From: Botryllus schlosseri | Lineage: Eukaryota | Length of the DNA: 64,000 bases | Assembly (NCBI GenBank): GCA_051294905.1 | Contig: CM119373.1 | Coordinates: forward strand, 34,658,001 to 34,722,000 | Direction: 5' to 3' | Shown: positions 1-64,000 of the stretch, in pieces | Layout: every line of letters starts with the position of its first letter | Position numbering within the stretch: the stretch's first letter is position 1 | The notes under the pieces: model-generated | Databases searched by the model: none | The model's input: only the letters and a program-made list of their open reading frames with translations | Told to the model about the DNA's origin: nothing | Translations under genes and position numbers: made by a program

Positions 1-1282
1 AAAAGACTAAACAACTGGATTGCGCATTCAAAATTGGCGTAAGATATACCTTATGTATACTATTAGATCAAGGGTGGGCAGCCCGTACGGCTGCATGCGT
101 CTGTAGACGCCTAATTCAATTAGTATTGGTTGGCAGCCGTAGACCTGCAAATTGCAATTACAAATTCACTCCCGAAACTTCGAGAGATTTTATTTAATCT
201 TGAAATTTTCTTCGTGCTCCACGCAATTCCACAAGACTTCATTTTTCGATTTTAATGCAGTAACGCCCTTCTTAATTGGAGCAGGAATAGGAATTGACAA
301 GAAATAACAATTCATTCGCTGCTCTAAAAAATTTCGCGCTCGGCGCGACAATATGCATTTCCAGCACCTATTCATAACATTGCCACTAGCGATTTCGGTG
401 CGTACGATAGGCCGTTGTGAAAAGTAGAATAGTCGGGAGTTCACCTGGAATGGATAGGGACAGTTTACCATAGGTATTTTGCGTCCAGATCGTTCATTGC
501 AACTATGCCCTGGAATGCTGCCTTGGGCTACATAAGTAATCGAAATGCGGCCATGATGGGCACGAAGGTTGCCACCTCTGTATTAGATGATGTGCTCTTT
601 TTGACATGATGATAAATGTAAGGACGGTCAGGGGGGAGGGAGGATTTTTTTGACCATCGCCAAGGGTGGCGCGTGTCAAAAAAGGTCGAGCACGGCTGGT
701 CTAATTAATGCATGTCTTCATGTTCTAGTCTACTCCCTCTTCTAATCCCACTCGTAGTGGGTTTGACATATCTTTCGAAGTCACTAGTTATTCGTAGAAA
801 TTTAATGCGAAAATTGTACTTGAGCACCAATCAGTACTGTGAAAACCTCTGGCGTAGGTACGCGAGTAATTGAGTATCTTGAAGTAGCAAATTTTCTAAT
901 ATTTTGTTGCCCGTTTCCACCAGTGATAAAACTGAACCAGGTTTACTGCATGCACAAATTTTATGATATTTAATCACTTCACGTGCCGCTTGATGCAATA
1001 TCTACAGACCAAAGCCGCAATGCTCCGTGACTATTTGCCTTTGATACCGTCCTCCTTCATAATACTATGTCAAATGCCCAAATAAGTGTTTGTGACGGCT
1101 TGTTCAACTTGATTCGTGCAACTATGTTTATGGAAACCACGCAGGCCAATGTTTTTTGTCGAATTGACAGCCATGGCCCATTTTAACTTGTTCCTTGTCC
1201 ACCATGCTTCCGCAGATCATTGTAAATATCGGTTAAAACTGGTCGAATCATCATACATATTTGTACAATACGAACATGATCC

Positions 1283-2338
1283 ATGGATAATGAAATGGAA
1301 CATAGAGAAATACAGCCAAATTTTAATCGGAAGACCGTTACTGGAAATGGAGGCGCAATCTTTGAATGCGACATTTGTGGAATGAAGTATCTATCCAAGA
1401 AGGGATTGCAGATGCATGTATCCAGACACTTAAGAAAGTTTGAATGTGACATTTGTGGGCATGCTTCATCATCCAAATATCATTTGAAATGTCACATGCT
1501 CATTCACAGCGACGTAAGAGAGTTTGAATGCGATTTCTGTGAAAAGGCGTTCACCCGAAAGTATGATCTGACCCAGCACATGGCTATACACAGCGACACC
1601 AAGGACTTCTTTTGCCTTGTTTGCGGTAAGATGTATTCTACTGAGAAACTTTTGCAGAGGCATGTGTCTGAACACCAACGAAACTTTTCCTGCGACGTTT
1701 GCGGACTTGCTTTTCAATCGAAAAAAACCTTGAAGCGCCACATGCTCATTCACACTAACGTGAAAGAGTTTAAATGTGATGTCTGTGAAAAGACCTTCGC
1801 CCAGAAGTTTACCCTGACTAGGCACATGAACATTCACACCGACACCAAAGGCTTCTTGTGTGATATTTGCGGTAAACTCTTTCCGTTGAAACATCACCTG
1901 CATCAGCACATGGATATCCACGCTGTTCTTAGAAGATATGGCTGTGAGCTATGTGATATGGCCTTCAGGAATAGGAGCAATCTGACCAGACACGTAAAGA
2001 TTCATGATGTGCCTGATACATTTGTATGTCCCATATGTGGACTAGGTTTTGCGAGGTACTCTGGATTGAGACACCACCTTCCAGTGCACATGAATGAAAA
2101 AATGTTTCATTGTGAAATATGCGGAAAGGCCTATTTCAGCGAAGATAAAGTTACAAGACACATGAAACTACATGTCAGCGACAATTTGGAATGTCCAGTA
2201 TGCGGATTAGGTTGCAGTAACTTGAAAAGTCACTTTATTTTGCATGTGAACGAAAGGAAATTTCAATGCGATGTATGCGGAAAGGCATTCTTGAGAAAAG
2301 GTGATGTTTTCGGCCATATGAAAATGCATTTCCAATAG
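1283..2338 (+). CDS. Tandem C2H2 zinc-finger protein, 351 aa, 12 finger units (one shortened); N-class a, C-class X
   Basis: Open ORF with C-x2-C-x12-H-x3-H repeats; ccATGG start context; in-frame TGA at 1277 upstream of the ATG. Confidence 0.93.
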   Translation: MDNEMEHREIQPNFNRKTVTGNGGAIFECDICGMKYLSKKGLQMHVSRHLRKFECDICGHASSSKYHLKCHMLIHSDVREFECDFCEKAFTRKYDLTQHMAIHSDTKDFFCLVCGKMYSTEKLLQRHVSEHQRNFSCDVCGLAFQSKKTLKRHMLIHTNVKEFKCDVCEKTFAQKFTLTRHMNIHTDTKGFLCDICGKLFPLKHHLHQHMDIHAVLRRYGCELCDMAFRNRSNLTRHVKIHDVPDTFVCPICGLGFARYSGLRHHLPVHMNEKMFHCEICGKAYFSEDKVTRHMKLHVSDNLECPVCGLGCSNLKSHFILHVNERKFQCDVCGKAFLRKGDVFGHMKMHFQ

Positions 2339-3317
2339 TCTTACTCGAGCTGCGTGTCCATTTCTATTTTCATTCATCAATAGTGAAATGCAAAGTAAGA
2401 TTGAAATATTCGAGTCATTTCCCGAAGCAAGGATGAAAAAATTTTGGATTGGAAAAACTTTTCAGATTTTTTAGCATGATACATGACACACTCAAATGAC
2501 GTCAGTGTGTCAAAATTGAAGGTTGCGCTTTTCTGTAAGTTTAGTGGAAACGGAATTCCGTCAACACTGCCATGAAGTTGAAGATACCAAAAGCAAATTT
2601 TGACTTTTCAACAGACTGAAGAACCTGATTATGCAGTCTCAATATTATTGCACTACTTACACTGTCGTCAAGTTGTAAATATCAAATTTGAAGTAAGCTG
2701 TCTATCTCTTTATTAAAGATAATGAGCTCTGCGTTTCCTACTCTTATTTGAGTATCAATGACTATGCTAACACCTCTTACAGCAATATACGAATTAGTTG
2801 TCTCATTGATTAACATGGTACAGTACCTATATACAATACTGCATGCACACGATTTTGTAGCATTGAATATATTATTGAATCACAGCAAGTGTTTAATGTG
2901 ATATCAGCCCGTTTGAGTACCAATGACTACTTTTACGACACCTAGCAATACGAGCTACTGAGTATCGTAACTATTTATTTAAAACGAGATTTACTACATC
3001 TCTACAACCAGTGGTAATGCTTGACCAGATTTACTGCATGCACAGTGCACATAGTTTTATCAATGTTGATGTTGTCGAATCACTTCAAGTGTTTTATGTG
3101 ATGTCTGCAGACCATAGCCGAGATAGTCCATTCGCTTTTGAAACCCTCCTTATTTTGAACACTTCGACTGTGGGTGGCCGAATGTGAATGTGAGACGTCT
3201 AATTCAATTTCATTTATGGATGTCATACAGAAAAATGTTTTGTTGCTAAATCCATAATCATGAGCCATCTGAACTCATTTATTTTTACTATGCTCTTGCA
3301 GATAAATAGGCCTAGAC

Positions 3318-3408
3318 CAGGGGTTCTCAACCTGGGGGTCGCGGGAGGCTCTCAGGGGGGGGCGCGAGAAATTGATGAAGTAAGTATAGGGGGGGGGGGG
3401 GGGTATAA
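3318..3408 (+). mobile_element. Solo left end of a Buster/Charlie-type hAT MITE
   Basis: Starts CAGGGGTTCTCAACCTGGGGGTCGCG after TAGAC; no right TIR seen; fused directly to ZNF coding sequence after a 15-G run. Confidence 0.6.
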
Positions 3409-3845
3409 ATTTGCGGCAAACTCTTCGCACTAAAACATAATCTGTTTCGACACATGAACATCCGCGCCGAGTTGAAAAGATATGTATGTGGTCTGTGTGG
3501 CATGGCCTTAACATCGATTGGCACTCTGTACAAGCATATAAAGATTCCTGCTGAGCCTAACAATTTAGCTGTCGCACCAAATAAGAATATTTTATGTCCT
3601 ATATGTGGACTAGGTTTTACGAGGAACTCCGGATTGAGACGGCATCTTCCAATTCATCTGAATAAAAAGAAGTTTCGATGCGAAATTTGCGGAAGGCATT
3701 TTTTGAGAAAGGCAGGCGTTCCACAACACATGAAAATCCATTTCAACAAGAATTTTGAATGTCCATTATGTGGGATAAGCCTGTCGAGTAGGAAAGCCTT
3801 GCGATATCACTGGCTCATCCACAGGAATCAGAAAAAATTTCAATG
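3409..3845 (+). pseudogene. Internal fragment of a C2H2 ZNF paralog (c-type upstream region, Y-type fingers), cut at both ends by MITE termini
   Basis: Reads CGKLFALKHNLFRHMNIRAELKRYVC...RYHWLIHRNQKKFQ; lacks start and last finger; acceptor AG retained at 3300-3301. Confidence 0.85.
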
Positions 3846-4323
3846 GGGTTGCATTTAAAACAAACGGTGTTTTAAACAAATACCCTTTTGAAAAAAAGAA
3901 TTTTGCCATAATTGTTTAAATACTTTCAGAAAATCGTGCAGTATATGAGCCTACAGACGATTTGCACCCAAAATAGTCGATGTATATGATGTAGGCTGGC
4001 TGGAACCTTGGAAATCGTCGTCGGCTCAACAGTTTGTGCGGGCACAGAATGGGTGTTCTGATGATCATGACCGCCGACCGTAAAAATGCTTCATAATGAA
4101 GTATTCCTGATTAAAGATATATTTGGTCTGTTTATGACAGTGATCGGAAGCCCTTTTCGCCGAAGATGCCATATTTACCCTACATTTTCAATTGTCAATA
4201 TTTTGACGTCACAACTAAATAGTCTTGATGTCATGGCTAAAAAAATCAAAAACATGTTTTAAACAAGGGCTTTGTTTTAATCACGTTTGATTTGAATTGA
4301 TTATTGTTTTAAATGCAACCCTA
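3844..4323 (+). mobile_element. Non-autonomous hAT (Ac-type) MITE, family with TIR YGGGGTTGCATTTAAAAC
   Basis: TIRs TGGGGTTGCATTTAAAACAA / TTGTTTTAAATGCAACCCTA; internally similar to 11368-11855; right flank paralogous to that copy, left flank replaced. Confidence 0.85.
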
Positions 4324-4500
4324 GCGTCTACTTGTTCAACTTTATTCATTGAAACCACACAAAACAAAGTTTTGGTTTTCGAATTAATTGTCATGAGCCA
4401 TTTTAACTCATTCAGTGTCTACCGTATTTTTGCAGATAACTAAATATAGGGTAAAACTGATTGAATCGTCAGACTTATTTGTACAATACCAATAAGTTCC

Positions 4501-5625
4501 ATGGATAACGAAATTGGAAATAAAGAAATACAACCAGATTTGAATCAACATACCACTACTGGAAATGGTGGCGTAAGCTTCGAATGCGATATTTGCGGCA
4601 TCAAGTATCAATCAAAAAAGGGATTCCAGATGCATGTATCCAGACACCTAAGAAAGTTTGCATGTGACTTTTGCGGGCGTGCTACATCTTCCAAATATCA
4701 GTTGAAACGTCACATGCGCGTTCACAGTGACGTAAAAGAGTTTGAATGTGATGTCTGTAGAAAGGCGTTCACCCAGAAGTATAATTTGACCCAGCACATG
4801 ACAATACACAACGCCACCAAGGACTTCTTTTGTCATGTTTGCGGTAAGATGTATTCTTCTGAGAAACGTTTGCGGAGGCATGTGTCTGAACACCAACGAA
4901 ACTTTTCCTGTGACTTTTGCGGTCTTGCTTTTCCATACAAAGGCATATTGCAACGCCACATGCTCATTCATGGTTCCACAAAACTGTTTAAATGCAATGT
5001 CTGTGAAAAGACCTTCACACAGAAGACTACGTTGACCACGCACTTGAACATTCACACCAATACCAGGGACTTTTTGTGTGATGTTTGCGGTAAACTCTTC
5101 GCATTAAAACATAATCTGTATCAGCACATGGCCATCCACTCCGGTCTGAAAAGATATGTCTGTGAGCTCTGTGATATGCCCTTCACGTTGAGGAGCAATC
5201 TGTACCAACATGTGAAGATTCATGGCGTGTCTAATACCTCCGCTGTCGCATCAAGTAAAAATATTGCATGTCCAATATGTGGACTAGGTTTTGCAAGGAG
5301 CTATGGATTGCGAAGGCATTTTCTGCATATGCACCTAAATGGATTGAAACAGCACCTCCCACTGCTCCTGAATGAAAATAAGTTTGAATGCGAAATATGC
5401 GGAAGGCGTTTTTTGAGACAGGATGGCGTTTCACTACACATGAAAATCCATTTCAACAAGAATTTTGAATGTCCAGTGTGTGGGATAAGCGTGTCAACTC
5501 GGGGAGCTTTGCGAAAACACTGGCTCATCCACGTGAATGAAAAGAATTTTCAATGTGAAATTTGTGGAATAGCATTCTTGAGAAAACGGAATGCCTCAGA
5601 TCACCTGAAAATACATTTCAAATAG
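4501..5625 (+). CDS. Tandem C2H2 zinc-finger protein, 374 aa, 12 fingers; N-class a, C-class Y
   Basis: Open ORF, ccATGG, acceptor AG at 4434-4435, in-frame TGA upstream at 4462. Confidence 0.93.
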   Translation: MDNEIGNKEIQPDLNQHTTTGNGGVSFECDICGIKYQSKKGFQMHVSRHLRKFACDFCGRATSSKYQLKRHMRVHSDVKEFECDVCRKAFTQKYNLTQHMTIHNATKDFFCHVCGKMYSSEKRLRRHVSEHQRNFSCDFCGLAFPYKGILQRHMLIHGSTKLFKCNVCEKTFTQKTTLTTHLNIHTNTRDFLCDVCGKLFALKHNLYQHMAIHSGLKRYVCELCDMPFTLRSNLYQHVKIHGVSNTSAVASSKNIACPICGLGFARSYGLRRHFLHMHLNGLKQHLPLLLNENKFECEICGRRFLRQDGVSLHMKIHFNKNFECPVCGISVSTRGALRKHWLIHVNEKNFQCEICGIAFLRKRNASDHLKIHFK

Positions 5626-6802
5626 TGCTAGTCAAGCTGCAGGTCGCTGTTCAGTCGCAATATAAACAGTAGGTTAGAAATTTCGTGTCCGGGCGAAGCA
5701 GGGCAGTGAACAAGTCGTGCCGTTCCATGTGAGAAGTCAATTATTTTGTCTCGCGTCATATTCCAGTTGCCACGAAGTCACGTCCTAGTCGGGTAGCAGA
5801 GGGTCGACTTTGAGTCGTAGGGTTGATATTCGAGTCTGAGTCCAAATCATTGTATTCAATGTTCACTTGTTCGGGGTTCATTCAAATCATATTTGAACGG
5901 TGATTTATCGTGATTCAGGACACATTAGTAAAAACTGGCAACGTCAGAGTATATACGTAGATCCTTAATCATGTGCCCATTTAGTATGTGAACAAGATAA
6001 CCCAAACACAATCCGACATGTATTCTCTTGTCAAAACATGCTACTTCCGTTTTATCGCTATAGTCCTTTTTACGCTATCTCCTGTTGCTTTTCATTCAAT
6101 GTGCAGGTCTCGTTTTCCAATACTTTTCAGATCTTGAATTTTTGCGACCACATTAAGTAGTTTTTGCATGTTACTTGACCTACTTCTACTTGTAACCGAT
6201 TTCTGGTGTATGTGTATGTGAATATCGTAATTTTTTATATAATATAACTTATGGTTTAACCTGGTATAATGCCTAACCAAGTTGACTGCATGCACACGAT
6301 TTTATATCATTGAGTTTACCATTATTGAATCACTTTGCGTACTTTGTGCGATATCGGTAGACTTTGACTGTTGACACCCTCTGGAGACTGAAGTTTGAGT
6401 TTGTCCGTAACATGTTTTGAAGGGGTCATAACCAACATGCAATTTAGCACTGCACGCAGGTATACCTAGTAAATGGATAGCAAACGTGTGGCCGTGGACA
6501 CGTAATTCAGTCTTTGAGAGCTGTAATTGATCTAGAAATTTTCTTCCTGCTGGTCGTGATTAGCTGCGACTTCATTTTTCAATTTTGATATAATAGCTTT
6601 CGTGACCAAATGAGAATGCGAGTCGACTTATTCAACCTGATACATAGAAATCGTTTAGAGAAATGATTATTTGTTGAATTTATAATCCCACGTTATTTGA
6701 ACTCATTCATTTTATACTGTATTCTCGCAGATAGATATAGTTTAAGGCTGATCGAATCGTCACAATTTTCGGTACAATATAATCAGTAGTCAACAAGGCA
6801 CC

Positions 6803-7615
6803 ATGGATCGTCAAAATCAAGTAATGGAACCATGTTTGAATCGCCAGGCCGTTACTGGAATTGGCAGTACAAGCTTAGAATGCTATTTCTGCAGCAAGAT
6901 GTATTCTTCTAAGAAAGTATTGAAGAAGCATTTGTCCGGACACCAACAAGACTTTAGCTGCGACTTTTGCGGGCTTACTTTTCAATACCAACACAGTTTA
7001 CAGCGCCACACGCTCGTTCACAGCAACGCAAGAGAGTTTAAATGTGATGTTTGTGAACAGACCTTCGCCCAGAAGTGTTCCCTATCCAGGCACATGAACA
7101 TTCACACAGACAACAAAGGCTACTTGTGTGATATTTGCGGTAAACTTTTTCTGTTAAAACATAATCTGCATCGACACATGGACATCCATGCTAGTTTTAA
7201 AAGATATGCCTGTGAGCTATGTGATATGGCCTTCAGGGATAGGAGCAATCTGACCAGACACATAAAGATTCATGGTGTGCCTAATACATTTTTATGTCCG
7301 ATATGTGGACTAGGTTTTACAAGAAACACTGGATTGAGAAAGCACGTTCCAGTGCACTTGAATGAAAAAAAGTTTCAATGTGAAATATGCGGAAAGGCCT
7401 TTTTGAGCAAAGAAAAAGTTACAGCACACATGAAAGTACATGTCAGCGAGAATCTGGAATGTCCTGTGTGCGGATTTGGTGTTTCGAGTCAAATTAACCT
7501 GAGGAGTCACTTTATCGTGCATGTGAATGAAAGGAAGTTTCAATGTGATGTATGCGGGAAGGCATTCTTGAGAAAGGCAGAGGTTTCCAGCCATATGAAA
7601 ATGCATTTCAAATAG
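6803..7615 (+). CDS. Tandem C2H2 zinc-finger protein, 270 aa, 9 fingers; N-class b, C-class X
   Basis: Open ORF, accATGG, acceptor AG at 6729-6730, in-frame TGA at 6749. Confidence 0.93.
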   Translation: MDRQNQVMEPCLNRQAVTGIGSTSLECYFCSKMYSSKKVLKKHLSGHQQDFSCDFCGLTFQYQHSLQRHTLVHSNAREFKCDVCEQTFAQKCSLSRHMNIHTDNKGYLCDICGKLFLLKHNLHRHMDIHASFKRYACELCDMAFRDRSNLTRHIKIHGVPNTFLCPICGLGFTRNTGLRKHVPVHLNEKKFQCEICGKAFLSKEKVTAHMKVHVSENLECPVCGFGVSSQINLRSHFIVHVNERKFQCDVCGKAFLRKAEVSSHMKMHFK

Positions 7616-8484
7616 TGCTACTCAAGCGGCGTGTCCATTTCTATTCTTATTTGTCAGTCAGGAAATGGAAAGTAGACTGAAATATTCGAGTCATGGGCGA
7701 ATCAAGGATGAAGAGGAAACATTGGAAAATTTCAATGGGGATCACTTGTTCATGTATTTAGGCATGATAAATGACACACTCAAATGACGTCAGCGTGTCG
7801 AAATCGAGGTTGCGCATTTCTGTAAATTTAATGAAAACGGAATTCATTCAACATCGCCCTGTAGTAGAAGATACCAAAAACAAATAGTGGCGTTTCAACA
7901 GACTGAAGAACGTGATCATGCAGTTTCAATAGTATTACACTACCTACACTGCCGTGAAGTTAGAAATACAAAGTTATAACTAAACTGCCGATCCATCTCT
8001 TTACTTAAGGTTGATTACGATTATGAACTCTGCTAGTTGGGCTACTACAAAAACAGTGCTATACTTTCATTTGAGTACCAATTTCTGTGCTTTCACATCT
8101 GATAGCAATATACGAATAAGATGTTACATGGATTAACCTGTTATAATACCTATTTAGGTTTACTGCATGCACATTGCACACGATTTTGTAACATTGAATA
8201 TATCATTGAATATCAACAAGTGTTTGATGTGATATCATCCTGTTTGAGTACCAGTGACTACTTTCACCACATTTAGCGATACGAGTTATTGAGTATCGCA
8301 AATATTCATTTAAAAAATATTTACTACATGCATCAACCAGTGATAATGCCCAACCAGATTTACCGCATGTACACGGTTTTGTCAATTTTGATTTTGTCGC
8401 ATCGATTCGAGTGTTTGATGTGATGTCTGCAGACCATATAGCCAAGATAGTCCATTCGCCTTTGAAACCCTCCATGTTTTAAAC

Positions 8485-8700
8485 CAGTGGTTCCCAATGT
8501 GGGCGATTTGGCGGTCTAGGGGGACGAAAATGACAAAGGGGGCGATAGGAGGGCAGAAATAGACCAAGGGGGCGAAAATAGCAAAGGGGCCGGTGATTAC
8601 AGTTTGTATGCACAGTTTTATTTACATTCAATTTTGGGGGCGATGATCCCTGTTGAGCTTGAAAAGGGGTCGATAGGTCGAAAAAGGTTTGGAACCACTG
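8485..8700. mobile_element. Buster/Charlie-type hAT MITE, 216 bp
   Basis: TIRs CAGTGGTTCC / GGAACCACTG; exact 8-bp TSD TTTTAAAC (8477-8484, 8701-8708); absent from the paralogous upstream region near 16140. Confidence 0.92.
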
Positions 8701-8915
8701 TTTTAAACAGTGCAGGTGTGGGTGGCCGAATGTGGATGTGAGACGTCCTAATGAACTTGATTTATGGAAGTCGTACTAAGAAATGTTTTATTGCAGAATT
8801 CATAATAATGATCAATGTAAACTCATTCCTTTTTTATTATGTTCTCACAGAATAATATAGACTGATCTAATTGTGACGATCATCCGTGCAATAGAATTTC
8901 TACCAACAAGGTACA

Positions 8916-9725
8916 ATGAATCATCATGTACAAAATGGTGAAATGGTACTATATTTGAATCATAAGACTGGTATTATGAATGGACTCGCAAGCTCAGAAT
9001 GTGATGTTAGCGGGAAGACATGCTCTTCTAGGAAAGGATCGCGGAAGCATGTTTCGGGAAGCCAAAGAAAATTTTCCTGCGACTTTTGCGGGCTTGCTTT
9101 TCAAACGAAACAACAGTTAAAACGTCACATGCTCATTCACACTAACGTGAAAGAGTTTGAATGTGAAGTCTGTGGAAAGACTTTCGCCCTGAAGGGTACC
9201 CTATCCACGCACATGAACATTCACACCGACACTGAAGGCTTCTTGTGTGATATTTGCGGTCAACTTTTCTCGTGGAAACATAGTTTGCATCGACACATGG
9301 ACAACCACGCTGGTCTTAAAAGATATGGCTGTGAGCTATGTGATATGGCCTTCATGTATAAGAGCACTCTGTACAGACACATGAAGGTTCATGGTGGGTC
9401 TAATACATTTGTATGCCCCATATGGGGACTAGGTTTTGCGAGGAACTCCGGATTGACACAGCATCTTCCAGTGCACTTGAATGAAAAAAAGTTTCAATGT
9501 GAAATATGCGGAAACGCCATTTTGAGAAAAGATAAAGTTACAAGACACATGAAAGTACATGTCAGCGACAATTTGCAATGTCCAATATGCGGATTAACTT
9601 GCAGTAACTTGAAAAGTCACTTTATCATGCATGTGAATGAAAGAAAATTTCAATGCGATGTATGCGGAAAGGCATTCTTGAGAAAAGGAGACGTGATCAG
9701 CCATATGGAAATGCATTTCAAATAG
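8916..9725 (+). CDS. Tandem C2H2 zinc-finger protein, 269 aa, 9 units (first degenerate, one C->W, one shortened); N-class c, C-class X
   Basis: Open ORF; acceptor AG at 8849-8850. Confidence 0.88.
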   Translation: MNHHVQNGEMVLYLNHKTGIMNGLASSECDVSGKTCSSRKGSRKHVSGSQRKFSCDFCGLAFQTKQQLKRHMLIHTNVKEFECEVCGKTFALKGTLSTHMNIHTDTEGFLCDICGQLFSWKHSLHRHMDNHAGLKRYGCELCDMAFMYKSTLYRHMKVHGGSNTFVCPIWGLGFARNSGLTQHLPVHLNEKKFQCEICGNAILRKDKVTRHMKVHVSDNLQCPICGLTCSNLKSHFIMHVNERKFQCDVCGKAFLRKGDVISHMEMHFK

Positions 9726-11367
9726 TGTTACTCGAGCTTCTTGTCCTTTTCTGTTTTCATTTGTCAGACGTGAAATGGAAGTAAGACTGAAATATTCGAG
9801 TCATTTGCCGAAACAAAAATGAAGAGGGAACATAGGAAAATTTGGATTGGGAAAACCTTTCAGATTTTTTAGCATGATACATGACACACACAAATATCGT
9901 CAGTGTGTCAAAATCGGAGGTTCTCATTTCTGTAAATTTAGTAGAAACAGTATTTGGTCAACACTGCCATAAAATTAAAGAACTTGATCATGCAGTCTCA
10001 ATATTATTGCACTACCTACACTTTTGTGAAGTTATAAATACTAAATTTTAAGTAAGCGGTCTATCTTTTTATTGAAGATAATGAACTCTGCGGTTCATAT
10101 ACTTTTGTTTGAGTAATAATGACTATGCTAACACCACCTAACACCTTACAGAAATATGCGAATTATTTATTTCATTGATTAACTTGGTACAGTATCTAAT
10201 CGGGTATACTGCATGCACACTATTTTGAGCATTGGATATAATATTGAATCACAACAAGTGTTTAATGTGATATCAGCCCATTTGGGTACCAATGACTACC
10301 TTCACCACATCTAACAATACGATGATATTTTTCATGTAAACGGCATATAACGGTTCCGCGTTGGAGTTTTCGCTTCTGTGAATAACTACTCGTCGGTTCG
10401 TTTTTCCATAAAACTCTAAACTCAGTGTGCACTTTTGCCTTCTCGAATTAGAGGGAGTAAATTAACAACGCCATATTTGAGTGGTTATAAAGGTGTCCAT
10501 GAACATTTTGCTGTCTTGTCGGAATATTTCAGGAAATATATTTCCTGCAAAAAATCTTAAAATTTGTTACGAATTTGCTGGATAAGATAAAAAACAATTT
10601 TTCAATCTACTGAGAATTGCTGCGCGGGCGGATGATATCGTCTGTTAGTCATATTCATGTCATCTTCTGTTACTTTCTATCAAGTGTGCATGCGTTTAAT
10701 TGATACAGGTCTTCATGTTCTGGTGTACTCTCTCTCAATTCTAATCCCACTCGTAGAGATTTCGACATATCTTTCGAACTCACTACTTATTAATAGAAAT
10801 TTAATGTGGTAATTGTACTTAAGCACCAATCAGTACTGTAAAAACCTCTGGCGTATGTACACGAGTAATTTACCATCGTGAAGCATCAATTTTTTTGCCC
10901 CTTTTTACCAGTGATAAAACCTAACCAGGTTTACTGCATGCACAGATTTTTTGATATTTAATCACTTCACATGCTTGATGCAATATTTGCAACTACAAGG
11001 AGTGCTAAAAAATCGTGACTCTCCATTAAGGAATGAATTTGCGAAACTCTGACTCCGACTCCACAGCCCTGGTTTCAACATACCTTGGAATTTGCTAGTT
11101 ATAAGTAGAAAAAAGTGGTACTTCTACTCGAGCACAAATGACTACTGTAACATCCTCTGAAGCATCAATTTTTCTAGATCTCGTTCCTTCTTTGAACCGG
11201 TGATAAAACCTTACCAGGTTGAATGCACACATAATTTTGTACTCTTTAATAACTTGCTTGACGTGCTTGATGTAATATCTGCAGACCAAAGTTGCAATGC
11301 TCCGTGACTATCCACCTTCTTTTAGAATTATATGACCATTTGTGCCCAAATGAGAATGTGCGACGAC

Positions 11368-11855
11368 CGGGGTTGCATTTAAAACAAACGGTGTTTTGAA
11401 CAAATTCCATTTTGAAAAAAAGAATTTTGCCATAACAGTTCAAATACTTTCGGAAAATCGTGCTGTATATGAGCCTACAGACGATTTGCACCCAAAATAG
11501 TCAACGCATATGATGTAAGGTGGCTGGAACCTTGGAAATCGTTGTCGGCTCAACAGTTTTTTAGGGGCACAGAATGGGTGTTCTGATGATCATGACCGCC
11601 GACCGTAAAAATGCATCATAACGAAGTATTCCTGATTAAAGATATTTTTGGTCTGTTTATGACAGTGATCGGAAGCCCTTTTCGCCGAAGAAGCCGTATT
11701 TACCCTACATTTTCAATTGTCACTGCCAGTTCATTGTGACGTTACAATTAAGTAGTCTTGATGTCAAGGCTGAAAAATCAAAAACATGTTTCAAACAAGG
11801 GCCTTGTTTTAAATATGTTTGTTTTAAGTTGATTTTCGTTTTAAATGCAACGGTA
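11368..11855 (+). mobile_element. Non-autonomous hAT MITE, same family as 3844-4323
   Basis: TIRs CGGGGTTGCATTTAAAAC / GTTTTAAATGCAACGGTA; 8-bp TSD GCGACGAC / GCGACAAC (7/8 identical). Confidence 0.88.
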
Positions 11856-12045
11856 GCGACAACTTGTTCAACTTTATTCGTTCAACTTTATTTATTGAAA
11901 CCACACAGAGAAAATTTTTGTTTTCGAATTAATTGTCATGAGCCATTTCAACTCATTCATTGTCTACCGTTCTACCGCAGATAACTAGATATATGTTAAA
12001 ACTGGATTAATCGTCATACTTATTTGTACAATACCAACAAGTTCC

Positions 12046-13275
12046 ATGGATAATGAAAATGAGAATAAAGAAATACAGCCAGATTTAAATCAACGGACCA
12101 TTACTGGAAGTGGTCGCGTAAGCTTCGAATGCTATATTTGCGGCATCAAGTATCAATCAAAGAAGGGATTCCAGAAGCACGTATCCAGGCACCTAAGAAA
12201 GTTTGCATGTGACTTTTGCGGGCGTGCTACATCTTCCAAATTTCAATTGAAACGTCACATGCTCGTTCACAGTGACATAAAAGAGTTTGAATGTGATGTC
12301 TGTAGAAAGGCGTTCACCCAGAAGTATAATTTGACCCGGCACATGACTATACACAGCGCCACCAAGGACTTCTTTTGTCATGTGTGCAGTAAGATGTATT
12401 CTACTGAGAAACGTTTGCAGAGGCATGTGTCTGAACACCAACAAAACTTTTCCTGTGACTTCTGCGGTCTTGCTTTTCCATACAAATGCACGTTACAACG
12501 CCACATGCTCATTCACGCCTCCATAAAAGAGTTTAAATGTGATGTCTGTGAAGAGTCCTTCACACAGAAGGCTACCTTGACCAGGCACTTGAACATTCAC
12601 ACCAATACCAGGGACTTTTTGTGTGATGTTTGCGGTAAACTCTTCTCGTTAAAACATAATCTGTATCAGCACATGGCCATCCACTCCGGTCTGAAAAAAT
12701 ATGCATGTGACCTATGCGATATGGCCTTCACATTGAGGAGCAATCTGTACAAACATATAAAGATTCATGGCGTGTCTAATACCTCAGCTGTCACATCGAG
12801 TAAGAATATCGCATGTCCTATATGTGGACTAGGTTTTGCAAGGAGCTATGGATTGCGAAGGCATTTTCTGCATATGCACCTATATCTGTACAAACATATA
12901 AAGATTCATGGCGTGTCTAATACCTCTGCTGTTTCATCGAGTAAGAATATTGCATGTCCAATATGTGGTCTCGGTTTTACGAGGAACTATGGATTGAGAA
13001 AGCACCTTCCACTGCACCTGATTGAAAAGAAGTTTCAATGCGAAATATGCGGAAGGCGTTTTTCGAGACAGGATAGTGTTCCACGACACATGAAAATCCA
13101 TTTCAACAATAATTTTGAATGTCCAGTATGTGGGATAAGCGTGTCGACTCGGGGAGCCTTGCGAAAACACTGGCTCATCCACGCGAATGAAAAGAATTTT
13201 CAATGTGAAATTTGTGGAATGGCATTCTTGAGGAAACGGAATGCCTCTGATCACATGAAAATACATTTCAAATAG
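12046..13275 (+). CDS. Tandem C2H2 zinc-finger protein, 409 aa, 13 fingers with an internal 141-bp duplication; N-class a, C-class Y
   Basis: Open ORF, ccATGG, acceptor AG at 11979-11980. Confidence 0.93.
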   Translation: MDNENENKEIQPDLNQRTITGSGRVSFECYICGIKYQSKKGFQKHVSRHLRKFACDFCGRATSSKFQLKRHMLVHSDIKEFECDVCRKAFTQKYNLTRHMTIHSATKDFFCHVCSKMYSTEKRLQRHVSEHQQNFSCDFCGLAFPYKCTLQRHMLIHASIKEFKCDVCEESFTQKATLTRHLNIHTNTRDFLCDVCGKLFSLKHNLYQHMAIHSGLKKYACDLCDMAFTLRSNLYKHIKIHGVSNTSAVTSSKNIACPICGLGFARSYGLRRHFLHMHLYLYKHIKIHGVSNTSAVSSSKNIACPICGLGFTRNYGLRKHLPLHLIEKKFQCEICGRRFSRQDSVPRHMKIHFNNNFECPVCGISVSTRGALRKHWLIHANEKNFQCEICGMAFLRKRNASDHMKIHFK

Positions 13276-14476
13276 TTCTGGTCAAGCTGCAGGTCGCTGT
13301 TCAGTCACAATATGAACAAGTGGGTTGGAAATTTCGAGTCAAGGCGAAGCAGGGTAGTGAACAAGTCGTGCGGTTCCATGCGAGAAGTCAATTAATTTGT
13401 TTCAATTATTTTGTCTCGCGTCATATTCCAGTTGCCACGGAGTCACGTCGTAGTCGGGTAGCAGAGCGTCGACTTCAAGTCGTAGGGTTAATATTCGAGT
13501 CTGAGTCCAAATCATTGCATTCAATGTTCACTTGTTCTGGGTTCATTCAAATCATATTTGAACGGTGATTTGTCATGAGTCGGGACACATTAGTGAAAAC
13601 TGTCATCGTCAGAGTGTATAACGTACATCCTTTATTATGTGCCCATCTTGTTTGTGAACGAGATAACCCAAACACAATCTGACATGTATTCTCTTACCAA
13701 CACATACCACTTCAGTTTCATCGCTATAGTCCTTTTTATGCTATCTCCTGTTGCCTTTCTTTCAGTGTGCAGGCCTCGTTTTCCAATACTTTTCAGATCT
13801 TGAATTTTTGCGACCACATTAAGTAGTCTTTGCATGTCTTGGTAATAGTTACTTGACCTACTTCTACTTGTAACTGAATACTGGTGTGTGTGTATGTGAG
13901 TGTCGTAATTTTTTATTTATGTAATTTATGCTGTAACCTGGTATAATGCCTGACCAAGGGACCAAGTTAACTGCATGCACACGGTTTTATATCATGAGTT
14001 ATTATAACCGTTATTGAATCACTTTGCGTATTTCATGCGATATCGGTAGACTTTGACACCCTGAGGAGTTTGAGTTTGTCTGTAACATGTTTTGAATGAG
14101 ACATTACCAGCATGCAATTTAGCACTGCACGCAGGTATACCTAGTAAATGGGTGGCAAACCTGTGGCCTTGGACACGTAATTCAATCTTTGAGAGCTGTA
14201 ATTGATCTAGAAATTTTCTTCACGCTGGGTGTGATTAAATGCGACATCATTTTTCAATTTTGATATAATAGCGTTCGTGACCAAATGAGAATGTGAGTCG
14301 ACTTATTCTATTATATACATAGAAATCGTTCAGAGAAATGATTATTTGTTGAATTTATAATGCCAGGTTATTCGAACTCATTCATTTTATACTGTATTCT
14401 CGCAGATAGATATAGTTTAAGGCTGATTGAATCGTCACAATATTCCGTACAATTTAATCTGTACCAACAAAGTACC

Positions 14477-15280
14477 ATGGATCGTCAAAATCAAGGAATG
14501 GAACCAAGTTTTAATTGCCAGTCAGTTACTGGAATTGGCAGTACAAGCTTAGAATGCTATTTCAGCAGCAAGATGTATTCTTCTAAGAAAGAATTGCAGA
14601 GGCATTTGTCCAGACACCAACAAGACTTTAGCTGCGACTTTTGCGGGCTTGCTTTTCAAACGAAACAACAATTAAAACGTCACATGCTCATTCACACTAA
14701 TGTGAAAGAGTTTAAATGTGATGTCTGTGGAAAGACCTTCTCCCTCAAGTGTAACCTATCTAAGCACATGAACATACACACCAACACCGAAGGATTCTTG
14801 TGTGATATTTGCGGCAAACTTTTTCCGTGGAAACATAGTCTGAATCGACACATGAACATTCACGCTGGTCTTAAAAGATATGCATGTGAGCTATGTGATA
14901 TGGCCTTCAGGTATAAGAGCAATCTGTACCGACACATGAAGGTTCATGGTGTGTCTAATACATTTGTATGTCCTATATGTGGACTAGGTTTTCCAAGGAA
15001 CTCCGGATTGACACAGCATCTTCCAGTGCACTTGAATGAAAAAAAGTTTCAATGTGAAATATGCGGAAAGGCCTTTTCGAGAAAAGATAAAGTTACAGCA
15101 CACATGAAAGTACATATCAGTGAGAATTTGGAATGTCCAGTATGCGGATTAACTTGCAGTAACTTGAAAAGTCACTTTATTTTGCATGTGAATGAAAGGA
15201 AATTTCAATGCGATGTATGCGGAAAGGCATTCTTGAGAAAAGGAGATGTGATCAGCCATATGGCAATGCATTTCAAATAG
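14477..15280 (+). CDS. Tandem C2H2 zinc-finger protein, 267 aa, 9 units (first C->S degenerate, one shortened); N-class b, C-class X
   Basis: Paralogous start accATGG at 14477 (MDRQNQ); acceptor AG at 14404-14405. Confidence 0.9.
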   Translation: MDRQNQGMEPSFNCQSVTGIGSTSLECYFSSKMYSSKKELQRHLSRHQQDFSCDFCGLAFQTKQQLKRHMLIHTNVKEFKCDVCGKTFSLKCNLSKHMNIHTNTEGFLCDICGKLFPWKHSLNRHMNIHAGLKRYACELCDMAFRYKSNLYRHMKVHGVSNTFVCPICGLGFPRNSGLTQHLPVHLNEKKFQCEICGKAFSRKDKVTAHMKVHISENLECPVCGLTCSNLKSHFILHVNERKFQCDVCGKAFLRKGDVISHMAMHFK

Positions 15281-16353
15281 CGCTACTCGAGCTGCGTGTC
15301 CATTTCTGTTCACATTTGTCAGTCGTGAAATGGAAAGTAAGACTGAAATATTCAAGTCATTTGCCGAAGCATTGATGAAGAGGGAACATTAGAAAGTTTG
15401 AATTGTGAAAACTTTTCAGACTGTTTAGCATGATACATAACACACACCAATGACGTCGGTGTGTCAAATCGAGGTTGCGCATTTCTGTCAATTTGATGAA
15501 AACGGAATCCATTCAACACCGCCATGTAGTAGAAGATACCAAAAACAAATAGTGGCGTTTCAACAGACTGAAGAACATGATCATGCAGTTTCAATAGTAT
15601 TACACTACCTACACTGCCGTGAAGTTACCAATACAAAGTTTTGACTAAGCTGTCAATCTATCTCTTTACTTAAGGTTGACTACGATAATGAACTCTGCTA
15701 GTTGGGCTACTACAAAAACAGTGTTTCATATACTTTCATTTGAGTACCAATTACTATACTTTCACCTCTTATAGCAATATGCGAATAAGTTGTTACATAG
15801 ATTAACCTGTTATAATACCTATTCAGGGTTACTGCAGGCACACGATTTTGTAACATTGAATATATCATTGAATATCAACAAGTGTTTGATGGGATATCAG
15901 CCCGTTTGAGTACCAATGACTACTTTCACCACATCTAGCAAGACGACCTATGAAGTAGCGCAACTATATATTTAAGAAATGATTTGCTACATCTCTACAA
16001 CCAGTGATAATGCTTAACCAGATTTACTGCATGCACACTATTTTATCAATGTTGATGTTGGCGAATCACTTCGAGTGTTTGATGTGATGTCTGCAGACCA
16101 TGGTCAAGATAGTCCATTCACCTTTGAAACCCTCCTTGTTTTGAACACTTCGACTGTGGGTGGCCGAATGTGGACGTGAGACGTCTTATTCAACTTGATT
16201 TATGTATGTCATACAAAGAAATGTTTCATTGCTGAATTCATGATCATGAGCAACGTGAACTCATTCCTTTTTTATTATGTTCTCACAGATTATTATAGAC
16301 TGATCTAATTGTGACGATCATCCGTATAATAGAATCTCTACCAACAACGTACA

Positions 16354-17194
16354 ATGAATCATCAAGTACAAAATGGTGAAATGGTACCATATTTGAATCA
16401 CCAGAATGTTACTATAAATGGACTCGCAAGCTCAGAATGTGATGTTAGCGGAAAGACATGTTCTTCTAAGAACGGATCACGGATGCTCGTGTCGGGAAGC
16501 CAAAGAAAACTTTCCTGTGACTTTTGCGGGCTTGCTTTTCAAACGAAACAACACTTGAAACGTCACATGCTCATTCACACTAACGTGAAAGAATTTAAAT
16601 GTGAAGTCTGTGGAAAAACTTTCGCCCGGAAGGGTAGCCTATCCGCGCACATGAACATTCACAGCGACACCAAGGACTTGTTGTGTGATATTTGCTGCAA
16701 ACTCTTTGCACTGAAACGTAGTCTGTTTCAACACATGGATATCCACGCCGGTTTAAAAAGGTATGCATGTGAGCTGTGTGAAATGGCGTTTACAGCATGG
16801 AATACTTTGTACCGACATAAAGATTCATGCTGTGTCTAATACTGTCGCTGCTGTACCAAGTAAGAATATTGTATGTCCCATATGTGGACTCGGTTTTGCG
16901 AGGAACTCCGGATTGAGACATCATCTTCCAGTGCACTTGAATGAAAAAAAGTTTCAATGTGAAATATGTGGGAAGGCGTTCTTGAGAAAGGATGACGCTG
17001 CACAACACAATAGAATACATTTCAACGATAAGATCGCATGTCCAATATGCGGATTAAGGATTTCGAGTCGCGGTACCTTCCAAAATCACATTCTCGTGCA
17101 TTATAATGAAAAGAAATTTCAATGTGAAATTTGTGGAATGGCATTCTTGAGAAAACGGAATGCCTCTGATCACATGAAAATACATTTCAAATAG
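16354..17194 (+). pseudogene. C2H2 ZNF paralog (N-class c, C-class Z) with a single 2-nt frameshift near 16818
   Basis: cgacataaagattcat versus paralogous cat-ata-aag-att-cat; two overlapping ORFs 16354-16839 and 16763-17194 join into one finger array. Confidence 0.85.
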
Positions 17195-17299
17195 TGCTGG
17201 CCAAGCTGCAAGTCGATGTCTAGTGCAGTGGTTCTTAACCTTTAGTAACCACCAAAACACTTACGCTACTCGCACCTTAGTGGAAGTAACCGCATAAGC

Positions 17300-17672
17300 T
17301 TGAAATGTGATGTTTGCACCAAAATGTGTCCCACTGAGTTAGCACTAGACTCTTTCCGTTTAGAGATAATCTGTCTCGGTAAATGGCCGCCCACACTGAT
17401 TTGAAAAGATATGAGCGTGAAGTTTGTGGCATGGCCTTTACATTGATGAAGTATCTGTATATAAAGATTCATGTTGTGCCAAATACCCTTCTGTCAAATC
17501 GTATGATAATATTGTGTGTCCCATATGTGAATTGCGTTTTACGAGGAGGCATAATTTTCAAAACCACCTTCTAGTACAAGGAAATTGAATGAATTGTCAA
17601 TTTGAAGTATGCAGAATGTCATTTTTGAGCAAATCAAATGTTTCTAGGCACTTGTAAATACATTTCAAATAG
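17300..17672 (+). pseudogene. Degenerate 5'-truncated ZNF fragment behind a solo MITE end (CAGTGGTTCTTAACC at 17226)
   Basis: Recognisable tgtgatgtttgc, ttgaaaagatatg and tgtcccatatgtg finger remnants ending catttcaaatag; paralog at 29000-29580. Confidence 0.7.
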
Positions 17673-18626
17673 CCCTGCTCCAGTGCCAGTGTTCATGGTC
17701 AGTGCAACAGTAACAAAGTGAAAAGTAGATTGGAATTTTCGATTCAACTGATAAACAAAGTTGAAGATTTAGGACAGTTCTTCCCAACCTCTTTGTCTTT
17801 GGGGATCCCTTTTGATCCGTCAAGGCAGTCCGTGCCCTCGAGTGTACATTCAAATTTAGTTCAAGTGTTCTGCAACCGTTACTACAGGCTAGTGTACTGA
17901 AAGCATTCATTTTCTTCAGTTGAAATGTATACGAAACTATGTGGAATTTTTGAAGACTTTTATTGTTTTAAAGCAAATTAACTTGATGAGATTTCTGCGA
18001 ATGCATGTCAGAAGCAATTCTTGACATATATTGTCATGTCCTTGAAAATGGCAGTCGCATATCAACTTCGTCTATTTGCCCTAACTCGGAAAATCGTAAA
18101 TTAGGTTACCAATCATATTGCAAGCATCCAACCAAGCTTTCGGTGTGACGTCGCGACCGGTGTGTGATAATTTGCAGAATTGTTTATATTTTATAAAAAA
18201 TCATTTGCCTGTATTAAGCTTTTAATACCTGATCACTCTTAATGCATGCATTCAATTTTGTATCGTTGAATGACTTCGTGTGTTTGATGTAATATCGACT
18301 GACCTATAAGTGGCTATGTTGTTATACCATTCGCCTTTGAGACCCAAGTTTCTAGTTAAGCCGTATTGTGTTTTTGGATAAATGATGCATAACCAGAACG
18401 ATAATAATTAGCAGTCGATTCGGGAATATCTGGATATCCTATTACGGATGGTCAGGGTTTATGTCCGAATGAGAATGTGCAATGGAAACCATTCTTTAAT
18501 TAATAATCATGAGCTTTTTGACCTCGTTCGTTTTGTACAGTGTTTTTAAGATAAATATCGAATTAATTTAGGACGAAACAGATTGTAATAATCACCCCGC
18601 TATTGAATCTTCACCATCGAGGTGCC

Positions 18627-19852
18627 ATGGATCAAGAAATTCCAAATACTGAAATGCAACCATGTACGAATCATCAAACAATTGCTGAATGTGGCAGGGT
18701 GGAAAGCTTTGAATGTGATGTTTGCTGCAAAATTTATCTTACTAAGATTGGATTGCAGAGGCAAGTGTCCATACACCAAAGAAAGTTTGTATGTGACTTT
18801 TTGTGAGCTTGCCTCGCCATCAAATTATCACCTTAAACAGCACATACTCATTCACGGTGAGTTTGAATGCGATGTCTATGGAAAGTCGTTCACCCGTAAG
18901 TATAATGTGACGAAACACATGACTATACACAACGATACCATGGACTTCTTTTGTGATGTTTGCGGCAAGATGTATTTTATTGAGAGAGGTTTGCAGAAGC
19001 ATGTCTCTGGACACAAACGAAAGTTTTCCTGTGACTTTTGAGGTCTTGCTCTCCCATAAAAATCTACCTTCAAACGCCACGTACTCATTCACGTCACCAT
19101 AAAAGAGTTAGAATGTGATGTCTGTGGAAAGGCGTTCACCCAAAAAGCTGGTTTGACCAAGCATATGCATGTTCACACCGGCACCAATGACTTCTTGTAC
19201 GATGTTTGCTCTTAACTGTTTTCTTCAGAACAGAATCTGTATAGACACATGAACCGTCACTGCAGTTTGAAAATATATGCGTTTGAGATTTGCGACTTGG
19301 CAGTTACCTCGAGAAACAATCTGTACGTGCATATGAAGAGGATTCATGTGCCTAAGACGTCTGCCGAGAATCACGTATGTCCCGTATGTGGACTACGTCT
19401 TGAGAGTAAAAACAACTTGCAAAAGCACCGTCTAGTGCACACGAATGAAAGGAAGTTTCAATGTGAAATATGTGGAAAGGCATTTTTGAAAAAATATCAC
19501 GTGCGAACACATGAAAGTACATTTCAACGAGAATTTCATATGTCTATTATGCGTACTAGAGGTTTCGAATCGCGGCAACATGCGAACTCACTATCTCATA
19601 CACCGTAATGAAAGGAATTTTCTGTGTGAAGTATGCGGGAAGCAATTTCTGAGACAATGTGACGTTAGACAACATGCGGAAAGGCATTTTGCATGTCCAG
19701 AATGTGGAGTAATGCTTTCGAGTCGCCTTTACTTGCGGAAACATCTTCTCGCCCACGCGAATGAAGAGAGGAAGTTTGAATGTGAAAGCCACGGAAAGTC
19801 ATTATTGGGAAAAGCGACTGCTTCTGAACACATGAGGATACATTTAAAATAG
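18627..19852 (+). pseudogene. Full-length d-class ZNF pseudogene, paralog of 36468
   Basis: MDQEIPNTEMQPC start; multiple stops and frameshifts split it into ORF pieces 18603-18806, 18622-19041, 19249-19608 and 19511-19852. Confidence 0.9.
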
Positions 19853-20171
19853 TGTTACTCAAGCTGCGTTGTCAGTCTTGGTCACTGTCCAGTCACGCAG
19901 CGGAAAGTATATTGGAATATTTGAATCCTGGATGAAACAAGGATGAAGATAACTTGGGATCATTTGAACATTTATTTGGTGCGTAGCAGATTCGGCCCGA
20001 ATCTAACCGACAGAAGCGAAGTTACAAGGGTAGAATATTTGGGATTCGAAATGATTTAAAAAGGGTGGTTCTAAAACAGGGGCGGGCAACTTCACCAGTC
20101 GGCGGATCGAATTCCTTAGTCGATACATTAATCACGGATTTATCCATCTATACGAGGAATAATTCGTATTT

Positions 20172-20448
20172 GTAGTTGTTGTTGTTCGTGGTATTCATGG
20201 TGTTTGCCGACTACTATCGTCATTAACACCAGGCCAATTTTCTTTGTTTTTACTCCGTCGCTGCCGACTTATCGCAGGGCCCACTTCTTGGCTTTTATAA
20301 GAAATCGCTTACACAGATGATATGGCGAGGAGAAGCCTAGATAAACCTTCAAGACTTCGGTCGGAATTCTGGAGTCGACCTCGCTCGGACTCGAACCCGC
20401 AACTCCATTGGTGTTGCGGCTGTGAACTATACCACCACGGTATCTCGT
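20172..20448 (-). mobile_element. tRNA-derived SINE with (AAC)n tail
   Basis: Minus-strand A-box-like TACCGTGGTGGTA and B box GGGTTCGAGTCC (20387-20398), followed by GAGGTCGACTCC and an AAC tail; paralog at 38067-38391. Confidence 0.8.
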
Positions 20449-21009
20449 AACAATAAATCTTTAATTTTAAAACATAGAGACTAAACGGAGGAAACTAATG
20501 GCACAGTCATCGATCGCAACACCAATAGAACTAGATTCGAACCCCAGCTCTGCCTTACTTCTGTGTGCAGGAGGTTTATCTAAGCTCCTTATCGTTAACC
20601 TCACTGCGATTGCAGGGTATGAATATCCCAGAGTGTTTCGATGCCTGCAGGTTGCAGCGATTTGATAAATACTATTCTGTACTACTGTGTTATATTTATA
20701 CAATATACATGCATGATTTAAATGGTATCATAATTCTTTAAATACAGTAGGAAGCTATACACTAAATTTCGTCGTTTACTTAAGTGATTGATTTCACTTT
20801 TGCTGCCAACGTTTCTGTACTATTATGTTCTACAAGACGGACACTTATACGATAGTAAAAGCAACTATGAAGCTGACACAGATTGTGTAAGTTCATTGTC
20901 GGTTGCTACTGCATAGTGTATAGTGCATGGATCATTGGATCATCATTCTTTCAGCGTAATCACACATCTTGAATTATAACAAACTAAGTACCATTTGTTG
21001 TGTCATAAC

Positions 21010-21640
21010 TAGGGCGCGTTTTTACTCAAAAAATGTCAAATTTTGACCTTAAAATCTTAATTTTGACCAAATTTGGCCTAATGTATGAAATTTAGGTGTT
21101 TTCCCACATAATTTTAGAATTTTACTACTTATCTTAATTTCTGGTTGGAAATGTCTGTCCTTTTGAAGTAGTCTGGCCTGAAAAAACTTTTCTTGCCGTA
21201 AAAACTGACAAATTTCTACATGAAAAAATGTAATTTACCAAAATCTTGCCCTCTGAAGAATTCTAGTAGTTACATTACGTATTATGATTGAAATAGTTCA
21301 TTATTTTTTGTAGGACAACGAAAGTTACTTTCCTACATTATCGGGTAGAAAGTGTCTGTCATTACTAAGTAACTTGCCAAGAATGGAGAAAGAACGTTCA
21401 ACAGCAGCAGTTATTGGCTAACAACACTGAAGTTGTGCATACACTGCAGGTGACACACTGTGTTGCTTCATTCTGACGATGTTGTCTACATCACAGTTTT
21501 TCATCATGCAATGCCCACGCAGTCTTGCTTCAGTTAGGGTATTGCGGTACGTTGAACGTAACAATATGTCCACCTATTTGTTTCATTTTGACCGTTTATG
21601 ATTCAAAATGTGCAGGCAATAGAAGAACCATGAGCTGGAG
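21010..21640 (-). mobile_element. Internally deleted hAT element with transposase C-terminal remnant; right end lost
   Basis: Starts TAGGG after GTCATAAC, the same insertion site as 38966-39778; shares the internal segment with 34764-35557 and 29742-29960. Confidence 0.7.
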
Positions 21641-21801
21641 ATAAATCGCGCGAGGCGCGAACAATTTTCCAGGTGATAGTGGCTTCCCGCCCCCTACTTT
21701 GAGAACCACTGCTATAGGGAATGGTCTTTGTCATAATTGAAATATTTTCTAAACTTCTCATCATATCATCATTGCCAAATCCTTTTCATGACGTCGCAAA
21801 T

Positions 21802-22528
21802 CTTAATCGCATAACGCTGAAAGCGGCAATTTTCGAAAATTCAATTGCAATTTGCCAAACATCCAGACCTGATTGAAGAAAACGGATAACAGTTTTGAAT
21901 TCAGCATCAAAAAGTACACTAAGAACCGTCAATACACTGATAACCTTCAAATTCAAGCAGCACAGTGTAATTTGACCGCTTTCTGTCGAAGAAAGTCTTC
22001 AATTCTTTTCGCGCTCCTGATGAATCGATTCTTCAAAAAAATTACTCCACAAAACTTGAGCACACGGCTTTTACTTTCATTTGCAATGCAATACAATCCC
22101 TTATCAGGATTTGCTGTTCACAACTTTAGATTCAGTTGTTCACAACTTTAGAGTATTCAGTCCAGTTGGAAATAGTGCATCTTAATCGCATAACTCTGAA
22201 AGAGGCACTTTTCAAAAATTCAAATGCAATTTGCCAAACATAAGAAAACGGGTAACAGTTTTAAATTCAGCATCAAAAAGTACACTAAGAACCGTCAATA
22301 CACTGATAACCTTAAAATTCACGCAGCACTGTGTAATTTAATCGCTTTCTGTTGAAGAAAATCTTTAATTCTTTTCACGCTCCTGATGAATCGATTCTTG
22401 AAAATAATTACTCCACAAAACTTGAGCACACCTCTTTTACTTCAATTTACAATGCAATACAATGCCTTCTCAGGATTTGTTGTTCACAACTTTGGATGAG
22501 TATTCAATCCAGTTGGAAATAGTGCATC
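21802..22528. repeat. Two-copy tandem repeat with a ~379-bp first unit
   Basis: CTTAATCGCATAAC...GAAATAGTGCAT unit starts at 21802 and 22181. Confidence 0.85.
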
Positions 22529-23931
22529 CGGCAATCTTTCTGCAGAAGAACAACTCATTGATTTACAAAAAACCTTGTTTTTCTTTAATCCCTGTTTCCA
22601 CAAAAATGGATGAGCTATATCTGTCTTTTTACGAATCATATACCATGGGTGGAACAGCAATCAGTATTTTACTGCCATGTCCATCTCCATGACTATGTTA
22701 AGATACCTTTTTTTATTGGAAATTTATAGCTGTAAACGTGAAAGGCAGCTTCGAATTAAAGACGAAATGCGGATATTTTTTCAACAATGCAACCACATTT
22801 TAGTCGTATATGTGTTCGTGTACCTTAGCATACCCATTATCCATTGCATTGCCACGTAATAGTTTCACAAAAAGCAACTTTCTTGTAAGTGTTCCGTGAG
22901 TGTTTTAAAACTTTTCCAGTGTGCCAACAACCCAAAAAAGTTTATGAATCATTGGTTTATACTTTGACACTAGTAAATGAATGTACACTGATATTCTGTG
23001 ACATAAATATCAGCAATTTTGGTGCGTAGCGAGATCACTCCTGCATTCATCGTTATCTTTATCCGACTAGCACGTATCAGACAACTAAAAAAAGTCATCA
23101 ACACCCAAGTGACCCGCGCGATAGTTCGAAAAACTGCATGTTACGCTTTGGCCAAAAGGGTTGGCCACCTCTGATTAGTATAAAGTTACAGCAGCTGATG
23201 TGCCAAAAAGAGCATCCCTACACCATGTGAATATTTAATTACTGTTGTGTTGTTATATTATTATTCCATAGACTAATTCATTTGTTACACGGAAATGACA
23301 TCTTATCACGACCTGACATCTATTTTGACTTCCCCCGCATGCCATATTATGTTTGTTGCTCGTTCTCTTTATGTCATCTGCTGTCACTTTTGTTTCAGTG
23401 TGCCTGCCTCTAATTTGCAGTGCTTTTGTGAAATCGAGGTTCTACATCCACTACAAGCTGTTTTGACTTGTCCTGTAAACCGCTACCACTGCTTGTAATT
23501 GAGTAGAAATTTACACCTTTACTTCTTATACTTAAGAACCAATGACTGCTTCGGTCAAATTTGTCGATACACAAGTAATCACGGAAGCATATTTATTTTT
23601 ATTTTTAGATTTATTGCATGTATCAGTCATTCAGTCAGTAATAATACCCAACCAGGTTTTGTTTCATTGAATCACTTCTCTTGCTTGACACTGTATCTGC
23701 AGACCAAATATATATTAAAGCGCTACTGTTGGTGTTTGGTACCAGACTACTTTATAACAATATGGCCGTTTGTGTTTAGAAATGATTATTTGCAGAATTA
23801 CGCTAGTAAACCCTAACCATTTGAACTCACCCATTTTATACTGTATTCTCACAGATATATATAGAGATATAATTTAAGACTGATCGAATCGTCACAGTTA
23901 TCCGTACAATATAATCTACCAACAAGTTACC

Positions 23932-24657
23932 ATGGATCATCAAAGTCAAGAAATGAAACCATGTTTAAATCGCCTGGCCGTTACTGAAATTGGCAGTACG
24001 AGCTTTGAATGCGACTTTTGCGGGCTTGCTTTTCAAAAGAAACATAACTTGAGACGGCACAAGATCATTCACACCAACGTGAAAGAGTTTAAATGTGATG
24101 TCTGTGAAAAGACCTTCGCCCGGAAGTGTGCCCTAACTAGGCACATAAACATTCACACCGACACCAAAGGCTTCTTGTGTGATATTTGCGGTAAACTCTT
24201 TCCGTTGAAACATAGTCTGCATCGGCACATGGACATCCACGCTGGTCTGAGAAGATATGCCTGTGAGCTATGCGATATGGCCTTCAGGTATAGGAGCAAT
24301 CTGTGCAGACACATAAAGATTCATGGTGTGTCTAATACATTTGTATGTCCCATATGTGGACTAGGTTTTCCGAGGAACTCCGGATTAAGACAGCACCTTC
24401 CAGTGCACTTGAATGAAAAAAAGTTTCATTGTGAAATATGCGGAAAGGCCTATTTCAGCGAAGGTACAGTTACAAGACACATGAAAGTACATGTCAGCGA
24501 CAATTTGGAATGTCCCGTATGCGGATTAGGTTGCAGTAACTTGAAAAGTCACTTCATTTTGCATGTTAATGAAAGGAAATTTCAATGCGATATATGCGGA
24601 AAGGCATTCTTGAGAAACGGGGATGTTTTCAGCCATATGGAAATGCATTTCAAATAG
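23932..24657 (+). CDS. Tandem C2H2 zinc-finger protein, 241 aa, 8 units; N-class b (first finger deleted), C-class X
   Basis: Open ORF, accATGG, acceptor AG at 23853-23854. Confidence 0.92.
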   Translation: MDHQSQEMKPCLNRLAVTEIGSTSFECDFCGLAFQKKHNLRRHKIIHTNVKEFKCDVCEKTFARKCALTRHINIHTDTKGFLCDICGKLFPLKHSLHRHMDIHAGLRRYACELCDMAFRYRSNLCRHIKIHGVSNTFVCPICGLGFPRNSGLRQHLPVHLNEKKFHCEICGKAYFSEGTVTRHMKVHVSDNLECPVCGLGCSNLKSHFILHVNERKFQCDICGKAFLRNGDVFSHMEMHFK

Positions 24658-25694
24658 TGTTACTCGAGCTGCGTGTCCATTTCTGTTTTCATGTGTCAGT
24701 CGTGAAATGGAAAGTAAGACTGAAATATTCTAGTCATTTCTCGAAGCAAGGATGAAGGGGGAACATTTGAAAATTTTGATTGAGAAAACTTTTTCAGATT
24801 TTTTAGCATGATACATAACAGACACGGAGGTTACGCATTTCTGTAAATTTAGTGGAAACGGTATTCGGTCAACACCGCCATGAAGTTGAAGATACCAAAA
24901 ACAAATTGTGGCGTTTCAACAGACTGAAGAACATGATCATGCAGTCTCAACAGTATTGCAGTACCTACACTGCCTGGAAGTTACAAATACAAATCTTTAA
25001 TTAATCTGTCGATTTATCTCTTTACTAAATGTTGACTACGATAATGAACCCTGCAAGTTAGGCTACAACTACAACAGTGTTTCATATACTTTTATTTGAC
25101 TACCAATTACTATACTTTCACCTCTTATAGCACTATACGAATAAGGTATTACATGGACTTATCTGATATAATACCTATTTAGGTATACTGCATGCACACG
25201 ATTTTGTAACATTGAGTACAATAATTAATCACTAGCTTTTAATGTGATATTGGCCTGTTTGAGTAACGATGACTACTTTTACCACATCTACTATACGAGC
25301 TTTTGAGTACCGCAACTTTTTATGTAAAAAATGATTTAATACATGTATCAACCAGTGATCATGCCTAACCAGATTTATTGCATGCACGCATTGATTTTCA
25401 ATTTTGATTTGTCGAATGATGGATGTAGGCTAATATCGGCAGACCCATAGTTAAGATGGTCCATGCGACTTTGAAACCTTCCTTGTTTTTAATAGTACGA
25501 CTGTGGGTGGCCGAATGTGAGACGTCTTATTCAACATGATTTATGGAAGTCCTAAAAAGAAATGTTTTATTGCTGAATTCAAAATCATGAGCAATGTGAA
25601 CTCATTCATTTTTTATTATGTTTCCACAGATTAATATAGACTGATCTAATTGTGACGATCAACCGTACAATAGAATCTCTACCAACAACGTACC

Positions 25695-26612
25695 ATGGAT
25701 CATCAAGTACAAAATGGCGAAATGGTATCATATTTGAATCAGCAGAATGTTACTATGAATGGACTCGCTAGCTCAGAATGTGATGTTAGCAGGAAGACAT
25801 GCCCTTCTAAGAAGGAATCGCCGAAGCGTATGTGGGGAAGGGAAGGAAAATTTTCCTGCGAATTTTGCGGGCTTGCATTTCAAAGGAAACAGGTATTAAA
25901 ACGACACTTACTCGTTCACACTAACATGAAAGAGTTTAAATGTGATGTCTGTGAAAAGACCTTCGCCTGGAAGTGTGCCCTATCCAGGCACATGCACATT
26001 CACACCGACACCAAGGACTTCTTGTGCGATATTTGCGGCAAACTCTTCGCACGGAAAGATAGTCTGTTTCAACACATGGATATCCACGCCGGTTTAAAAA
26101 GGTATGCATGTGAGCTGTGTGATATGGAGTTTACAGCAAGGAGCAGTTTCTACAAGCATATAAAGGTTCATGCCGTGTCTAATACTGTCGCTGCCGTACC
26201 AAGTAAGAATATTGTATGTCCCTTATGTGGACTTGGTTTTACAAGTAACTACGCATTGAGACGGCACCTTCCAGTGCACCTGAACGAGAAGAAGTTTCAA
26301 TGCGAAATATGCGGAAGGCGTTTTTTGAGACAGGATGGCGTTCCACTACACATGAAAATCCATTTCAACAAGAACTTTGAATGTTCAGTATGTGGGGCAA
26401 GAGTGTCGACTCGGAAAGCCTTGCGAAATCATTGTCTCATCCACGGGAATGAAAAGAAATTTTATTGTGAAATTTGTGGAAAGGCATTCTCGAGGAAAGG
26501 CAATGCCTCCGATCACATGAAAATACATTTGGGATCGTGCTGGCCAAGCTGCAGGTCCATGTCGAGTGTGCGGTCGGTCGCGGCCGCTGTTCAGTCACAA
26601 TATTGTCATTAG
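25695..26612 (+). CDS. Tandem C2H2 zinc-finger protein, 305 aa, 9 units (first degenerate), extended C-terminus; N-class c, C-class Y
   Basis: Open ORF, accATGG, acceptor AG at 25628-25629; ancestral catttcaaatag stop context replaced. Confidence 0.9.
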   Translation: MDHQVQNGEMVSYLNQQNVTMNGLASSECDVSRKTCPSKKESPKRMWGREGKFSCEFCGLAFQRKQVLKRHLLVHTNMKEFKCDVCEKTFAWKCALSRHMHIHTDTKDFLCDICGKLFARKDSLFQHMDIHAGLKRYACELCDMEFTARSSFYKHIKVHAVSNTVAAVPSKNIVCPLCGLGFTSNYALRRHLPVHLNEKKFQCEICGRRFLRQDGVPLHMKIHFNKNFECSVCGARVSTRKALRNHCLIHGNEKKFYCEICGKAFSRKGNASDHMKIHLGSCWPSCRSMSSVRSVAAAVQSQYCH

Positions 26613-27735
26613 ATTGGAAATTTCGAGTCAGGGCGAAGCAGGGTAATGGACAAGACACGCAGTTCCATGTGACAAGTCAATTATTTTTTTTTAATTGGTT
26701 TTTCGCACTCCATTTCCAGTTGCCACTGAGTCAAGTCCCAGTCGGGTAGCAGAGGGTCGACTTCGAGTCATAGGGTTAATATTCGAGTCCGAGTCCAAAT
26801 CATTGTATTCACTGTGCATTCAAGTCATATTTGAATAGTGATTTATCGTGAGTCATGACGCATTAGTAAAAACAGGTAACGTCAGAGTGTATACATAGAT
26901 CTGATATCATGTGGCAATCTAGTATGTTAACGAGATAACCCAAACACAATCTGGCACGTATTTTTCCTACCGCCCCATGCCACTTCAGTTTCATCGCTAC
27001 AGTCCTTTTTATGCTATCTTCTGTTGCTTTTCATTCAGTGTTCTGGCCTCGTTTTCCAGTACTTTTCAGATCTTAAATTTTTACGGCCATATAAAGTAGT
27101 TTTTGCATGTCTTAGTAATAGCTACTTCTACTTGTAACCAGATTCTGGTGTGTGTGTATGTGAGTATCGTATTTTTTTTAATTGTATTTCATGGTGTAAC
27201 CTGGTATAATGCCTAATCAAGTTTACTGCATGCACACGGTTTATATCATTGAGTTTACTTACCATTATTGAATCACTTTGCGAATTTCATGCGATATCAG
27301 TAGACTTTGACACCCTCTGGAGTTTGCGTTTGTCCGTTACATGTTTTGAAGGAGACATAACCGGCATGCAATTTTGCACTGCACGCAGATATACCTAGAA
27401 CAGGGGTGGGATACCTGCGGCCGTGGACACGTAATTCAATCGTTGAGAGCTTCATTTGATATTCAAATTTTCTACGCGTGAATAAATGCGACTTCATTTT
27501 TCAATTTTAATATAGTAGCGGCCTTTGCAATCTGAGCCCCAGTGTTGCGACAGCCCTTGTCCAAATGAGGATGTGTGATGAGTTTTCAACTTCGATTGTG
27601 GAACACAAAGACATGTTTCTTCCTGAATTGAAAATCACGAACCTTTTGAAGTCACTCATTTTCTGTTATATTTTGCAGATTAAAATCGAGTTGAGTTAGG
27701 ACAAAACGATATATACTGACTAAGTATCATGGATC

Positions 27736-28894
27736 ATGGATCATCATATTGAAAATGAAGGAATGGAAGTTCATTTGAATCACCCGTGCCTTAGTGGAAG
27801 CAGCTGTGTAAGCATAGAATGTGATGTTTGCGGCAAAATCGATCTCACTGAGGAAGGATTGCAGAGTCATGTATGTGGACACAAAAAAAACTTTGCCTGC
27901 GACATTTGCGGACTTGCTTTTCAAAATAAATTTCGCTTGAAACGTCACATGCTGATTCACAGTAACGTTAAAAAGTTTGAATGTGAAGTATGTGGAAAAG
28001 GCATTAGGCTAGTTTAACCCAGCACATGAACGTTCACACCAAGGACTTCGATGCCAGATACTTTTGTGATGTTTGCGGCAACATGTTTGCTCCCAAGATA
28101 GGGTTGCGACAGCATGGCGCCAGACAGCAAAGAAATTATGCATGTGACTTTTGTGGTATTGCTTTTTCGTACAAATCTGACTTGAGACGTCACGTGCTCA
28201 TTCACGGCTCCGCAAAAGAGTTTGAATGCGATGTCTGTGAAAAGACCTTGACACAGAAGAGTACGTTCTCATTCACCTTGACACAAAAGATTTTGAATGC
28301 AATTTTTGGGGAAAGGCCCTCTCCCAGAAGCATACTTCGACCAGGCACATGGTCATTCACAACGTCACCCAGGACGTCTTATGCGATATTTGCGGCAAGC
28401 TATTCGTGCAGAAACATAGGTTGTTTCAACACATGGATATCACTCCCGGTTTGAAAAGATATGTATGTGAGCTGCGTGACATGGCCTTTACGTTGAGGAG
28501 CAATCTGAACCAGCATATAAAGATTCGTGGTGTGTCCAATACTTCCTCTGTCGCATCGAATAATTATGTTGTGTATCCCATATGTGGACTAGGTTTCACG
28601 AGGAACTCCGGATTGACACAACACCTTCCAATACACCTGAATAAAAAGGAATTCCAGTGTGAAATATGTGGGAAGGCGTTCTTTAGAAAGGGCGGCGTTG
28701 CACAACACAATAGAATACATTTCAACGATAAGATCACATGTCCAATATGCGGATTAAGGATTTCGAGTCGCTGTGCCTTGCGAAATCACCTTGTCGTGCA
28801 TAATAATGAAAATAAATTTCAATGGGAAATTGGTGGAATGGCATTCTTAAGAAAACGGAATGCCTCTGATCACATGAAAATACATTTCAAATAG
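27736..28894 (+). pseudogene. e-class ZNF pseudogene with Z-type C-terminus and multiple frameshifts
   Basis: ORF pieces 27736-28017, 28026-28454 and 28349-28894; deletion near 28005 relative to the 32196 paralog. Confidence 0.9.
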
Positions 28895-28999
28895 TGCTGG
28901 CCAAGCTGCAAGTCGATGTCTAGTGCAGTGATTCTTAACATTTAGTAATCCACCAAACACTTACGCTAATCGCACCTTAGAGGAAGTGACCACGTATGC

Positions 29000-29580
29000 T
29001 TGTTATGTGATGTTTGCAGTAAACTATATCCTACTGAGGAAGGATTGGAGAGTCATCTGTGTGGACACCAAAGAATCTTCACCTACGGCTTTTCCGGGCT
29101 TGCTTTTCAAAAGAAATATCGCTGGAACCTTCATGTGCTGATTCACATCAACGTAAAAAAGTTAGAATGCGATGTCTGTGGAAAGTCATTCACCCAGAAG
29201 CAGCATACGTTGAACGTGCACATGAACACTCACACCGACACCCAGGAATTTGTGTGCGGATTTTGCGGTAAACTCTTCCTGTTTCGTCTGAGTCGTCACA
29301 CTGGTTTGAAAAGTTATGAGTGTGAATTTTGTGGCATGGCCTTTACCTTGATGAACAATCTGTACATAAAGATCTGTATATAAAGATTCATGTTGTGCCA
29401 AATACCCTTGCTGTCGAATCGGAGTATTGTATGTCCCATATGTGAATTACGTTTTACGAAGAGGCATAATTTCCAAAAGCACCTTCTCGTGCATGGAAAT
29501 TAAATGAATTTTCAATGTGAAATATGTGGAAAGTCATTTTTGAGCAAATCAAATGCTTCGATAGCCACATGAAAACAGAA
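29000..29580 (+). pseudogene. 5'-truncated degenerate ZNF fragment behind a solo MITE end (28926)
   Basis: ORF 29000-29383 reads CDVCSKLYPTEEGLESH...CDVCGKSFTQK...CEFCGMAF; paralog of 17300-17672. Confidence 0.8.
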
Positions 29581-29741
29581 AACAGTCCTGCTCCAGAGGC
29601 ATGTTTATGTTCATTGTCAGTGTTGGCCACAGTCACAAAGCGAAAAGTAGATTGAAATTTTCGATTCAACTGGTAAACAAAGATGAAGATTTAGGACAGT
29701 CGCTCTCAACTTCTTTGTCTTTGTGGACCCATTTTGATCTG

Positions 29742-29960
29742 TCAAGGCAGATACTTTGCTACATTATCGGGTAGAAAGTGTCTGTCCTTTCTAAGAAACT
29801 TGCCAAGAATGTTCAAAGAACGTTCAACAGCAGCAGTCATTGGCTGACAACACTGAAGTTGTACGTACACTTCTGGTGATAAACCGTGTTGCTTCATTCT
29901 GGCAATGGTGTCTTCATCACAAATTTTCATCTTGCGCTTCTGGATATAAGAACCATGCAA
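29742..29960 (-). mobile_element. hAT transposase C-terminal (dimerisation-region) remnant
   Basis: Translation PMTAAVERSLNILGKFLRKDRHFLPDNVAKYL resembles the hAT S/T-x-x-x-ER-x-FS motif; the same DNA lies inside the TAGG-terminated elements at 21010, 34764 and 38966. Confidence 0.7.
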
Positions 29961-30537
29961 TGCTTCGTAATCAGGGCTTCTATGCTTTCCCGGGAATTTT
30001 AAAATGACTACTCGAAAATGTGCCCATGTTCTCGTTTTCCAGTACTTTCCAGAGCATTAATTTCTATGACCACATAAAGTAGTTTTTGCATGCCTTGATA
30101 ATTGCTACTTGTACTTGTAACCGAATTATGGTGTGTGGGTATGTGAGTATCGAATTTTTTTTTAATTGTAATTCATGGTGTAGCCTGGTATAATGCCTAA
30201 CCAAGTTGACTGCATGCACACGGTTTTATATTATTGAGTTTGCCATTATTGAATCAATTTGCGTATTTCATGCGGTATCGGTGAACTTTGGCACCCTCTG
30301 GAGTTTGAGTTTATCCGTAACATGTTTTGAGGGAGCCATAACCAGCATCCAATTTTGTATTGAACGCAGGTATACCTAGTACAAGGGTGGGCAACCTGCG
30401 GCCGTGGACACGTAATTCAATCGTTAAGAGCTGTAATTGATCTTTACATTTTCTTCTCGCTATGCGTGATTAAATGCGACTTCATTTTTCAATTTTTATA
30501 TAGTAGCGGCCTTAGCAATCTGAGCCCCAGTATAGAG

Positions 30538-30900
30538 TAGGGTTGTTCAAAAAAAACTTTTTTTTCCAAATCTCACTCGCCTAATGACTAAATCGTCAGG
30601 TTGTCCAAGAAAACGATGCACACCAAATTTGACTCAATTCCAACGAGTAAAGGCCGTGCAATCTTGAATTGAAAATTTTAAATTATTATCAAAAATAAAA
30701 AAATAAAAATTCTCAAATTTTTCTGTCAACCCCATGAAATTGTTGAGCTGTCTTCAAAAACGATGCAAAACAAATTTGACTCAATTCCGACTAGTAGAAG
30801 CGGAGTTATTCGAGTTTTTCGTTGATAATTTTCGGATTATCCTTGATCCGGGGATCATCAACCAAAAACTCCATAGAAATACCTACTTGGAATCGTATGT
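30538..30900 (+). mobile_element. Half copy (left arm) of the foldback hAT element family
   Basis: Starts TAGGGTTGTTCAAAAA and aligns with the left arm of 31295-31913; another partial right arm at ~40325-40472. Confidence 0.7.
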
Positions 30901-31294
30901 TCCTAACGAAAGTAATTTGGAGATTTCAATATTTCACCACTGTACCGACAATCCTGATGGAAGGTATAGAAATAACAGCATGCAACAAAGTGACTAATAA
31001 CAATTGGCCCACCCATCAACATTTATAACTTGCCCTAAATTTTCGAAAACACTCCCTCAATCAAGTCTACTCCACAGGCGAATCTGATCACATGGGCTGA
31101 GAAAAGATAAATATTTGATAGTAATATGTGAAACTAATAATAATGACGAAATTCATTCGTGAACATAAAAAAAGTTTTGCGCAACTATAACCACTCCCAG
31201 TAACTCTTTATTACATGACCTCTATCAATTTTTATACCTATAGCCAGACAGTATTAAAAAGTAGAATAGTCCGGTGTTCACCTGAAATGGACAT

Positions 31295-31913
31295 TAGGGC
31301 TGTTCAAAAATAACTTTTTTCTTCGGATTCCAGCCATTCACTGATTAAATTGTCAGGTTACCCTAAAAAACGCTGCACACCAAATTTGGTTCGATTCTAA
31401 CAAGTATAGGACTCCGCAGATCCAATTAAAATTTTTAATTTATTATGGAAAATTAAAAAAAAAAATTTTCCAATTTTCCTGCCAACCCCATGAAATTGTT
31501 GAGCTGTCTTGAAAGACGTTGCAAAACAAATTTGAGTCAATTCCGACCAGTAGAAGCTGAGTTATTAGAGTTTTTCGTTGATAAATCGCGGATTATCCAC
31601 CTATCAAGGATAATCCGAGAAGTTTCAACGAAAAACTCTAATAACTCCGCTTCTACTGGTCGGAATTGACTCAAATTTGTTTTGCAACGTCTTTGAAGAC
31701 AGCTCAACAATTTCATGGGGTTGGCAGAAAAATTTGGAAAATTTTTTTTTTTTGATTTTCCATAATAAATTAAAAATTTTAATTGGATCTGCGGAGGCCT
31801 TTACTGGTTGGAATCGAGTGAAATTTGGTGAGCAAGGTTTTCTACTGCAACCTGACGATTTAAGAGGTGACCGCCTTGAATCGGGAAAAAAAAGTTATTT
31901 TTGAACAGCCCTA
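31295..31913. mobile_element. Foldback-type hAT MITE, 619 bp, almost wholly palindromic
   Basis: Ends TAGGGCTGTTCAAAAATAAC / GTTATTTTTGAACAGCCCTA; ~290-bp inverted arms; exact 8-bp TSD ATGGACAT (31287-31294, 31914-31921). Confidence 0.92.
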
Positions 31914-32195
31914 ATGGACATGGACGGGACAGTTTGACATGGTTATCTGGTTTCCAATTAGCTCATTACGACTATATCCTGGAATGCTGCCGGGAATAAA
32001 AAAATGTTTGGCCCTCTGACCTAGTACGATAGCCTTTATCCAAATGGGAATACACAATGAGTTTTCAACTTGAATTGTGGAGCATTGTTTGTTGCTAAAT
32101 TGAAAATCATGAACCATTTGCAGTCACTCATTTTCTGTTATATTCTTGCAGGTCAAGTTGAGTTAGGACAAAGCAATCTCTACGAACTAGGTACC

Positions 32196-33454
32196 ATAGA
32201 TCATCACATTCAAAATAAAGAAATGGAAGTTCATTTGAATCACCCATACCTCAGTGGAAGTGGCCGCGTAAGCATAGAATGCGATGTTTGCGGCAATATC
32301 GATTTTACTGAGGAAGGATTTCAGAGTCATGTGTGTGGACACAAAAAAAACTTTGCCTGCGACATTTGCGGACGTGCTTTTCAAAAGAAATATCGATTGA
32401 AATGTCACATGCTGATTCACAGTAACGTGAAAAAGTTTGGATGTGAAGTATGTGGAAAGGCATTCATCCAGAAGGCTAATTTAACCCAGCACATGAACGT
32501 TCACACCAATGACTTCGATACCAGATACTTTTGCGATGTTTGCGCAACATGTTTTCTACCAAGATAGGGTTGCGACAGCATGTGGCTAGACACCAAAGAA
32601 ATTATGCATGTGGCTTTTGTGGTATTGCTTTTTCGTACAAATCTGACTTGAGACGTCACGTGCTCATTCACGGCTCCACAAAAGAGTTTGAATGCGATGT
32701 CTGTGAAAAGACCTTCACACAGAAGGGTACGTTGACCAGACACTTGAACATTCACACCAATACCAGGGACTTTTTGTGCGATGTTTGCGGCAAACTATTC
32801 GCGCTGAAACATAATCTGTTTCAACACATGGATATCCATGCCGGTTTGAAAAGATATGCATGTGAGCTGTGTGACATGGCCTTTACGTTGAAGAGCAATC
32901 TGAACCAGCATATAAAGATTCATGGTGTGTCCAATACTTCCGCTGTCGCATTGAATAAGAATGTTGCCTGTCCCATATGTGGACTAGGGTTCACGAGGAA
33001 CTCCGGATTGAGACAACATCTTCCAGTGCACTTGAATGAAAAAAAGTTTCAATGTCAAATATGTGGAAAGGCATTTTTGAGAAAATACGACCTGCCACCA
33101 CACATGAAACTACATTTGAACGAGAATTTGGAATGTTCCGTATGTGGAATTGGGGTTTCGAGTCGTGCTGGCTTGCGAAGTCACGTTCTCCTGCACAGAA
33201 ATGAAGCAAAGTTTCAATGTGAAATATGTGGGAAGGCATTCTTGAGAAAGGATGCCGTTGCAGGACACACTAGAATTCATTTCAACGAGAATTTGACATG
33301 CCCAATATGCGGAGTAAGGATTTCAAGTCGCATTGCCTTGAGAAAACACCTTCCCGTGCATGGAAATGCAAGGAAGTTTCGTTGTGAGGTATGCGGGAAG
33401 TCATTTTTGCAAAAATCAAATTATTCTAGGCACATGAAAGCACATTTCAAATAG
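32196..33454 (+). pseudogene. e-class ZNF paralog with ATG->ATA start change and a 1-nt frameshift near 32544; otherwise a long intact finger array
   Basis: gtaccATAgatcatcac start context; tgcgcaac versus tgcggcaac in the 27736 paralog; ORFs 32070-32567 and 32531-33454. Confidence 0.8.
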
Positions 33455-34604
33455 CGCTCCACAAGTGACATGGCTTTTTGAATCGTCAGTCTCGTTCACA
33501 CTCATGAAGTGGAAAGTAGATTGGAATTTTTGAGTCAGACGAAACAAGGCTGATGATTTAGAACAGTGATTCCCAACTTATATGTCTTGGCGGACCGCCT
33601 TTTCATCCGTTAAGGCAGTCCGTCCCTTCCAACTTCATTCAAATTTAGCTGTGGTGTCCTGCTACCGTTTCCTGTCTTTTGCAAGAAAAACTACAGGATG
33701 GTGTAGTGTAAACTGAAAGCATTAATTTTCTTCAGTTGAAAACTATACCTCACTCTGTGGAATTCGTGAAGACTTTTATTGTTTTAAAGCAACTTTAGTT
33801 GATGAGATGTCTGCTGATGCGTGTCAGAAGCAAGTCTTGAAATACATCGTCGTGTCGTTGAAAATGGCCGTCGCATACCAACTTCTCTAAAGTCTCGGAA
33901 AATCGTAAATTGGGTTACCAATCATATTGAAAGCATCCAACCAAGCTTTCGGCGGTATATCTCGTCCGGTGTGTGATAATTTGCGGAATTGTATCTATTT
34001 TATAAAAACATTCTTTACATGTATTAAGCTTGGATAATATCTGATCACTAGGACAAGTTTTTGCAACTTTTTTTCACAGCTTCCTAGATTCTCTAAGTCT
34101 ATGTACTATGATGTTTGGAGTGATTTTATAGTGCAACGTTTTGCAACTTTTCTCTATTTTTCGTACCAAATTTCACTGCAACTTTGATTAAATATTGCGT
34201 AAAATGTAAAGAAGTGATTTAAAAACACGCTCTCTAAACTATTCCTAGTATGTTTCTATTATCATTTATTTGCAAAACAAAGAGCTATATGATGGGGTTA
34301 GCTGCATCTCACTGTTATCTATGACACAATGGATTGCAAGCAGGTAGTGCTACTACGTCTGCCAAGCACCGTGCCTGAATAATATGTGAACAGATCGCTT
34401 AATTAATTCTGCCGTTTAAATTTTGGATGGTTTCCCATTTCACATACACCCAGGCGAGACCGCCGAAATTAACATTTTCATTGGGTCACTTTATTCAGGC
34501 TATTTATATTGTTAAAGGCGCCTAGAGTGAGTGTTTCTGCGACGCCTCGGGTCCGGTTTGCAGACCTAGGGGGCTAAGGGTGTGTAATTTGACTTGTTTT
34601 AGGG

Positions 34605-35781
34605 CAGTGGTTCCTAACCTTTTTCCACCTACGTACCACTTCGAGGTTTTATGCAGTGCTCGCGTACCACCTACATAAGTTGTGCTCGCCATAGGCGGTC
34701 AAAAATGCTTTCACTATTTATGACGTCATTTCCACGTATTTTACCTATGTGGGGTGTAATAACTAGGATGATTTTTTACCTAAAAACGGAGGATTTTGAC
34801 CTAAAAAAACTTCATTTTGACCAAATCTTGACCTCACGTATGCAAATTGGGTGTTTTCGAACATAATGTTAAAATTGTACTATTTATATTAATTTCTGGA
34901 CTTTATTTTAGCGATATATGGCCCTATGAAGAATTCCAGTAGTTACACCACGTATTATGGTAGAGTCATTTAAATTTGTTGTAGTACAACGATAGATACT
35001 TTACTACATTCTCGGAAATAAAGTGTCTGTCCTTACTAAGTAACTAGGCAAGAATGGAGAAATAACGTTTAACAGCAGTAATTGTTGGCTGACAACTCTG
35101 ATTTGTGCGCACACTGCTGGTGACACATTATGTTGCTTCATTCTGACAATGCTGCGTACATCACAATTTTTCATCATGCGCTGCTTGATATAAGAACCAT
35201 GCAATAGCCAAGCAGTCTTGCTTCAGTTAGGATATTGCGGTACGTTGACCATAGCACCATGTCAATTGTCAACCTATTTGTTTCGTTTGGCCATTTAGGA
35301 TTCACGATAAGAGCTTCTTGAAGGTACAGAACTTCACGATTAGACTCACAATGAGCAGACAAATGGGCTGTCTACAACGGTAGGCATGTAAAGTAGGCTA
35401 AAAGCTTTAAAATATCAAATGATAAGTTCACCGATAGCGCAAAATCTACGACACAAACGAAATGGAGGTATCAAAAATATTTTGACAATTTTTTGATCTA
35501 ACGCTTCAAATTTAACAAAATGTTGACTCATTTTGACATGTCAAAAATATCGCCCTAGTAATAACAAATTCTATTATTCTAGGCAGTATCAGCCAGGGTT
35601 GATGGGATGCATAGAATTGTTTTTTCACCACTAGTCAAGAAACTTTAAAAAATATCAAAATCGACCGACCTGAACTAATAATAACTCCATTCGGTCGAAA
35701 GAAACTGAATCTACTCGCGGACTACCCGAGAGACCTTCGCGTACCACTAGTGGTACGCGTACCACAGGTTGGGAACCACTG
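34605..35781. mobile_element. Buster/Charlie-type hAT MITE nested in 34049-36071
   Basis: TIRs CAGTGGTTCC / GGAACCACTG; exact TSD TTTTAGGG (34597-34604, 35782-35789). Confidence 0.92.
34764..35557 (-). mobile_element. Internally deleted hAT element nested in 34605-35781
   Basis: Ends TAGGATGATTTTT / AAAAATATCGCCCTA; exact TSD GTAATAAC (34756-34763, 35558-35565); carries the transposase C-terminal remnant. Confidence 0.92.
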
Positions 35782-36467
35782 TTTTAGGGGGAGGGGCTTA
35801 TCGCTATGCTGTTGGCTTTTGAGGGAACAATTATTTCCGCATTGCATCATTTTCTTGCTATGTAACGGAAAAAAGTGTAATTTTGAATGTCCGTGAAATG
35901 GCAAAGTAACAAATTTGACAGCTCTGCAGGAACTAGGTTATACAACGGAACCTTTCGAGTATCTCATACCCTACTAATTCAACAAAAATTATAAATGCAC
36001 CTTTTTACTGCAACTTTTGTCAAATTAAGTGCAACTTTCTCGCGATTTTAGTGCAACAAAAACTTGCCCTACTGATCACTTTCACTGCATGCACTCAATT
36101 TTGCATCGTTGAATGACTTCGTGTGTTTGATGTAATATCGGGTTACCTAACTCGTAATGGTGTTGGATCATTCGCCTATGAGACCCAAGTTTCGAGTTAT
36201 GCCGTATCGTGTTTTTGGAGTAGATGAGTCATATTATCAATATGATATTAATTAGCAGTCGATTCGCGGATATCTGGATATCCTATTACGGCTGTGTTTA
36301 TGTCCAAATGAGAATGTTCAATAGAAATTGGAAACCATGCTTTAATAATCACGAGCCTTTTGGCCTCATTCGTTTTGTACAGTGGTTTTAGGATAAATAT
36401 CAAATTAATTTAGGACGAAACTGATTGTCATAATCACCCGCTATTGAATCTTTACCATCGAGGTACC

Positions 36468-37655
36468 ATGGATCAAGAAATTCCAAATCGTGAAATACAA
36501 TCATACTCGAATCATCACACTTTTGCTGAAAGTGGCAGGGTGGAAAGCTTTGAATGCGGTATCTGCTGCAAAATATATCTAAGTAGGAAGGGATTGCAGA
36601 GGCACGTGTCCTTACACCAAAGAAAGTTTGTATGTGACTTTTGCGGGCTTGCCTCACCATCAAATTATCACCTGAAACGTCACATGCTCATCCACGGGGA
36701 CATGAAAGAGTTTGAATGTGATGTATGTGGAAAGTCGTTCACTCTGAAGTATAATTTGACTAATCACATGTCTATACACAACGATACCAAGGACTTCTTT
36801 TGTGATGTTTGCGGCAAGATGTATTCTACTAAGAGAGGTTTGCAGAGGCATGTCTACGGACACAAACGAAAGTTTTCCTGTGACTTTTGCGGTCTTGCTT
36901 TCCCACACAAATCTACCTTGAAGCGCCACGTGCTCATTCACGTCACCGTAAAGGAGTTAGAATGCGATGTCTGTGGAAAAGCGTTCACCCTAAAAGCTAG
37001 TTTGACCAAGCATATGCGTGTTCACACCGGCACCAATGACTTCTTGTGCGATGTTTGCGGTAAACTGTTTCCTTCGAAACAGAATCTGTATAGACACATT
37101 AACTGTCACTACGGTTTCAAAAACTATGCGTGTGAGATTTGCGGCATGGCAGTTACCTCGAGACCTGTTCTGTACGCGCATATGAAAAGGATTCATATGC
37201 CTAAGACGTCTACCGAGAATCACGCATGTCCCGTATGCGGTCTGTGTCTTGCAAATAAAAACATCTTGCAAGAGCACCGTCTAGTGCACACGAATGAAAG
37301 AAAGTTTCAATGTGAGATATGTGGAAAGGCATTTTTGAAAAAATGTCACGTGCGAGCACACATGAAAGTGCATTTCAACGAGAATTTCCTATGTCTATTA
37401 TGCGGATTAGAGGTTTCGAATCGCGATAACTTGCGAGCTCATTATCTCGTACACCGTAATGAAAGGGGATTTCAGTGTGAAGTATGCGGGAAGTTATTTC
37501 CGAGAAGATGTGACGTTCGACGACACGCGAAAAGGCATTTTGACGGGAATTTGGCATGCCCAGTATGCGGAGTAAGGGTTTTGAGTCGCAGTTCCTTGCG
37601 GAAACACCTTATCACGCATGCGAATGAAAAGAGGAAGTTTGAATGTGAAATCTGA
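36468..37655 (+). CDS. Tandem C2H2 zinc-finger protein, 395 aa, 13 complete fingers; d-class; 14th finger lost to a premature TGA
   Basis: gtaccATGG at 36468; acceptor AG at 36390-36391; ancestral in-frame stop at 37713-37715. Confidence 0.88.
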   Translation: MDQEIPNREIQSYSNHHTFAESGRVESFECGICCKIYLSRKGLQRHVSLHQRKFVCDFCGLASPSNYHLKRHMLIHGDMKEFECDVCGKSFTLKYNLTNHMSIHNDTKDFFCDVCGKMYSTKRGLQRHVYGHKRKFSCDFCGLAFPHKSTLKRHVLIHVTVKELECDVCGKAFTLKASLTKHMRVHTGTNDFLCDVCGKLFPSKQNLYRHINCHYGFKNYACEICGMAVTSRPVLYAHMKRIHMPKTSTENHACPVCGLCLANKNILQEHRLVHTNERKFQCEICGKAFLKKCHVRAHMKVHFNENFLCLLCGLEVSNRDNLRAHYLVHRNERGFQCEVCGKLFPRRCDVRRHAKRHFDGNLACPVCGVRVLSRSSLRKHLITHANEKRKFECEI

Positions 37656-38066
37656 GAAAAGTCATTCGTGAGAAAAGCGACTGTCTCTGAACATGTGAAG
37701 ATACCTTTAAAATAGTGTTACTCAAGCTGCGTTGTCAGTCTTGGTCACCGTCCAGTCACGCAGTGGAAAGTATATTGGAATATTTGAATCCGCGATCAAA
37801 CAAGGATAAAGATTACTTACGAGCATTCGAAAATTTATTTGATGCGTAGCAGAGTTGTCTCAAATCTAACCGGCAGAAGCGAAGTTACAAGGGCAGAATA
37901 TTTGGTGTTTGAAATGATATAAAGTGGGTGGTTCCAAAACAGGGACGGTTAACTTCTCCAGTCGGCGGGCCGGATATGGAAAAATGAAGTACCTGACGGG
38001 CCGGAGTCCTAGGTCGACACATTCATCGCGGAATTATCCATCCATACAAGGAATAAGTCGTATTTA

Positions 38067-38391
38067 TTGTTGTTGTTGTTGTTGTGTTGTTGTTGTTCTT
38101 GTTCGTGTTCGTGTTCTTGTTCTTGTTCGTGGCATTCATGGTGTTTGCCGACTACTATGGTCATTTACACAAGGCCAATTTTCTTTATTTTTACTCCGTA
38201 GCTGCCGACTTGTCGCACGACCCACTTCGAGACTTTTTATAAGACACTGCTTACACGGATGATATGGCGAGTAGGAGCCTAGATAAACCTCCAACACTTT
38301 GGTAGAAATTCTGGAGTCGACCTCGGTCGGACTCGAACCCGCAACCCCATTGGTGTTGCAGCTGTGAACTATACCACCACGCTATCTCACC
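38067..38391 (-). mobile_element. Full-length tRNA-derived SINE with an expanded AAC / hexamer tail
   Basis: Minus-strand A box TAGCGTGGTGGTA (38372-38384), B box GGGTTCGAGTCC (38329-38340); (TTG)n from 38067 on the plus strand. Confidence 0.85.
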
Positions 38392-38965
38392 ACAATAAAT
38401 CGTATTTAATGTCACCTTTAATTTTAAAGCATAGAGACCAAAAAGGGGGAAGCATGTGGTGCAGTTGATTAAGCCGTAATCGATCGCGACACCAATGGAA
38501 CTGGATTCAAACCCCAGTTCTGCCTTACTTCTGTGTGTCGAAGGTTTATCTGGGCTCCTTATCGTTAACCTCACTGCGATTGCAGGGTATGAAAATCCCA
38601 GAGTGTTTCGATACCAGCAGCGATTCGATAAATACTATGTTAGCTGTACTACTGTGTAACATCTACAATATACATACAGGATTAAATGGTACCATAATTC
38701 TTCAAATACAGTAGTAAGTTATGCACTTAATTTCGTCGTTTACTTTGGTGAGTGATTTCACTTTTGCTGCCAACATTTCTGTACTATTATGTTCTACAAG
38801 ACGGACACTTATACCAAAGTAAAAGCGACTATGAAGCTGACACAGCTTGTGTAGTTCATCGTCGATTGCTACTGCATAGTGCATGGATCGTTGGATCATC
38901 ATTATTTCACCATAATCACTGATCTTGTGTTATAACGAACTAAGTACCATTTATTGTGTCATAAC

Positions 38966-39778
38966 TAGGACGATTTTTTTACCTAAAAAACCGAAGATTT
39001 TGACCTAAATTTTTTTAATTTTGACCAAATTTGACCTAACGTATGGAAATTAGGTGTTTTCCAATATAATGATACAATTGTACTACTTATCTTCATTTCT
39101 GGTTGGAACTATCTGTACTGACGAAGTAGTTTGGCCTGAAAAAACTTCTTTGCCTAAAAACTGACAAATTTTTAAATGAAAAAACGTTATTTAACGAAAT
39201 CTTTTCCTATGAAGAATACCAGTAGAAATATTTGATTTTTTTTAGTACAAAGAAAGATACTTTCCTACATTCTCGGGTAGAAAGTGTCTCTCCTTACTAA
39301 GTGGCTTGCCAAGAATGGAGAAACAACGTTCAACAGCAGCAGTTATTGGCTGACAACACTGAAGTTGTGCCTACACTTCTGGTGATAAACCGTGTTGCTT
39401 CATTCTGGCAATGGTGTCTGCATCACAATTTTTCATCATGCGCTTCGTGATATAAGAACCATGCAATGCCCACGCAGTCTTGTTTCAGCTGGGATATTGC
39501 GGGGTACGTTGAACATAACACCATGTCAACCTATCTTGTTTCATTTGAATGTTTATGATTCACAATGAGCAGACAATGGGCCGTCTACAACGTCTACTAA
39601 AAAGTAGGCTACAAGTTGTCAAGGGATAAGTTCACCGATAGTGCAAAATCTACGATACAAACGAAATGCAGGCTGCAAAAAAGTGCTAAGTTTGTAAGTA
39701 AGTTTGACATTTTTTGACCCAACGTTACAATTTTGACCTCATTTTGACTTTTTTTGACATGTCAAAAAAATCGCCCCA
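38966..39778 (-). mobile_element. Internally deleted hAT element, same family as 34764-35557
   Basis: Ends TAGGACGATTTTTTT / AAAAAAATCGCCCCA; exact TSD GTCATAAC (38958-38965, 39779-39786). Confidence 0.92.
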
Positions 39779-41336
39779 GTCATAACCTAAAGATAGAAAT
39801 TGCGAACTTATGTCCTAATTAATAGGAGTTTTCCAAGTGCAATTCTTACTTTGGTTTTGTTCCCGAGCATTTTTGCAGAATAAAGCGGTTATCTGGTGTC
39901 CGAATTATGCGGATTCGACTTTGCTTCATATATAACAACCTCTGATCATACGCAACAGCCTTGCTTTGTTCTGCCTCGTGATTTAGCGTACTTATCTCTT
40001 TTAATGACTGACTGCTTCGCCACGGGGAGTGTTTTCATATCAGCCGCAAGTATGCTTTAATAAAGTCTCCGCTGCATTCGTTTTATAATCAGTTACATTG
40101 GGAGTTCTTTGACGTGTTATACAGAGGCGTAGACAGCAAGGTTCGTGTTAGAATTAGTGTGTAATTTTGAAAGACTTGTATATGTGTGTGTTCACAGCAA
40201 ACCTTCTTTGGTAGAAGTTTACCCGAACCTTTAGGGGTTCGTTTATATATCACATAGGCCTAGTTGGTTCGCACCAACCAAAGCCCTCGTAGTTATTTCA
40301 TTTAAGTAATTATAATTACCAATTGGAAAAATGATTTTTTTTAAATATATTCAAAATTGGATCTGCGGAGTCCTATACTGTTAGAAATGAACCAAATTTG
40401 GCGTGAAGCGTTTTTTAGTGTAACCCGAATGGCTGGAAACCGGAAAAATAAGTTATTTTTGAACAGCTCCAATGTAGGCCTACACTGAATGAAAAGTAAA
40501 AGAAGATAATATAAAAGACAAGAGACAAAATGAGGTGACGAAAGGCGAGATCGATTTGCCAGGTCGTGGTCCAGTAAACTTGAGGGCGCCTTCATATCTT
40601 TTCAATGTATCGCAGTCTGGAGGTGTTTTGAAAGGATGTAACTATTAAGAAACTGATGCTGCTACGGGTGGTCAAAATAGTCATCCTTGGCGCTGAGGAA
40701 ATATTTCTACTCCAGTAGGCTTAGGCTACAATAGTAGAAGCACAGGTTTTCATGTAAGTAAAAAACGCTTGTATTCTAGTTTGGCATAGCTTTGCCTATA
40801 AAACTGTAAGGTAGAAGTATAGTCTAAATCTAAACGCCACAGCGTGATACTAATTGCTTAATTTTAAATGAGCTTATGAGTATTGGAGATAGATTGGGGC
40901 TATATGCATTTCAGAAGGTCGTGGTTTATATGCCGAACCCCAACCTCCCCTGCGTAAATACCCACTGGACACGTCGTTGCATCACACCGTCACAATTCGA
41001 CTATTGAGCGGGCCTATTTGCTTGCAACCAATGATCGCCAAGATGGGCGTGCGACTACAAATCATATGTATGAGTTGGGTGTGTGTCTAATGTCTAGCCC
41101 TCCGCGGAACCCCTGATACTGCTGGCTCGTGTAACTCCTAGTGTTCCGTGGAACACCGGCTAAGAAACGCTGGGTTAGGGTTAGGTTTTGTGTTATGATA
41201 TGTAGGGGTTGATTTAGGGGTTGGGTGGGGGTTAGCGTATGTTTTGGGGTGGTGAAACCACATGTCAAAGTGACGCAACCTAAAGCGTCGCTTGCTGATC
41301 TGTGGTTTTTAATTGTGTCGCATGCTCACTAATATG

Positions 41337-41772
41337 TAGGGCTGCATTTAAAACAAAAATCAATTTAAAACAAACATGTTTAAAACAAAGTCCTTGTTTA
41401 AAAGGTGTTTTTATTGATTTTGTTTAAAGCCATGGCGTCACCAATATTCAATTGTGACGCCATAGTGGATGGACATTGACAATTGAAAATATAGGGAAAA
41501 TATAGCTCCTTTGACGAAATATCTGTACTTTTTATGTTGAACCGACTGTTTTGAGGGTTCCAACCATCCCATATCGATATACGTCTACCATATCGGCTGG
41601 TAATTGTCCGTAGGCTCATACAACATGTTTTTTTAAAAGTGTTTACGCAATTATGGCATAATTATACAACTTAAAAAACAAGACTTTTATCAAAAGCCTT
41701 AGTTAAAACGCTGTTTAAAACACGATGTAAACAAAGTGTTTTAAAACACCGTTTGTTTTAAATGCAACCCCA
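41337..41772 (-). mobile_element. Third copy of the YGGGGTTGCATTTAAAAC hAT MITE, inverted
   Basis: TAGGGCTGCATTTAAAAC ... GTTTTAAATGCAACCCCA; interior is the reverse complement of 3844-4323; TSD degraded. Confidence 0.8.
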
Positions 41773-44700
41773 CTCACATTTCGGGCAATCTCTGCTTCTA
41801 TGAGTGAAAATGCATTACCGACTGGACGAAATATCCCCTGCACCACTGAAACTGAATTTATTTTCAAGCACTGCACTTATTTGTAGTGCCAATAATAATT
41901 ATTTTGGGTATAGGTCTCCAAGATGCAACAAGCAATTTCAAAAATGGTCACCTCCAGCTGCCCCTATAATTTGTCATTTTTGACGAGTCTGCGCAAATTC
42001 ACCAAATCACTCCGCGATATTGGACAAGAGTGCGTAACAGGGCTTCCACGGCTGCGGAGTCCCCGTTTACCCGCATTTTTCCGGTAATGTGTGGTGTTGA
42101 CAACAAAACGGTCGTCACTTCGGCTCTACTCACGAATTACCCCACTTTCTTACGATAATATCTGGGGTCGACAATAAAAAGGTCACCACTTTTACACGAC
42201 TCCCGATTTCACCGAATTTTGCCAAACTCTGACGTTTGCTAAGACGAACTCGAGTTTTTTTTTATCGCATTTTAAGACATTTTCTACAAAAAGAGATGGT
42301 GTCGGTGTCGCTTCGTCTGATTACGAATTACTGATTACAAATTAGTGAAGTACATTTGTACATCTGAAATCGTCGTCAATTTGGTCTGATGATCATCAGT
42401 GCCTTCTGCGAAAGATATAGTGATAAGTTTTTTCGAACCACACGTGGCTTTATTTTATGCGTGGCACACGTTCTTCTGTTCGTGCACACTTTGCCAGCGG
42501 TGCGCAGATTAGAGTGAACATTGGTCACCTCCTGCTGAAAGTGTGCGACACCTAGACCAAATCTATACTTTTAAAACAACTTACTTGAGTAGCCCACTCA
42601 CTTTTAAGGCTTTTATTTTGTTTCTGTTTGCAGTAGTTTTGACGTGTCTTTAAAAGTGATTCTTCTACTTTCAACTGAGTAGAAATTTACGTCGGTAGCT
42701 CTAGCTACTTCTACACGAGTATAGCAACGCTGATTAATTTGATCACCTCTGCTGAAAAGTGATGCCTATAGCTAGCCTCCAACTATTTTGGATTCGATTG
42801 ATTTATAGCATAATAACAACGACGATACAAGGCATATTACATGTGTCTAACATCCGACAGCTCTATCGCATAACAATCGATCATATGTCAGCGCTGTCTG
42901 AACACGACTTCGTGGTTCTGATACGTTTCCAGATGATCGTTTTTAGCACAGAGATTGGGCAACATCGCCACTTTAAATCGTATGCTTTCGCGGTACGAAT
43001 GAGATTTCTGACAGGACTAAATACAGGGAAGTGTAGATATCTTTGAGACACACTCGTCGACGTACTTCAGCGATCACAGTGAATAGGATTGAATAGGAGT
43101 TGTGATATGATGTATGTTATTCAGTTTCGGAAATCGCTGCAACTACGATAGCCTATACCAAGGCTACTCAAATATTTTTAGCAGTAATCATTTTATATCA
43201 CATGAAATATTAATTTACAGTCATGCAAATGTAAAAGAGTATATTCACATTGAAATAAGCCCGTCTATTTTCGGCTGACATTCGTAATCGTCAGCAACTA
43301 TAGTAGAGAATTAGAAACAAGATAGTTTTATATCAACAATCGTATCACCAAATATGACATCACCAGCATGAAATTCGGTATGTAGCCCTAGATGTAAAAC
43401 GGTATAACTATATACAAAATCCGGTAAAGCGGTAGGCTTACTAGCAGCAAAAGCAACAAGTCAAATGTACTTATTGTTCTGTTAGTCACAGCTAGTGGTG
43501 AATTGGCATTTTAATTTCATGATAGTTCTTTAAATTTAAATCGTAGTTCCAATGTGGCGACAGTGAGTTGAAGATTTTCACTGGTCAGCAAGTGGCCAAG
43601 TCACACACAACACATGCCAACTCTATTCTTTATTAAGTTGCTATTTGAAAACGCTTACTCGCATCCATTATAAGTCCGGAGCTGAACAGAAAGAATAAAA
43701 ACGCTGCTCTTTGAAGAGATTTTTGTAGGCACAGAACCTCGATATAGCCTAGCCTACAATTGATTGAAATGAACCAGAATATTTTCGGCGGACGCTCGTC
43801 AAGGGTAACCGTCAGCAACTAGTAGAGAATTGGTAAGAGCATTGTATAACACTGCACCCTGTTCTTTTAAATCAACGTTAATGGATTTACCGAGTAAATA
43901 CTGAGGCAGATGAGCTCCAGAATTAGCATTTGCCAGTTTAGTAGCCTTGCTATTATATACTTGTGTAGTTTTCAAGGCCTATACTTAGTATTAATAGGTG
44001 TTCGCGTTGTGTCTGAATTTCTATTTGAAACTTAATGCGAGTGTTCGTTGTGAGCACCATTCGCGTCTCACTCGACTATGACCAGAGCATTGTTCTTTCT
44101 ATGTGTGTGCTACCCACCGTAATGCTTAGTAATTTGATGTCGTATAATATGAATATTTTTTAAAGTATATGTAACTTTGCTCTGGCCTCTCCTCATTCCA
44201 CGTACAAAACTTTCGCCTTTTACTAAAGTTTTCCGTGGGGAGGGGCGCTCAATGAGTCTTTGATATTTTTCCAACCCAGGTGCGCCTGGGTACCTTTCTC
44301 CTGATTGTTTGTATATGCAAGTGCTACATGTCTACCGCAGTAACTCCGCGTTCGGGGATTTACAAAACGCAACATACGTTTGAACGCATGGACTAAAACC
44401 ATACGCTGTATAAAGTACACCGGAAATGCGTTTATTATGCAAGCTCTTTAATTATGTACTGTTTGTAGGTAGCCCACACGAGTCGTATGCATAATGCAGA
44501 TTCAAAGTAAATCCAATATAGCAAAGTATGCCTCAAAATAAAAGTCACGGACCACGTACTTCGCCATATAGCAATGGCAACTAACAAGGTTCGAACTATG
44601 CAGTTCACTGAAGTTAAATATGTATATTAATTGGTGTAATATACTATTGTGAGGTTTACAAGTTACAGATAAGTTATTTTGATCGGTATGACCTTGGCGT

Positions 44701-46916
44701 GGTAAACTTTAATATTTGTTGATTCCAACTTCAGTGTTACTGTTTTCGTGTAGCATAGTTCAAACTTTTTCGGTTGCCATTGTTACACTACGAATTACAG
44801 GATCTGTGATTCTTTTGTAAATAAACCCTCACATACCTAACATTAACACATCAACCTTTAGTAGTCTGAGCAAACATTGTCACTCATTGCTTTCAATGTA
44901 GAAATAAAATTAATACGCCACAGAGTATATAGCTTAAACGTTTTGGTCGGCTAGTCACAATATCATCATCTGGTTCTGAAAATTAGTGGCCAACGTTGAG
45001 AATCGTCACACGACAGGACGAATCCGTAATTATGCAGTGCCTTTTAAATCACTGTTGCAACGCACTTTTTGCTAATCCAGGACAATAATTTTACCGATTA
45101 GCCAGTTCAGCGGTGCAGTTCTACCGCAAACGCGTAATCTTGAAATTCGATGATGTTTTTGCATTTAAAGTAGTTCAATTCATGCATCAATATTCTTCCA
45201 ATGACTTGCCTCCTGTATTTAACCATTTCTTTTTTCTTGCCTGAAGTGTGCACTCTCGAAAGACTAGATTTTTCTCCAGTGGTAAGATTTATATACAATT
45301 AAACATCCTCCCATCCAGAGTAGGAGAACAAAAATATTGTCAGCTTATTTTCTAATTAGATTAGAATTAGCAAGAGCTTGGACATTGAAATGCTTACCGA
45401 AATAGAGAGAGATATAACTAATAAGCACGAGACTGACAAATATATGGACACTTGGCTTGGTTGGAATTAGAACTACTGAATTTGCGACATCTTGGATATT
45501 GAATAAGTTCAGTTGATATCAAATCACATTCCATTCTTATATAAGCATGATAATGGCAAATGTCTGTACAGCAAGCTAGGCTCATTTGGCACTATACAAT
45601 GCATTTCTCCTGTAGAGAAAACAGCAATTACAGTAGAATTAAAATTAGAGTATAGAAAGATTTCACAATTTCGATTAGAATTAGATTAACGGCATTTCGC
45701 TGTGATTAGTCCAATTACACAACAGGAAACATCTAGTTGTACAAGTTTTCCCCCACCAGCAACCTAACAACTAAGTGGATCCATTATGCTGGTCCTGTTA
45801 TAAGGAACTACATACCAGCATCCATATACGGGACCTTCCCTAACACACTTTTTAAAAGAATTATTGCGACACCACTCCCCCTTTTACTGATCTCCTTATC
45901 CTAACCTAAATTTTAATATGTTGTGTGTTATGCCGGGATAAATTACGATATTCATCCCAACCAACCAAAACCGAATTTCTTAATAACATCTGTAATTGTT
46001 GAATGCAGGGTGTGATCAGACCATTTGATCCTACCCAGAGTCATATCGTCCTCACCGTTACGTTTCATTGGTAATATTTTCATACGATAACGTGATTTTT
46101 ATCGGTTGGACGACTGACTAAATATATAATATTTCTCGCGGTCATTTCACAGCACGTTTCTGAGCGGAATCGCGGTGGCCTTATGCCAAAACCGTGCGAT
46201 TGACCTCGATAATGATGAATAGGCAAAAGGCTGCGCTATTTACGTCCTGCATAAATGCAGTGCTTTCATCACTATATTATATACTTGACTCTAGAGTTGT
46301 ACTATTGGATCACCGGTGGGCAAATTCTCCGGCTGGCGGGCCTGATATGGGAAAATGTAGTACTTCGCGGGAGGAACTACAAAATCGATACATTAATCGC
46401 ATAGTTTGAAGAATAGATACAAAAAACAGTATTTAATGAATACATAAGCCTAAGGTACTGCAATAGCTGTTAAAGTCAATCAAACATCTGTGGTCGACCA
46501 AAGTTGCAAACAAGTTCTTTGAACTCTGGCTGCATACCGGATGTAGAAACCCTTAGTAAAGACTGCACGTGAACATCAGTCATATTGGAACTCAGCCTTG
46601 CCTTGTTTCCTCACAAATTAGATTTGAATTAGATTACCAGCAGTTCGTTTCAATTAGTATAATACTAATTAGACGGCCAGAATTATCTAACTTTCAAAAT
46701 CTGTTTCATGGCACGTTTATGGGATGAATCGCGACAGGTCAATGCCAAAATCGTGCGATCAGCCTCGCCAAGGATACACAACCGAAAGCCAGCGCTATTT
46801 TTGCGTACTTGTGTACACTGCACCACTTTCATTGACTGTATTACGTAGCCTACATGACACGATTTATGATATCATATCTGATTGTTAACTTTGCAGAATT
46901 CGGTATATAGTTGAAT

Positions 46917-48017
46917 ATGGGTAAAATATACACAGAAGGATCTCCCGTGACTGCTGACGACATCCCCAAACGTTGGAAACACACGAGGAGCGTTCGGATA
47001 CTGGGAGTTCTCGAAATATTCCTCGGTCTAGCCTCAATCGCCCTTGGTGCCGGGATATTGATATGGGTTATGACAAACTGTGCCACATGCAGCAACTTCG
47101 ATAAAATCGGCGCAGGCGTATGGGGTGGAGTCATAATACTGATCACCGGTATCACTGGTATCAAGATAAAACCTGATACCTCCGCATATGTGGTACGCAC
47201 GAATTTAACTTTCAATGTCATGTGCGGGGTCAGTATGGCGGCTGTTTTTGCCATATCTTTTCAATCTCCTAACGACTTAACCGGGGAGATGATCGGATAT
47301 ATGCATCAGTCAGTGTGTGGCGTATGTGCGTTGACTTTTGTAGTTTGCGTGTGCCATGTTGTGATATTCTGTGTCGCTATGTGTCGCCCTAGGCCTGTCA
47401 TCGCGATAATATATGAGAATCCAAGAACTGGAGAGCAACAAATACTGTACGAAGATGCGAATATGAGAACATACGAAGATGCGAGTTTCAGAACATACGA
47501 AGCCCAGCCATCACCAGATAGCTGTATATCCTCCCAACTTACACCAATACCTTCCAGAAGTGTTACGACTTCTTGCGCTAACGAAAGCATCACGCCTTTA
47601 AGCAAAAGACTGAACAGCACGCGTTCCAATCGAGTGTTACCTTATCAAGAAGTTATTACTTCTCCAACTGATGACACCATCGCGCCGCTAAGCAAAAGAC
47701 TCAACAGTACACGTTCAAATCGTGTGCTACCGCCTCAAGAAGTTTATCCCACAACGGAGCGGAGGTTTATGGGTGTTATCAACCAAATATCGCATCAACA
47801 ATCTGGATTGAACAGTCGACACTCAGATGAGGAAGATCCGAATCAGTATCAACGTGCGGTCAGGCACAACGAAAGCGTGGTCAAGAAGTCGTCGACGAAA
47901 GCGACGCGGGAGCAACGCGGGGAAAAACGTTCTGTGAAATCGAGTCGGTCTTCAAAGAAATCAAACGGACATTACAGAACGGATTCATTCCGCGCTGAGT
48001 CATTTTTTCGGTTTTAG
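46917..48017 (+). CDS. CD20/MS4A-like four-transmembrane protein, 366 aa, single coding exon, long tyrosine-containing cytoplasmic tail
   Basis: Four hydrophobic segments (ILGVLEIFLGLASIALGAGILIWV; IGAGVWGGVIILITGITGI; LTFNVMCGVSMAAVFAISF; VCGVCALTFVVCVCHVVIFCV) with the LG-x-x-E/Q-I-x-x-G and G-x-G-x-W-x-G pattern of the CD20-like family; acceptor TTGCAG at 46891-46896. Confidence 0.78.
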   Translation: MGKIYTEGSPVTADDIPKRWKHTRSVRILGVLEIFLGLASIALGAGILIWVMTNCATCSNFDKIGAGVWGGVIILITGITGIKIKPDTSAYVVRTNLTFNVMCGVSMAAVFAISFQSPNDLTGEMIGYMHQSVCGVCALTFVVCVCHVVIFCVAMCRPRPVIAIIYENPRTGEQQILYEDANMRTYEDASFRTYEAQPSPDSCISSQLTPIPSRSVTTSCANESITPLSKRLNSTRSNRVLPYQEVITSPTDDTIAPLSKRLNSTRSNRVLPPQEVYPTTERRFMGVINQISHQQSGLNSRHSDEEDPNQYQRAVRHNESVVKKSSTKATREQRGEKRSVKSSRSSKKSNGHYRTDSFRAESFFRF

Positions 48018-48845
48018 GTGCTTGTGGATTGTTGAATTGAAACCGTTGACCTCATCCGAGGAAATGACCAATTCGTGTGCTATAACTTTCCGAGGCTGGA
48101 CATAACAAGAGGAAGGTCAGTGACGGACAGGTATGGTCAGAAACGAAGCACTTCTACTTTTCAAAGTATTTCCAGCAGATTTTAACCACTCGCACTACTT
48201 CCATTTTTGTAGCCTCTTTTAGGAAAAACGACTGACTTTTCACTTCTTGGATTTCGTAAAATAGAACGTAGTTTTGTATATGCTGCATCGGTTTTATGGC
48301 TGAGATTGTAACAGCAACTGGTTGAAACAGTCCTTGTATCAAGGTAGCTGAATTTATGTTCTAATATTGCACCTATTTGTATAGTGTCATTAGTAGGCTA
48401 ATTTTGCGTTAGTGGCAAAGATGTACCTTCATTCAATTTCGATAGAAGCCACCTCTGGAAAGTATGCGCCCCCACGACTAAATCGTATCTTGGAAACTGC
48501 TTACAATTACTTGAGTTCTATTCGTATTCCTTCAAATTTCTACTCATGCTTGAAGCATTTTTAACGTGCTTTAGAAATCGCTGCTTGTATTTGTATAAAT
48601 GAGTAAAAATTTACGGTGAAACTTCTACCAGCGCTGACCACCTTTGATAATACATCAATTGGCGTGCGCTTCTCGCAATGGTCAGTGTCTTATTTATTCA
48701 CGTTTAATGTTTGTAAGAGATGATTGATTTTGTTTATGGAAAATGAAGGCACTGATTTAACATGACGAGACATACGTATATAGCAACTTGGGCACCAAAT
48801 TTGACCGGGGCTGAAAATACATTTATACCATTTTCATCTGAAAGC

Positions 48846-48876
<31 letters not shown>
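48846..48876. repeat. (TCA)n microsatellite
   Basis: About 10 consecutive TCA units. Confidence 0.9.
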
Positions 48877-51133
48877 TGGTTTATTAGTAATTTTATCAGT
48901 TCAATACACCACAAAAATGCGATACAATGAAAAGACAGGAAGATGTCGAAGCGACTTGGAGTAGTCTATGGAATCAGACACCCACCTTGACCTAGGCGAT
49001 GTGAAGAGGAGGCATGCACAGTTGCACACTGAATGAAAGTAAAGAAGATAGTATAGGAAAAGAAAGCGACAAAAAATAGGGCGGCATGTCATGGGTAGCG
49101 AGATCGACAGGTCAGTCGTGTTCCGGTAATCTTGAGGATGGACTGTATTTATTTAGTAGTAATTGATTGTATTTCGACTTGAATGTGGACATGCTCGTCG
49201 ACTGTCGCTAACCGTTTCTTTTGTTTCAGTAATGTCAGTATCATTATAGACAGTGCACTGGCACTAGTATACCCTTCATAAATCGCACTGTACTACGAAA
49301 ATTATCGTGCTTTCGGTTCGGATAATCGCTAAACGGCATATAGTCAATTTACTCGTTACGGTGTATTGTATTGTATTCACTGTGTATTGCGCCATCTTCC
49401 GGTGCCTCGTAACGCATAGGCGCCAATAGATAGTCAGCGCGTCACAAATGAGCAGCTCTTGGTTTAGCCATAAGTAGGGCTGCGCACAATGGTCCTAGTA
49501 TTAATTCAAATGATTCGAGTCGAGTATAGTGAGAGATTCACTTTATCGAGTTGCGACGCCACTAAGAGTTAAATTTGCCAACGAAAATTATACTTCTGAT
49601 AGTCCTTTCAACTGTGGAAGCCCTGAAATCTCAATTGGACGCGTCGCTGCACACGAAATTTATAGTGGGCCCCAGATCTACAAAGATACGCACATTAGTG
49701 GAATGACATATGTCTGAAGTGGTGATCAAACGCACAGAATTGTCACAAAGTGCAAAGGAAGAGGTATGATAGAAAAATAAGACCAAATTATCGACAATGT
49801 GACGTATAACTGGCAATGTATCCTTTGTGGTACCATAAGATGTACATTTTTGAACTGTTTACATATTTAATACTGTTCAGACGTCATAACGAGTGATAGT
49901 TCCATTCGACTAGAAGCCCAAACTCGATTCATCCATAAGTATAGTTCTGAAAATGGATTCAACACTAATGTACGTAAAGGGAAGTCTAGTGCGTAGGCGT
50001 TTGCTGGCATTTTTTTGGTAGTCCTTTTTTCGTTTTGTAATTTTATGCGAATTCTTTTTTTTCTTCTTCCTAATGCTACGAATTCAAGGATGAAACACGG
50101 CTAGCCCGCGCCTACCGGACATACCACTCGCGTACCGAATTGTTGCAAATAAGTATGGCTGGTATGGATGTAAAATAATATTTGCGGTGAGCCTAAGGCC
50201 GGTTTATATTGAGTTGACGCGAAGAGAAGCGAAGCGAAGTGAAGCGAAGCTGTAATATTGGGTAATGACCTTTTATTTTCCTTGTAATCAGTGAAATGTA
50301 ACAAAGACAACGCCAAAAGGAGTCACCTTTTGTTAAGATTTCTATTCATGGGCGTCGCGATCAATCCGTTCGATACCGAATTGTTGCCGCCAATTTCCGT
50401 TCCAAAACGGCAGTCAGGCATTTAGGTGACGTCCAGTCGATTACCCGCCAGTGAAACAAATGCTATATTAAAACTCGTGTGTACCTACAACTTATAGTCC
50501 GTATATTAGAATAACATTAAGCAGACGCACCTGGTCAATGCCGATAATGTATTTTCTGGGTTATGCTAATTTCCAGCTATGTTTTATGTCCATTCTCGGT
50601 AATGGCATAGGCCTACTCGGTAATTTACATTTTCGATTAAGTCTGAGCACAATCCGAGTACGCGAATCTGAGTCGTGCAATAATTCTGATGACTCGAGTT
50701 GAGTTAGTAGAAATAGATTTTGTTGGGGTAATGAAATTCGTCACTCTTTTCCACTAAAAGAGAATTCATCAACAAAATCCATAATTCCGTCACTATCTTC
50801 TACTGTGGAAACTTTGAAACCTCTGTATGTCTCATCGCGGCATCGACAGGGCTACGCCCACTAGTGTAAATTACATATTTGTGAAGTCGTGATTAACCCA
50901 CATCATTGTCACAAAAACACCAAGCGGTCTTCAATGTGACATAGAACTGGCATGCTAGTCTTTGTAGTATATTTCCACGTATTTTACAATGGGAATGGCG
51001 TCTAATAGCCAACAACCAATGACGACCAAGGGTTGCTGCTTGTAGTATTCATGGTGTTCTCCGACTACAAGTTACTACATGGTCATTTAGCCTATACACC
51101 AGGCCGATATTATGTTTTTCATTCTGCAACTGC

Positions 51134-52174
51134 TAGGGTTACCAGATTTTAGGAATATGAAAAGAGGACACTTTTTTAAAATTTCCAAACTTAGAATACC
51201 GGAGAAAAATCGGGAAAACCGGTAAATTTATTGGGAGTTTGTAGTTGTTTGACTAAAAAGCAAAACGCTATCACGTTTGTTCAACTCCCGATTTACCCAC
51301 TTTTTACTTAAATTTAGGGCGGATATAATAAAGTTAGCTGATCAAAAAGAATGGTAATCGTGTGTTTAAATACTGCTAATCGCGACGCATTAAGTTGGAA
51401 AAGGTTACGCGCGATGCGTAGTCGAGGTGTCCCGAGTTTTCAATCTAGAGGCGTTATATGTTACATCATAATGCGAAAACGCGTCATTGTCAATTGATAG
51501 AATGAAACAGTAGCCTGCTGATAAGTGATAAGCTGATAACGCTACTGCCACTGCAATAGGTAGAATTATCACCATCGCGAAATGAAAGTCGTGTCCAATT
51601 CATACGGTACAGCTAAGTAACGGATTTTAGAATATTGATATCGCTCTGCAATGGCGGGTACATAACTCGTTGATTGTTTAGTGAAGCCATTACATATAGG
51701 AGGAGACAGTCGCTACGGTCATTATCGGAAATATTTGTGCGTAGGAATGGTACACGCGGTGTATGCAGTTTTATAGATAACCAGTTATCTATAGTTTGTT
51801 CCGGTTTGTTAAATTATGAGGCTAACACTAACTTTATGCGCCGCGATCAACAGGTTTCCTTAATCCTGGGTTTATAAATCCTGACGAACGCGATAATCGA
51901 CTATATTGCTAATGCAACTTTATTATCTCCGCCCTAAGTGGTGTTGACTAAAAATAACTTCAATTTTCTGGCTCAACTCCCGAAATACCCGTCGGAATGT
52001 TGTTTGTACTGATTTCCTATATCTCGGCGGAATTTTAACATACATTTAACCAGAATTTTCAAAAAAGGGGACAAATTCTCAAAAAGGAAGACATTTGGGC
52101 GTCCTCCGAGGACACTTTCAAAACTGTCAAAAATGAGGAAACATCCTCTTAAAAGAGGGCGTATGATAACCCTA
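51134..52174. mobile_element. Non-autonomous DNA element with TAGGGTTACCA-type TIRs, inserted in a SINE copy
   Basis: TAGGGTTACCA / TGATAACCCTA (10/11 match); splits a minus-strand SINE (about 51030-52305); no clean TSD seen. Confidence 0.6.
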
Positions 52175-52726
52175 GTATATCTGCCTACTTATAGACTTAT
52201 TTCTAAGACACACTATACATACGCAGATCAGATGGCGAGGAGGAGCCTATATAAACCTCCAATACTTGTTGTAGCTGAAAATCGTACCACTATGCTATCT
52301 CGCCACATGTATGAGTTAACTGCATATCTCTAGAGTCTAGACCACCAAGAAGCCCCTGAGACTGGGCCTCACTCGTTCCGGCGTGTGTGTGGAACAGTGA
52401 AACCGAATGCGTAGCTGTCATTTTAATGCGTTTTATGAGATGATTTGCTTTTGTTAGCACTGATTTGTTAAACAATATTGGTACATGTACTTGCGTGTTC
52501 TAATATTAATGTATTATGCTCTCTCGGTTCACGCTAGCAGATTTACTTGTAGTCCTGATGTGGTGTTGACTTCGACATTTAAGGCCATGTTATATTACAA
52601 TTTACAATTATACATCTTCGGCTATGTTTGATGTTCATGCACTAAGAAGAATACAATTCATTAGTTTCCCGCGCGTTACCTTCAAGCGGGTTACTTACAT
52701 CTTACGTGAGTACTATTCGCCTATAC

Positions 52727-54226
52727 CAGTGGTTCTTAACCTTTTTTCTTCCAGCGCCCCCTTTCAAAAATTATCGTGCTCCAGCGCCCCCCCCCCAACT
52801 TCATATTGTAAGGAATGTAATAAAGACAATGAGTAAGAGGGAGGGCCGTAACAGCACTTCGTTAACCCCCTAAAAACGATTGCCTTGCGCACCCAGAGCG
52901 TGATAAACCGAACTTCTGAGGGCATCGCCCCCACGAACCCCATATCGTGATTTTGATGGTCAGCAAAGTTTGTGTGACCTGGTCGCCCTAGGTACCAAAA
53001 TTTTCCATAATGCATGAATGAATAGGTGGTAATCAGATTTACCAGTAGCACTGAGTGAGATGTTGTATAGGAAAATAAAGGGCACGTAATAAATAATTAA
53101 ACATATTCGGGCGTGCCCGCAGGTACAATTATTTGTTACCAGGGCCGTAACAGCACTTCGTCAGCCCCCCAAACAAAAAAACGTTGGTCCTGGGCCCCCA
53201 TCGGGTGATAAGCCAAACTTCGAGGGACTTCACTCCCAGACCCCAATTAGGCTGTCCGCTATTTGCTAATAGCCTATTAGGTATGTACATTTGGTGTCCA
53301 TTTACTGAGGCAGCTATTCTCGCCTATTCACGCGAAGTGCGAAAAATTTCACTAATTAATGATTGAATTGGTCAATATCATCGGGAATTGCATGTAAATT
53401 GAGATCAATTTTTATCCTCTCTCTGCTCGCGTAAACACATTTACCGGTAGAGCTGAGTGAGGTGCAATGTTCCCTCTAAGCTGTGCACGTGTGCAGCGTG
53501 CGTAGTGCTGACACGGTCTCTGCACACAGAAAATCTACGTTGTGCACAACAAATCCGGAGTTATTACCTTATTTTAGTCGTTACGCACTGTTGTCCAAGG
53601 GTCAGCGCAGTGAGTTGTTGAGTGTGCGCGGACTCATCAAAACTTAAAGCGAACATTGTGAGGTTTCTTGGAAACTGTACGGCCCGTTACTATTAATTAA
53701 ACATATTCGGGCGGGCGAACCCGTTGGTATGACTTCGTTGCATGATGTTATTTCGTGACCCCCTGTCTGCAATATCAAAAAATATAGAATCGCTCAACGG
53801 GGATATCGCCCAACAGGAATATCCCTGTCGCCCAATCGTACTAAACTAAAAGACGCACACGATTTCAGATTGGTATTTCTTCACTGACATATAATTTTTC
53901 CCTGTCACATGGAATTCGTCTTCTGGGGTTCAGATTGCCAAGACAGGAACATTCGGTGTCAGTCATTTAGGCGCCCATGGACAATTAAACCTATATGTAT
54001 TTTGAAGGCTATATGTAACGAAGTTTTCGGTGTTAATTTGCTCTGCATACTCATTATGGATATGTCCTATCACCACATCATCTACTGCGAAGCCATTTTT
54101 CTCCAGCGCCCCCCATACCGCCCCCCTGAGCCCAGCGCCCCCATATCGCCCCCTGAGCGTTTCCGCCCCCCTTCAAGATCGCCAGCGCCCCCTGGGGGGC
54201 GCTGGGGGCGAGGTTAAGAACCACTG
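52727..54226. mobile_element. Buster/Charlie-type hAT MITE, 1500 bp, containing further nested fragments
   Basis: TIRs CAGTGGTTCTTAACC / GGTTAAGAACCACTG; exact TSD GCCTATAC (52719-52726, 54227-54234). Confidence 0.92.
53465..53658. mobile_element. Small MITE nested in 52727-54226
   Basis: CAATGTTCCCTCTAAG / CTTAAAGCGAACATTG (14/16 inverted match); approximate GTGAGGT duplication on the flanks. Confidence 0.55.
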
Positions 54227-54651
54227 GCCTATACTCTCATACGAAGCAATTTTAACGTGTCTTAGAAATCGCTGCTTGTATTTGTAATCGAGTATAGAAA
54301 TACACGGCGTCATTTCTACTAATTGAGTTCCAGCTCCGGCAACGTCTGCTAATAAATAAATTGGCGCATATACTCGTCGCAATAAAACCTGTCCACATTC
54401 AGATCAGTGTCTATATTCATTCACGTTTAATGTTTGTAAGGGATGGTTGATTTTGTTTATGGAAAATGAAACGCACTGATTTAACATTATGAGATACATA
54501 TATAGCAACTTGTGCAACGAATTTGACCCGGGCTGAAAATATATTAAAATCATTTTTTTAAAGCTATATACCGTTTCTTTTGTTCCAGCAATGTGAGTAT
54601 CATTCTAGACAAGGCACCAGCACTATTTCCTCTTCAAATGACACTCTAGAC

Positions 54652-55407
54652 CAGTGATACTCAACCTTTTTGTCTTCGCGGACCCCCTTTGAACCGTTAC
54701 GAGCCCCTGCGGACCCCTTGAGTTTTAGTTCAAATTTAGCTCTATTGCCGTGCAATCGTCATATGTCTTGCGCAAATAATAACTGTAGGCTAGTGATAAA
54801 GAGCAACAAAATGACCTTTCTTGAAATTAAAATCATACTATCTATGTAGAAATTGGGAAGATGTTCATTATTTCAAAGCGAACTCTCTGGCTTCATTTTT
54901 TGAAATACACTACCGTGTCTCGAAAACCCGCGCAGTCGATTTGGCATGAACGAGTGCCGAAAATCCATTAATTTCCACAAGGACATGTGCTTGCGAATGT
55001 AATAAAAACGAGACCTTTGGGTCTGATCACAACGGCACCAATATAACGTCCAGCCTAGTCATTACTATGTAGCAGCTCATCTTGAAATTATTCTGGTGTA
55101 AATGTTCTGTATATCTCATGAGAAAATTGATTATTTTACAAGCGAGTTTATTACGAAACCCCAACAAAACATCTCTAAACAGCAATATGTTTATATCATT
55201 AGCCTGGCAATTTGGCGATTAAAATAAGTTTGCACAAGAGAATATTACATCTCAGGCGCCTATTCTGTTTACGTGGGTCCTTAAGTGTTGGCCGTGATGA
55301 AGCGAAACTGTTTCGTGATTTCTCTATAACTAAAAGAAAATATAAATTAGGTTATCACACATTTTGCAAATTTGGAGGTTTCGCGGACCCCCGGCTGAGA
55401 ACCACTG
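54652..55407. mobile_element. Charlie-type hAT MITE
   Basis: Ends CAGTGATACTCA / TGAGAACCACTG; exact TSD CTCTAGAC (54644-54651, 55408-55415). Confidence 0.9.
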
Positions 55408-56520
55408 CTCTAGACTAGTCTAGTACGAGCATTGTCATGTTTTTAGATAATCGCACACCAGTTCATATATAGTCAATCGTCTCGTAAAGGTGTATTTACT
55501 TTCTATTTCGCCATCTGCCGGTGCCTCGTAACGCATAAGCGCCAATAGTCAGTGTGTCACAAACGAGCAGCCCGTGCCCTGCACATCAGTTGGTCTGGGC
55601 ACAAAGATCCGAGCATTATTTCTAATGATTTGAGTCGAGAAGTGAGAGATGATTGCTTCGAGTACTGACATTATGCGTTCTTTGCCGCTAAGAGTTAAGT
55701 TACCAACGAAAATTTCCACTGTGGAAGCCTTCAAATCTCGACTGGACGCGTCGAAGCACGCGAAACTTGTAGTAGGCCCTACCACCACAAAGCTACGCAC
55801 GTTAGTGGAAATGGCATATGTCTGAAGTCGTGATCAACGCACAGCATTGTCACAAAGTGCAAAGGAATGGGTATGCTAGAAAAATAAGACCAAATTATCG
55901 ATGGTGTGACGTACAACTGGCGATACATCATTTACGGTACCGTAAAATGTACATTTTTGAACTTTTTACATATTAAATACTGTTAAGACGTCATAATATA
56001 ATAATAATCGTTGAGTTATATTTTCATCTGAACAAGACACACACAATGTACAGTGCGATAAGACACAATGCGATGTAATGAACAGATAGAACAGGGGCAG
56101 GCAACTTCTTCAGTCGGCGGGTCGGATTGACGAATCGGCTTATTCGCCCATTTATCCACATATACAAGAAATGAATCGTATTTAATGAATGTATTTTAAC
56201 GACAGCAACGTCATTTCTCGCCGATAATGACGAAGACAATGTGGATTTGCGAATAGCGTTGTCATACAGGCGCCACCATGTCTGGTTCTCTCTGATCAAT
56301 CAACTCACGGTGCATACCTTAATTAAGATTTTAAGGCGTTCGATAAGTCCAGTACCCCTAATTTACAAAGATATCAATTCACTAGGGTTGAGTAGGTGAC
56401 GAGATAGCGTCGTTGTTCAACTGTAAGGCCTAATTAATCTCGATATTGAATTCACATGGCCTGCGTCCTCTACGAAATTTGAATAGTGGCCCGCGACCCG
56501 TTTTGAGTTGGCAACCACTG

Positions 56521-56665
56521 GCATAAGCGGTGTCTTACAAAAGCCTATAAGTGTGCCGTGCTACGCTACATGTCGGCAGTTACGGAATCAAAAATAAGAA
56601 ATATCAGCCTGGTGTAAATGACCAGTGTATAGTCGATAAACACCACGATTACCACAAACGACATT
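56521..56665 (+). mobile_element. 5'-truncated plus-strand copy of the SINE body
   Basis: Matches the reverse complement of the 38100-38250 body (GTGTCTTA...TGTCGGCAG...GTGTAAATGACCA...AAACACCA). Confidence 0.65.
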
Positions 56666-58071
56666 AGGGTTGAGTACATCGTAAATGCCGATAATGCAAG
56701 TCTTCTCGCTTCCACGAACTTACGCGTAAGCTCCACTCTCGCACCTTGCGCAGTGCGCATACGCGTATATAATAACATTCAGTTACTGAAATTGGACCTA
56801 GTAAGCAAGTTGTGGGGAATATCGGCAGACTGAGGCCGCGGGCCACATTATCGTGTAAGACGTAAAACAGTCCGAGGGCCGGACAAAACTAGTCTCTGTT
56901 CCGCGGCGCTTTCTTGCTCTCTACATTTCTTCATTCCTGTCAGTGCGTTATTTCATACTTCGATTCGACCAGAAGCCTACAACGCGGCTCCGAATTGAAT
57001 TACTGTATGCGATTCGGCCAAGCCTTTCCCATGTGGTCCTGAAAACGAAATCAACATGAATTTACGGAAAGGGAAGTCTAGTGCGTAGGCGTTTGCTGGT
57101 AGATTTTTTTGGTAGGCCTGTTTTCTTTTTGTATTTTTTTTTCAAATTATTTTTTTTCGTCCATGCTATGAATTCACGGTTGAAACACGGCTAGCTCGCG
57201 CCTACCGGACATCCCGCTCACGTTCCTGATTGTTGCAAATAAGTATGGCTGGTACGGATGTAAAATAATATTTGCGGTGAGTATTATAGCGCCGATGACG
57301 CAACTGGCTGGAGCACTCAAGCTTGCCTGCAACACCTTTGCGTAAGAGTAAACACAGTCATGCATTAATTAAACATTGAACGGTCAACAGTACGCTCTCT
57401 GCAGCCCGGCAGTCAGATGACATCCGCAGTGCATTATCCGTCAGTGAAACAAATACTATTAAAACTCGTGTATTTGCAGGTCTTAGGATCGATTAAAAGT
57501 GTAAATGTTCTCCCAACTAGTAATAGCTTCCAATTCAGACCGTAGCAGGTCAATGCCGATAATGTCCTTTCTCGGTAATGCCAATTTCCGGCTTTGTCCT
57601 ATAGCCTATGTCCTGTCCATTCTCGGTAATAGCATTCTTGGTAATTTACATTCTCGATAGGGGGCCCGGCACAATGACTCGAGACTGAATCTGTGTTGTA
57701 TATTAATTTTAATGATTTGAATCGAGTAGTGAGATATGATTTTCTTTGGGCACAGAAATTCAACGCCTTTTCCACCACAAAAACTATAGTTTCGACATAC
57801 CAGTGTGTAAGCCTTGAAATCTCGATTGGTCGTATCGCGGCATTCGAAACGAGGCTATGCATTTCAGTTGAAATGACATATTTGTGATGTCCTGATCAAC
57901 TCTCATCATAGTCACAAAAAGCCAAAACGATCTTCAATGTGATATAGAACTGGCATTTATACTTTGTGGTATTTTTGAGCATTCCACATATTTTATGGTG
58001 GGAATGGCGCCATAATCAGTGATACCCGAATACTCGCGCCCAATAGCCTACAACAAATGATGACCGAGGCG

Positions 58072-58340
58072 GATTGTTGTTTGTGATATTCATTTTGTGC
58101 AAGTCACTACGGTCATTTGCACCAGGCCGATATTGTGCGTCCGTATCTGCCGACTTATTGTAGCATATCCCACTTCTAGGCTTTTTAAGGCACATTATAC
58201 ACGCAGATTGGAGGGCGAGGAGAAGCCGAAATAAACGTCCAATACTTAGGACGGAATTTCTGGAGTCGACCTCGGTGGCACTCGAATCCGCAACCCATTG
58301 GTATTGTAGCTCAGAATCGTACCACTATGCTATCTCCCCA
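58072..58340 (-). mobile_element. tRNA-derived SINE copy
   Basis: Minus-strand TAGCATAGTGGTA A box and GGATTCGAGTGC B box followed by GAGGTCGACTCC. Confidence 0.78.
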
Positions 58341-59544
58341 CACGGGGCCGAGATGGGCGTCTCATCGCAAACCATATGTATGAATTAACTGTGTATCTCT
58401 ATTCTCTAGACCACCAAAGAGCCCCTGCGACTGGGCCCCACTTGTTCTGGCGCGTGCGTGCAAAAGGTAAGGCGAGTGCGTAGCTGTCATTTTAATGCGT
58501 TTTATGGGATGATTTGCTTTTGCTGGCACGGATTTTGTAAACAATAGCGGTACTTGTACCTGCGTATTTTAATGATAATGTCTTATGCTCTCTCGGTTCA
58601 CGTGATCCGATTTACTTATTTACTGGTAGTGCTGATGAGTTGTTTGACTTCGAAATTTAAGGCCAGGTAATTATACAATTTACAATCATACAGCTATGTT
58701 TGATATTTATTGTTCATGCAATACGAAGAATACTATTCCTAAGTTTCTCGTGGGTTACCTTCAAGCGGGCTCACTGTTATACATAACTTTGCAAAACAGG
58801 GAAATTATTTCGCGACCTCCAACAAAGAAATTGTGGCTGCTTCCATTGGTAATGGTATCGCTCACACCTATACGAGACAACGCTCTCCTCGTCCGCTCAC
58901 GCAGTTGCGCCACAATTAGATTATTTTCCGTTACACTGGTTACTTGTGACTCTTATATTTTATATTTTTAGAGGGAATGGGGTGCCCATATCAATATCCC
59001 GAAATCCATAGTGACACTAAATCGCGACCAAAAAATTCGCGATGAATAAATCTGCGGAAAATCATACTTTTTGTTGATTTACGAAAACTATTGCGTCATA
59101 TTGTGGGTGGTGATCTTTTCTTTTAATTGAGATCAGTAAAATGGAAAAAAGACAACGCCAAAAGGAGTCGCATTTTCTTAAGATTTCTCAGGCATTCAGA
59201 TGACATCCAGTCCATTAATTACCCGTCAGTGAAACAAATGCTATACTAAAATTCGTGTGTGCCTACAACTTACAGTCAGAATATTACAATAACATTATTC
59301 AGACCGCACCCGGTCAATACTAATAATGTCTTTTCTCGGTCATAATTTCCAACTATGTTGTACGTCCATTCTTGGTAATAGCATATTCGGTAATTTATAT
59401 TTTCCATTATGTTTGAGCACAATGATCCGAATACTCGAATGTGAATCGTGCATAAATTCTAATGACTCGAGTTGAGTAGTAAAAATGCATTTTGTCTGGG
59501 TACTGATATTCGACGCTCTTTGCCACTAAGAGAGAATTTATCAA

Positions 59545-60020
59545 GAAGAACGTTAAAGCGCTTGCAGGAACGCATGAATCAGCATGTCCCTAGATTCATT
59601 AGAACACGTTCGGTGAAAAGCTCACCCTTAACTCATCCGCTCAAGATTGATGCGGAACAATCAAAGGCCATAAATTCTGCAATTGGCAAACACTTGTTGG
59701 ATAATCCCGCCTGTTCGAAAAATTATCCAGACGACGGATATCGCATACTTGGAAAGGGTCGTTCACACTTTCATTTGTGTGCCTTGGAGTCGAGTTTTAT
59801 CAAAATACACCGGCCAAGGCTGTGTCCACAAAAAGAGTTCGTGTATCATCTAAAAATAGTACATTGAACGCTCTCGTATTCGACATTTCATGCTGGAGAC
59901 GTCATATTTTGTGCTCCGATTGTTGATATACGATGTTATTTTGAATTCTCTATTAGTTGCTGACGATTACCCCTGACGAGTGTCAGCCGAAATAGTTGGG
60001 TTCATTTCAATATCAATATA
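59545..60020 (+). mobile_element. 5'-truncated Penelope-like retroelement: C-terminal GIY-YIG endonuclease region and 3' tail
   Basis: Translation RTLKRLQERMNQH...SAIGKHLLDNPAC...YRILGKGRS..HL..LES.FI...RP.LCPQKEF matches the PLE GIY-YIG pattern (R-L-x-x-R-x-x-[EQ]H ... SA-x-x-x-H ... LE ... P-x-L). Confidence 0.8.
59959..60003 (+). ncRNA. Candidate minimal type I hammerhead ribozyme in the Penelope-like 3' region
   Basis: ACCC-CTGACGA-G-TGTCAGC-C-GAAA-TAG-TT-GGGT: both core boxes, 4-bp stem I, 1-bp stem II and a 6-bp pseudoknot; stem III irregular. Confidence 0.5.
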
Positions 60021-60145
60021 CTATCAAATTACATATTTTATAGTGGGAATGGCGTCAAAATCAGTGATACCCGATTACTAACCCCTATTAGCCTACAACC
60101 AATGATGACCGAAGCGGATTGTTGTTTGTGGTACTGGTGTGCAAG

Positions 60146-61120
60146 CAGTGGTGGATTTTGGGGTGGGCGAGGTGGGCGGTCGCCCGGGGCCCCCCTGGTC
60201 GAAGGGCCCCCCTATTTGGATTATGCGCTTTTTTCGAGGATAATAACGAATAAACATGGAAATACGTGTACCAAGCAAGAATATGATTCCGTACAGATGT
60301 GTCAATCATCATCAAATCTCTGCATTTGTTAGAAAAGTCCCGTCTCCCGATAATCATCACGTCTCTGCATGGGGTAGAATTACTTAGATTTGGTGTAGTC
60401 TATCCTTGCACAAGACCTTGCTCAAGACCCGCATCTTCCGTGCCACTGTCGAGCAGGTTCTTCTCTACGGAATAGAAGCACTCACGCTGACAGAAAAGCT
60501 GGCTAAGACACTCAACGCCAACTACGATGCACTCCTCCGCTACGCACTCGGCATCCACCACCCGGAGCACATATCCACCAATGCTCTGCGCAAACTAACA
60601 AAAACAGTCCCATGCCGTTTGCTGGCTGCTGAACGACGCTTACGCTTAATCGGTCATCTAGTGCGGCATCAAGACGATCAACCAGCCGCCGCCATCATCA
60701 ACCACATTCCGACGGAGCCATGGCGCAGAGGTGGCTGGAATAGAACCACATGGCGCTCAACAATAGAGACCGAGCTAGCGCAACGCGGGCTATCGCTCGA
60801 AGACGCCCACGACCGCCCACGATGGAGGCGCTTAATAAGGGCCGAAAACTCATTATCTTGATGTTCGTTTGTTTCCTGTTTTCTTTTGCCCTTTTATTTA
60901 ATTGAAAGACGATATATATATATATCCTTGCACACATGCAATAATATAGAGATGGCCGAATCCAGCACCTGGCCCAACCTTGCCGGGGTGAAAGCTAGAT
61001 CACAATATCAGATGCGAAAGGGGGGTCTGGGGGGCGGAGCCCCCCGAAGTTACGGTAGGATACTTACAGCCCCCCCGGTAAATCTCGCCCAGCCCCCCCC
61101 CGTTCGCAGGGCCACCACTG
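60146..61120. mobile_element. hAT-like MITE carrying a LINE insertion
   Basis: TIRs CAGTGGTGG / CCACCACTG; exact 8-bp TSD TGTGCAAG (60138-60145, 61121-61128). Confidence 0.88.
60413..60922 (+). mobile_element. 5'-truncated non-LTR retrotransposon (RTE-like RT C-terminus) with (AT)n tail
   Basis: Translation LLYG.E..TL...LR..LGI.....ISTN.L...RRLRLIGHL.R...DRPRWR; exact 12-bp TSD TATCCTTGCACA (60401-60412, 60923-60934). Confidence 0.88.
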
Positions 61121-61565
61121 TGTGCAAGTCACTACATGGCCATTTACACAAGGCCGATATACTCCGTATTTGCCGAAGTGCAGCACAGCCCACTTCTCTA
61201 GGCTTTTTTAATACACAGTATACGCAGATCGGGTAGTGAGGTGGAGTCTAAATAAACTTCCAATGCTCGGGACGGAATTTCTGGAGTCAACCTCGGTTGG
61301 ACTCGAACCAGCAGCACGTGTTGTAGCTGTGGATCGTAGCACTATGCCATCTCGCCACACGCGGGCGTGTCATCCCAAATCATATGTATGAGTTAACTGT
61401 GTGTCTCTAGATCGCCAATGGGCCCCTGACACTGGGTCTCACTCGATCTGGTGCGTGTGTGGAAAAGTGGAGACGAATGAGTAGCTGTCATTTTAATGCG
61501 TTTTATGGGATAATTTGCTTTTGTTGGAACGGATTTTGTAAACAATATTGGTACTGTGTTATAAT

Positions 61566-62087
61566 TAGGGCTGGGCACAATGATTCGAGTACTCGAATCT
61601 GAATCGAGTATTAATTTTAATGATTCGAGTCGAGTAGTAAAAACAATTTTTTCGAGTACTGAAATTATACGCTTCTCGCAACTGAAAGTTCATTCACTAA
61701 CGAGAGTTATAGTTTTGATACTATTATTTTCCAATGAGGAAGCCTTAAAACCTTGATTGGCCGTATCGCAGCATACGAGACATAGGCTAGTACAAAGCTA
61801 GGAACGTTACTGGAAATAACACATTTCCAAAGTCATGATCATACCACAACATTGCCAAGAAGTGCAATGAAATCGGAATGGTAGAAAAAATACCAAAGTA
61901 TCTTGAATGTGACGGATAAGAAGCATTATGTTCTTCGTGGTGGCATAAAAGGTGCATATTTCAACTTTGACATAGTACACTAGGTTGTGGCGTCATAATG
62001 AGTGATACTCGAATACTCGACTCGACTCGAAGCATTTTACGTGATTCAGAATCGAATCACCCAGGTACTCGATTTTGCCCAGCCCTA
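61566..62087. mobile_element. Ac-type hAT MITE
   Basis: TIRs TAGGGCTGGGCA / TGCCCAGCCCTA; exact TSD GTTATAAT (61558-61565, 62088-62095); decayed relatives start near 49475, 55590 and 57660. Confidence 0.92.
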
Positions 62088-64000
62088 GTTATAATATTAT
62101 TGTCTTTTGCTCTCTCGGCTCTCATGATCAGATTTACTTGTAGTGCTGATGAGCAATGTTTCCTCTAATTTTTGACTTGGCGGTTCTGGCTCTGCGCCAG
62201 AGGCGGCAGGCTCCAGGGGGCGGCAAAATGAGGCTGCACAGTGTACACAACCGGCTAAAAGTAGCGTAATTGGTAGTCCTATAGCTGGCGTCCCGTGAGC
62301 TAAAATGTAATCAAACTGTTCTCAATCGAAAGCTAGTGTCGCGCTGATTCCGAATATGTTAACATAGCAATGGAACCATTCCGAAATAGCCGTCAAGACC
62401 GATTGTTCCCATAACACGATGACCAATTGACCCTGATAATGGAAATTATATCGAGCGATTATTCGGAACAATGCCGATTTTCTGACTAGCATTTAAATTG
62501 TATTTCCGGGATCAGGGCAACAATAGCTTTCGATTAAGATCAGTATTGTTAAATTTGAGCGCTCGGAGGGCCTGGATAGGATGGCCATGGCCACGACCAA
62601 TTATGCTGCTTTTAGTTGTCTCAGCAGGAGGCTTGTCCGGGAATTCAAGTATGACAACTAATTTCCCATCTATCCATAGGTTAGTGATCTATACTCTGGG
62701 TGACGATTTGGTACAGCGCTCAGACCGAGATAGCTGTGAAGGTAAACTGGTCCTAGGAACTGTTTAAGTTGGTAATAATTGTCTGATGGACAGATTGACA
62801 GAAATCATTCGTTCGCTATTTCTTGTCTTTATTATTTTTGGCTTTATTAACGTTGGGACGGTGAGGCTGAGACGCGTTATATTGTTTGTAATAATTTTCA
62901 TTGAAAAGATTACTTGAACAGGAATCTATGTCGAAATTTGCTGCGGTCTACTTAGGGGGGCGGCATTTTAAGCGAGAGCCAGGGGCGGCAGCACATGCTG
63001 CTACGCCAGTGCATTGAACAACAGTGCGTAACGACTGAAAAAAGGTCATCACCTCGACTTTCTTGTAAGCGGAACACGGTTTTCTGTGCGCGGCGACTTT
63101 GTCATTGTCTTGATGTCATGTAAATATTATTACCGTTGATCAATATTTATTGATTACGTCTGGACCAGGATATGAGGCAAAACTTATGAATGTGGAACAA
63201 TTAGATTTCTACACCTTTGGTCACCAAATATAGACTGATGCCTCTACTTGACAAGGTAAAGTACATGCGTATTTGTGTGTGCGATAGATTGATTCACTCG
63301 AAAATGTCATTTCAACTCCCAAATTTTCGTTGTACGCTACTGCAGTCTTAGGACATTTGGAACTGACAGCCAAGGTTAATAAATGTTGATATTACCAGCT
63401 GAGTAGAGATGATTGCATGAGATGCAACTAAGCTCAAAAGATTCAATATATAACCGTAATTAATTGGAATAGCGCATGTGTGATGCAAAACACTCGAGTA
63501 TTCTTTTTAGGCATGACTTCGACACTATACCTTCAATTAATTATTACCGTATATTTTCTATTACCTTCCTGATCCCCTCCCACCCCATTTGTTCCAATAC
63601 AAAAACAAGTCTTCTATGCGTCATATGTGTATTTGAGAAGTATCGCAATCATGATTAGTAAATATTCGCAGATTGCACAAGCGAGCTAATGTCCCGGAAC
63701 CCCAGTTCTGTGCGTCTGGCTTGAAATCGCAGGCCTCCGAAAAAATTGCTTGAAATCGCGTCGATTAACCGTGTGTATTTACATATGTACATATAAGATG
63801 CTTTCCGCAAGTAAGCCCGTACATCATTGTCCGTACAGCGTTAGAAAACTTGGATGATAAAAAGACATTGGTCCACTCGCCGGCAAAATGCAACTTAGAT
63901 CGATGATTCCAAGTAAGGTATAGCACATAAAATAGGAATGTTTGTTTTCCAGCACGAAGCTATAAATATCCATTGCACGAAATACAGTCTATTCGATTCG

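Follow-up and report, generated by a model that had tools for sequence, protein, structure and literature searches.

A chromosome of the ascidian Botryllus schlosseri carries a tandem array of finger-only zinc-finger genes. It is probably a lineage-restricted array of Krüppel-type poly-C2H2 genes that evolves by birth-and-death, with putative DNA-binding products and with a splice acceptor that would serve a non-coding leader. A six-frame scan of the analysed stretch of 64,000 nucleotides, hereafter the window, detected 122 intact C-x2-C-x12-H-x3-5-H fingers, all on the + strand between positions 1367 and 37619, and none on the - strand or past position 37715. The count of 16 same-strand loci in the original prediction (nine open, four disrupted and three fragments) was reproduced, seven of the 16 being dead, that is disrupted or fragmentary (Table 1). 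Three of the disrupted copies occupy 18627-19849, 27736-28891 and 32196-33451, and one of the fragments 17338-17669, within the slightly wider intervals of the table. Reading of the ORFs likewise bore out a single coding exon per gene, which consists of an N-terminal peptide of ~27 aa followed by 8-13 finger units. The paralogs all fit one alignment with fixed linker lengths, which points to a common architecture. The cluster had been placed at 1283-37715; this part stands, but the array begins ~21 kb upstream of the window edge, at window coordinate -21397, and comprises ~20 loci over ~59 kb. Intergenic spacers measure 0.9-4 kb, and up to 7.9 kb among the loci that precede the window.

Table 1. 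Zinc-finger loci and repeats in the window (positions are window coordinates).
Feature	Coordinates	Strand	ATG	Description
g1283, open long form	1216..2338	+	1283	351 aa, 12 finger units, one with a 3-aa deletion; acceptor 1215/1216
Fragment	3273..3858	+		Acceptor motif at 3273 and C-terminal fingers only (3409-3843)
~440-bp TIR element copy	3846..4325	.		Directly upstream of the conserved 5' block of g4501; ~4,700 first-look candidates in the genome at 85-88% identity
g4501, open long form	4436..5625	+	4501	374 aa, 12 fingers; partial internal duplication disturbs finger 9
g6803, open short form	6731..7615	+	6803	270 aa, 9 fingers
g8916, open short form	8851..9725	+	8916	269 aa; full zinc ligands in only 6/9 units
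g12046, open long form	11981..13275	+	12046	409 aa, 13 fingers, internal finger duplication; block duplicate of g4501
g14477, open short form	14406..15280	+	14477	7/9 units intact; mosaic, N-terminus close to g6803, fingers close to g8916
g16354, disrupted	16289..17194	+		Frameshift near 16796-16839
Fragment	17338..17672	+		Stops and frame change
Pseudogene	18560..19852	+		Two frameshifts, 3 stops; acceptor AG mutated to AAG; nearest g36468 (74-78% aa identity)
g23932, open	23855..24657	+	23932	241 aa; 8 units, 7 intact
g25695, open	25630..26612	+	25695	305 aa; usual stop lost, frame extended; mosaic, N-terminus close to g8916, C-terminal fingers close to g4501/g12046
Disrupted long-form copy	27670..28894	+		Two frameshifts
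Fragment	28976..29575	+		Stops
Composite of nested palindromic TIR elements	30538..31913	.
Disrupted long-form copy	32126..33454	+		ATG to ATA at 32196, one frameshift near 32549-32567; fingers otherwise intact
g36468, open, most divergent open member	36400..37655	+	36468	13 fingers and a truncated 14th; acceptor TAG instead of CAG
Second copy of the ~440-bp TIR element	41336-41773

Pfam matches in the cluster are to C2H2 families only, with E-values down to 1e-61 and with PF00096, PF13465 and PF13894 far exceeding their cut-offs; the genes thus encode the tandem fingers, scored by Pfam zf-C2H2, that define Krüppel-type poly-C2H2 genes. No ORF of either the cluster or the spacers matched KRAB (PF01352), and ZAD (PF07776) gave no Pfam match. 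Membership of the ZAD-ZNF family was rejected on the latter ground, and that of the KRAB-ZNF family on the former together with stops that shut the frame 5' of the ATG at eight of the nine loci checked. FiNZ-ZNF membership, judged by exon structure and family occurrence, was rejected on two grounds: the N-terminal peptide shares the exon of the fingers, whereas the 28-aa FiNZ domain has an exon of its own ahead of the one for the fingers (PMC10547256), and public protein sets, those of cyprinids included, contain no member of the family. The subfamily (>55% identity) is restricted to C3:34.637-34.696 Mb. All remaining genome matches show at most 47% identity and begin only at finger 1. The N-terminal peptide is thus specific to the cluster, and its conservation is lower than that of the fingers. 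The family search proposed with the original prediction extended this to public protein sets: no relative above 41% identity was present among 5.8 billion proteins, and the best 150 matches of an exhaustive search reached 40% at most. The genes had also been called effector-less, which agrees with the lack of any Pfam accessory domain but is not secure, because FiNZ itself is just 28 aa (PMC10547256) and these genes have a peptide of comparable length. Once bound, the proteins may act through this peptide, through partner-binding fingers or by simple occupancy.

Upstream of the genes, a YAG acceptor-like site with a branch point and a pyrimidine tract lies 49-77 nt 5' of the ATG, which itself stands in the context ACCATGG. 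The branch A of an ACTCAT motif is located exactly 25 nt ahead of the AG and is followed by a tract of 67-81% pyrimidines and by CAG. The motif occurs ten times on the + strand, always at ZNF loci, and never on the - strand, and the YAG is retained at every locus having a 5' region except in one pseudogene. We infer that these conserved elements form a working 3' splice site. The in-frame stops described earlier between acceptor and ATG at 1283, 4501 and 6803 are present, and of the nine loci checked eight have their frame closed in this way, which prevents an N-terminal domain from being joined by splicing at these sites. The genes thus have, at sequence level, the predicted acceptor 5' of the ATG without coding continuity that marks SL-type genes, and the acceptor would receive a non-coding leader, either through trans-splicing of the tunicate spliced leader or from a non-coding 5' exon. 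In Ciona, SL trans-splicing concerns about half of the genes, with outron lengths that peak near 100 bp (PMC4691747), and it has been described in B. schlosseri according to a citation in PMC3691228. No exact copy of the Ciona SL occurs in this genome, and the very few coding-region reads in 6-13% samples of four bulk RNA-seq runs included none clipped or joined at the acceptors. ACTCATTC is also initiator-like, and a TATA-like AT-rich box precedes it by ~25 nt, so the gene might instead be unspliced and have a leader of ~95 nt; X15 read pairs on g1283 flank the acceptor on both sides with no joint reported.

The linkers listed in the original prediction (TNVKEF, TDTKGF, AGLKRY, LNEKKF and QRNF) were all found, and TGEKP, TGE.P and TG..P are each absent from the 114 linkers of the cluster. 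The absence of TGEKP had been read as a signature of the cluster. It proved to be a genome-wide trait: ten other ZNF loci of the same genome have no TGEKP in 225 linkers, and the 495 Mb contain 38 H-TGEKP (control 17) as compared with 660 H-AG[V/I]KNH (control 1). Spacing from H to C is of seven residues in 80 of the 114 linkers, mixed in a fixed order with lengths of 5, 6 and 15. Among these 80, K/R4 is present in 71 and F/Y6 in 76, and P5 in none. The lysine at position 4 touches the DNA backbone and the aromatic at position 6 packs against the helix N-terminus (PMC8084297). Loss of T1-G2 and P5, together with the linkers of 5, 6 and 15 residues, may weaken or break up canonical DNA binding.

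Block duplications are found at 3845-8484 and 11369-16146 (86-90% identity), at 14633-17225 and 24010-26568 (84%) and at 18229-21620 and 36072-39577 (82%), and a 3.4-kb unit is repeated in the upstream part (89%). They indicate that the array has grown by tandem duplication of multi-gene blocks. The nearest paralog changes between the N-terminus, F5-F8 and F9-F12, and such mosaics point to unequal crossing-over or gene conversion. Recombination among paralogs undermines tree-based inference, and 6 of 10 inner branches of the paralog tree are unresolved. Within the array, fingers have been gained, deleted or stripped of their zinc ligands. The birth-and-death part of the turnover proposed earlier is therefore borne out by pseudogenes, block duplications and mosaics, but its description as fast, with paralog dS of 0.09-0.6, lacks cross-species support. 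Duplication, recombination and decay are ordinary evolution for such zinc-finger genes.

The surviving proteins are under constraint, and their replacements gather at helix positions -1, 2, 3 and 6. Entropy reaches 1.40 bits at these contact positions versus 0.78 (p = 1e-6), and in four independent recent pairs replaced codons amount to 50/147 at contact positions versus 75/625 in the scaffold (OR 3.8, p = 1.5e-9). The contrast in N:S between contact and scaffold codons is borderline (OR 2.1, p = 0.055), which gives weak support to positive selection on contact codons. From the linkers and the place of the replacements, the cluster proteins are predicted to be sequence-specific DNA binders with diversifying target specificity.

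Interspersed repeats are present in and around the cluster, as had been proposed, in the form of high-copy non-autonomous TIR elements; the hAT/SINE class given for them is putative, and transposase-sized ORFs are absent. The ~620-bp piece at 31290-31913 has more than 10,000 first-look candidates genome-wide at 96-98% identity.

That the fingers chiefly bind RNA or proteins, like some fingers with non-canonical linkers, would fit the loss of linker P5 and G2, the interruption of the array by linkers of uneven length and the absence of TGEKP, said to be characteristic of DNA-binding C2H2 proteins (PMC8084297). It is nevertheless very doubtful, as variation is highest at precisely those positions that canonically contact bases, the K/R4 and the position-6 aromatic are kept, and 70% of linkers have canonical spacing. 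The array might also be for the most part a decaying and nearly silent relic, in which open copies were freed from constraint only recently. The dead loci suit this reading, as do the several open copies that have lost zinc ligands or suffered finger damage, some of which may be decaying; moreover, coding-region reads were almost nil in the four bulk runs, and the genes are absent from all indexed RNA runs. It is quite unlikely for the array as a whole, however: dN/dS is far below 1 in every pair (0.35-0.6 for whole genes, 0.22-0.5 for scaffold codons), 13 ORFs of 218-409 codons remain open despite dS up to 0.6, and ATG, Kozak context, stop position and upstream splice-site motif are all kept, the AG being lost only in a pseudogene. 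The RNA sampling was also shallow, with run tissues unstated.

Two further readings concern what a constrained array of DNA-binding genes would do. As a tunicate counterpart of KRAB-, ZAD- and FiNZ-ZNFs, the reading of the original prediction, it would recognise and repress transposable elements, with turnover driven by an arms race with nearby elements. Replacements at DNA-contact positions, birth-and-death with mosaic paralogs and a genome whose TIR elements are very young and very abundant, with some copies inside the cluster, are consistent with this. Across metazoans, moreover, ZNF load and TE load are correlated, and FiNZ is just an N-terminal sequence of 28 aa (PMC10547256). Yet any diverging DNA-binding paralogs should diversify at contact sites, no recognisable effector is present, the N-terminal peptide is conserved less than the fingers, expression is near zero in the four runs, and the ZNF fields with AG[V/I]KNH linkers on C1, being much larger, would be likelier TE sensors than a family of ~20 loci; transposon repression is thus unlikely. 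An operon-like battery, in which spliced-leader trans-splicing would cut long multi-gene precursors at the acceptor of each cistron, is suggested by the branch point, pyrimidine tract and YAG ahead of every cistron, by the single strand of all genes and by the enrichment of Ciona operons in single-exon genes (PMC2760879). In addition, a shortage of canonical poly(A) hexamers is confined to the sense strand (53 versus 82±8 expected in the cluster, 39 versus 59±8 in intergenic DNA; antisense 83 versus 71), flanking DNA is undepleted and five spacers wholly lack AATAAA and ATTAAA. This statistic covers canonical signals only and is inflated because duplicated blocks are non-independent. Furthermore, the ~100 bp of conserved sequence upstream of each gene could serve as its own promoter, and the spacers do not agree with ascidian operons, in which same-strand genes abut at less than 100 bp (PMC2760879), so that a shared precursor appears highly improbable. 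Both ideas could be combined into one battery of an ascidian-evolved transposon-surveillance system, finger-only and non-TGEKP, with a short N-terminal peptide in place of KRAB or FiNZ and with multi-gene precursors resolved by SL trans-splicing; we regard this as a very tentative proposal.

The reading as a lineage-restricted birth-and-death array compares best with known poly-C2H2 clusters (metazoan survey PMC10547256; mammalian PMC2443715). These share tandem same-strand paralogs with fingers in one exon, block duplication, finger gain and loss, pseudogenes, replacements at helix -1, 2, 3 and 6 and the lack of orthologues beyond the lineage. The Botryllus cluster differs by being a small family at a single locus, without accessory domain or TGEKP and with mixed linker lengths in fixed order. 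With KRAB-ZNFs of tetrapods, ZAD-ZNFs of insects and FiNZ-ZNFs of cyprinid fish it has in common clustered, fast-diversifying finger arrays, and in FiNZ-ZNFs a sequence of ~28 aa suffices to define such a family (PMC10547256); however, the Botryllus peptide is not encoded by a separate upstream exon. The AG[V/I]KNH-linker genes that dominate the same genome (C1, C11 and others) are also clustered, with finger-only exons, very short pre-finger leaders and no TGEKP, but they have 10-48 fingers per exon and hundreds of copies, and H at linker position 6 where the cluster has F/Y. Finally, the genes resemble, as known here from genomic sequence, the SL trans-spliced genes and operons of ascidians (PMC4691747, PMC2760879) in being single-exon and same-strand, with a conserved predicted 3' splice site that lies shortly 5' of the ATG and precedes a non-coding leader, and their conserved upstream sequence matches the modal outron length of Ciona (PMC4691747).

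A six-frame scan of the window yielded 122 intact C-x2-C-x12-H-x3-5-H fingers between 1367 and 37619, all on the forward strand, with none on the reverse strand and none beyond 37715. Five representative open reading frames matched C2H2 zinc-finger models only in Pfam, far above threshold. A recount of the loci gave the same nine open genes, four disrupted copies and three fragments as the original prediction (Table; genes are named by the position of their ATG). When g4501 was searched against the whole 495.5-Mb assembly, matches above 55% identity were limited to C3:34.637-34.696 Mb, so that the array starts some 21 kb ahead of the window and comes to about 20 loci in about 59 kb. The remaining genomic matches reached at most 47% identity and started at the first finger, and the N-terminal peptide of about 27 aa is therefore specific to the array. 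A homology search across proteomes, of the kind proposed as a check, found no match above 41% identity in public protein sets, where the matches were poly-ZNFs of generic type from a barnacle, a wasp and fish. An exhaustive HMMER search gave at most 40% identity among the best 150 matches, below which short relatives may rank, and exact-protein look-ups of four paralogs returned no record.

Table. Coordinates of array loci, duplicated blocks, spacer repeats, neighbouring features and other zinc-finger loci (window positions unless a chromosome is given).
Feature	Position	Strand	Remarks
Nine open genes	ATGs at 1283, 4501, 6803, 8916, 12046, 14477, 23932, 25695, 36468	+	
Disrupted copy	16354	+	frameshift
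Disrupted copy	18627-19849	+	two frameshifts, three stops
Disrupted copy	27736-28891	+	two frameshifts
Disrupted copy	32196-33451	+	ATG to ATA, one frameshift
Three fragments	3409-3843; 17338-17669; 28976-29575	+	
Duplicated block	3845-8484 and 11369-16146		86-90% identity
Duplicated block	14633-17225 and 24010-26568		84% identity
Duplicated block	18229-21620 and 36072-39577		82% identity
Duplicated unit, 3.4 kb	repeated upstream of window		89% identity
TIR element, ~440 bp	3846-4325 and 41336-41773		about 4,700 first-look genome candidates, 85-88% identity
TIR element, ~620 bp, palindromic	31290-31913 (within 30538-31913)		over 10,000 first-look genome candidates, 96-98% identity
SPB4/DDX55-like helicase exon	L001:1410-1751, C3:~34,629,400	+	PF13959, E = 6e-10
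368-aa ORF	46911-48017	+	sub-threshold CD20/MS4A-like match, E = 1.5e-4
AG[V/I]KNH-type ZNF examples (L004-L010)	C1:4.06, 5.14, 10.08, 32.56, 36.95, 37.22 Mb; C11:2.93 Mb		

The upstream neighbour of the array is an SPB4/DDX55-like DEAD-box helicase gene, marked by an exon for its C-terminal extension. Downstream, the only sizeable non-ZNF open reading frame in the window has a weak resemblance to CD20/MS4A.

One architecture with fixed linker lengths accommodates all paralogs, the long forms (12-13 fingers, against about 9 in the short forms) carrying three extra N-terminal fingers that come from an internal three-finger duplication. Judging by the repeated blocks, the array has grown by tandem duplication of multi-gene blocks. 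Several paralogs are mosaics: g14477 combines a g6803-like N-terminus with g8916-like fingers, g25695 a g8916-like N-terminus with C-terminal fingers like those of g4501 and g12046, and in g1283 the N-terminus is of the long form but the C-terminal fingers resemble those of the short form. These mosaics account for the poor resolution of the paralog tree. Decay was also observed in open genes, some fingers having lost a Cys ligand, and a 3-aa deletion in finger 11 is common to four genes. In g12046 a finger and a long linker are duplicated internally (12814-13017), while at the same place in g4501 (5269-5388) a partial duplication destroys finger 9; as read from the sequence, both are events of within-gene unequal exchange. 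Among animal transcription factors, no class evolves faster than lineage-specific zinc-finger clusters, which to our knowledge have hardly been studied in tunicates. The array offers a compact and fully resolved example of birth and death with visible recombination between paralogs. Zinc fingers are nowhere mentioned in the paper on the B. schlosseri chromosome-level assembly (PMC12448946).

Between paralog pairs, dN/dS was 0.35-0.6 for the whole gene and 0.22-0.5 for scaffold codons; values at the contact codons (-1, 2, 3 and 6) were some 2-3 times greater, reaching 3.5 in the youngest pair. Entropy was 1.40 bits at contact positions versus 0.78 elsewhere (p = 1e-6). Among contact codons, 34% were replaced in four recent, phylogenetically independent pairs, versus 12% among scaffold codons (OR 3.8, p = 1.5e-9), and the contrast in nonsynonymous to synonymous changes was borderline (OR 2.1, p = 0.055). 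Diverging specificity of DNA-binding fingers would lead one to expect such a pattern, which taken alone is no demonstration of an arms race.

The array contains all the linkers quoted in the original prediction and, among 114 linkers, not one TGEKP. Nevertheless, this is not the peculiarity of the array that it was taken for. At ten other ZNF loci in the genome TGEKP was found in none of 225 linkers, AG[V/I]KNH being predominant, and across the 495-Mb genome H-TGEKP occurred 38 times versus 17 for a reversed-pattern control, whereas H-AG[V/I]KNH gave 660 exact matches versus 1; non-TGEKP linkers are therefore the rule for expanded ZNFs here. The 7-residue linkers of the array have K or R at position 4 in 71 of 80 cases and F or Y at position 6 in 76, with G at position 2 in only 14 and P at position 5 in none. 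The lysine at linker position 4 touches the backbone of the DNA, and the aromatic residue in position 6 is packed against the N-terminal end of the helix (PMC8084297). The dominant ZNF expansion of the genome has an H-AG[V/I]KNH-x-C linker, in exons with 10-48 fingers and almost no sequence before the first one. Since one gene of this type found no tunicate protein and no close relative in public protein sets, the AG[V/I]KNH family is likewise uncharacterised there. Finger-only exons look usual in this genome, the other sampled ZNF exons having very short pre-finger leaders. The near-absence of TGEKP across the genome is more notable than the array itself and bears on how essential this linker is for DNA binding.

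In older paralog pairs, homology upstream of the ATG is limited to 100-170 bp. The three best-conserved non-coding elements there are ACTCAT, a pyrimidine tract (67-81% pyrimidine) and CAG. ACTCAT fits the branch-point consensus yUnAy, and in each of the nine loci measured its A precedes the AG by exactly 25 nt. All three elements together were found at 10 sites on the forward strand, every one of them in a ZNF locus, and at none on the reverse strand. The YAG of this acceptor-like motif is also kept in the upstream members and, as TAG, in the divergent g36468; it is lost solely in the pseudogene at 18.6 kb (AAG). From acceptor to ATG, the leader spans 65-77 nt in nine window loci; members upstream of the window have a shorter one of about 49 nt. 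The ATG lies in a good context (ACCATGG). Stops in the ATG frame in eight of the nine leaders mean that an N-terminal coding exon cannot enter through the acceptor, as the original prediction had argued. A hidden effector exon was rejected, older pairs having no conserved block beyond about 170 bp upstream of their ATGs. The helicase end was the one Pfam hit outside the ZNF class in a search of spacer ORFs and the 30 kb upstream.

The upstream motif is probably a functional 3' splice site. In tunicates about half of mRNAs receive a trans-spliced leader, and outron length in Ciona peaks near 100 bp (PMC4691747); spliced-leader trans-splicing is described in B. schlosseri in work cited in PMC3691228. 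The conserved block of about 100 bp would be a good fit to a short outron with its acceptor and, if the motif is a splice site, a spliced leader would be somewhat favoured over a cis 5' exon. A smaller yet appreciable chance is left to unspliced genes in which ACTCATTC, the conserved motif that can also be read as an initiator, would act as such; an initiator/DPE reading was not adopted, AGATA lying 3 nt off the canonical DPE position. In four bulk RNA-seq runs (X13-X16; 6-13% sampled, window 1001-7000) the coding regions had almost no reads, and this nearly uncovered sample contained none clipped or joined at acceptors. Indexed RNA runs searched for array genes gave no match. A query with the Ciona spliced leader and donor found 55 near-matches in the genome versus 37 in the control, none exact, and so does not pinpoint the SL gene of this species. 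If the acceptors prove to be trans-splice sites, the array would be a handy test bed for duplicated genes that carry their trans-splicing signals along.

Across the array and its spacers (-21400 to 37700), the sense strand alone has fewer canonical poly(A) hexamers (AATAAA/ATTAAA) than expected: 53 versus 82±8, and 92 versus 87±8 on the antisense strand. The corresponding counts were 39 versus 59±8 and 83 versus 71±8 in intergenic DNA, and 35 versus 36±6 and 46 versus 41±6 in the flanking DNA at 37.7-64 kb (37701-64000); five spacers contain neither hexamer. Together with an acceptor before every cistron, this depletion suggests read-through transcription of the array, resolved by trans-splicing. 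Such transcription is nevertheless very unlikely, as duplicated blocks are not independent observations of the depletion and the four sampled RNA-seq runs gave it no support. Moreover, genes in Ciona operons abut (PMC2760879) and the spacers here measure 1-4 kb, which rules out an operon in the Ciona sense.

Both TIR elements in the spacers are high-copy and non-autonomous, and the identity among copies of the longer one points to a very young element and a very recent burst. Their TIRs begin with TAGGG or GGGG, and no clean target duplication was seen at them. Autonomous hAT or other transposons were rejected, no spacer ORF being of such size or family. RNA reads piled up at 3.85-4.33 kb are partial matches to the ends of the shorter element whose loose ends lead to other loci, which indicates that copies elsewhere are transcribed. 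That the array controls transposons, as originally proposed by analogy, is improbable.

The description of the genes as effector-less fits all the sequence evidence, short of proof: it holds in that no Pfam effector domain was found, but the private N-terminal peptide, less conserved than the fingers, is about as long as FiNZ, which has only 28 aa (PMC10547256). The array differs from KRAB-, ZAD- and FiNZ-ZNFs by their defining domains. It behaves like the lineage-specific poly-ZNF clusters of other metazoans (PMC10547256, PMC2443715), of which it is a well-documented further case.

Follow-up and report, generated by a model that had tools for sequence, protein, structure and literature searches.

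A run of C2H2 zinc-finger genes on a Botryllus schlosseri chromosome raises the question of whether the residues expected to read DNA have diversified under selection on a fixed scaffold, or have drifted in copies that are redundant and decaying. The window analysed is a stretch of 64,000 nt on the forward strand of CM119373.1, and the coordinates in Table 1 are positions within it. The array comprises ~19 tandem copies over ~59 kb of this sea-squirt chromosome, all on the plus strand, of which 15 are located inside the window and four (U1 to U4) upstream of it. In a whole-genome search, close copies (52-83% identity) were confined to C3:34636732-34695541 and the remaining matches reached 46% identity at most. 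The best relatives in a protein-database search share 30-35% identity, and none was an orthologue usable for between-species dN/dS. The array is one C2H2 gene, private to this lineage, that has been amplified. At least six of the ~19 copies, approximately one third, are broken or partial; the family turns over through duplication and decay, in a tandem same-strand cluster with the birth-and-death turnover of KRAB-ZNF clusters. A tRNA scan over the window found no tRNA.

Table 1. Copies of the zinc-finger gene inside the window, with the position and contact-residue code of finger B.
Copy	Position	Strand	State	Finger B (code)	Other features
G1	1283..2338	+	intact, 351 aa	1775 (QFTR)	12 fingers; finger A 1691, finger F 2111
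Gene fragment	3409..3858	+	dead partial copy		C-terminal, fingers C to G only
G2	4501..5625	+	intact, 374 aa	4993 (QTTT)	long-type
G3	6803..7615	+	intact, 270 aa	7043 (QCSR)	short-type
G4	8916..9725	+	open frame, 269 aa	9162 (LGTT)	Cys to Trp in finger E (CPIWGLGF)
G5	12046..13275	+	intact, 409 aa	12538 (QATR)	long-type; D-E linker and finger E duplicated internally
G6	14477..15280	+	intact	14717 (LCNK)	short-type
G7	16354..17194	+	likely pseudogene	16600 (RGSA)	frameshift between fingers D and E, two overlapping frames
G8	18622..19852	+	pseudogene	19114 (QAGK), remnant	at least three frames
G9	23932..24657	+	intact, 241 aa	24094 (RCAR)	shortest copy; finger A 24010, finger F 24430
G10	25695..26612	+	open, 305 aa	25941 (WCAR)	27-aa tail beyond the last finger
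G11	27724..28894	+	broken, several frames	degenerate	
G12	29000..29494	+	short broken fragment		few fingers
G13	32196..33454	+	open from finger A	32693 (QGTR)	frameshift near 32540 in N-terminal finger; two additional C-terminal fingers
G14	36468..37655	+	frame stops within last finger	36963-37025 (LASK)	most diverged copy

The genes have a single coding exon, whose conserved ATG start codon is in a favourable Kozak context. A conserved splice-acceptor-like motif is located 75-95 nt 5´ of the conserved CCATGG, and in-frame stops lie between the two; an additional 5´ exon is predicted upstream. The first finger is preceded by just 25-45 residues, with in-frame stops 5´ of the ATG. The proteins consist of 8-13 C2H2 fingers and nothing else. 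PF00096 (zf-C2H2) scores 165-202 bits (Pfam gathering cut-off, 25.2) with 8-10 stretches per protein, and the Pfam search returned no further domain; KRAB (PF01352) was absent at E<=0.01, as were ZAD (PF07776) and BTB. A six-frame scan for C-x2-C-x12-H-x3-H found 150 motifs, and all cluster members are on the plus strand. The C, C, F, L, H and H columns of the fingers show little or no variation, as in classical C2H2 fingers. The inter-finger linkers are of canonical length (seven residues from His to Cys) and read TNVKEFK, TDTKGFL, AGLKRYA or GVSNTFV, with Lys at linker position 4 as the sole constant residue. The array proteins presumably bind nucleic acid; because their linkers are not of the TGEKP type, DNA binding is an assumption here. 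Helix positions -1, 2, 3 and 6 are the base-contact positions of C2H2 fingers. On two intact copies, four bulk RNA-seq runs over window positions 21000-26900 gave a depth below 2, partial matches only and no splice joints. RNA-seq coverage was restricted to 21197-21590, a repeat-like spot.

The preliminary description drew attention to finger B, the finger that follows the TNVKEFKC-type linker, in which helix residues -1/2/3/6 form 11 different codes in 11 copies on a fixed frame of C, C, F, K(+1), L(+4), H and H. Both observations are confirmed: the codes match exactly in the ORF translations and in a six-frame scan, and the frame residues are invariant across 13 of 13 aligned copies, which carry 13 distinct codes. 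In the upstream copies, finger B reads QISS (U1), QITR (U2), RTTR (U3) and QITR (U4), so that QITR occurs twice. The 11 distinct codes were rejected as stand-alone evidence of selection; at a dS of 0.1-1.2, neutral drift would diversify most codes too. Weight is placed on the comparison with random position sets and on omega (dN/dS). Random sets of four positions, drawn from the 18 other non-structural positions of finger B and its linker, give a mean of 6.1 codes and a maximum of 10, and none of 3060 sets reaches 13. The suggested variation of the following two fingers is weakly true, with 7 codes in 13 copies for finger C and 6 in 8 for finger D, which is not above random position sets. The variability of fingers C, D, E and H does not exceed the background. 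Most contacts of fingers C and E are frozen, and position +6 of finger A and position -1 of finger H are Arg in all copies.

Omega was estimated from a codon alignment of 13 copies with open frames, which covers eight homologous fingers and 224 codons. The codon models were self-written, in place of PAML or HyPhy, with M0 branch lengths fixed up to one scale factor, and were checked against the iqtree M0 lnL and against null simulations. Finger blocks have been swapped between copies. The trees of individual segments conflict (summed lnL -4550 versus -4797 for a single tree), and the single-tree analysis was demoted from the main result because the segment trees fit far better. G10 is a mosaic, with a G4/G7-like N-terminal part and a G2/G5-like C-terminal part.

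At contact positions, omega is 1.37 (CI 1.20-1.55; p 0.006 against 1), compared with 0.51 at other non-structural positions (p about 1e-20), 0.64 at other helix-surface positions (p 2e-10) and 0.07 at positions of the zinc site and core. Purifying selection on the zinc ligands and the hydrophobic core is strong, and the contact positions change at a rate that equals or exceeds neutrality; the anticipated excess of contact dN/dS over other surface positions is borne out. Along the helix, omega is maximal at +2 (1.66) and +3 (1.55). Depending on the copy set, the pooled contact omega ranges from 1.25 to 1.39 and differs from 1 with p 0.005-0.09, the reduced sets giving p 0.08-0.09. In four sister pairs, non-synonymous differences affect 41 of 128 contact codons versus 84 of 576 others (p 1e-5), with no disparity in synonymous differences (11 of 128 contact versus 40 of 576 other codons, p 0.57); contact omega is below 1 in two of the four pairs (0.46 and 0.64). 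The sister copies G1 and G9 differ from each other at 16 contact-codon sites. In the long-type copies, N-terminal fingers 1-4 have a contact omega of 0.55-1.05.

Site models place ~5% of sites in a class with omega ~3.5-4. The LRTs are 33.9 for M2a versus M1a, 34.3 for M8 versus M7 and 32.9 for M8 versus M8a, and none of 48 simulations under the M1a null gave an LRT above 4.9. Of the five selected sites, four are contact positions (p 0.0016). The LRT of M2a versus M1a is 24.0 after the removal of three odd copies and 14.8 with the eight strictly intact copies, in which all four selected sites are contact positions. A few contact positions are under positive selection, mainly -1, +2 and +3 of finger A and +3 and +6 of finger F, where the strong sites are found; finger B +2 and finger G +2 are borderline. 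The four site omegas of finger B are 1.66, 2.28, 1.55 and 0.99, with +2 as the sole position nominally above 1 and the other three individually compatible with neutrality. The M7 versus M8 comparison recommended beforehand, made with our own models and segment trees, likewise supports a class above 1; the sites of the ~5% class are nearly all contact positions. Diversifying selection on finger B, as first proposed, stands in part: contact positions are fast when pooled and a site class above 1 exists, but the signal resides in fingers A and F and finger B contributes little. The joint reading, to which we assign a probability of roughly 0.7, is a ~19-copy lineage-specific array in which structural residues are under purifying selection, contact positions evolve no slower than neutrally and a few of them are positively selected.

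Relaxed constraint alone, with the contact positions of redundant or decaying paralogs drifting at omega ~1 and no adaptive diversification, accounts for several of these observations. It agrees with the p values of the pooled contact omega against 1, with the majority of single contact sites being indistinguishable from 1 (three of four in finger B), with pseudogenes making up one third of the copies, with the essentially nil RNA coverage of two intact copies in four bulk runs, and with a contact omega at or below 1 in the N-terminal fingers. This explanation is nonetheless unlikely, given that M8 is preferred over M8a, in which the extra class is fixed at 1, and that M2a is preferred over M1a in all data subsets, far above the null simulations. 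The structural omega of 0.07 also opposes it and indicates that the open copies are maintained. Moreover, the strict conservation of A+6 and H-1 is contrary to the prediction of blanket relaxation.

Less probable still is an artefact of the method, whereby the site models return a spurious omega above 1 owing to gene conversion or unequal crossing-over among paralogs or to multi-nucleotide mutations. The segment trees are in clear conflict, and the M2a versus M1a LRT declines as the number of trees grows (54 for one, 34 for four and 24 for eight). Exchange among copies within segments could inflate omega, as could changes of at least two nucleotides, which account for 9 of 41 (22%) contact-codon differences in the sister pairs. 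However, the LRT with per-finger trees is still significant (24.0, p 6e-6). Contact and non-contact codons share their genealogies because they are interleaved within the same 63-nt fingers, yet their omega differs 2.7-fold, and synonymous differences do not rise at contact codons. Local mutation rate and recombination leave the contact signal unexplained. Hypermutability of codons that contain CpG, those for Arg among them, named in advance as a possible refutation, has almost no probability left and was rejected on a masking test and on counts of difference types: Arg is frequent at -1 and +6 and CGN accounts for 53 of 168 Arg codons, but the observed/expected ratio of CpG is 0.96 across the window and 0.79 within the ORFs, the CpG type accounts for 9-16% of the differences at contact codons versus 11-13% elsewhere, and masking all CpG-touching codons lifts contact omega to 1.61 with an M2a versus M1a LRT of 35.5.

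With selection on a few contact positions as the preferred reading, the constant middle fingers may represent an anchor shared by all paralogs, and the variable ones (A, B and F) may confer a specificity of each paralog's own. By analogy with KRAB and FiNZ proteins, a speculative and rather doubtful extension is that an effector-less tunicate family has independently entered their role. The middle fingers C-E, with their frozen contact residues, would hold a common sequence, and positive selection would adjust the flanking fingers (A, B and F) so that they keep pace with targets that change quickly, for example transposons or satellites. Silencing would then rest on simple occupancy or on a partner protein, not on a fused repressor domain.

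Zinc-finger families that track moving targets are classically recognised by a constant scaffold on which the DNA-reading residues change rapidly. Some insect ZAD zinc-finger genes evolve fast, and the array resembles them as a set of lineage-specific, clustered C2H2 genes; unlike them, its proteins carry no ZAD domain. With the tetrapod KRAB-ZNF clusters, in which positive selection acts at DNA-contacting residues (Emerson and Thomas 2009, as cited in PMC10547256), the array shares tandem many-finger C2H2 genes, birth-and-death turnover, a conserved scaffold and selection on contact residues. It differs from them in that its proteins are devoid of KRAB or any other N-terminal domain, in its linkers (TNVKE/TDTKG/AGLKR-like, not TGEKP), and in being a small family of ~19 copies in one 59-kb array of a tunicate host. 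In the FiNZ genes of cyprinid fish, M1a/M2a and M7/M8 comparisons detected positive selection in four of seven recent paralog clades, and in two clades dN/dS above 1 was concentrated at base-contacting residues (Wells et al. 2023, PMC10547256). The array is likewise a non-KRAB, lineage-specific expansion, and the same site-model tests, in our own implementation, give the same outcome, with omega above 1 enriched at base-contact positions. FiNZ genes have a conserved N-terminal FiNZ domain, number ~700 in zebrafish, are expressed at genome activation and repress transposons (Wells et al. 2023, PMC10547256). In contrast, the array proteins begin 25-45 residues ahead of the first finger. Fast contact-residue change is already documented in tetrapod KRAB-ZNFs and cyprinid FiNZ-ZNFs; the array adds a further case and leaves the general picture of zinc-finger evolution unchanged. 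It is a tractable test case, with ~12 short single-exon genes, distinct constant and variable fingers and natural pseudogene controls, and as a compact sea-squirt cluster without an effector domain it brings the pattern to the vertebrates' sister group.

The close relatives of the 241-aa copy (52–83% identity) are confined to C3:34636732-34695541 in a whole-genome search of the 495-Mb genome, and all remaining matches reach at most 46% identity. The window spans C3:34658001-34722000; one C2H2 zinc-finger gene is present on its + strand in fifteen copies, fragments included, and the 40 kb upstream of the window, examined for further copies, contains four additional ones (U1–U4), with no fingers beyond them in that interval. 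The matches in one region and the upstream copies together define one array of roughly 19 members that extends over about 59 kb. In the public protein collection no relative exceeds about 35% identity, so that, on the data at hand, the family is private to this lineage.

Every open copy begins at a conserved ATG inside CCATGG. In all copies a conserved pyrimidine-rich tract ending in CGCAG/A lies 75–95 nt before the ATG, and nearly all copies have in-frame stops between this motif, which looks like a 3´ splice site, and the ATG. The tract suggests a spliced, non-coding first exon, which would be followed by a single coding exon. The predicted protein would comprise 25–45 residues followed by 8–13 fingers and no further part. 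The Pfam search returned zinc-finger families only, with scores far over threshold, and no KRAB, ZAD, BTB or SCAN domain was found in the copies. Across window 21000-26900, RNA-seq depth was below 2 and no joints were found in four bulk runs, 6–13% of each being read. A single stretch of this interval has appreciable reads in all four runs; these are partial matches with many different loose ends, as a dispersed repeat would give.

Several fingers are irregular. Within copy G5, the D-E linker and finger E are duplicated in tandem; the first unit has an H-x4-H ending (HFLHMH), and a decayed remnant of this duplication is present in G2. In G1, G4, G6 and G9, members of one subclade, a three-codon deletion removes helix −1 to +2 of the finger that follows F and precedes the last one. 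The resulting C-x2-C-x9-H-x3-H unit (CPVCGLGCSNLKSHFILH) is a shortened, probably non-canonical finger. Downstream, a 368-aa open frame with a repeated Ser/Thr-rich tail is not related to the array and has a weak CD20/MS4A-like membrane-domain match (E 1.5e-4, below the Pfam cut-off). A further open frame resembles, by the impression of its sequence, a retrotransposon reverse transcriptase in its C-terminal part.

Locations of array members and other features (window positions unless a sequence handle is given)
Feature	Location	Strand	State
Array within the window	1283-37655	+	
U1 (upstream copy)	L001:8591-9259		truncated
U2 (upstream copy)	L003:18-860		open
U3 (upstream copy)	L003:3429-4292		open
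U4 (upstream copy)	L003:6867-7502		in-frame stop
Pyrimidine-rich tract (examples)	1190-1282, 23840-23931		
Alignment column 1 (example)	1688-1690		
Shortened finger, G1	2192-2245		
Shortened finger, G4	9579-9632		
Shortened finger, G6	15134-15187		
Shortened finger, G9	24511-24564		
Duplication, G5	12814-13020		
Duplication remnant, G2	5269-5390		decayed
Stretch with RNA-seq reads	21197-21590		
368-aa frame	46911-48017	+	open
Reverse transcriptase-like frame	60406-60861	+	open

The eleven codes reported in the preliminary description for helix positions −1/2/3/6 of finger B, the finger after the TNVKEFKC-type linker, match the translated copies exactly (first His = +7), and its C, C, F, K(+1), L(+4), H and H are indeed invariant. 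Two of these eleven copies are damaged: that starting at 16354 is frameshifted, and that at 32196 is frameshifted upstream of finger B. The upstream copies read QISS, QITR, RTTR and QITR, with one code found twice. Distinct codes alone are weak proof because the copies differ by dS of 0.1–1.2. As a control, distinct four-residue strings were counted for each of the 3060 possible four-position sets drawn from the remaining 18 non-structural positions in finger B plus its linker. The contact codes are distinct in 13 of 13 copies, compared with a mean of 6.1 and a maximum of 10 for the control sets. Finger A (12/13, p = 0.009) and finger F (11/12, p = 0.016) are also singled out; fingers C, D, E, G and H are not, so that the remark that the two fingers after B vary as well is only weakly true.

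For codon analysis, 13 copies whose frame stays open from finger A through finger H, the last one shared, were aligned over 224 codons, gap-free inside fingers A to F and H. Four segment trees conflict (G10, for example, groups with G4/G6 over fingers A-B and with G2/G5 over E-H), and giving each segment its own tree improves the fit greatly over a single tree (summed lnL −4550 versus −4797). Judged from these trees, the array copies are mosaics; segment-specific trees were therefore used throughout, with one tree for comparison only. The ω (dN/dS) values come from our own GY94/F3x4 likelihood implementation, which has no multi-hit model and agrees with iqtree to the fourth decimal of the M0 lnL; branch lengths were held at M0 values up to one free scale factor.

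With fixed classes, the 32 contact codons have an ω of 1.37, the 144 other non-structural codons 0.51 (contact versus other, LRT 84.5) and the 48 zinc and core codons 0.07. The scaffold is under strong purifying selection, which implies that the open copies function now or did so until recently. As expected under the diversification originally proposed, contact ω exceeds both 1 (LRT 7.65, p = 0.006, 13 copies) and the value of 0.64 at other helix-surface positions (p = 2e-10). The highest values by finger position are at +2 (1.66), +3 (1.55), −2 and +6 (1.20), −1 (1.13) and +5 (0.93), all other positions being at or below 0.7. Contact ω is 2.43 in finger A, 2.01 in F and 1.55 in B (p = 0.04), about 0.7–1.4 in the remaining fingers, 0.55–1.05 in N-terminal fingers 1–4 of the four long-type copies, and from 0.46 to 3.0 among sister pairs. 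As a class, the contact positions evolve close to the neutral rate or slightly faster, an average that conceals frozen positions and a few positively selected ones. A+6 and H−1 are Arg in all copies, C+2 is nearly always His and E+3 nearly always Gly.

With segment trees, site models support a positively selected class of about 5% of sites with ω of 3.5–4.1 (LRT 33.9 for M2a versus M1a, 34.3 for M8 versus M7 and 32.9 for M8 versus M8a). Selected sites (posterior above 0.8) are A+2, A+3, F+3, F+6 and one non-contact residue immediately N-terminal to the first Cys in finger A. Contact positions, 14% of codons, thus provide four of the five (p = 0.0016). The sole high-posterior non-contact site, alignment column 1 (V/A/S/E, P 0.89–0.99), is located where differing N-terminal cassettes meet the shared core, and its signal may reflect this mosaic boundary instead of selection. 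Site ω values in finger B are 1.66, 2.28, 1.55 and 0.99; +2 alone nominally exceeds 1 (LRT 4.5), with posteriors of 0.57, 0.85 and 0.97 under segment trees, per-finger trees and one tree, respectively.

CpG hypermutability, named from the start as an alternative, fails: the window CpG observed/expected ratio is 0.96, CpG-type differences are not more frequent at contact codons than elsewhere, and masking all CpG-touching codons leaves a contact ω of 1.61 and an LRT of 35.5. The LRT is 24.0 with U1, G4 and G14 removed and 14.8 (p = 6e-4) with the eight clean copies only, where selection falls on four sites, each a contact position in finger A or F; pooled contact ω is no longer significantly above 1 in these subsets (1.25, p = 0.09; 1.30, p = 0.08). 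Fitting every finger to its own tree keeps the LRT at 24.0, and seven of the eight sites then selected are contact positions. Simulation under M1a on the trees used for the real data gave an LRT of at most 4.9 across 48 data sets. Across four independent sister pairs, non-synonymous changes are enriched at contact codons (41/128 versus 84/576 elsewhere, p = 1e-5) and synonymous changes are equal (11/128 versus 40/576, p = 0.57). Multi-nucleotide codon changes are somewhat more frequent at contact sites (9/41 versus 13/84).

By every test run on these codons, the adaptive signal is real, yet narrower than first proposed: diversifying selection at −1/2/3/6 stands as an ω > 1 class made up mostly of contact sites, but it is centred on fingers A and F, not on B. 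The contact residues of C2H2 fingers read DNA. Those of the array are predicted to do likewise by analogy, with caution because the linkers are not TGEKP. Among the candidate drivers is an arms race. In PMC10547256, positive selection on DNA-contact residues is cited for tetrapod KRAB-ZNFs, and the same pattern is reported for zebrafish FiNZ-ZNFs with the M1a/M2a and M7/M8 tests also used for the array. Lacking both the KRAB and the ZAD domain, the array falls outside the KRAB-ZNF and ZAD-ZNF families; its evolutionary mode resembles that of both.

Follow-up and report, generated by a model that had tools for sequence, protein, structure and literature searches.

The window, a stretch of 64,000 nucleotides analysed as a whole, carries a tandem C2H2 zinc-finger cluster of roughly 60 kb, with about 14 intronless C2H2 zinc-finger units, genes and pseudogenes taken together, all on the same strand, at positions 1–38000. 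A regular expression detected 123 fingers on the + strand of this interval. These are tandem C-x2-C-x12-H-x3-H fingers with short linkers, the organization of poly-C2H2 proteins (Pfam PF00096/PF13465), and five cluster members match PF00096 with E-values of 1e-28 to 1e-61. The arrays are short (7–13 fingers), the N-terminal tail is only 25–30 aa, and the genes appear to be single-exon. Labels G1 to G7 and G9 to G11 stand for the genes starting at the positions below, and paired letters give the N-terminal class (a to e) and C-terminal class (X to Z) of each.

1283..2338, + strand: G1, a-X; putative lineage of the 3' parent of G4, itself a chimera, a-like to ~1640–1750 and then G9-like
1844..9230, + strand: duplicated unit, copy 1 (~7.4 kb), with the 3' part of G1, flank, G2, G3, flank and the 5' part of G4
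4501..5625, + strand: G2, a-Y; positional duplicate of G5 (86–96% identity over the whole length, dS 0.186)
6803..7615, + strand: G3, b-X; positional duplicate of G6, with a full-length penultimate finger retained
8469..8716, no strand assigned: MITE-like high-copy element with 29-nt inverted ends, upstream of G4
8699..9228, + strand: c-type part of G4 (N-terminus and first fingers, with the 217 nt before them), ~90% identical to 16137–16668 (G7) and 88% to G10
8916..9725, + strand: G4, intact 269-aa C2H2 ORF; chimera of a c-class 5' part and an X-class 3' part (from the ORF, Pfam and the mosaic identity profile)
9228..9234, + strand: putative site of the G4 crossover; it keeps the frame and lies in the linker that follows the finger 9162–9224
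9231..16668, + strand: duplicated unit, copy 2, with the 3' part of G4, flank, G5, G6, flank and the 5' part of G7
9234..10322, + strand: X-type segment of G4 (3' fingers and ~600 nt of X-class 3' flank); its nearest flank is that of G1
12046..13275, + strand: G5, a-Y; 141-bp intragenic tandem duplication (12744–12884 and 12885–13025)
14477..15280, + strand: G6, b-X
14597..15310, + strand: gene-conversion tract of G6, G4-like between G3-like sequence, with a c-type finger at 14633–14695; ends approximate
16354..17194, + strand: G7, c-Z; putative lineage of the 5' parent of G4; pseudogene, switching to Z-type (G11-like) at ~16875–16954
23932..24657, + strand: G9, b-X; first b-class finger missing
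25695..26537, + strand: G10, c-Y; c-to-Y switch at ~26262, stop codon lost and ORF continuing to 26612
27736..28894, + strand: G11, e-Z pseudogene; e-to-Z switch at ~28621–28661

By finger position, pN/pS was 0.11 at the structural F, 0.18 at the structural L, 0.81 at the contact positions (–1, +2, +3, and +6), and 0.57 at the others; the C and H positions are invariant by construction, as the fingers were chosen on them. Because F and L are constrained and variability is focused on the contact residues, we conclude that these genes coded for protein during their divergence. Several copies have since decayed: G7 has a 2-bp deletion near 16814, G11 has a stop after 93 codons, and the gene at 32190 has lost its ATG. 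Together, whole-finger gain and loss within genes and pseudogenization give a birth-and-death picture. Pfam searches of five members and of seven intergenic ORFs between 7616 and 12045 returned only zinc-finger families (for G4, zf-C2H2 and zf-H2C2_2): among these sequences we found no KRAB domain, which a distant upstream exon could still encode, no ZAD (PF07776), BTB (PF00651), or SCAN domain at E ≤ 0.01, and no FiNZ-type N-terminal domain. Rfam gave no match inside the cluster. Word-indexed and exhaustive HMMER searches (1.84 billion representatives) returned generic poly-ZNF proteins at ≤39% identity and no close homologues. As these searches yielded no orthologous cluster, the trees described below are unrooted and do not polarize the events.

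The initial annotation had proposed that N-classes travel with their own upstream DNA and C-classes with their own 3' flank, and had listed ten combinations of the two, all of which DNA trees recovered. The 5' partition (G4 coordinates 8700–9060), which takes in 216 nt upstream of the ATG, gives the clades a {1283, 4501, 12046} (support 100/100), b {6803, 14477, 23932} (99/98), c {8916, 16354, 25695} (100/100), and e {27736, 32190} (100/100), with the d gene 36468 by itself. The 3' tree (9231–9725) instead groups X {1283, 6803, 8916, 14477, 23932} (100/100), Y {4501, 12046, 25695} (100/99), and Z {16354, 27736} (99/98). Two of these C-classes reappear in the tree of the 3' flank (9726–10020; X clade 100/99, Y clade 98/100), and the Z flanks of 16354 and 27736 are related by sliding identity (73–88% over ~150 nt). 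Congruence of the two halves had been named as evidence against shuffling; the trees are incongruent, and AU tests rejected each 5' clade on 3' data and vice versa (p 4e-3 to 1e-100). A GARD-like scan gained 1006 AICc units when two trees were allowed, and it put the best breakpoint at 9230 in G4 coordinates. The max-chi-square breakpoints of five chimeras and of the conversion tract in 14477 were each matched by 0 of 1000 permutations. The breakpoints do not fall in linkers throughout: the G4 breakpoint does, the others are at finger starts or within fingers, and we accordingly claim no hotspot.

Could selection on the fingers have produced these patterns by convergent or parallel change, without recombination? 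Contact residues do evolve fast, but synonymous sites and the noncoding DNA of the upstream regions and 3' flanks carry the class signal with equal strength, which already refutes this account; we give it practically no weight.

The chimera at 8916 is the clearest case. An ungapped comparison, independent of the multiple alignment, bears out the proposal of a 16354-like start joined to a 14477-like body: identity to 16354 is ~90% over 8700–9180 and ~72% over 9280–9700, while identity to 14477 reaches 90–97% over 9280–9700. Sites that are G7-like or G6-like are split 120:38 to the left of the junction and 33:205 to its right (max chi-square 154; 0 of 1000 permutations match). One detail of the initial annotation did not hold. 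The FQTKQQLKRH finger had been counted with the 14477-like body, but 8916 is 94% DNA-identical there to both 16354 and 14477. The true switch lies one finger further on, at 9228–9234; the FQTKQQLKRH finger of 8916 is not derived from 14477, which seems itself to have acquired it. Of note, one zinc ligand of G4 is gone (CPIC to CPIW), its private changes number 17 nonsynonymous versus 7 synonymous, and the gene looks to be under relaxed constraint.

Tandem paralogs 80–95% alike are a classic source of mis-assembly, and a collapse or mis-join could in principle have created such junctions; the material we inspected consists of short contigs. The initial annotation had itself raised an assembly artefact as a ground for refutation. 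A bridging contig of run X1, which comes from a different sample and study than the probable source run, rules against it. This 218-nt contig spans 9129–9346 with 2 mismatches (99% identity), overlaps a contig covering 8949–9158, and compares with only ~76–90% identity for G6 and G7 across the same span. In addition, the cluster is present as a single copy in the assembly, and the divergence pattern is gradual and consistent across kilobases. We therefore regard mis-assembly as highly improbable. With respect to polymorphism among individuals, short contigs of few runs show the junction in run X1 and the stretch 9591–9999 in run X7.

The surroundings of G4 point to how it may have formed. Gene order is G1, G2–G3, G4, G5–G6, G7 (X0-M-chimera-M-C), with a copy of the DNA between the two putative parents on either side of the chimera and the parents themselves outermost. 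Segmental homology pairs 1618–2953 with 9005–10322 and 3845–8484 with 11369–16146 (86–90%), and the homology of 3845–9230 with 11369–16668 takes in the c-type upstream DNA and the 5' end of the coding sequence and stops at the G4 breakpoint. On the other side, homology of the G4 X flank to all other X flanks ends abruptly at 10322. Synonymous divergence is similar among the duplicates (dS 0.186 for G2/G5, 0.229 for G3/G6, and 0.175 for the 5' part of G4/G7), consistent with a single age of the duplicated parts. In the noncoding X-flank tree, the flank of G4 groups with that of G1, its putative upstream parent ((G1,G4) 100/99; (G3,G6) 100/99); the K2P distance between G1 and G4 flanks is 0.158 compared with 0.21–0.27 to other flanks, although it is somewhat above that of other duplicated noncoding DNA (0.10–0.13). 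Because array order, unit ends, similar dS, and the flank tree agree, we infer, as the initial annotation had suggested in general terms, unequal crossover, here between the 16354 and 1283 lineages, as the origin of 8916. A c-type gene (G7/16354 lineage) would have recombined in register with an X-type gene ~7.4 kb upstream (G1/1283 lineage), duplicating the intervening a-Y and b-X genes and leaving at the junction G4/8916, in which the c promoter, N-terminus, and first fingers would be joined at 9228–9234 to X 3' fingers and flank. Taken alone, this event is the reading we moderately favor. The MITE-like element at 8469..8716 is absent from the matching site upstream of G7 and was inserted after the duplication.

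Homology does not extend along the full length of the unit. The intervals 2954–3844 and 10323–11368 do not match: the former, on the G1 side, contains what is left of the X flank together with c-upstream DNA and the remnant of a c-Y gene, and the latter, on the side of G4, contains a high-copy repeat plus a long stretch of a-upstream DNA resembling that before G1. Extra, later rearrangements must therefore be assumed. The left homology edge (3845, 11369) falls at one end of a MITE-like element (11372–11851), a position that hints at a possible repeat-associated rearrangement at 3845/11369.

Gene conversion, also claimed in the initial annotation, appears as a second layer, since the coding finger tree contradicts the flanks. 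The coding 3' tree unites G4 and G6 (98/97); on coding data an AU test rejected (G1,G4) (p 0.0017), and on flank data it was (G4,G6) that was rejected (p 1.6e-8), these flank-versus-coding groups having been named post hoc, after the trees were seen. Within 14477, an internal G4-like tract (~14597–15310) is bounded by sequence like that of its positional homologue 6803, with a breakpoint at 14631–14651, and the c-type finger of this tract is missing from G3. The claimed match between the back half of 1283 and 23932 was also recovered, G1 turning G9-like after ~1640–1750. We propose that later gene conversion homogenized the coding finger arrays while the flanks stayed put: a G4-to-G6 tract of ~700 bp would have given 14477, a b-class gene, its c-type finger, and G1 and G9 may have been homogenized likewise in the 3' part of their coding sequence. 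The coding dS between G4 and G6 (0.182) is no lower than the duplication dS; conversion must thus be of almost the same age as the duplication, unless the details of the history were different. The a-X (1283), c-Y (25695), c-Z (16354), and e-Z (27736) genes were probably made by the same kinds of event.

The G6 tract demonstrates that conversion is at work in the cluster, and G4 might have arisen by conversion alone, from a positional c gene (the G7 duplicate) whose 3' part was overwritten by a G6-like X donor. The coding 3' part of G4 is indeed closest to G6 (93%, clade 98/97). However, the X-type stretch of G4 continues ~600 nt beyond the stop into X-specific flank, to which the Y and Z flanks are not homologous (branch lengths ~0.8), so that the tract would have to end in nonhomologous DNA; moreover, the G4 flank pairs with G1 and not G6 (AU p 1.6e-8), and homology of the duplicated unit stops exactly at the junction. 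We consider conversion alone unlikely. Alternatively, c-X could be the ancestral c gene, with G7 and G10 as the recombinants. Both are themselves mosaic (c-to-Z and c-to-Y), and the unrooted trees leave room for such a direction. Yet G7 and G10 share ~500 nt more of c-specific middle fingers (88–92% mutual identity), and this middle stretch resembles the e-class G13 (82–88%) and is unlike all X genes; among the c genes G4 alone lacks it, and the switch in G4 also coincides with the duplication boundary. This makes the ancestral c-X gene a very improbable reading. Unequal crossover followed by conversion thus remains our preferred account of G4. The data show directly that the genes are mosaic, where they break, that their trees conflict and that a second data set contains the junction; the order and direction of events are the part that we infer. 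We put at about 80% the probability of this account as a whole, in which a lineage-specific, finger-only, intronless C2H2 family evolves by nonallelic homologous recombination between misaligned paralogs.

Anti-Lepore-type fusions (haemoglobin delta/beta; red/green opsin arrays) stem from tandem paralogs that cross over unequally but in register; the product is a duplication whose junction gene takes its 5' part and promoter from the downstream parent and its 3' part from the upstream parent. The layout from G1 to G7 matches this exactly, but the G4 event is old (dS about 0.18) and apparently common to the samples, later conversion overlies it, and the module is a finger block. Mammalian KRAB zinc-finger clusters (e.g. 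human chr19, mouse) are tandem same-strand poly-C2H2 arrays that grow via gene conversion and unequal crossing-over; their finger arrays undergo "drifting and shifting", fingers are gained and lost, pseudogenes are numerous, and contact residues are the most variable positions (PMC5363842, PMC2604467, PMC2443715). These features of array, recombination, pseudogenes, and contact variability recur in the tunicate-type cluster, which differs in having no detected KRAB, SCAN, or BTB domain, apparently single-exon genes, 7–13 fingers, and no close public homologues. At the PRDM9 zinc-finger minisatellite, recombination in finger-coding repeats likewise reshuffles recognition modules (PMC3890296, PMC2794550), but PRDM9 shuffles near-identical fingers within one gene and between alleles, whereas the tunicate-type cluster shuffles mainly whole paralogs 70–90% alike, with promoters and flanks carried along. 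Finally, TE-driven evolution has been proposed for insect ZAD-ZNF and fish FiNZ genes (PMC10547256); the present cluster is similarly a clade-restricted, clustered, fast-turnover poly-ZNF subfamily amid repeats, unlike them without a detected ZAD or FiNZ-type N-terminal domain.

The new pairings may confer new DNA-binding specificities, and the set of recognition residues does differ in each paralog; the lost zinc ligand and relaxed look of 8916, and the pseudogene state of 16354 and 27736, nevertheless speak for caution here. Bulk RNA-seq run X20, ~6% of which was read (too little for a firm statement), gave ~0 reads on gene bodies and reads on repeats only. More speculatively, the vertebrate KZFP and insect ZAD systems might have their tunicate equivalent in this cluster: a ZNF family that is young, consists of fingers only and is pressed to diversify, with the abundant MITEs and retroelements as one conceivable target. 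Re-pairing of promoters and finger blocks would then be a selected source of new binding proteins and expression patterns and not a neutral by-product; we hold this to be a distinctly outside prospect.

The mechanism is not new and is the usual mode for such clusters, well known from mammalian KRAB-ZNF genes. What this one locus does is separate two processes that are usually lumped in ZNF cluster evolution, as comparison of flank trees with coding trees distinguishes crossover, which would make the promoter/array chimera, from conversion, which would later spread finger blocks. A second gain is the record of a poly-ZNF family, clade-restricted and effector-less, from a tunicate-type genome, and the value of the locus lies in annotation and in a possible entry to the question of whether tunicate families track transposable elements.

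About 14 units of one family of intronless C2H2 zinc-finger genes, all on the + strand and spaced 2–4 kb apart, occupy positions 1–38000 of the window. Five of these units (G7, with a 2-bp deletion, and G8, G11, G12, and G13) are pseudogenes. The units are listed below, numbered along the window, with the breakpoints at which four of them change from an N-class (a–e, the 5′ part and upstream DNA) to a C-class (X–Z, the 3′ fingers and flank).

Zinc-finger units of the cluster
G1, starts 1283, +; breakpoint a to X at about 1640–1753
Unnamed fragment, 3454–3858, +; gene remnant
G2, starts 4501, +
G3, starts 6803, +
G4, starts 8916, +
G5, starts 12046, +
G6, starts 14477, +
G7, starts 16354, +; 2-bp deletion; breakpoint c to Z at about 16875–16954
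G8, about 18622, +; broken
G9, starts 23932, +
G10, starts 25695, +; breakpoint c to Y at about 26262
G11, starts 27736, +; broken; breakpoint e to Z at about 28621–28661
G12, 29000, +; fragment
G13, starts 32190, +; start lost, frameshift
G14, starts 36468, +

Upstream of the window, the cluster extends ~22 kb further on the same contig (C3:34636600–34658000, window-relative −21400 to −2300) and includes five additional units with a further N-class (MEHQIQNGDLESYANCQ...) and X-like C-termini whose penultimate finger is full-length; two are intact 280-aa ORFs. The family is found at this one place only in the 495 Mb assembly. Because a word-indexed search and an exhaustive HMMER search (1.84 billion representatives) returned nothing above 39% identity, we regard the subfamily as lineage-restricted. 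Pfam detected zinc-finger families only in the cluster proteins and no domain in intergenic ORFs; KRAB, ZAD, BTB, and SCAN were tested for and found in neither set, placing the cluster outside those subfamilies.

Several rearrangements of other kinds are visible in and around the units. The a- and d-class genes carry an old internal 246-nt (three-finger) duplication, ~66% identical (1377–1922, 4595–5140, 12140–12685, and 36565–37110), while b and c genes have a single copy of this block and G9 lacks one further finger. G5 gained a finger through a 141-bp intragenic tandem duplication (12744–13025; copies 82% alike), of whose second copy G2 retains only a fused remnant, an aberrant HFLHMH finger. 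In G10 the stop codon usual for the family is gone, and the reading frame runs on for ~25 extra codons (26529–26612). The d-class G14 and its broken copy G8 lie in a 3.4-kb segmental duplication (82%; 18229–21620 versus 36072–39577). Between G12 and G13, a 625-nt stretch (31292–31916) matches its own reverse complement at 87% and is thus a large palindrome; a separate inverted pair (30538–30859 with 31591–31913, 82%) lies in the same interval. Downstream of the cluster are a full-length U5 spliceosomal snRNA gene (44177–44291, +; Rfam RF00020, 83.6 bits) and a 368-aa ORF (46911–48017, +) with a weak CD20/MS4A-like match (PF04103, E 1.5e–4, under the cut-off), which is probably an unrelated membrane-protein exon.

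To compare the two ends of the genes, we put 12 units, each extended by 300 nt at both ends, into one alignment and built trees for each part, delimited in G4 coordinates (window positions along G4). The 5′ part (8700–9060, including 216 nt upstream of the ATG) grouped the genes into a (G1, G2, G5), b (G3, G6, G9), c (G4, G7, G10), and e (G11, G13), with G14 standing alone, whereas the 3′ coding part (9231–9725) grouped them into X (G1, G3, G4, G6, G9), Y (G2, G5, G10), and Z (G7, G11). Support was 99 to 100% in both trees, and the X and Y groupings recurred in the 3′ flank. These are the classes of the initial annotation, and all ten of its ten N-class/C-class combinations are real. The trees are incongruent: AU tests rejected each 5′ clade when applied to the 3′ part and each 3′ clade when applied to the 5′ part (p 4e–3 to 1e–100), a fair comparison because the classes had been named before the trees existed. 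In a GARD-like scan, two trees outperformed one by 1006 AICc units; the best break fell at 9230 in G4 coordinates, and a second shoulder appeared around 9470–9510.

G4 itself matches G7 and G10 at 86 to 94% identity from 8700 to ~9180 (60–75% to G6 up to ~9040) and then, from 9280 to ~9900, matches G6, G9, and G1 at 90 to 97% (~72% to G7). Of the sites that distinguish G6 from G7, those in G4 split 120:38 (G7-like:G6-like) to the left of 9228–9234 and 33:205 to the right (chi-square 154, reached by 0 of 1000 permutations, as were the values for the breakpoints in G1, G7, G10, and G11). These comparisons were ungapped (offset 7438 to G7 and 5555 to G6), so the mosaic is independent of the multiple alignment. 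The switch is in frame, within the linker after finger 9162–9224, and bears out the earlier description of a 16354-like (G7) start followed by a 14477-like (G6) body; the finger FQTKQQLKRH, however, does not belong to that body, as its DNA is equally close to G7, and G6 is the acquirer. Nor is the junction an assembly artefact: X2 is the probable source run, and a 218-nt contig from run X1, which belongs to another study and another sample, bridges the junction (9129–9346, two mismatches) and overlaps a second contig (8949–9158), the paralogs being much too divergent over that span for 99% matches; run X7 from a third study covers 9591–9999 with one mismatch.

Self-comparison revealed big segmental homologies with ends inside genes. 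The segment 3845–8484 matches 11369–16146 at 86 to 90%, and this match continues through the c upstream DNA and 5′ coding sequence to halt at the G4 junction (9230/16668); 1618–2953 is homologous to 9005–10322. The homologies thus give the array order G1 / G2 G3 / G4 / G5 G6 / G7, which is a textbook product of in-register unequal crossover, X0-M-[C 5′/X0 3′]-M-C. A downstream gene C (G7 lineage) would have crossed over with an upstream gene X0 (G1 lineage), producing the duplicated units 1844–9230 and 9231–16668; we take G4 to be formally an anti-Lepore-type junction gene. The duplicates have similar dS (G2/G5 0.186, G3/G6 0.229, and the 5′ part of G4/G7 0.175). Within its X-type part G4 carries ~600 nt of flank specific to X genes; nothing corresponding follows the Y or Z genes, and a conversion tract would hardly extend across such a stretch. 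The noncoding flank tree joins G4 with G1 and G3 with G6 (each 100/99), with a K2P distance of 0.158 for G1–G4 versus 0.21–0.27 to others. These three observations fit unequal crossover, and this proposal of the initial annotation is supported by the array order, the unit ends at the G4 junction, the similar dS, and the flank tree.

The coding sequence of the 3′ fingers conflicts with the flanks, joining G4 with G6 (98/97) and G1 with G9 (83/86) and leaving G3 outside; AU tests rejected (G1,G4) for the coding part (p 0.0017) and (G4,G6) for the flank (p 1.6e–8). G6 is G3-like to ~14590 and from ~15440 on but G4/G9-like in between, and this foreign tract, starting at 14631–14651, brings a c-type finger absent from its positional twin G3. 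G6 also shares with G1, G4, and G9, but not with G3, the loss of 9 bp from its penultimate finger. Most simply, ~700 bp of G4 would have been copied into G6 by conversion, in a tract running across the G4 junction. Gene conversion, also proposed earlier, thus draws support from the coding/flank conflict and the internal tract of G6. One value fits less well: in the coding part G4 and G6 differ by a dS of 0.182, no lower than that of the duplication, so the conversion would have to be almost as old. Smaller foreign patches occur in G7 (16834–16950) and G13 (32670–32790).

A further feature does not fit the crossover model: the duplicated units share no homology over 2954–3844 versus 10323–11368. 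On the G1 side the sequence runs on in the manner of other X flanks, reaching c-upstream DNA and then the remnant of a c-Y gene. The G4 side holds a repeat of high copy number together with a long stretch of a-upstream type, similar to the DNA before G1. The left edge of the homology coincides with the end of a MITE-like element. Rearrangements after the duplication must be assumed. Two MITE-like elements are present (8469–8716 and 11372–11851; terminal inverted repeats of 29 and 17 nt), and their contig depth in X2 exceeds that of single-copy DNA by factors from the hundreds up to a thousand. The former has ~85% matches on many chromosomes. The corresponding position in front of G7 lacks it, so its insertion postdates the duplication; positions 8474 and 8699 are joined in one X2 contig, which may represent an empty-site allele or a cross-match.

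Across aligned fingers, pN/pS was 0.11 at the structural F and 0.18 at L, highest (0.81) at contact positions −1, +2, +3, and +6, and 0.57 elsewhere, which is the usual signature of diversifying DNA-binding ZNF families. Every paralog has a distinct set of recognition residues, and those of G4 are c-type in two fingers and X-type in the remainder. Such chimeric pairings may confer new specificities, and G4 might be a working new factor, but the first finger is degenerate in all c-class genes, and in G4 a different finger has also lost one of its zinc ligands (CPIC to CPIW). The private codon changes of G4 are 17 nonsynonymous and 7 synonymous. A small portion of one RNA run gave no signal.

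We conclude that cassette mosaicism in this cluster is confirmed and that recombination between paralogs is supported as its cause. Mammalian KRAB-ZNF tandem clusters evolve by unequal crossing-over and gene conversion, gaining and losing fingers and "shifting" their arrays (PMC5363842, PMC2604467, PMC2443715), the same mode of evolution as at the Botryllus locus, and metazoans generally show lineage-specific ZNF expansions (PMC10547256). The mechanism is thus known and ordinary; what is new is a lineage-restricted zinc-finger family that evolves in this way.
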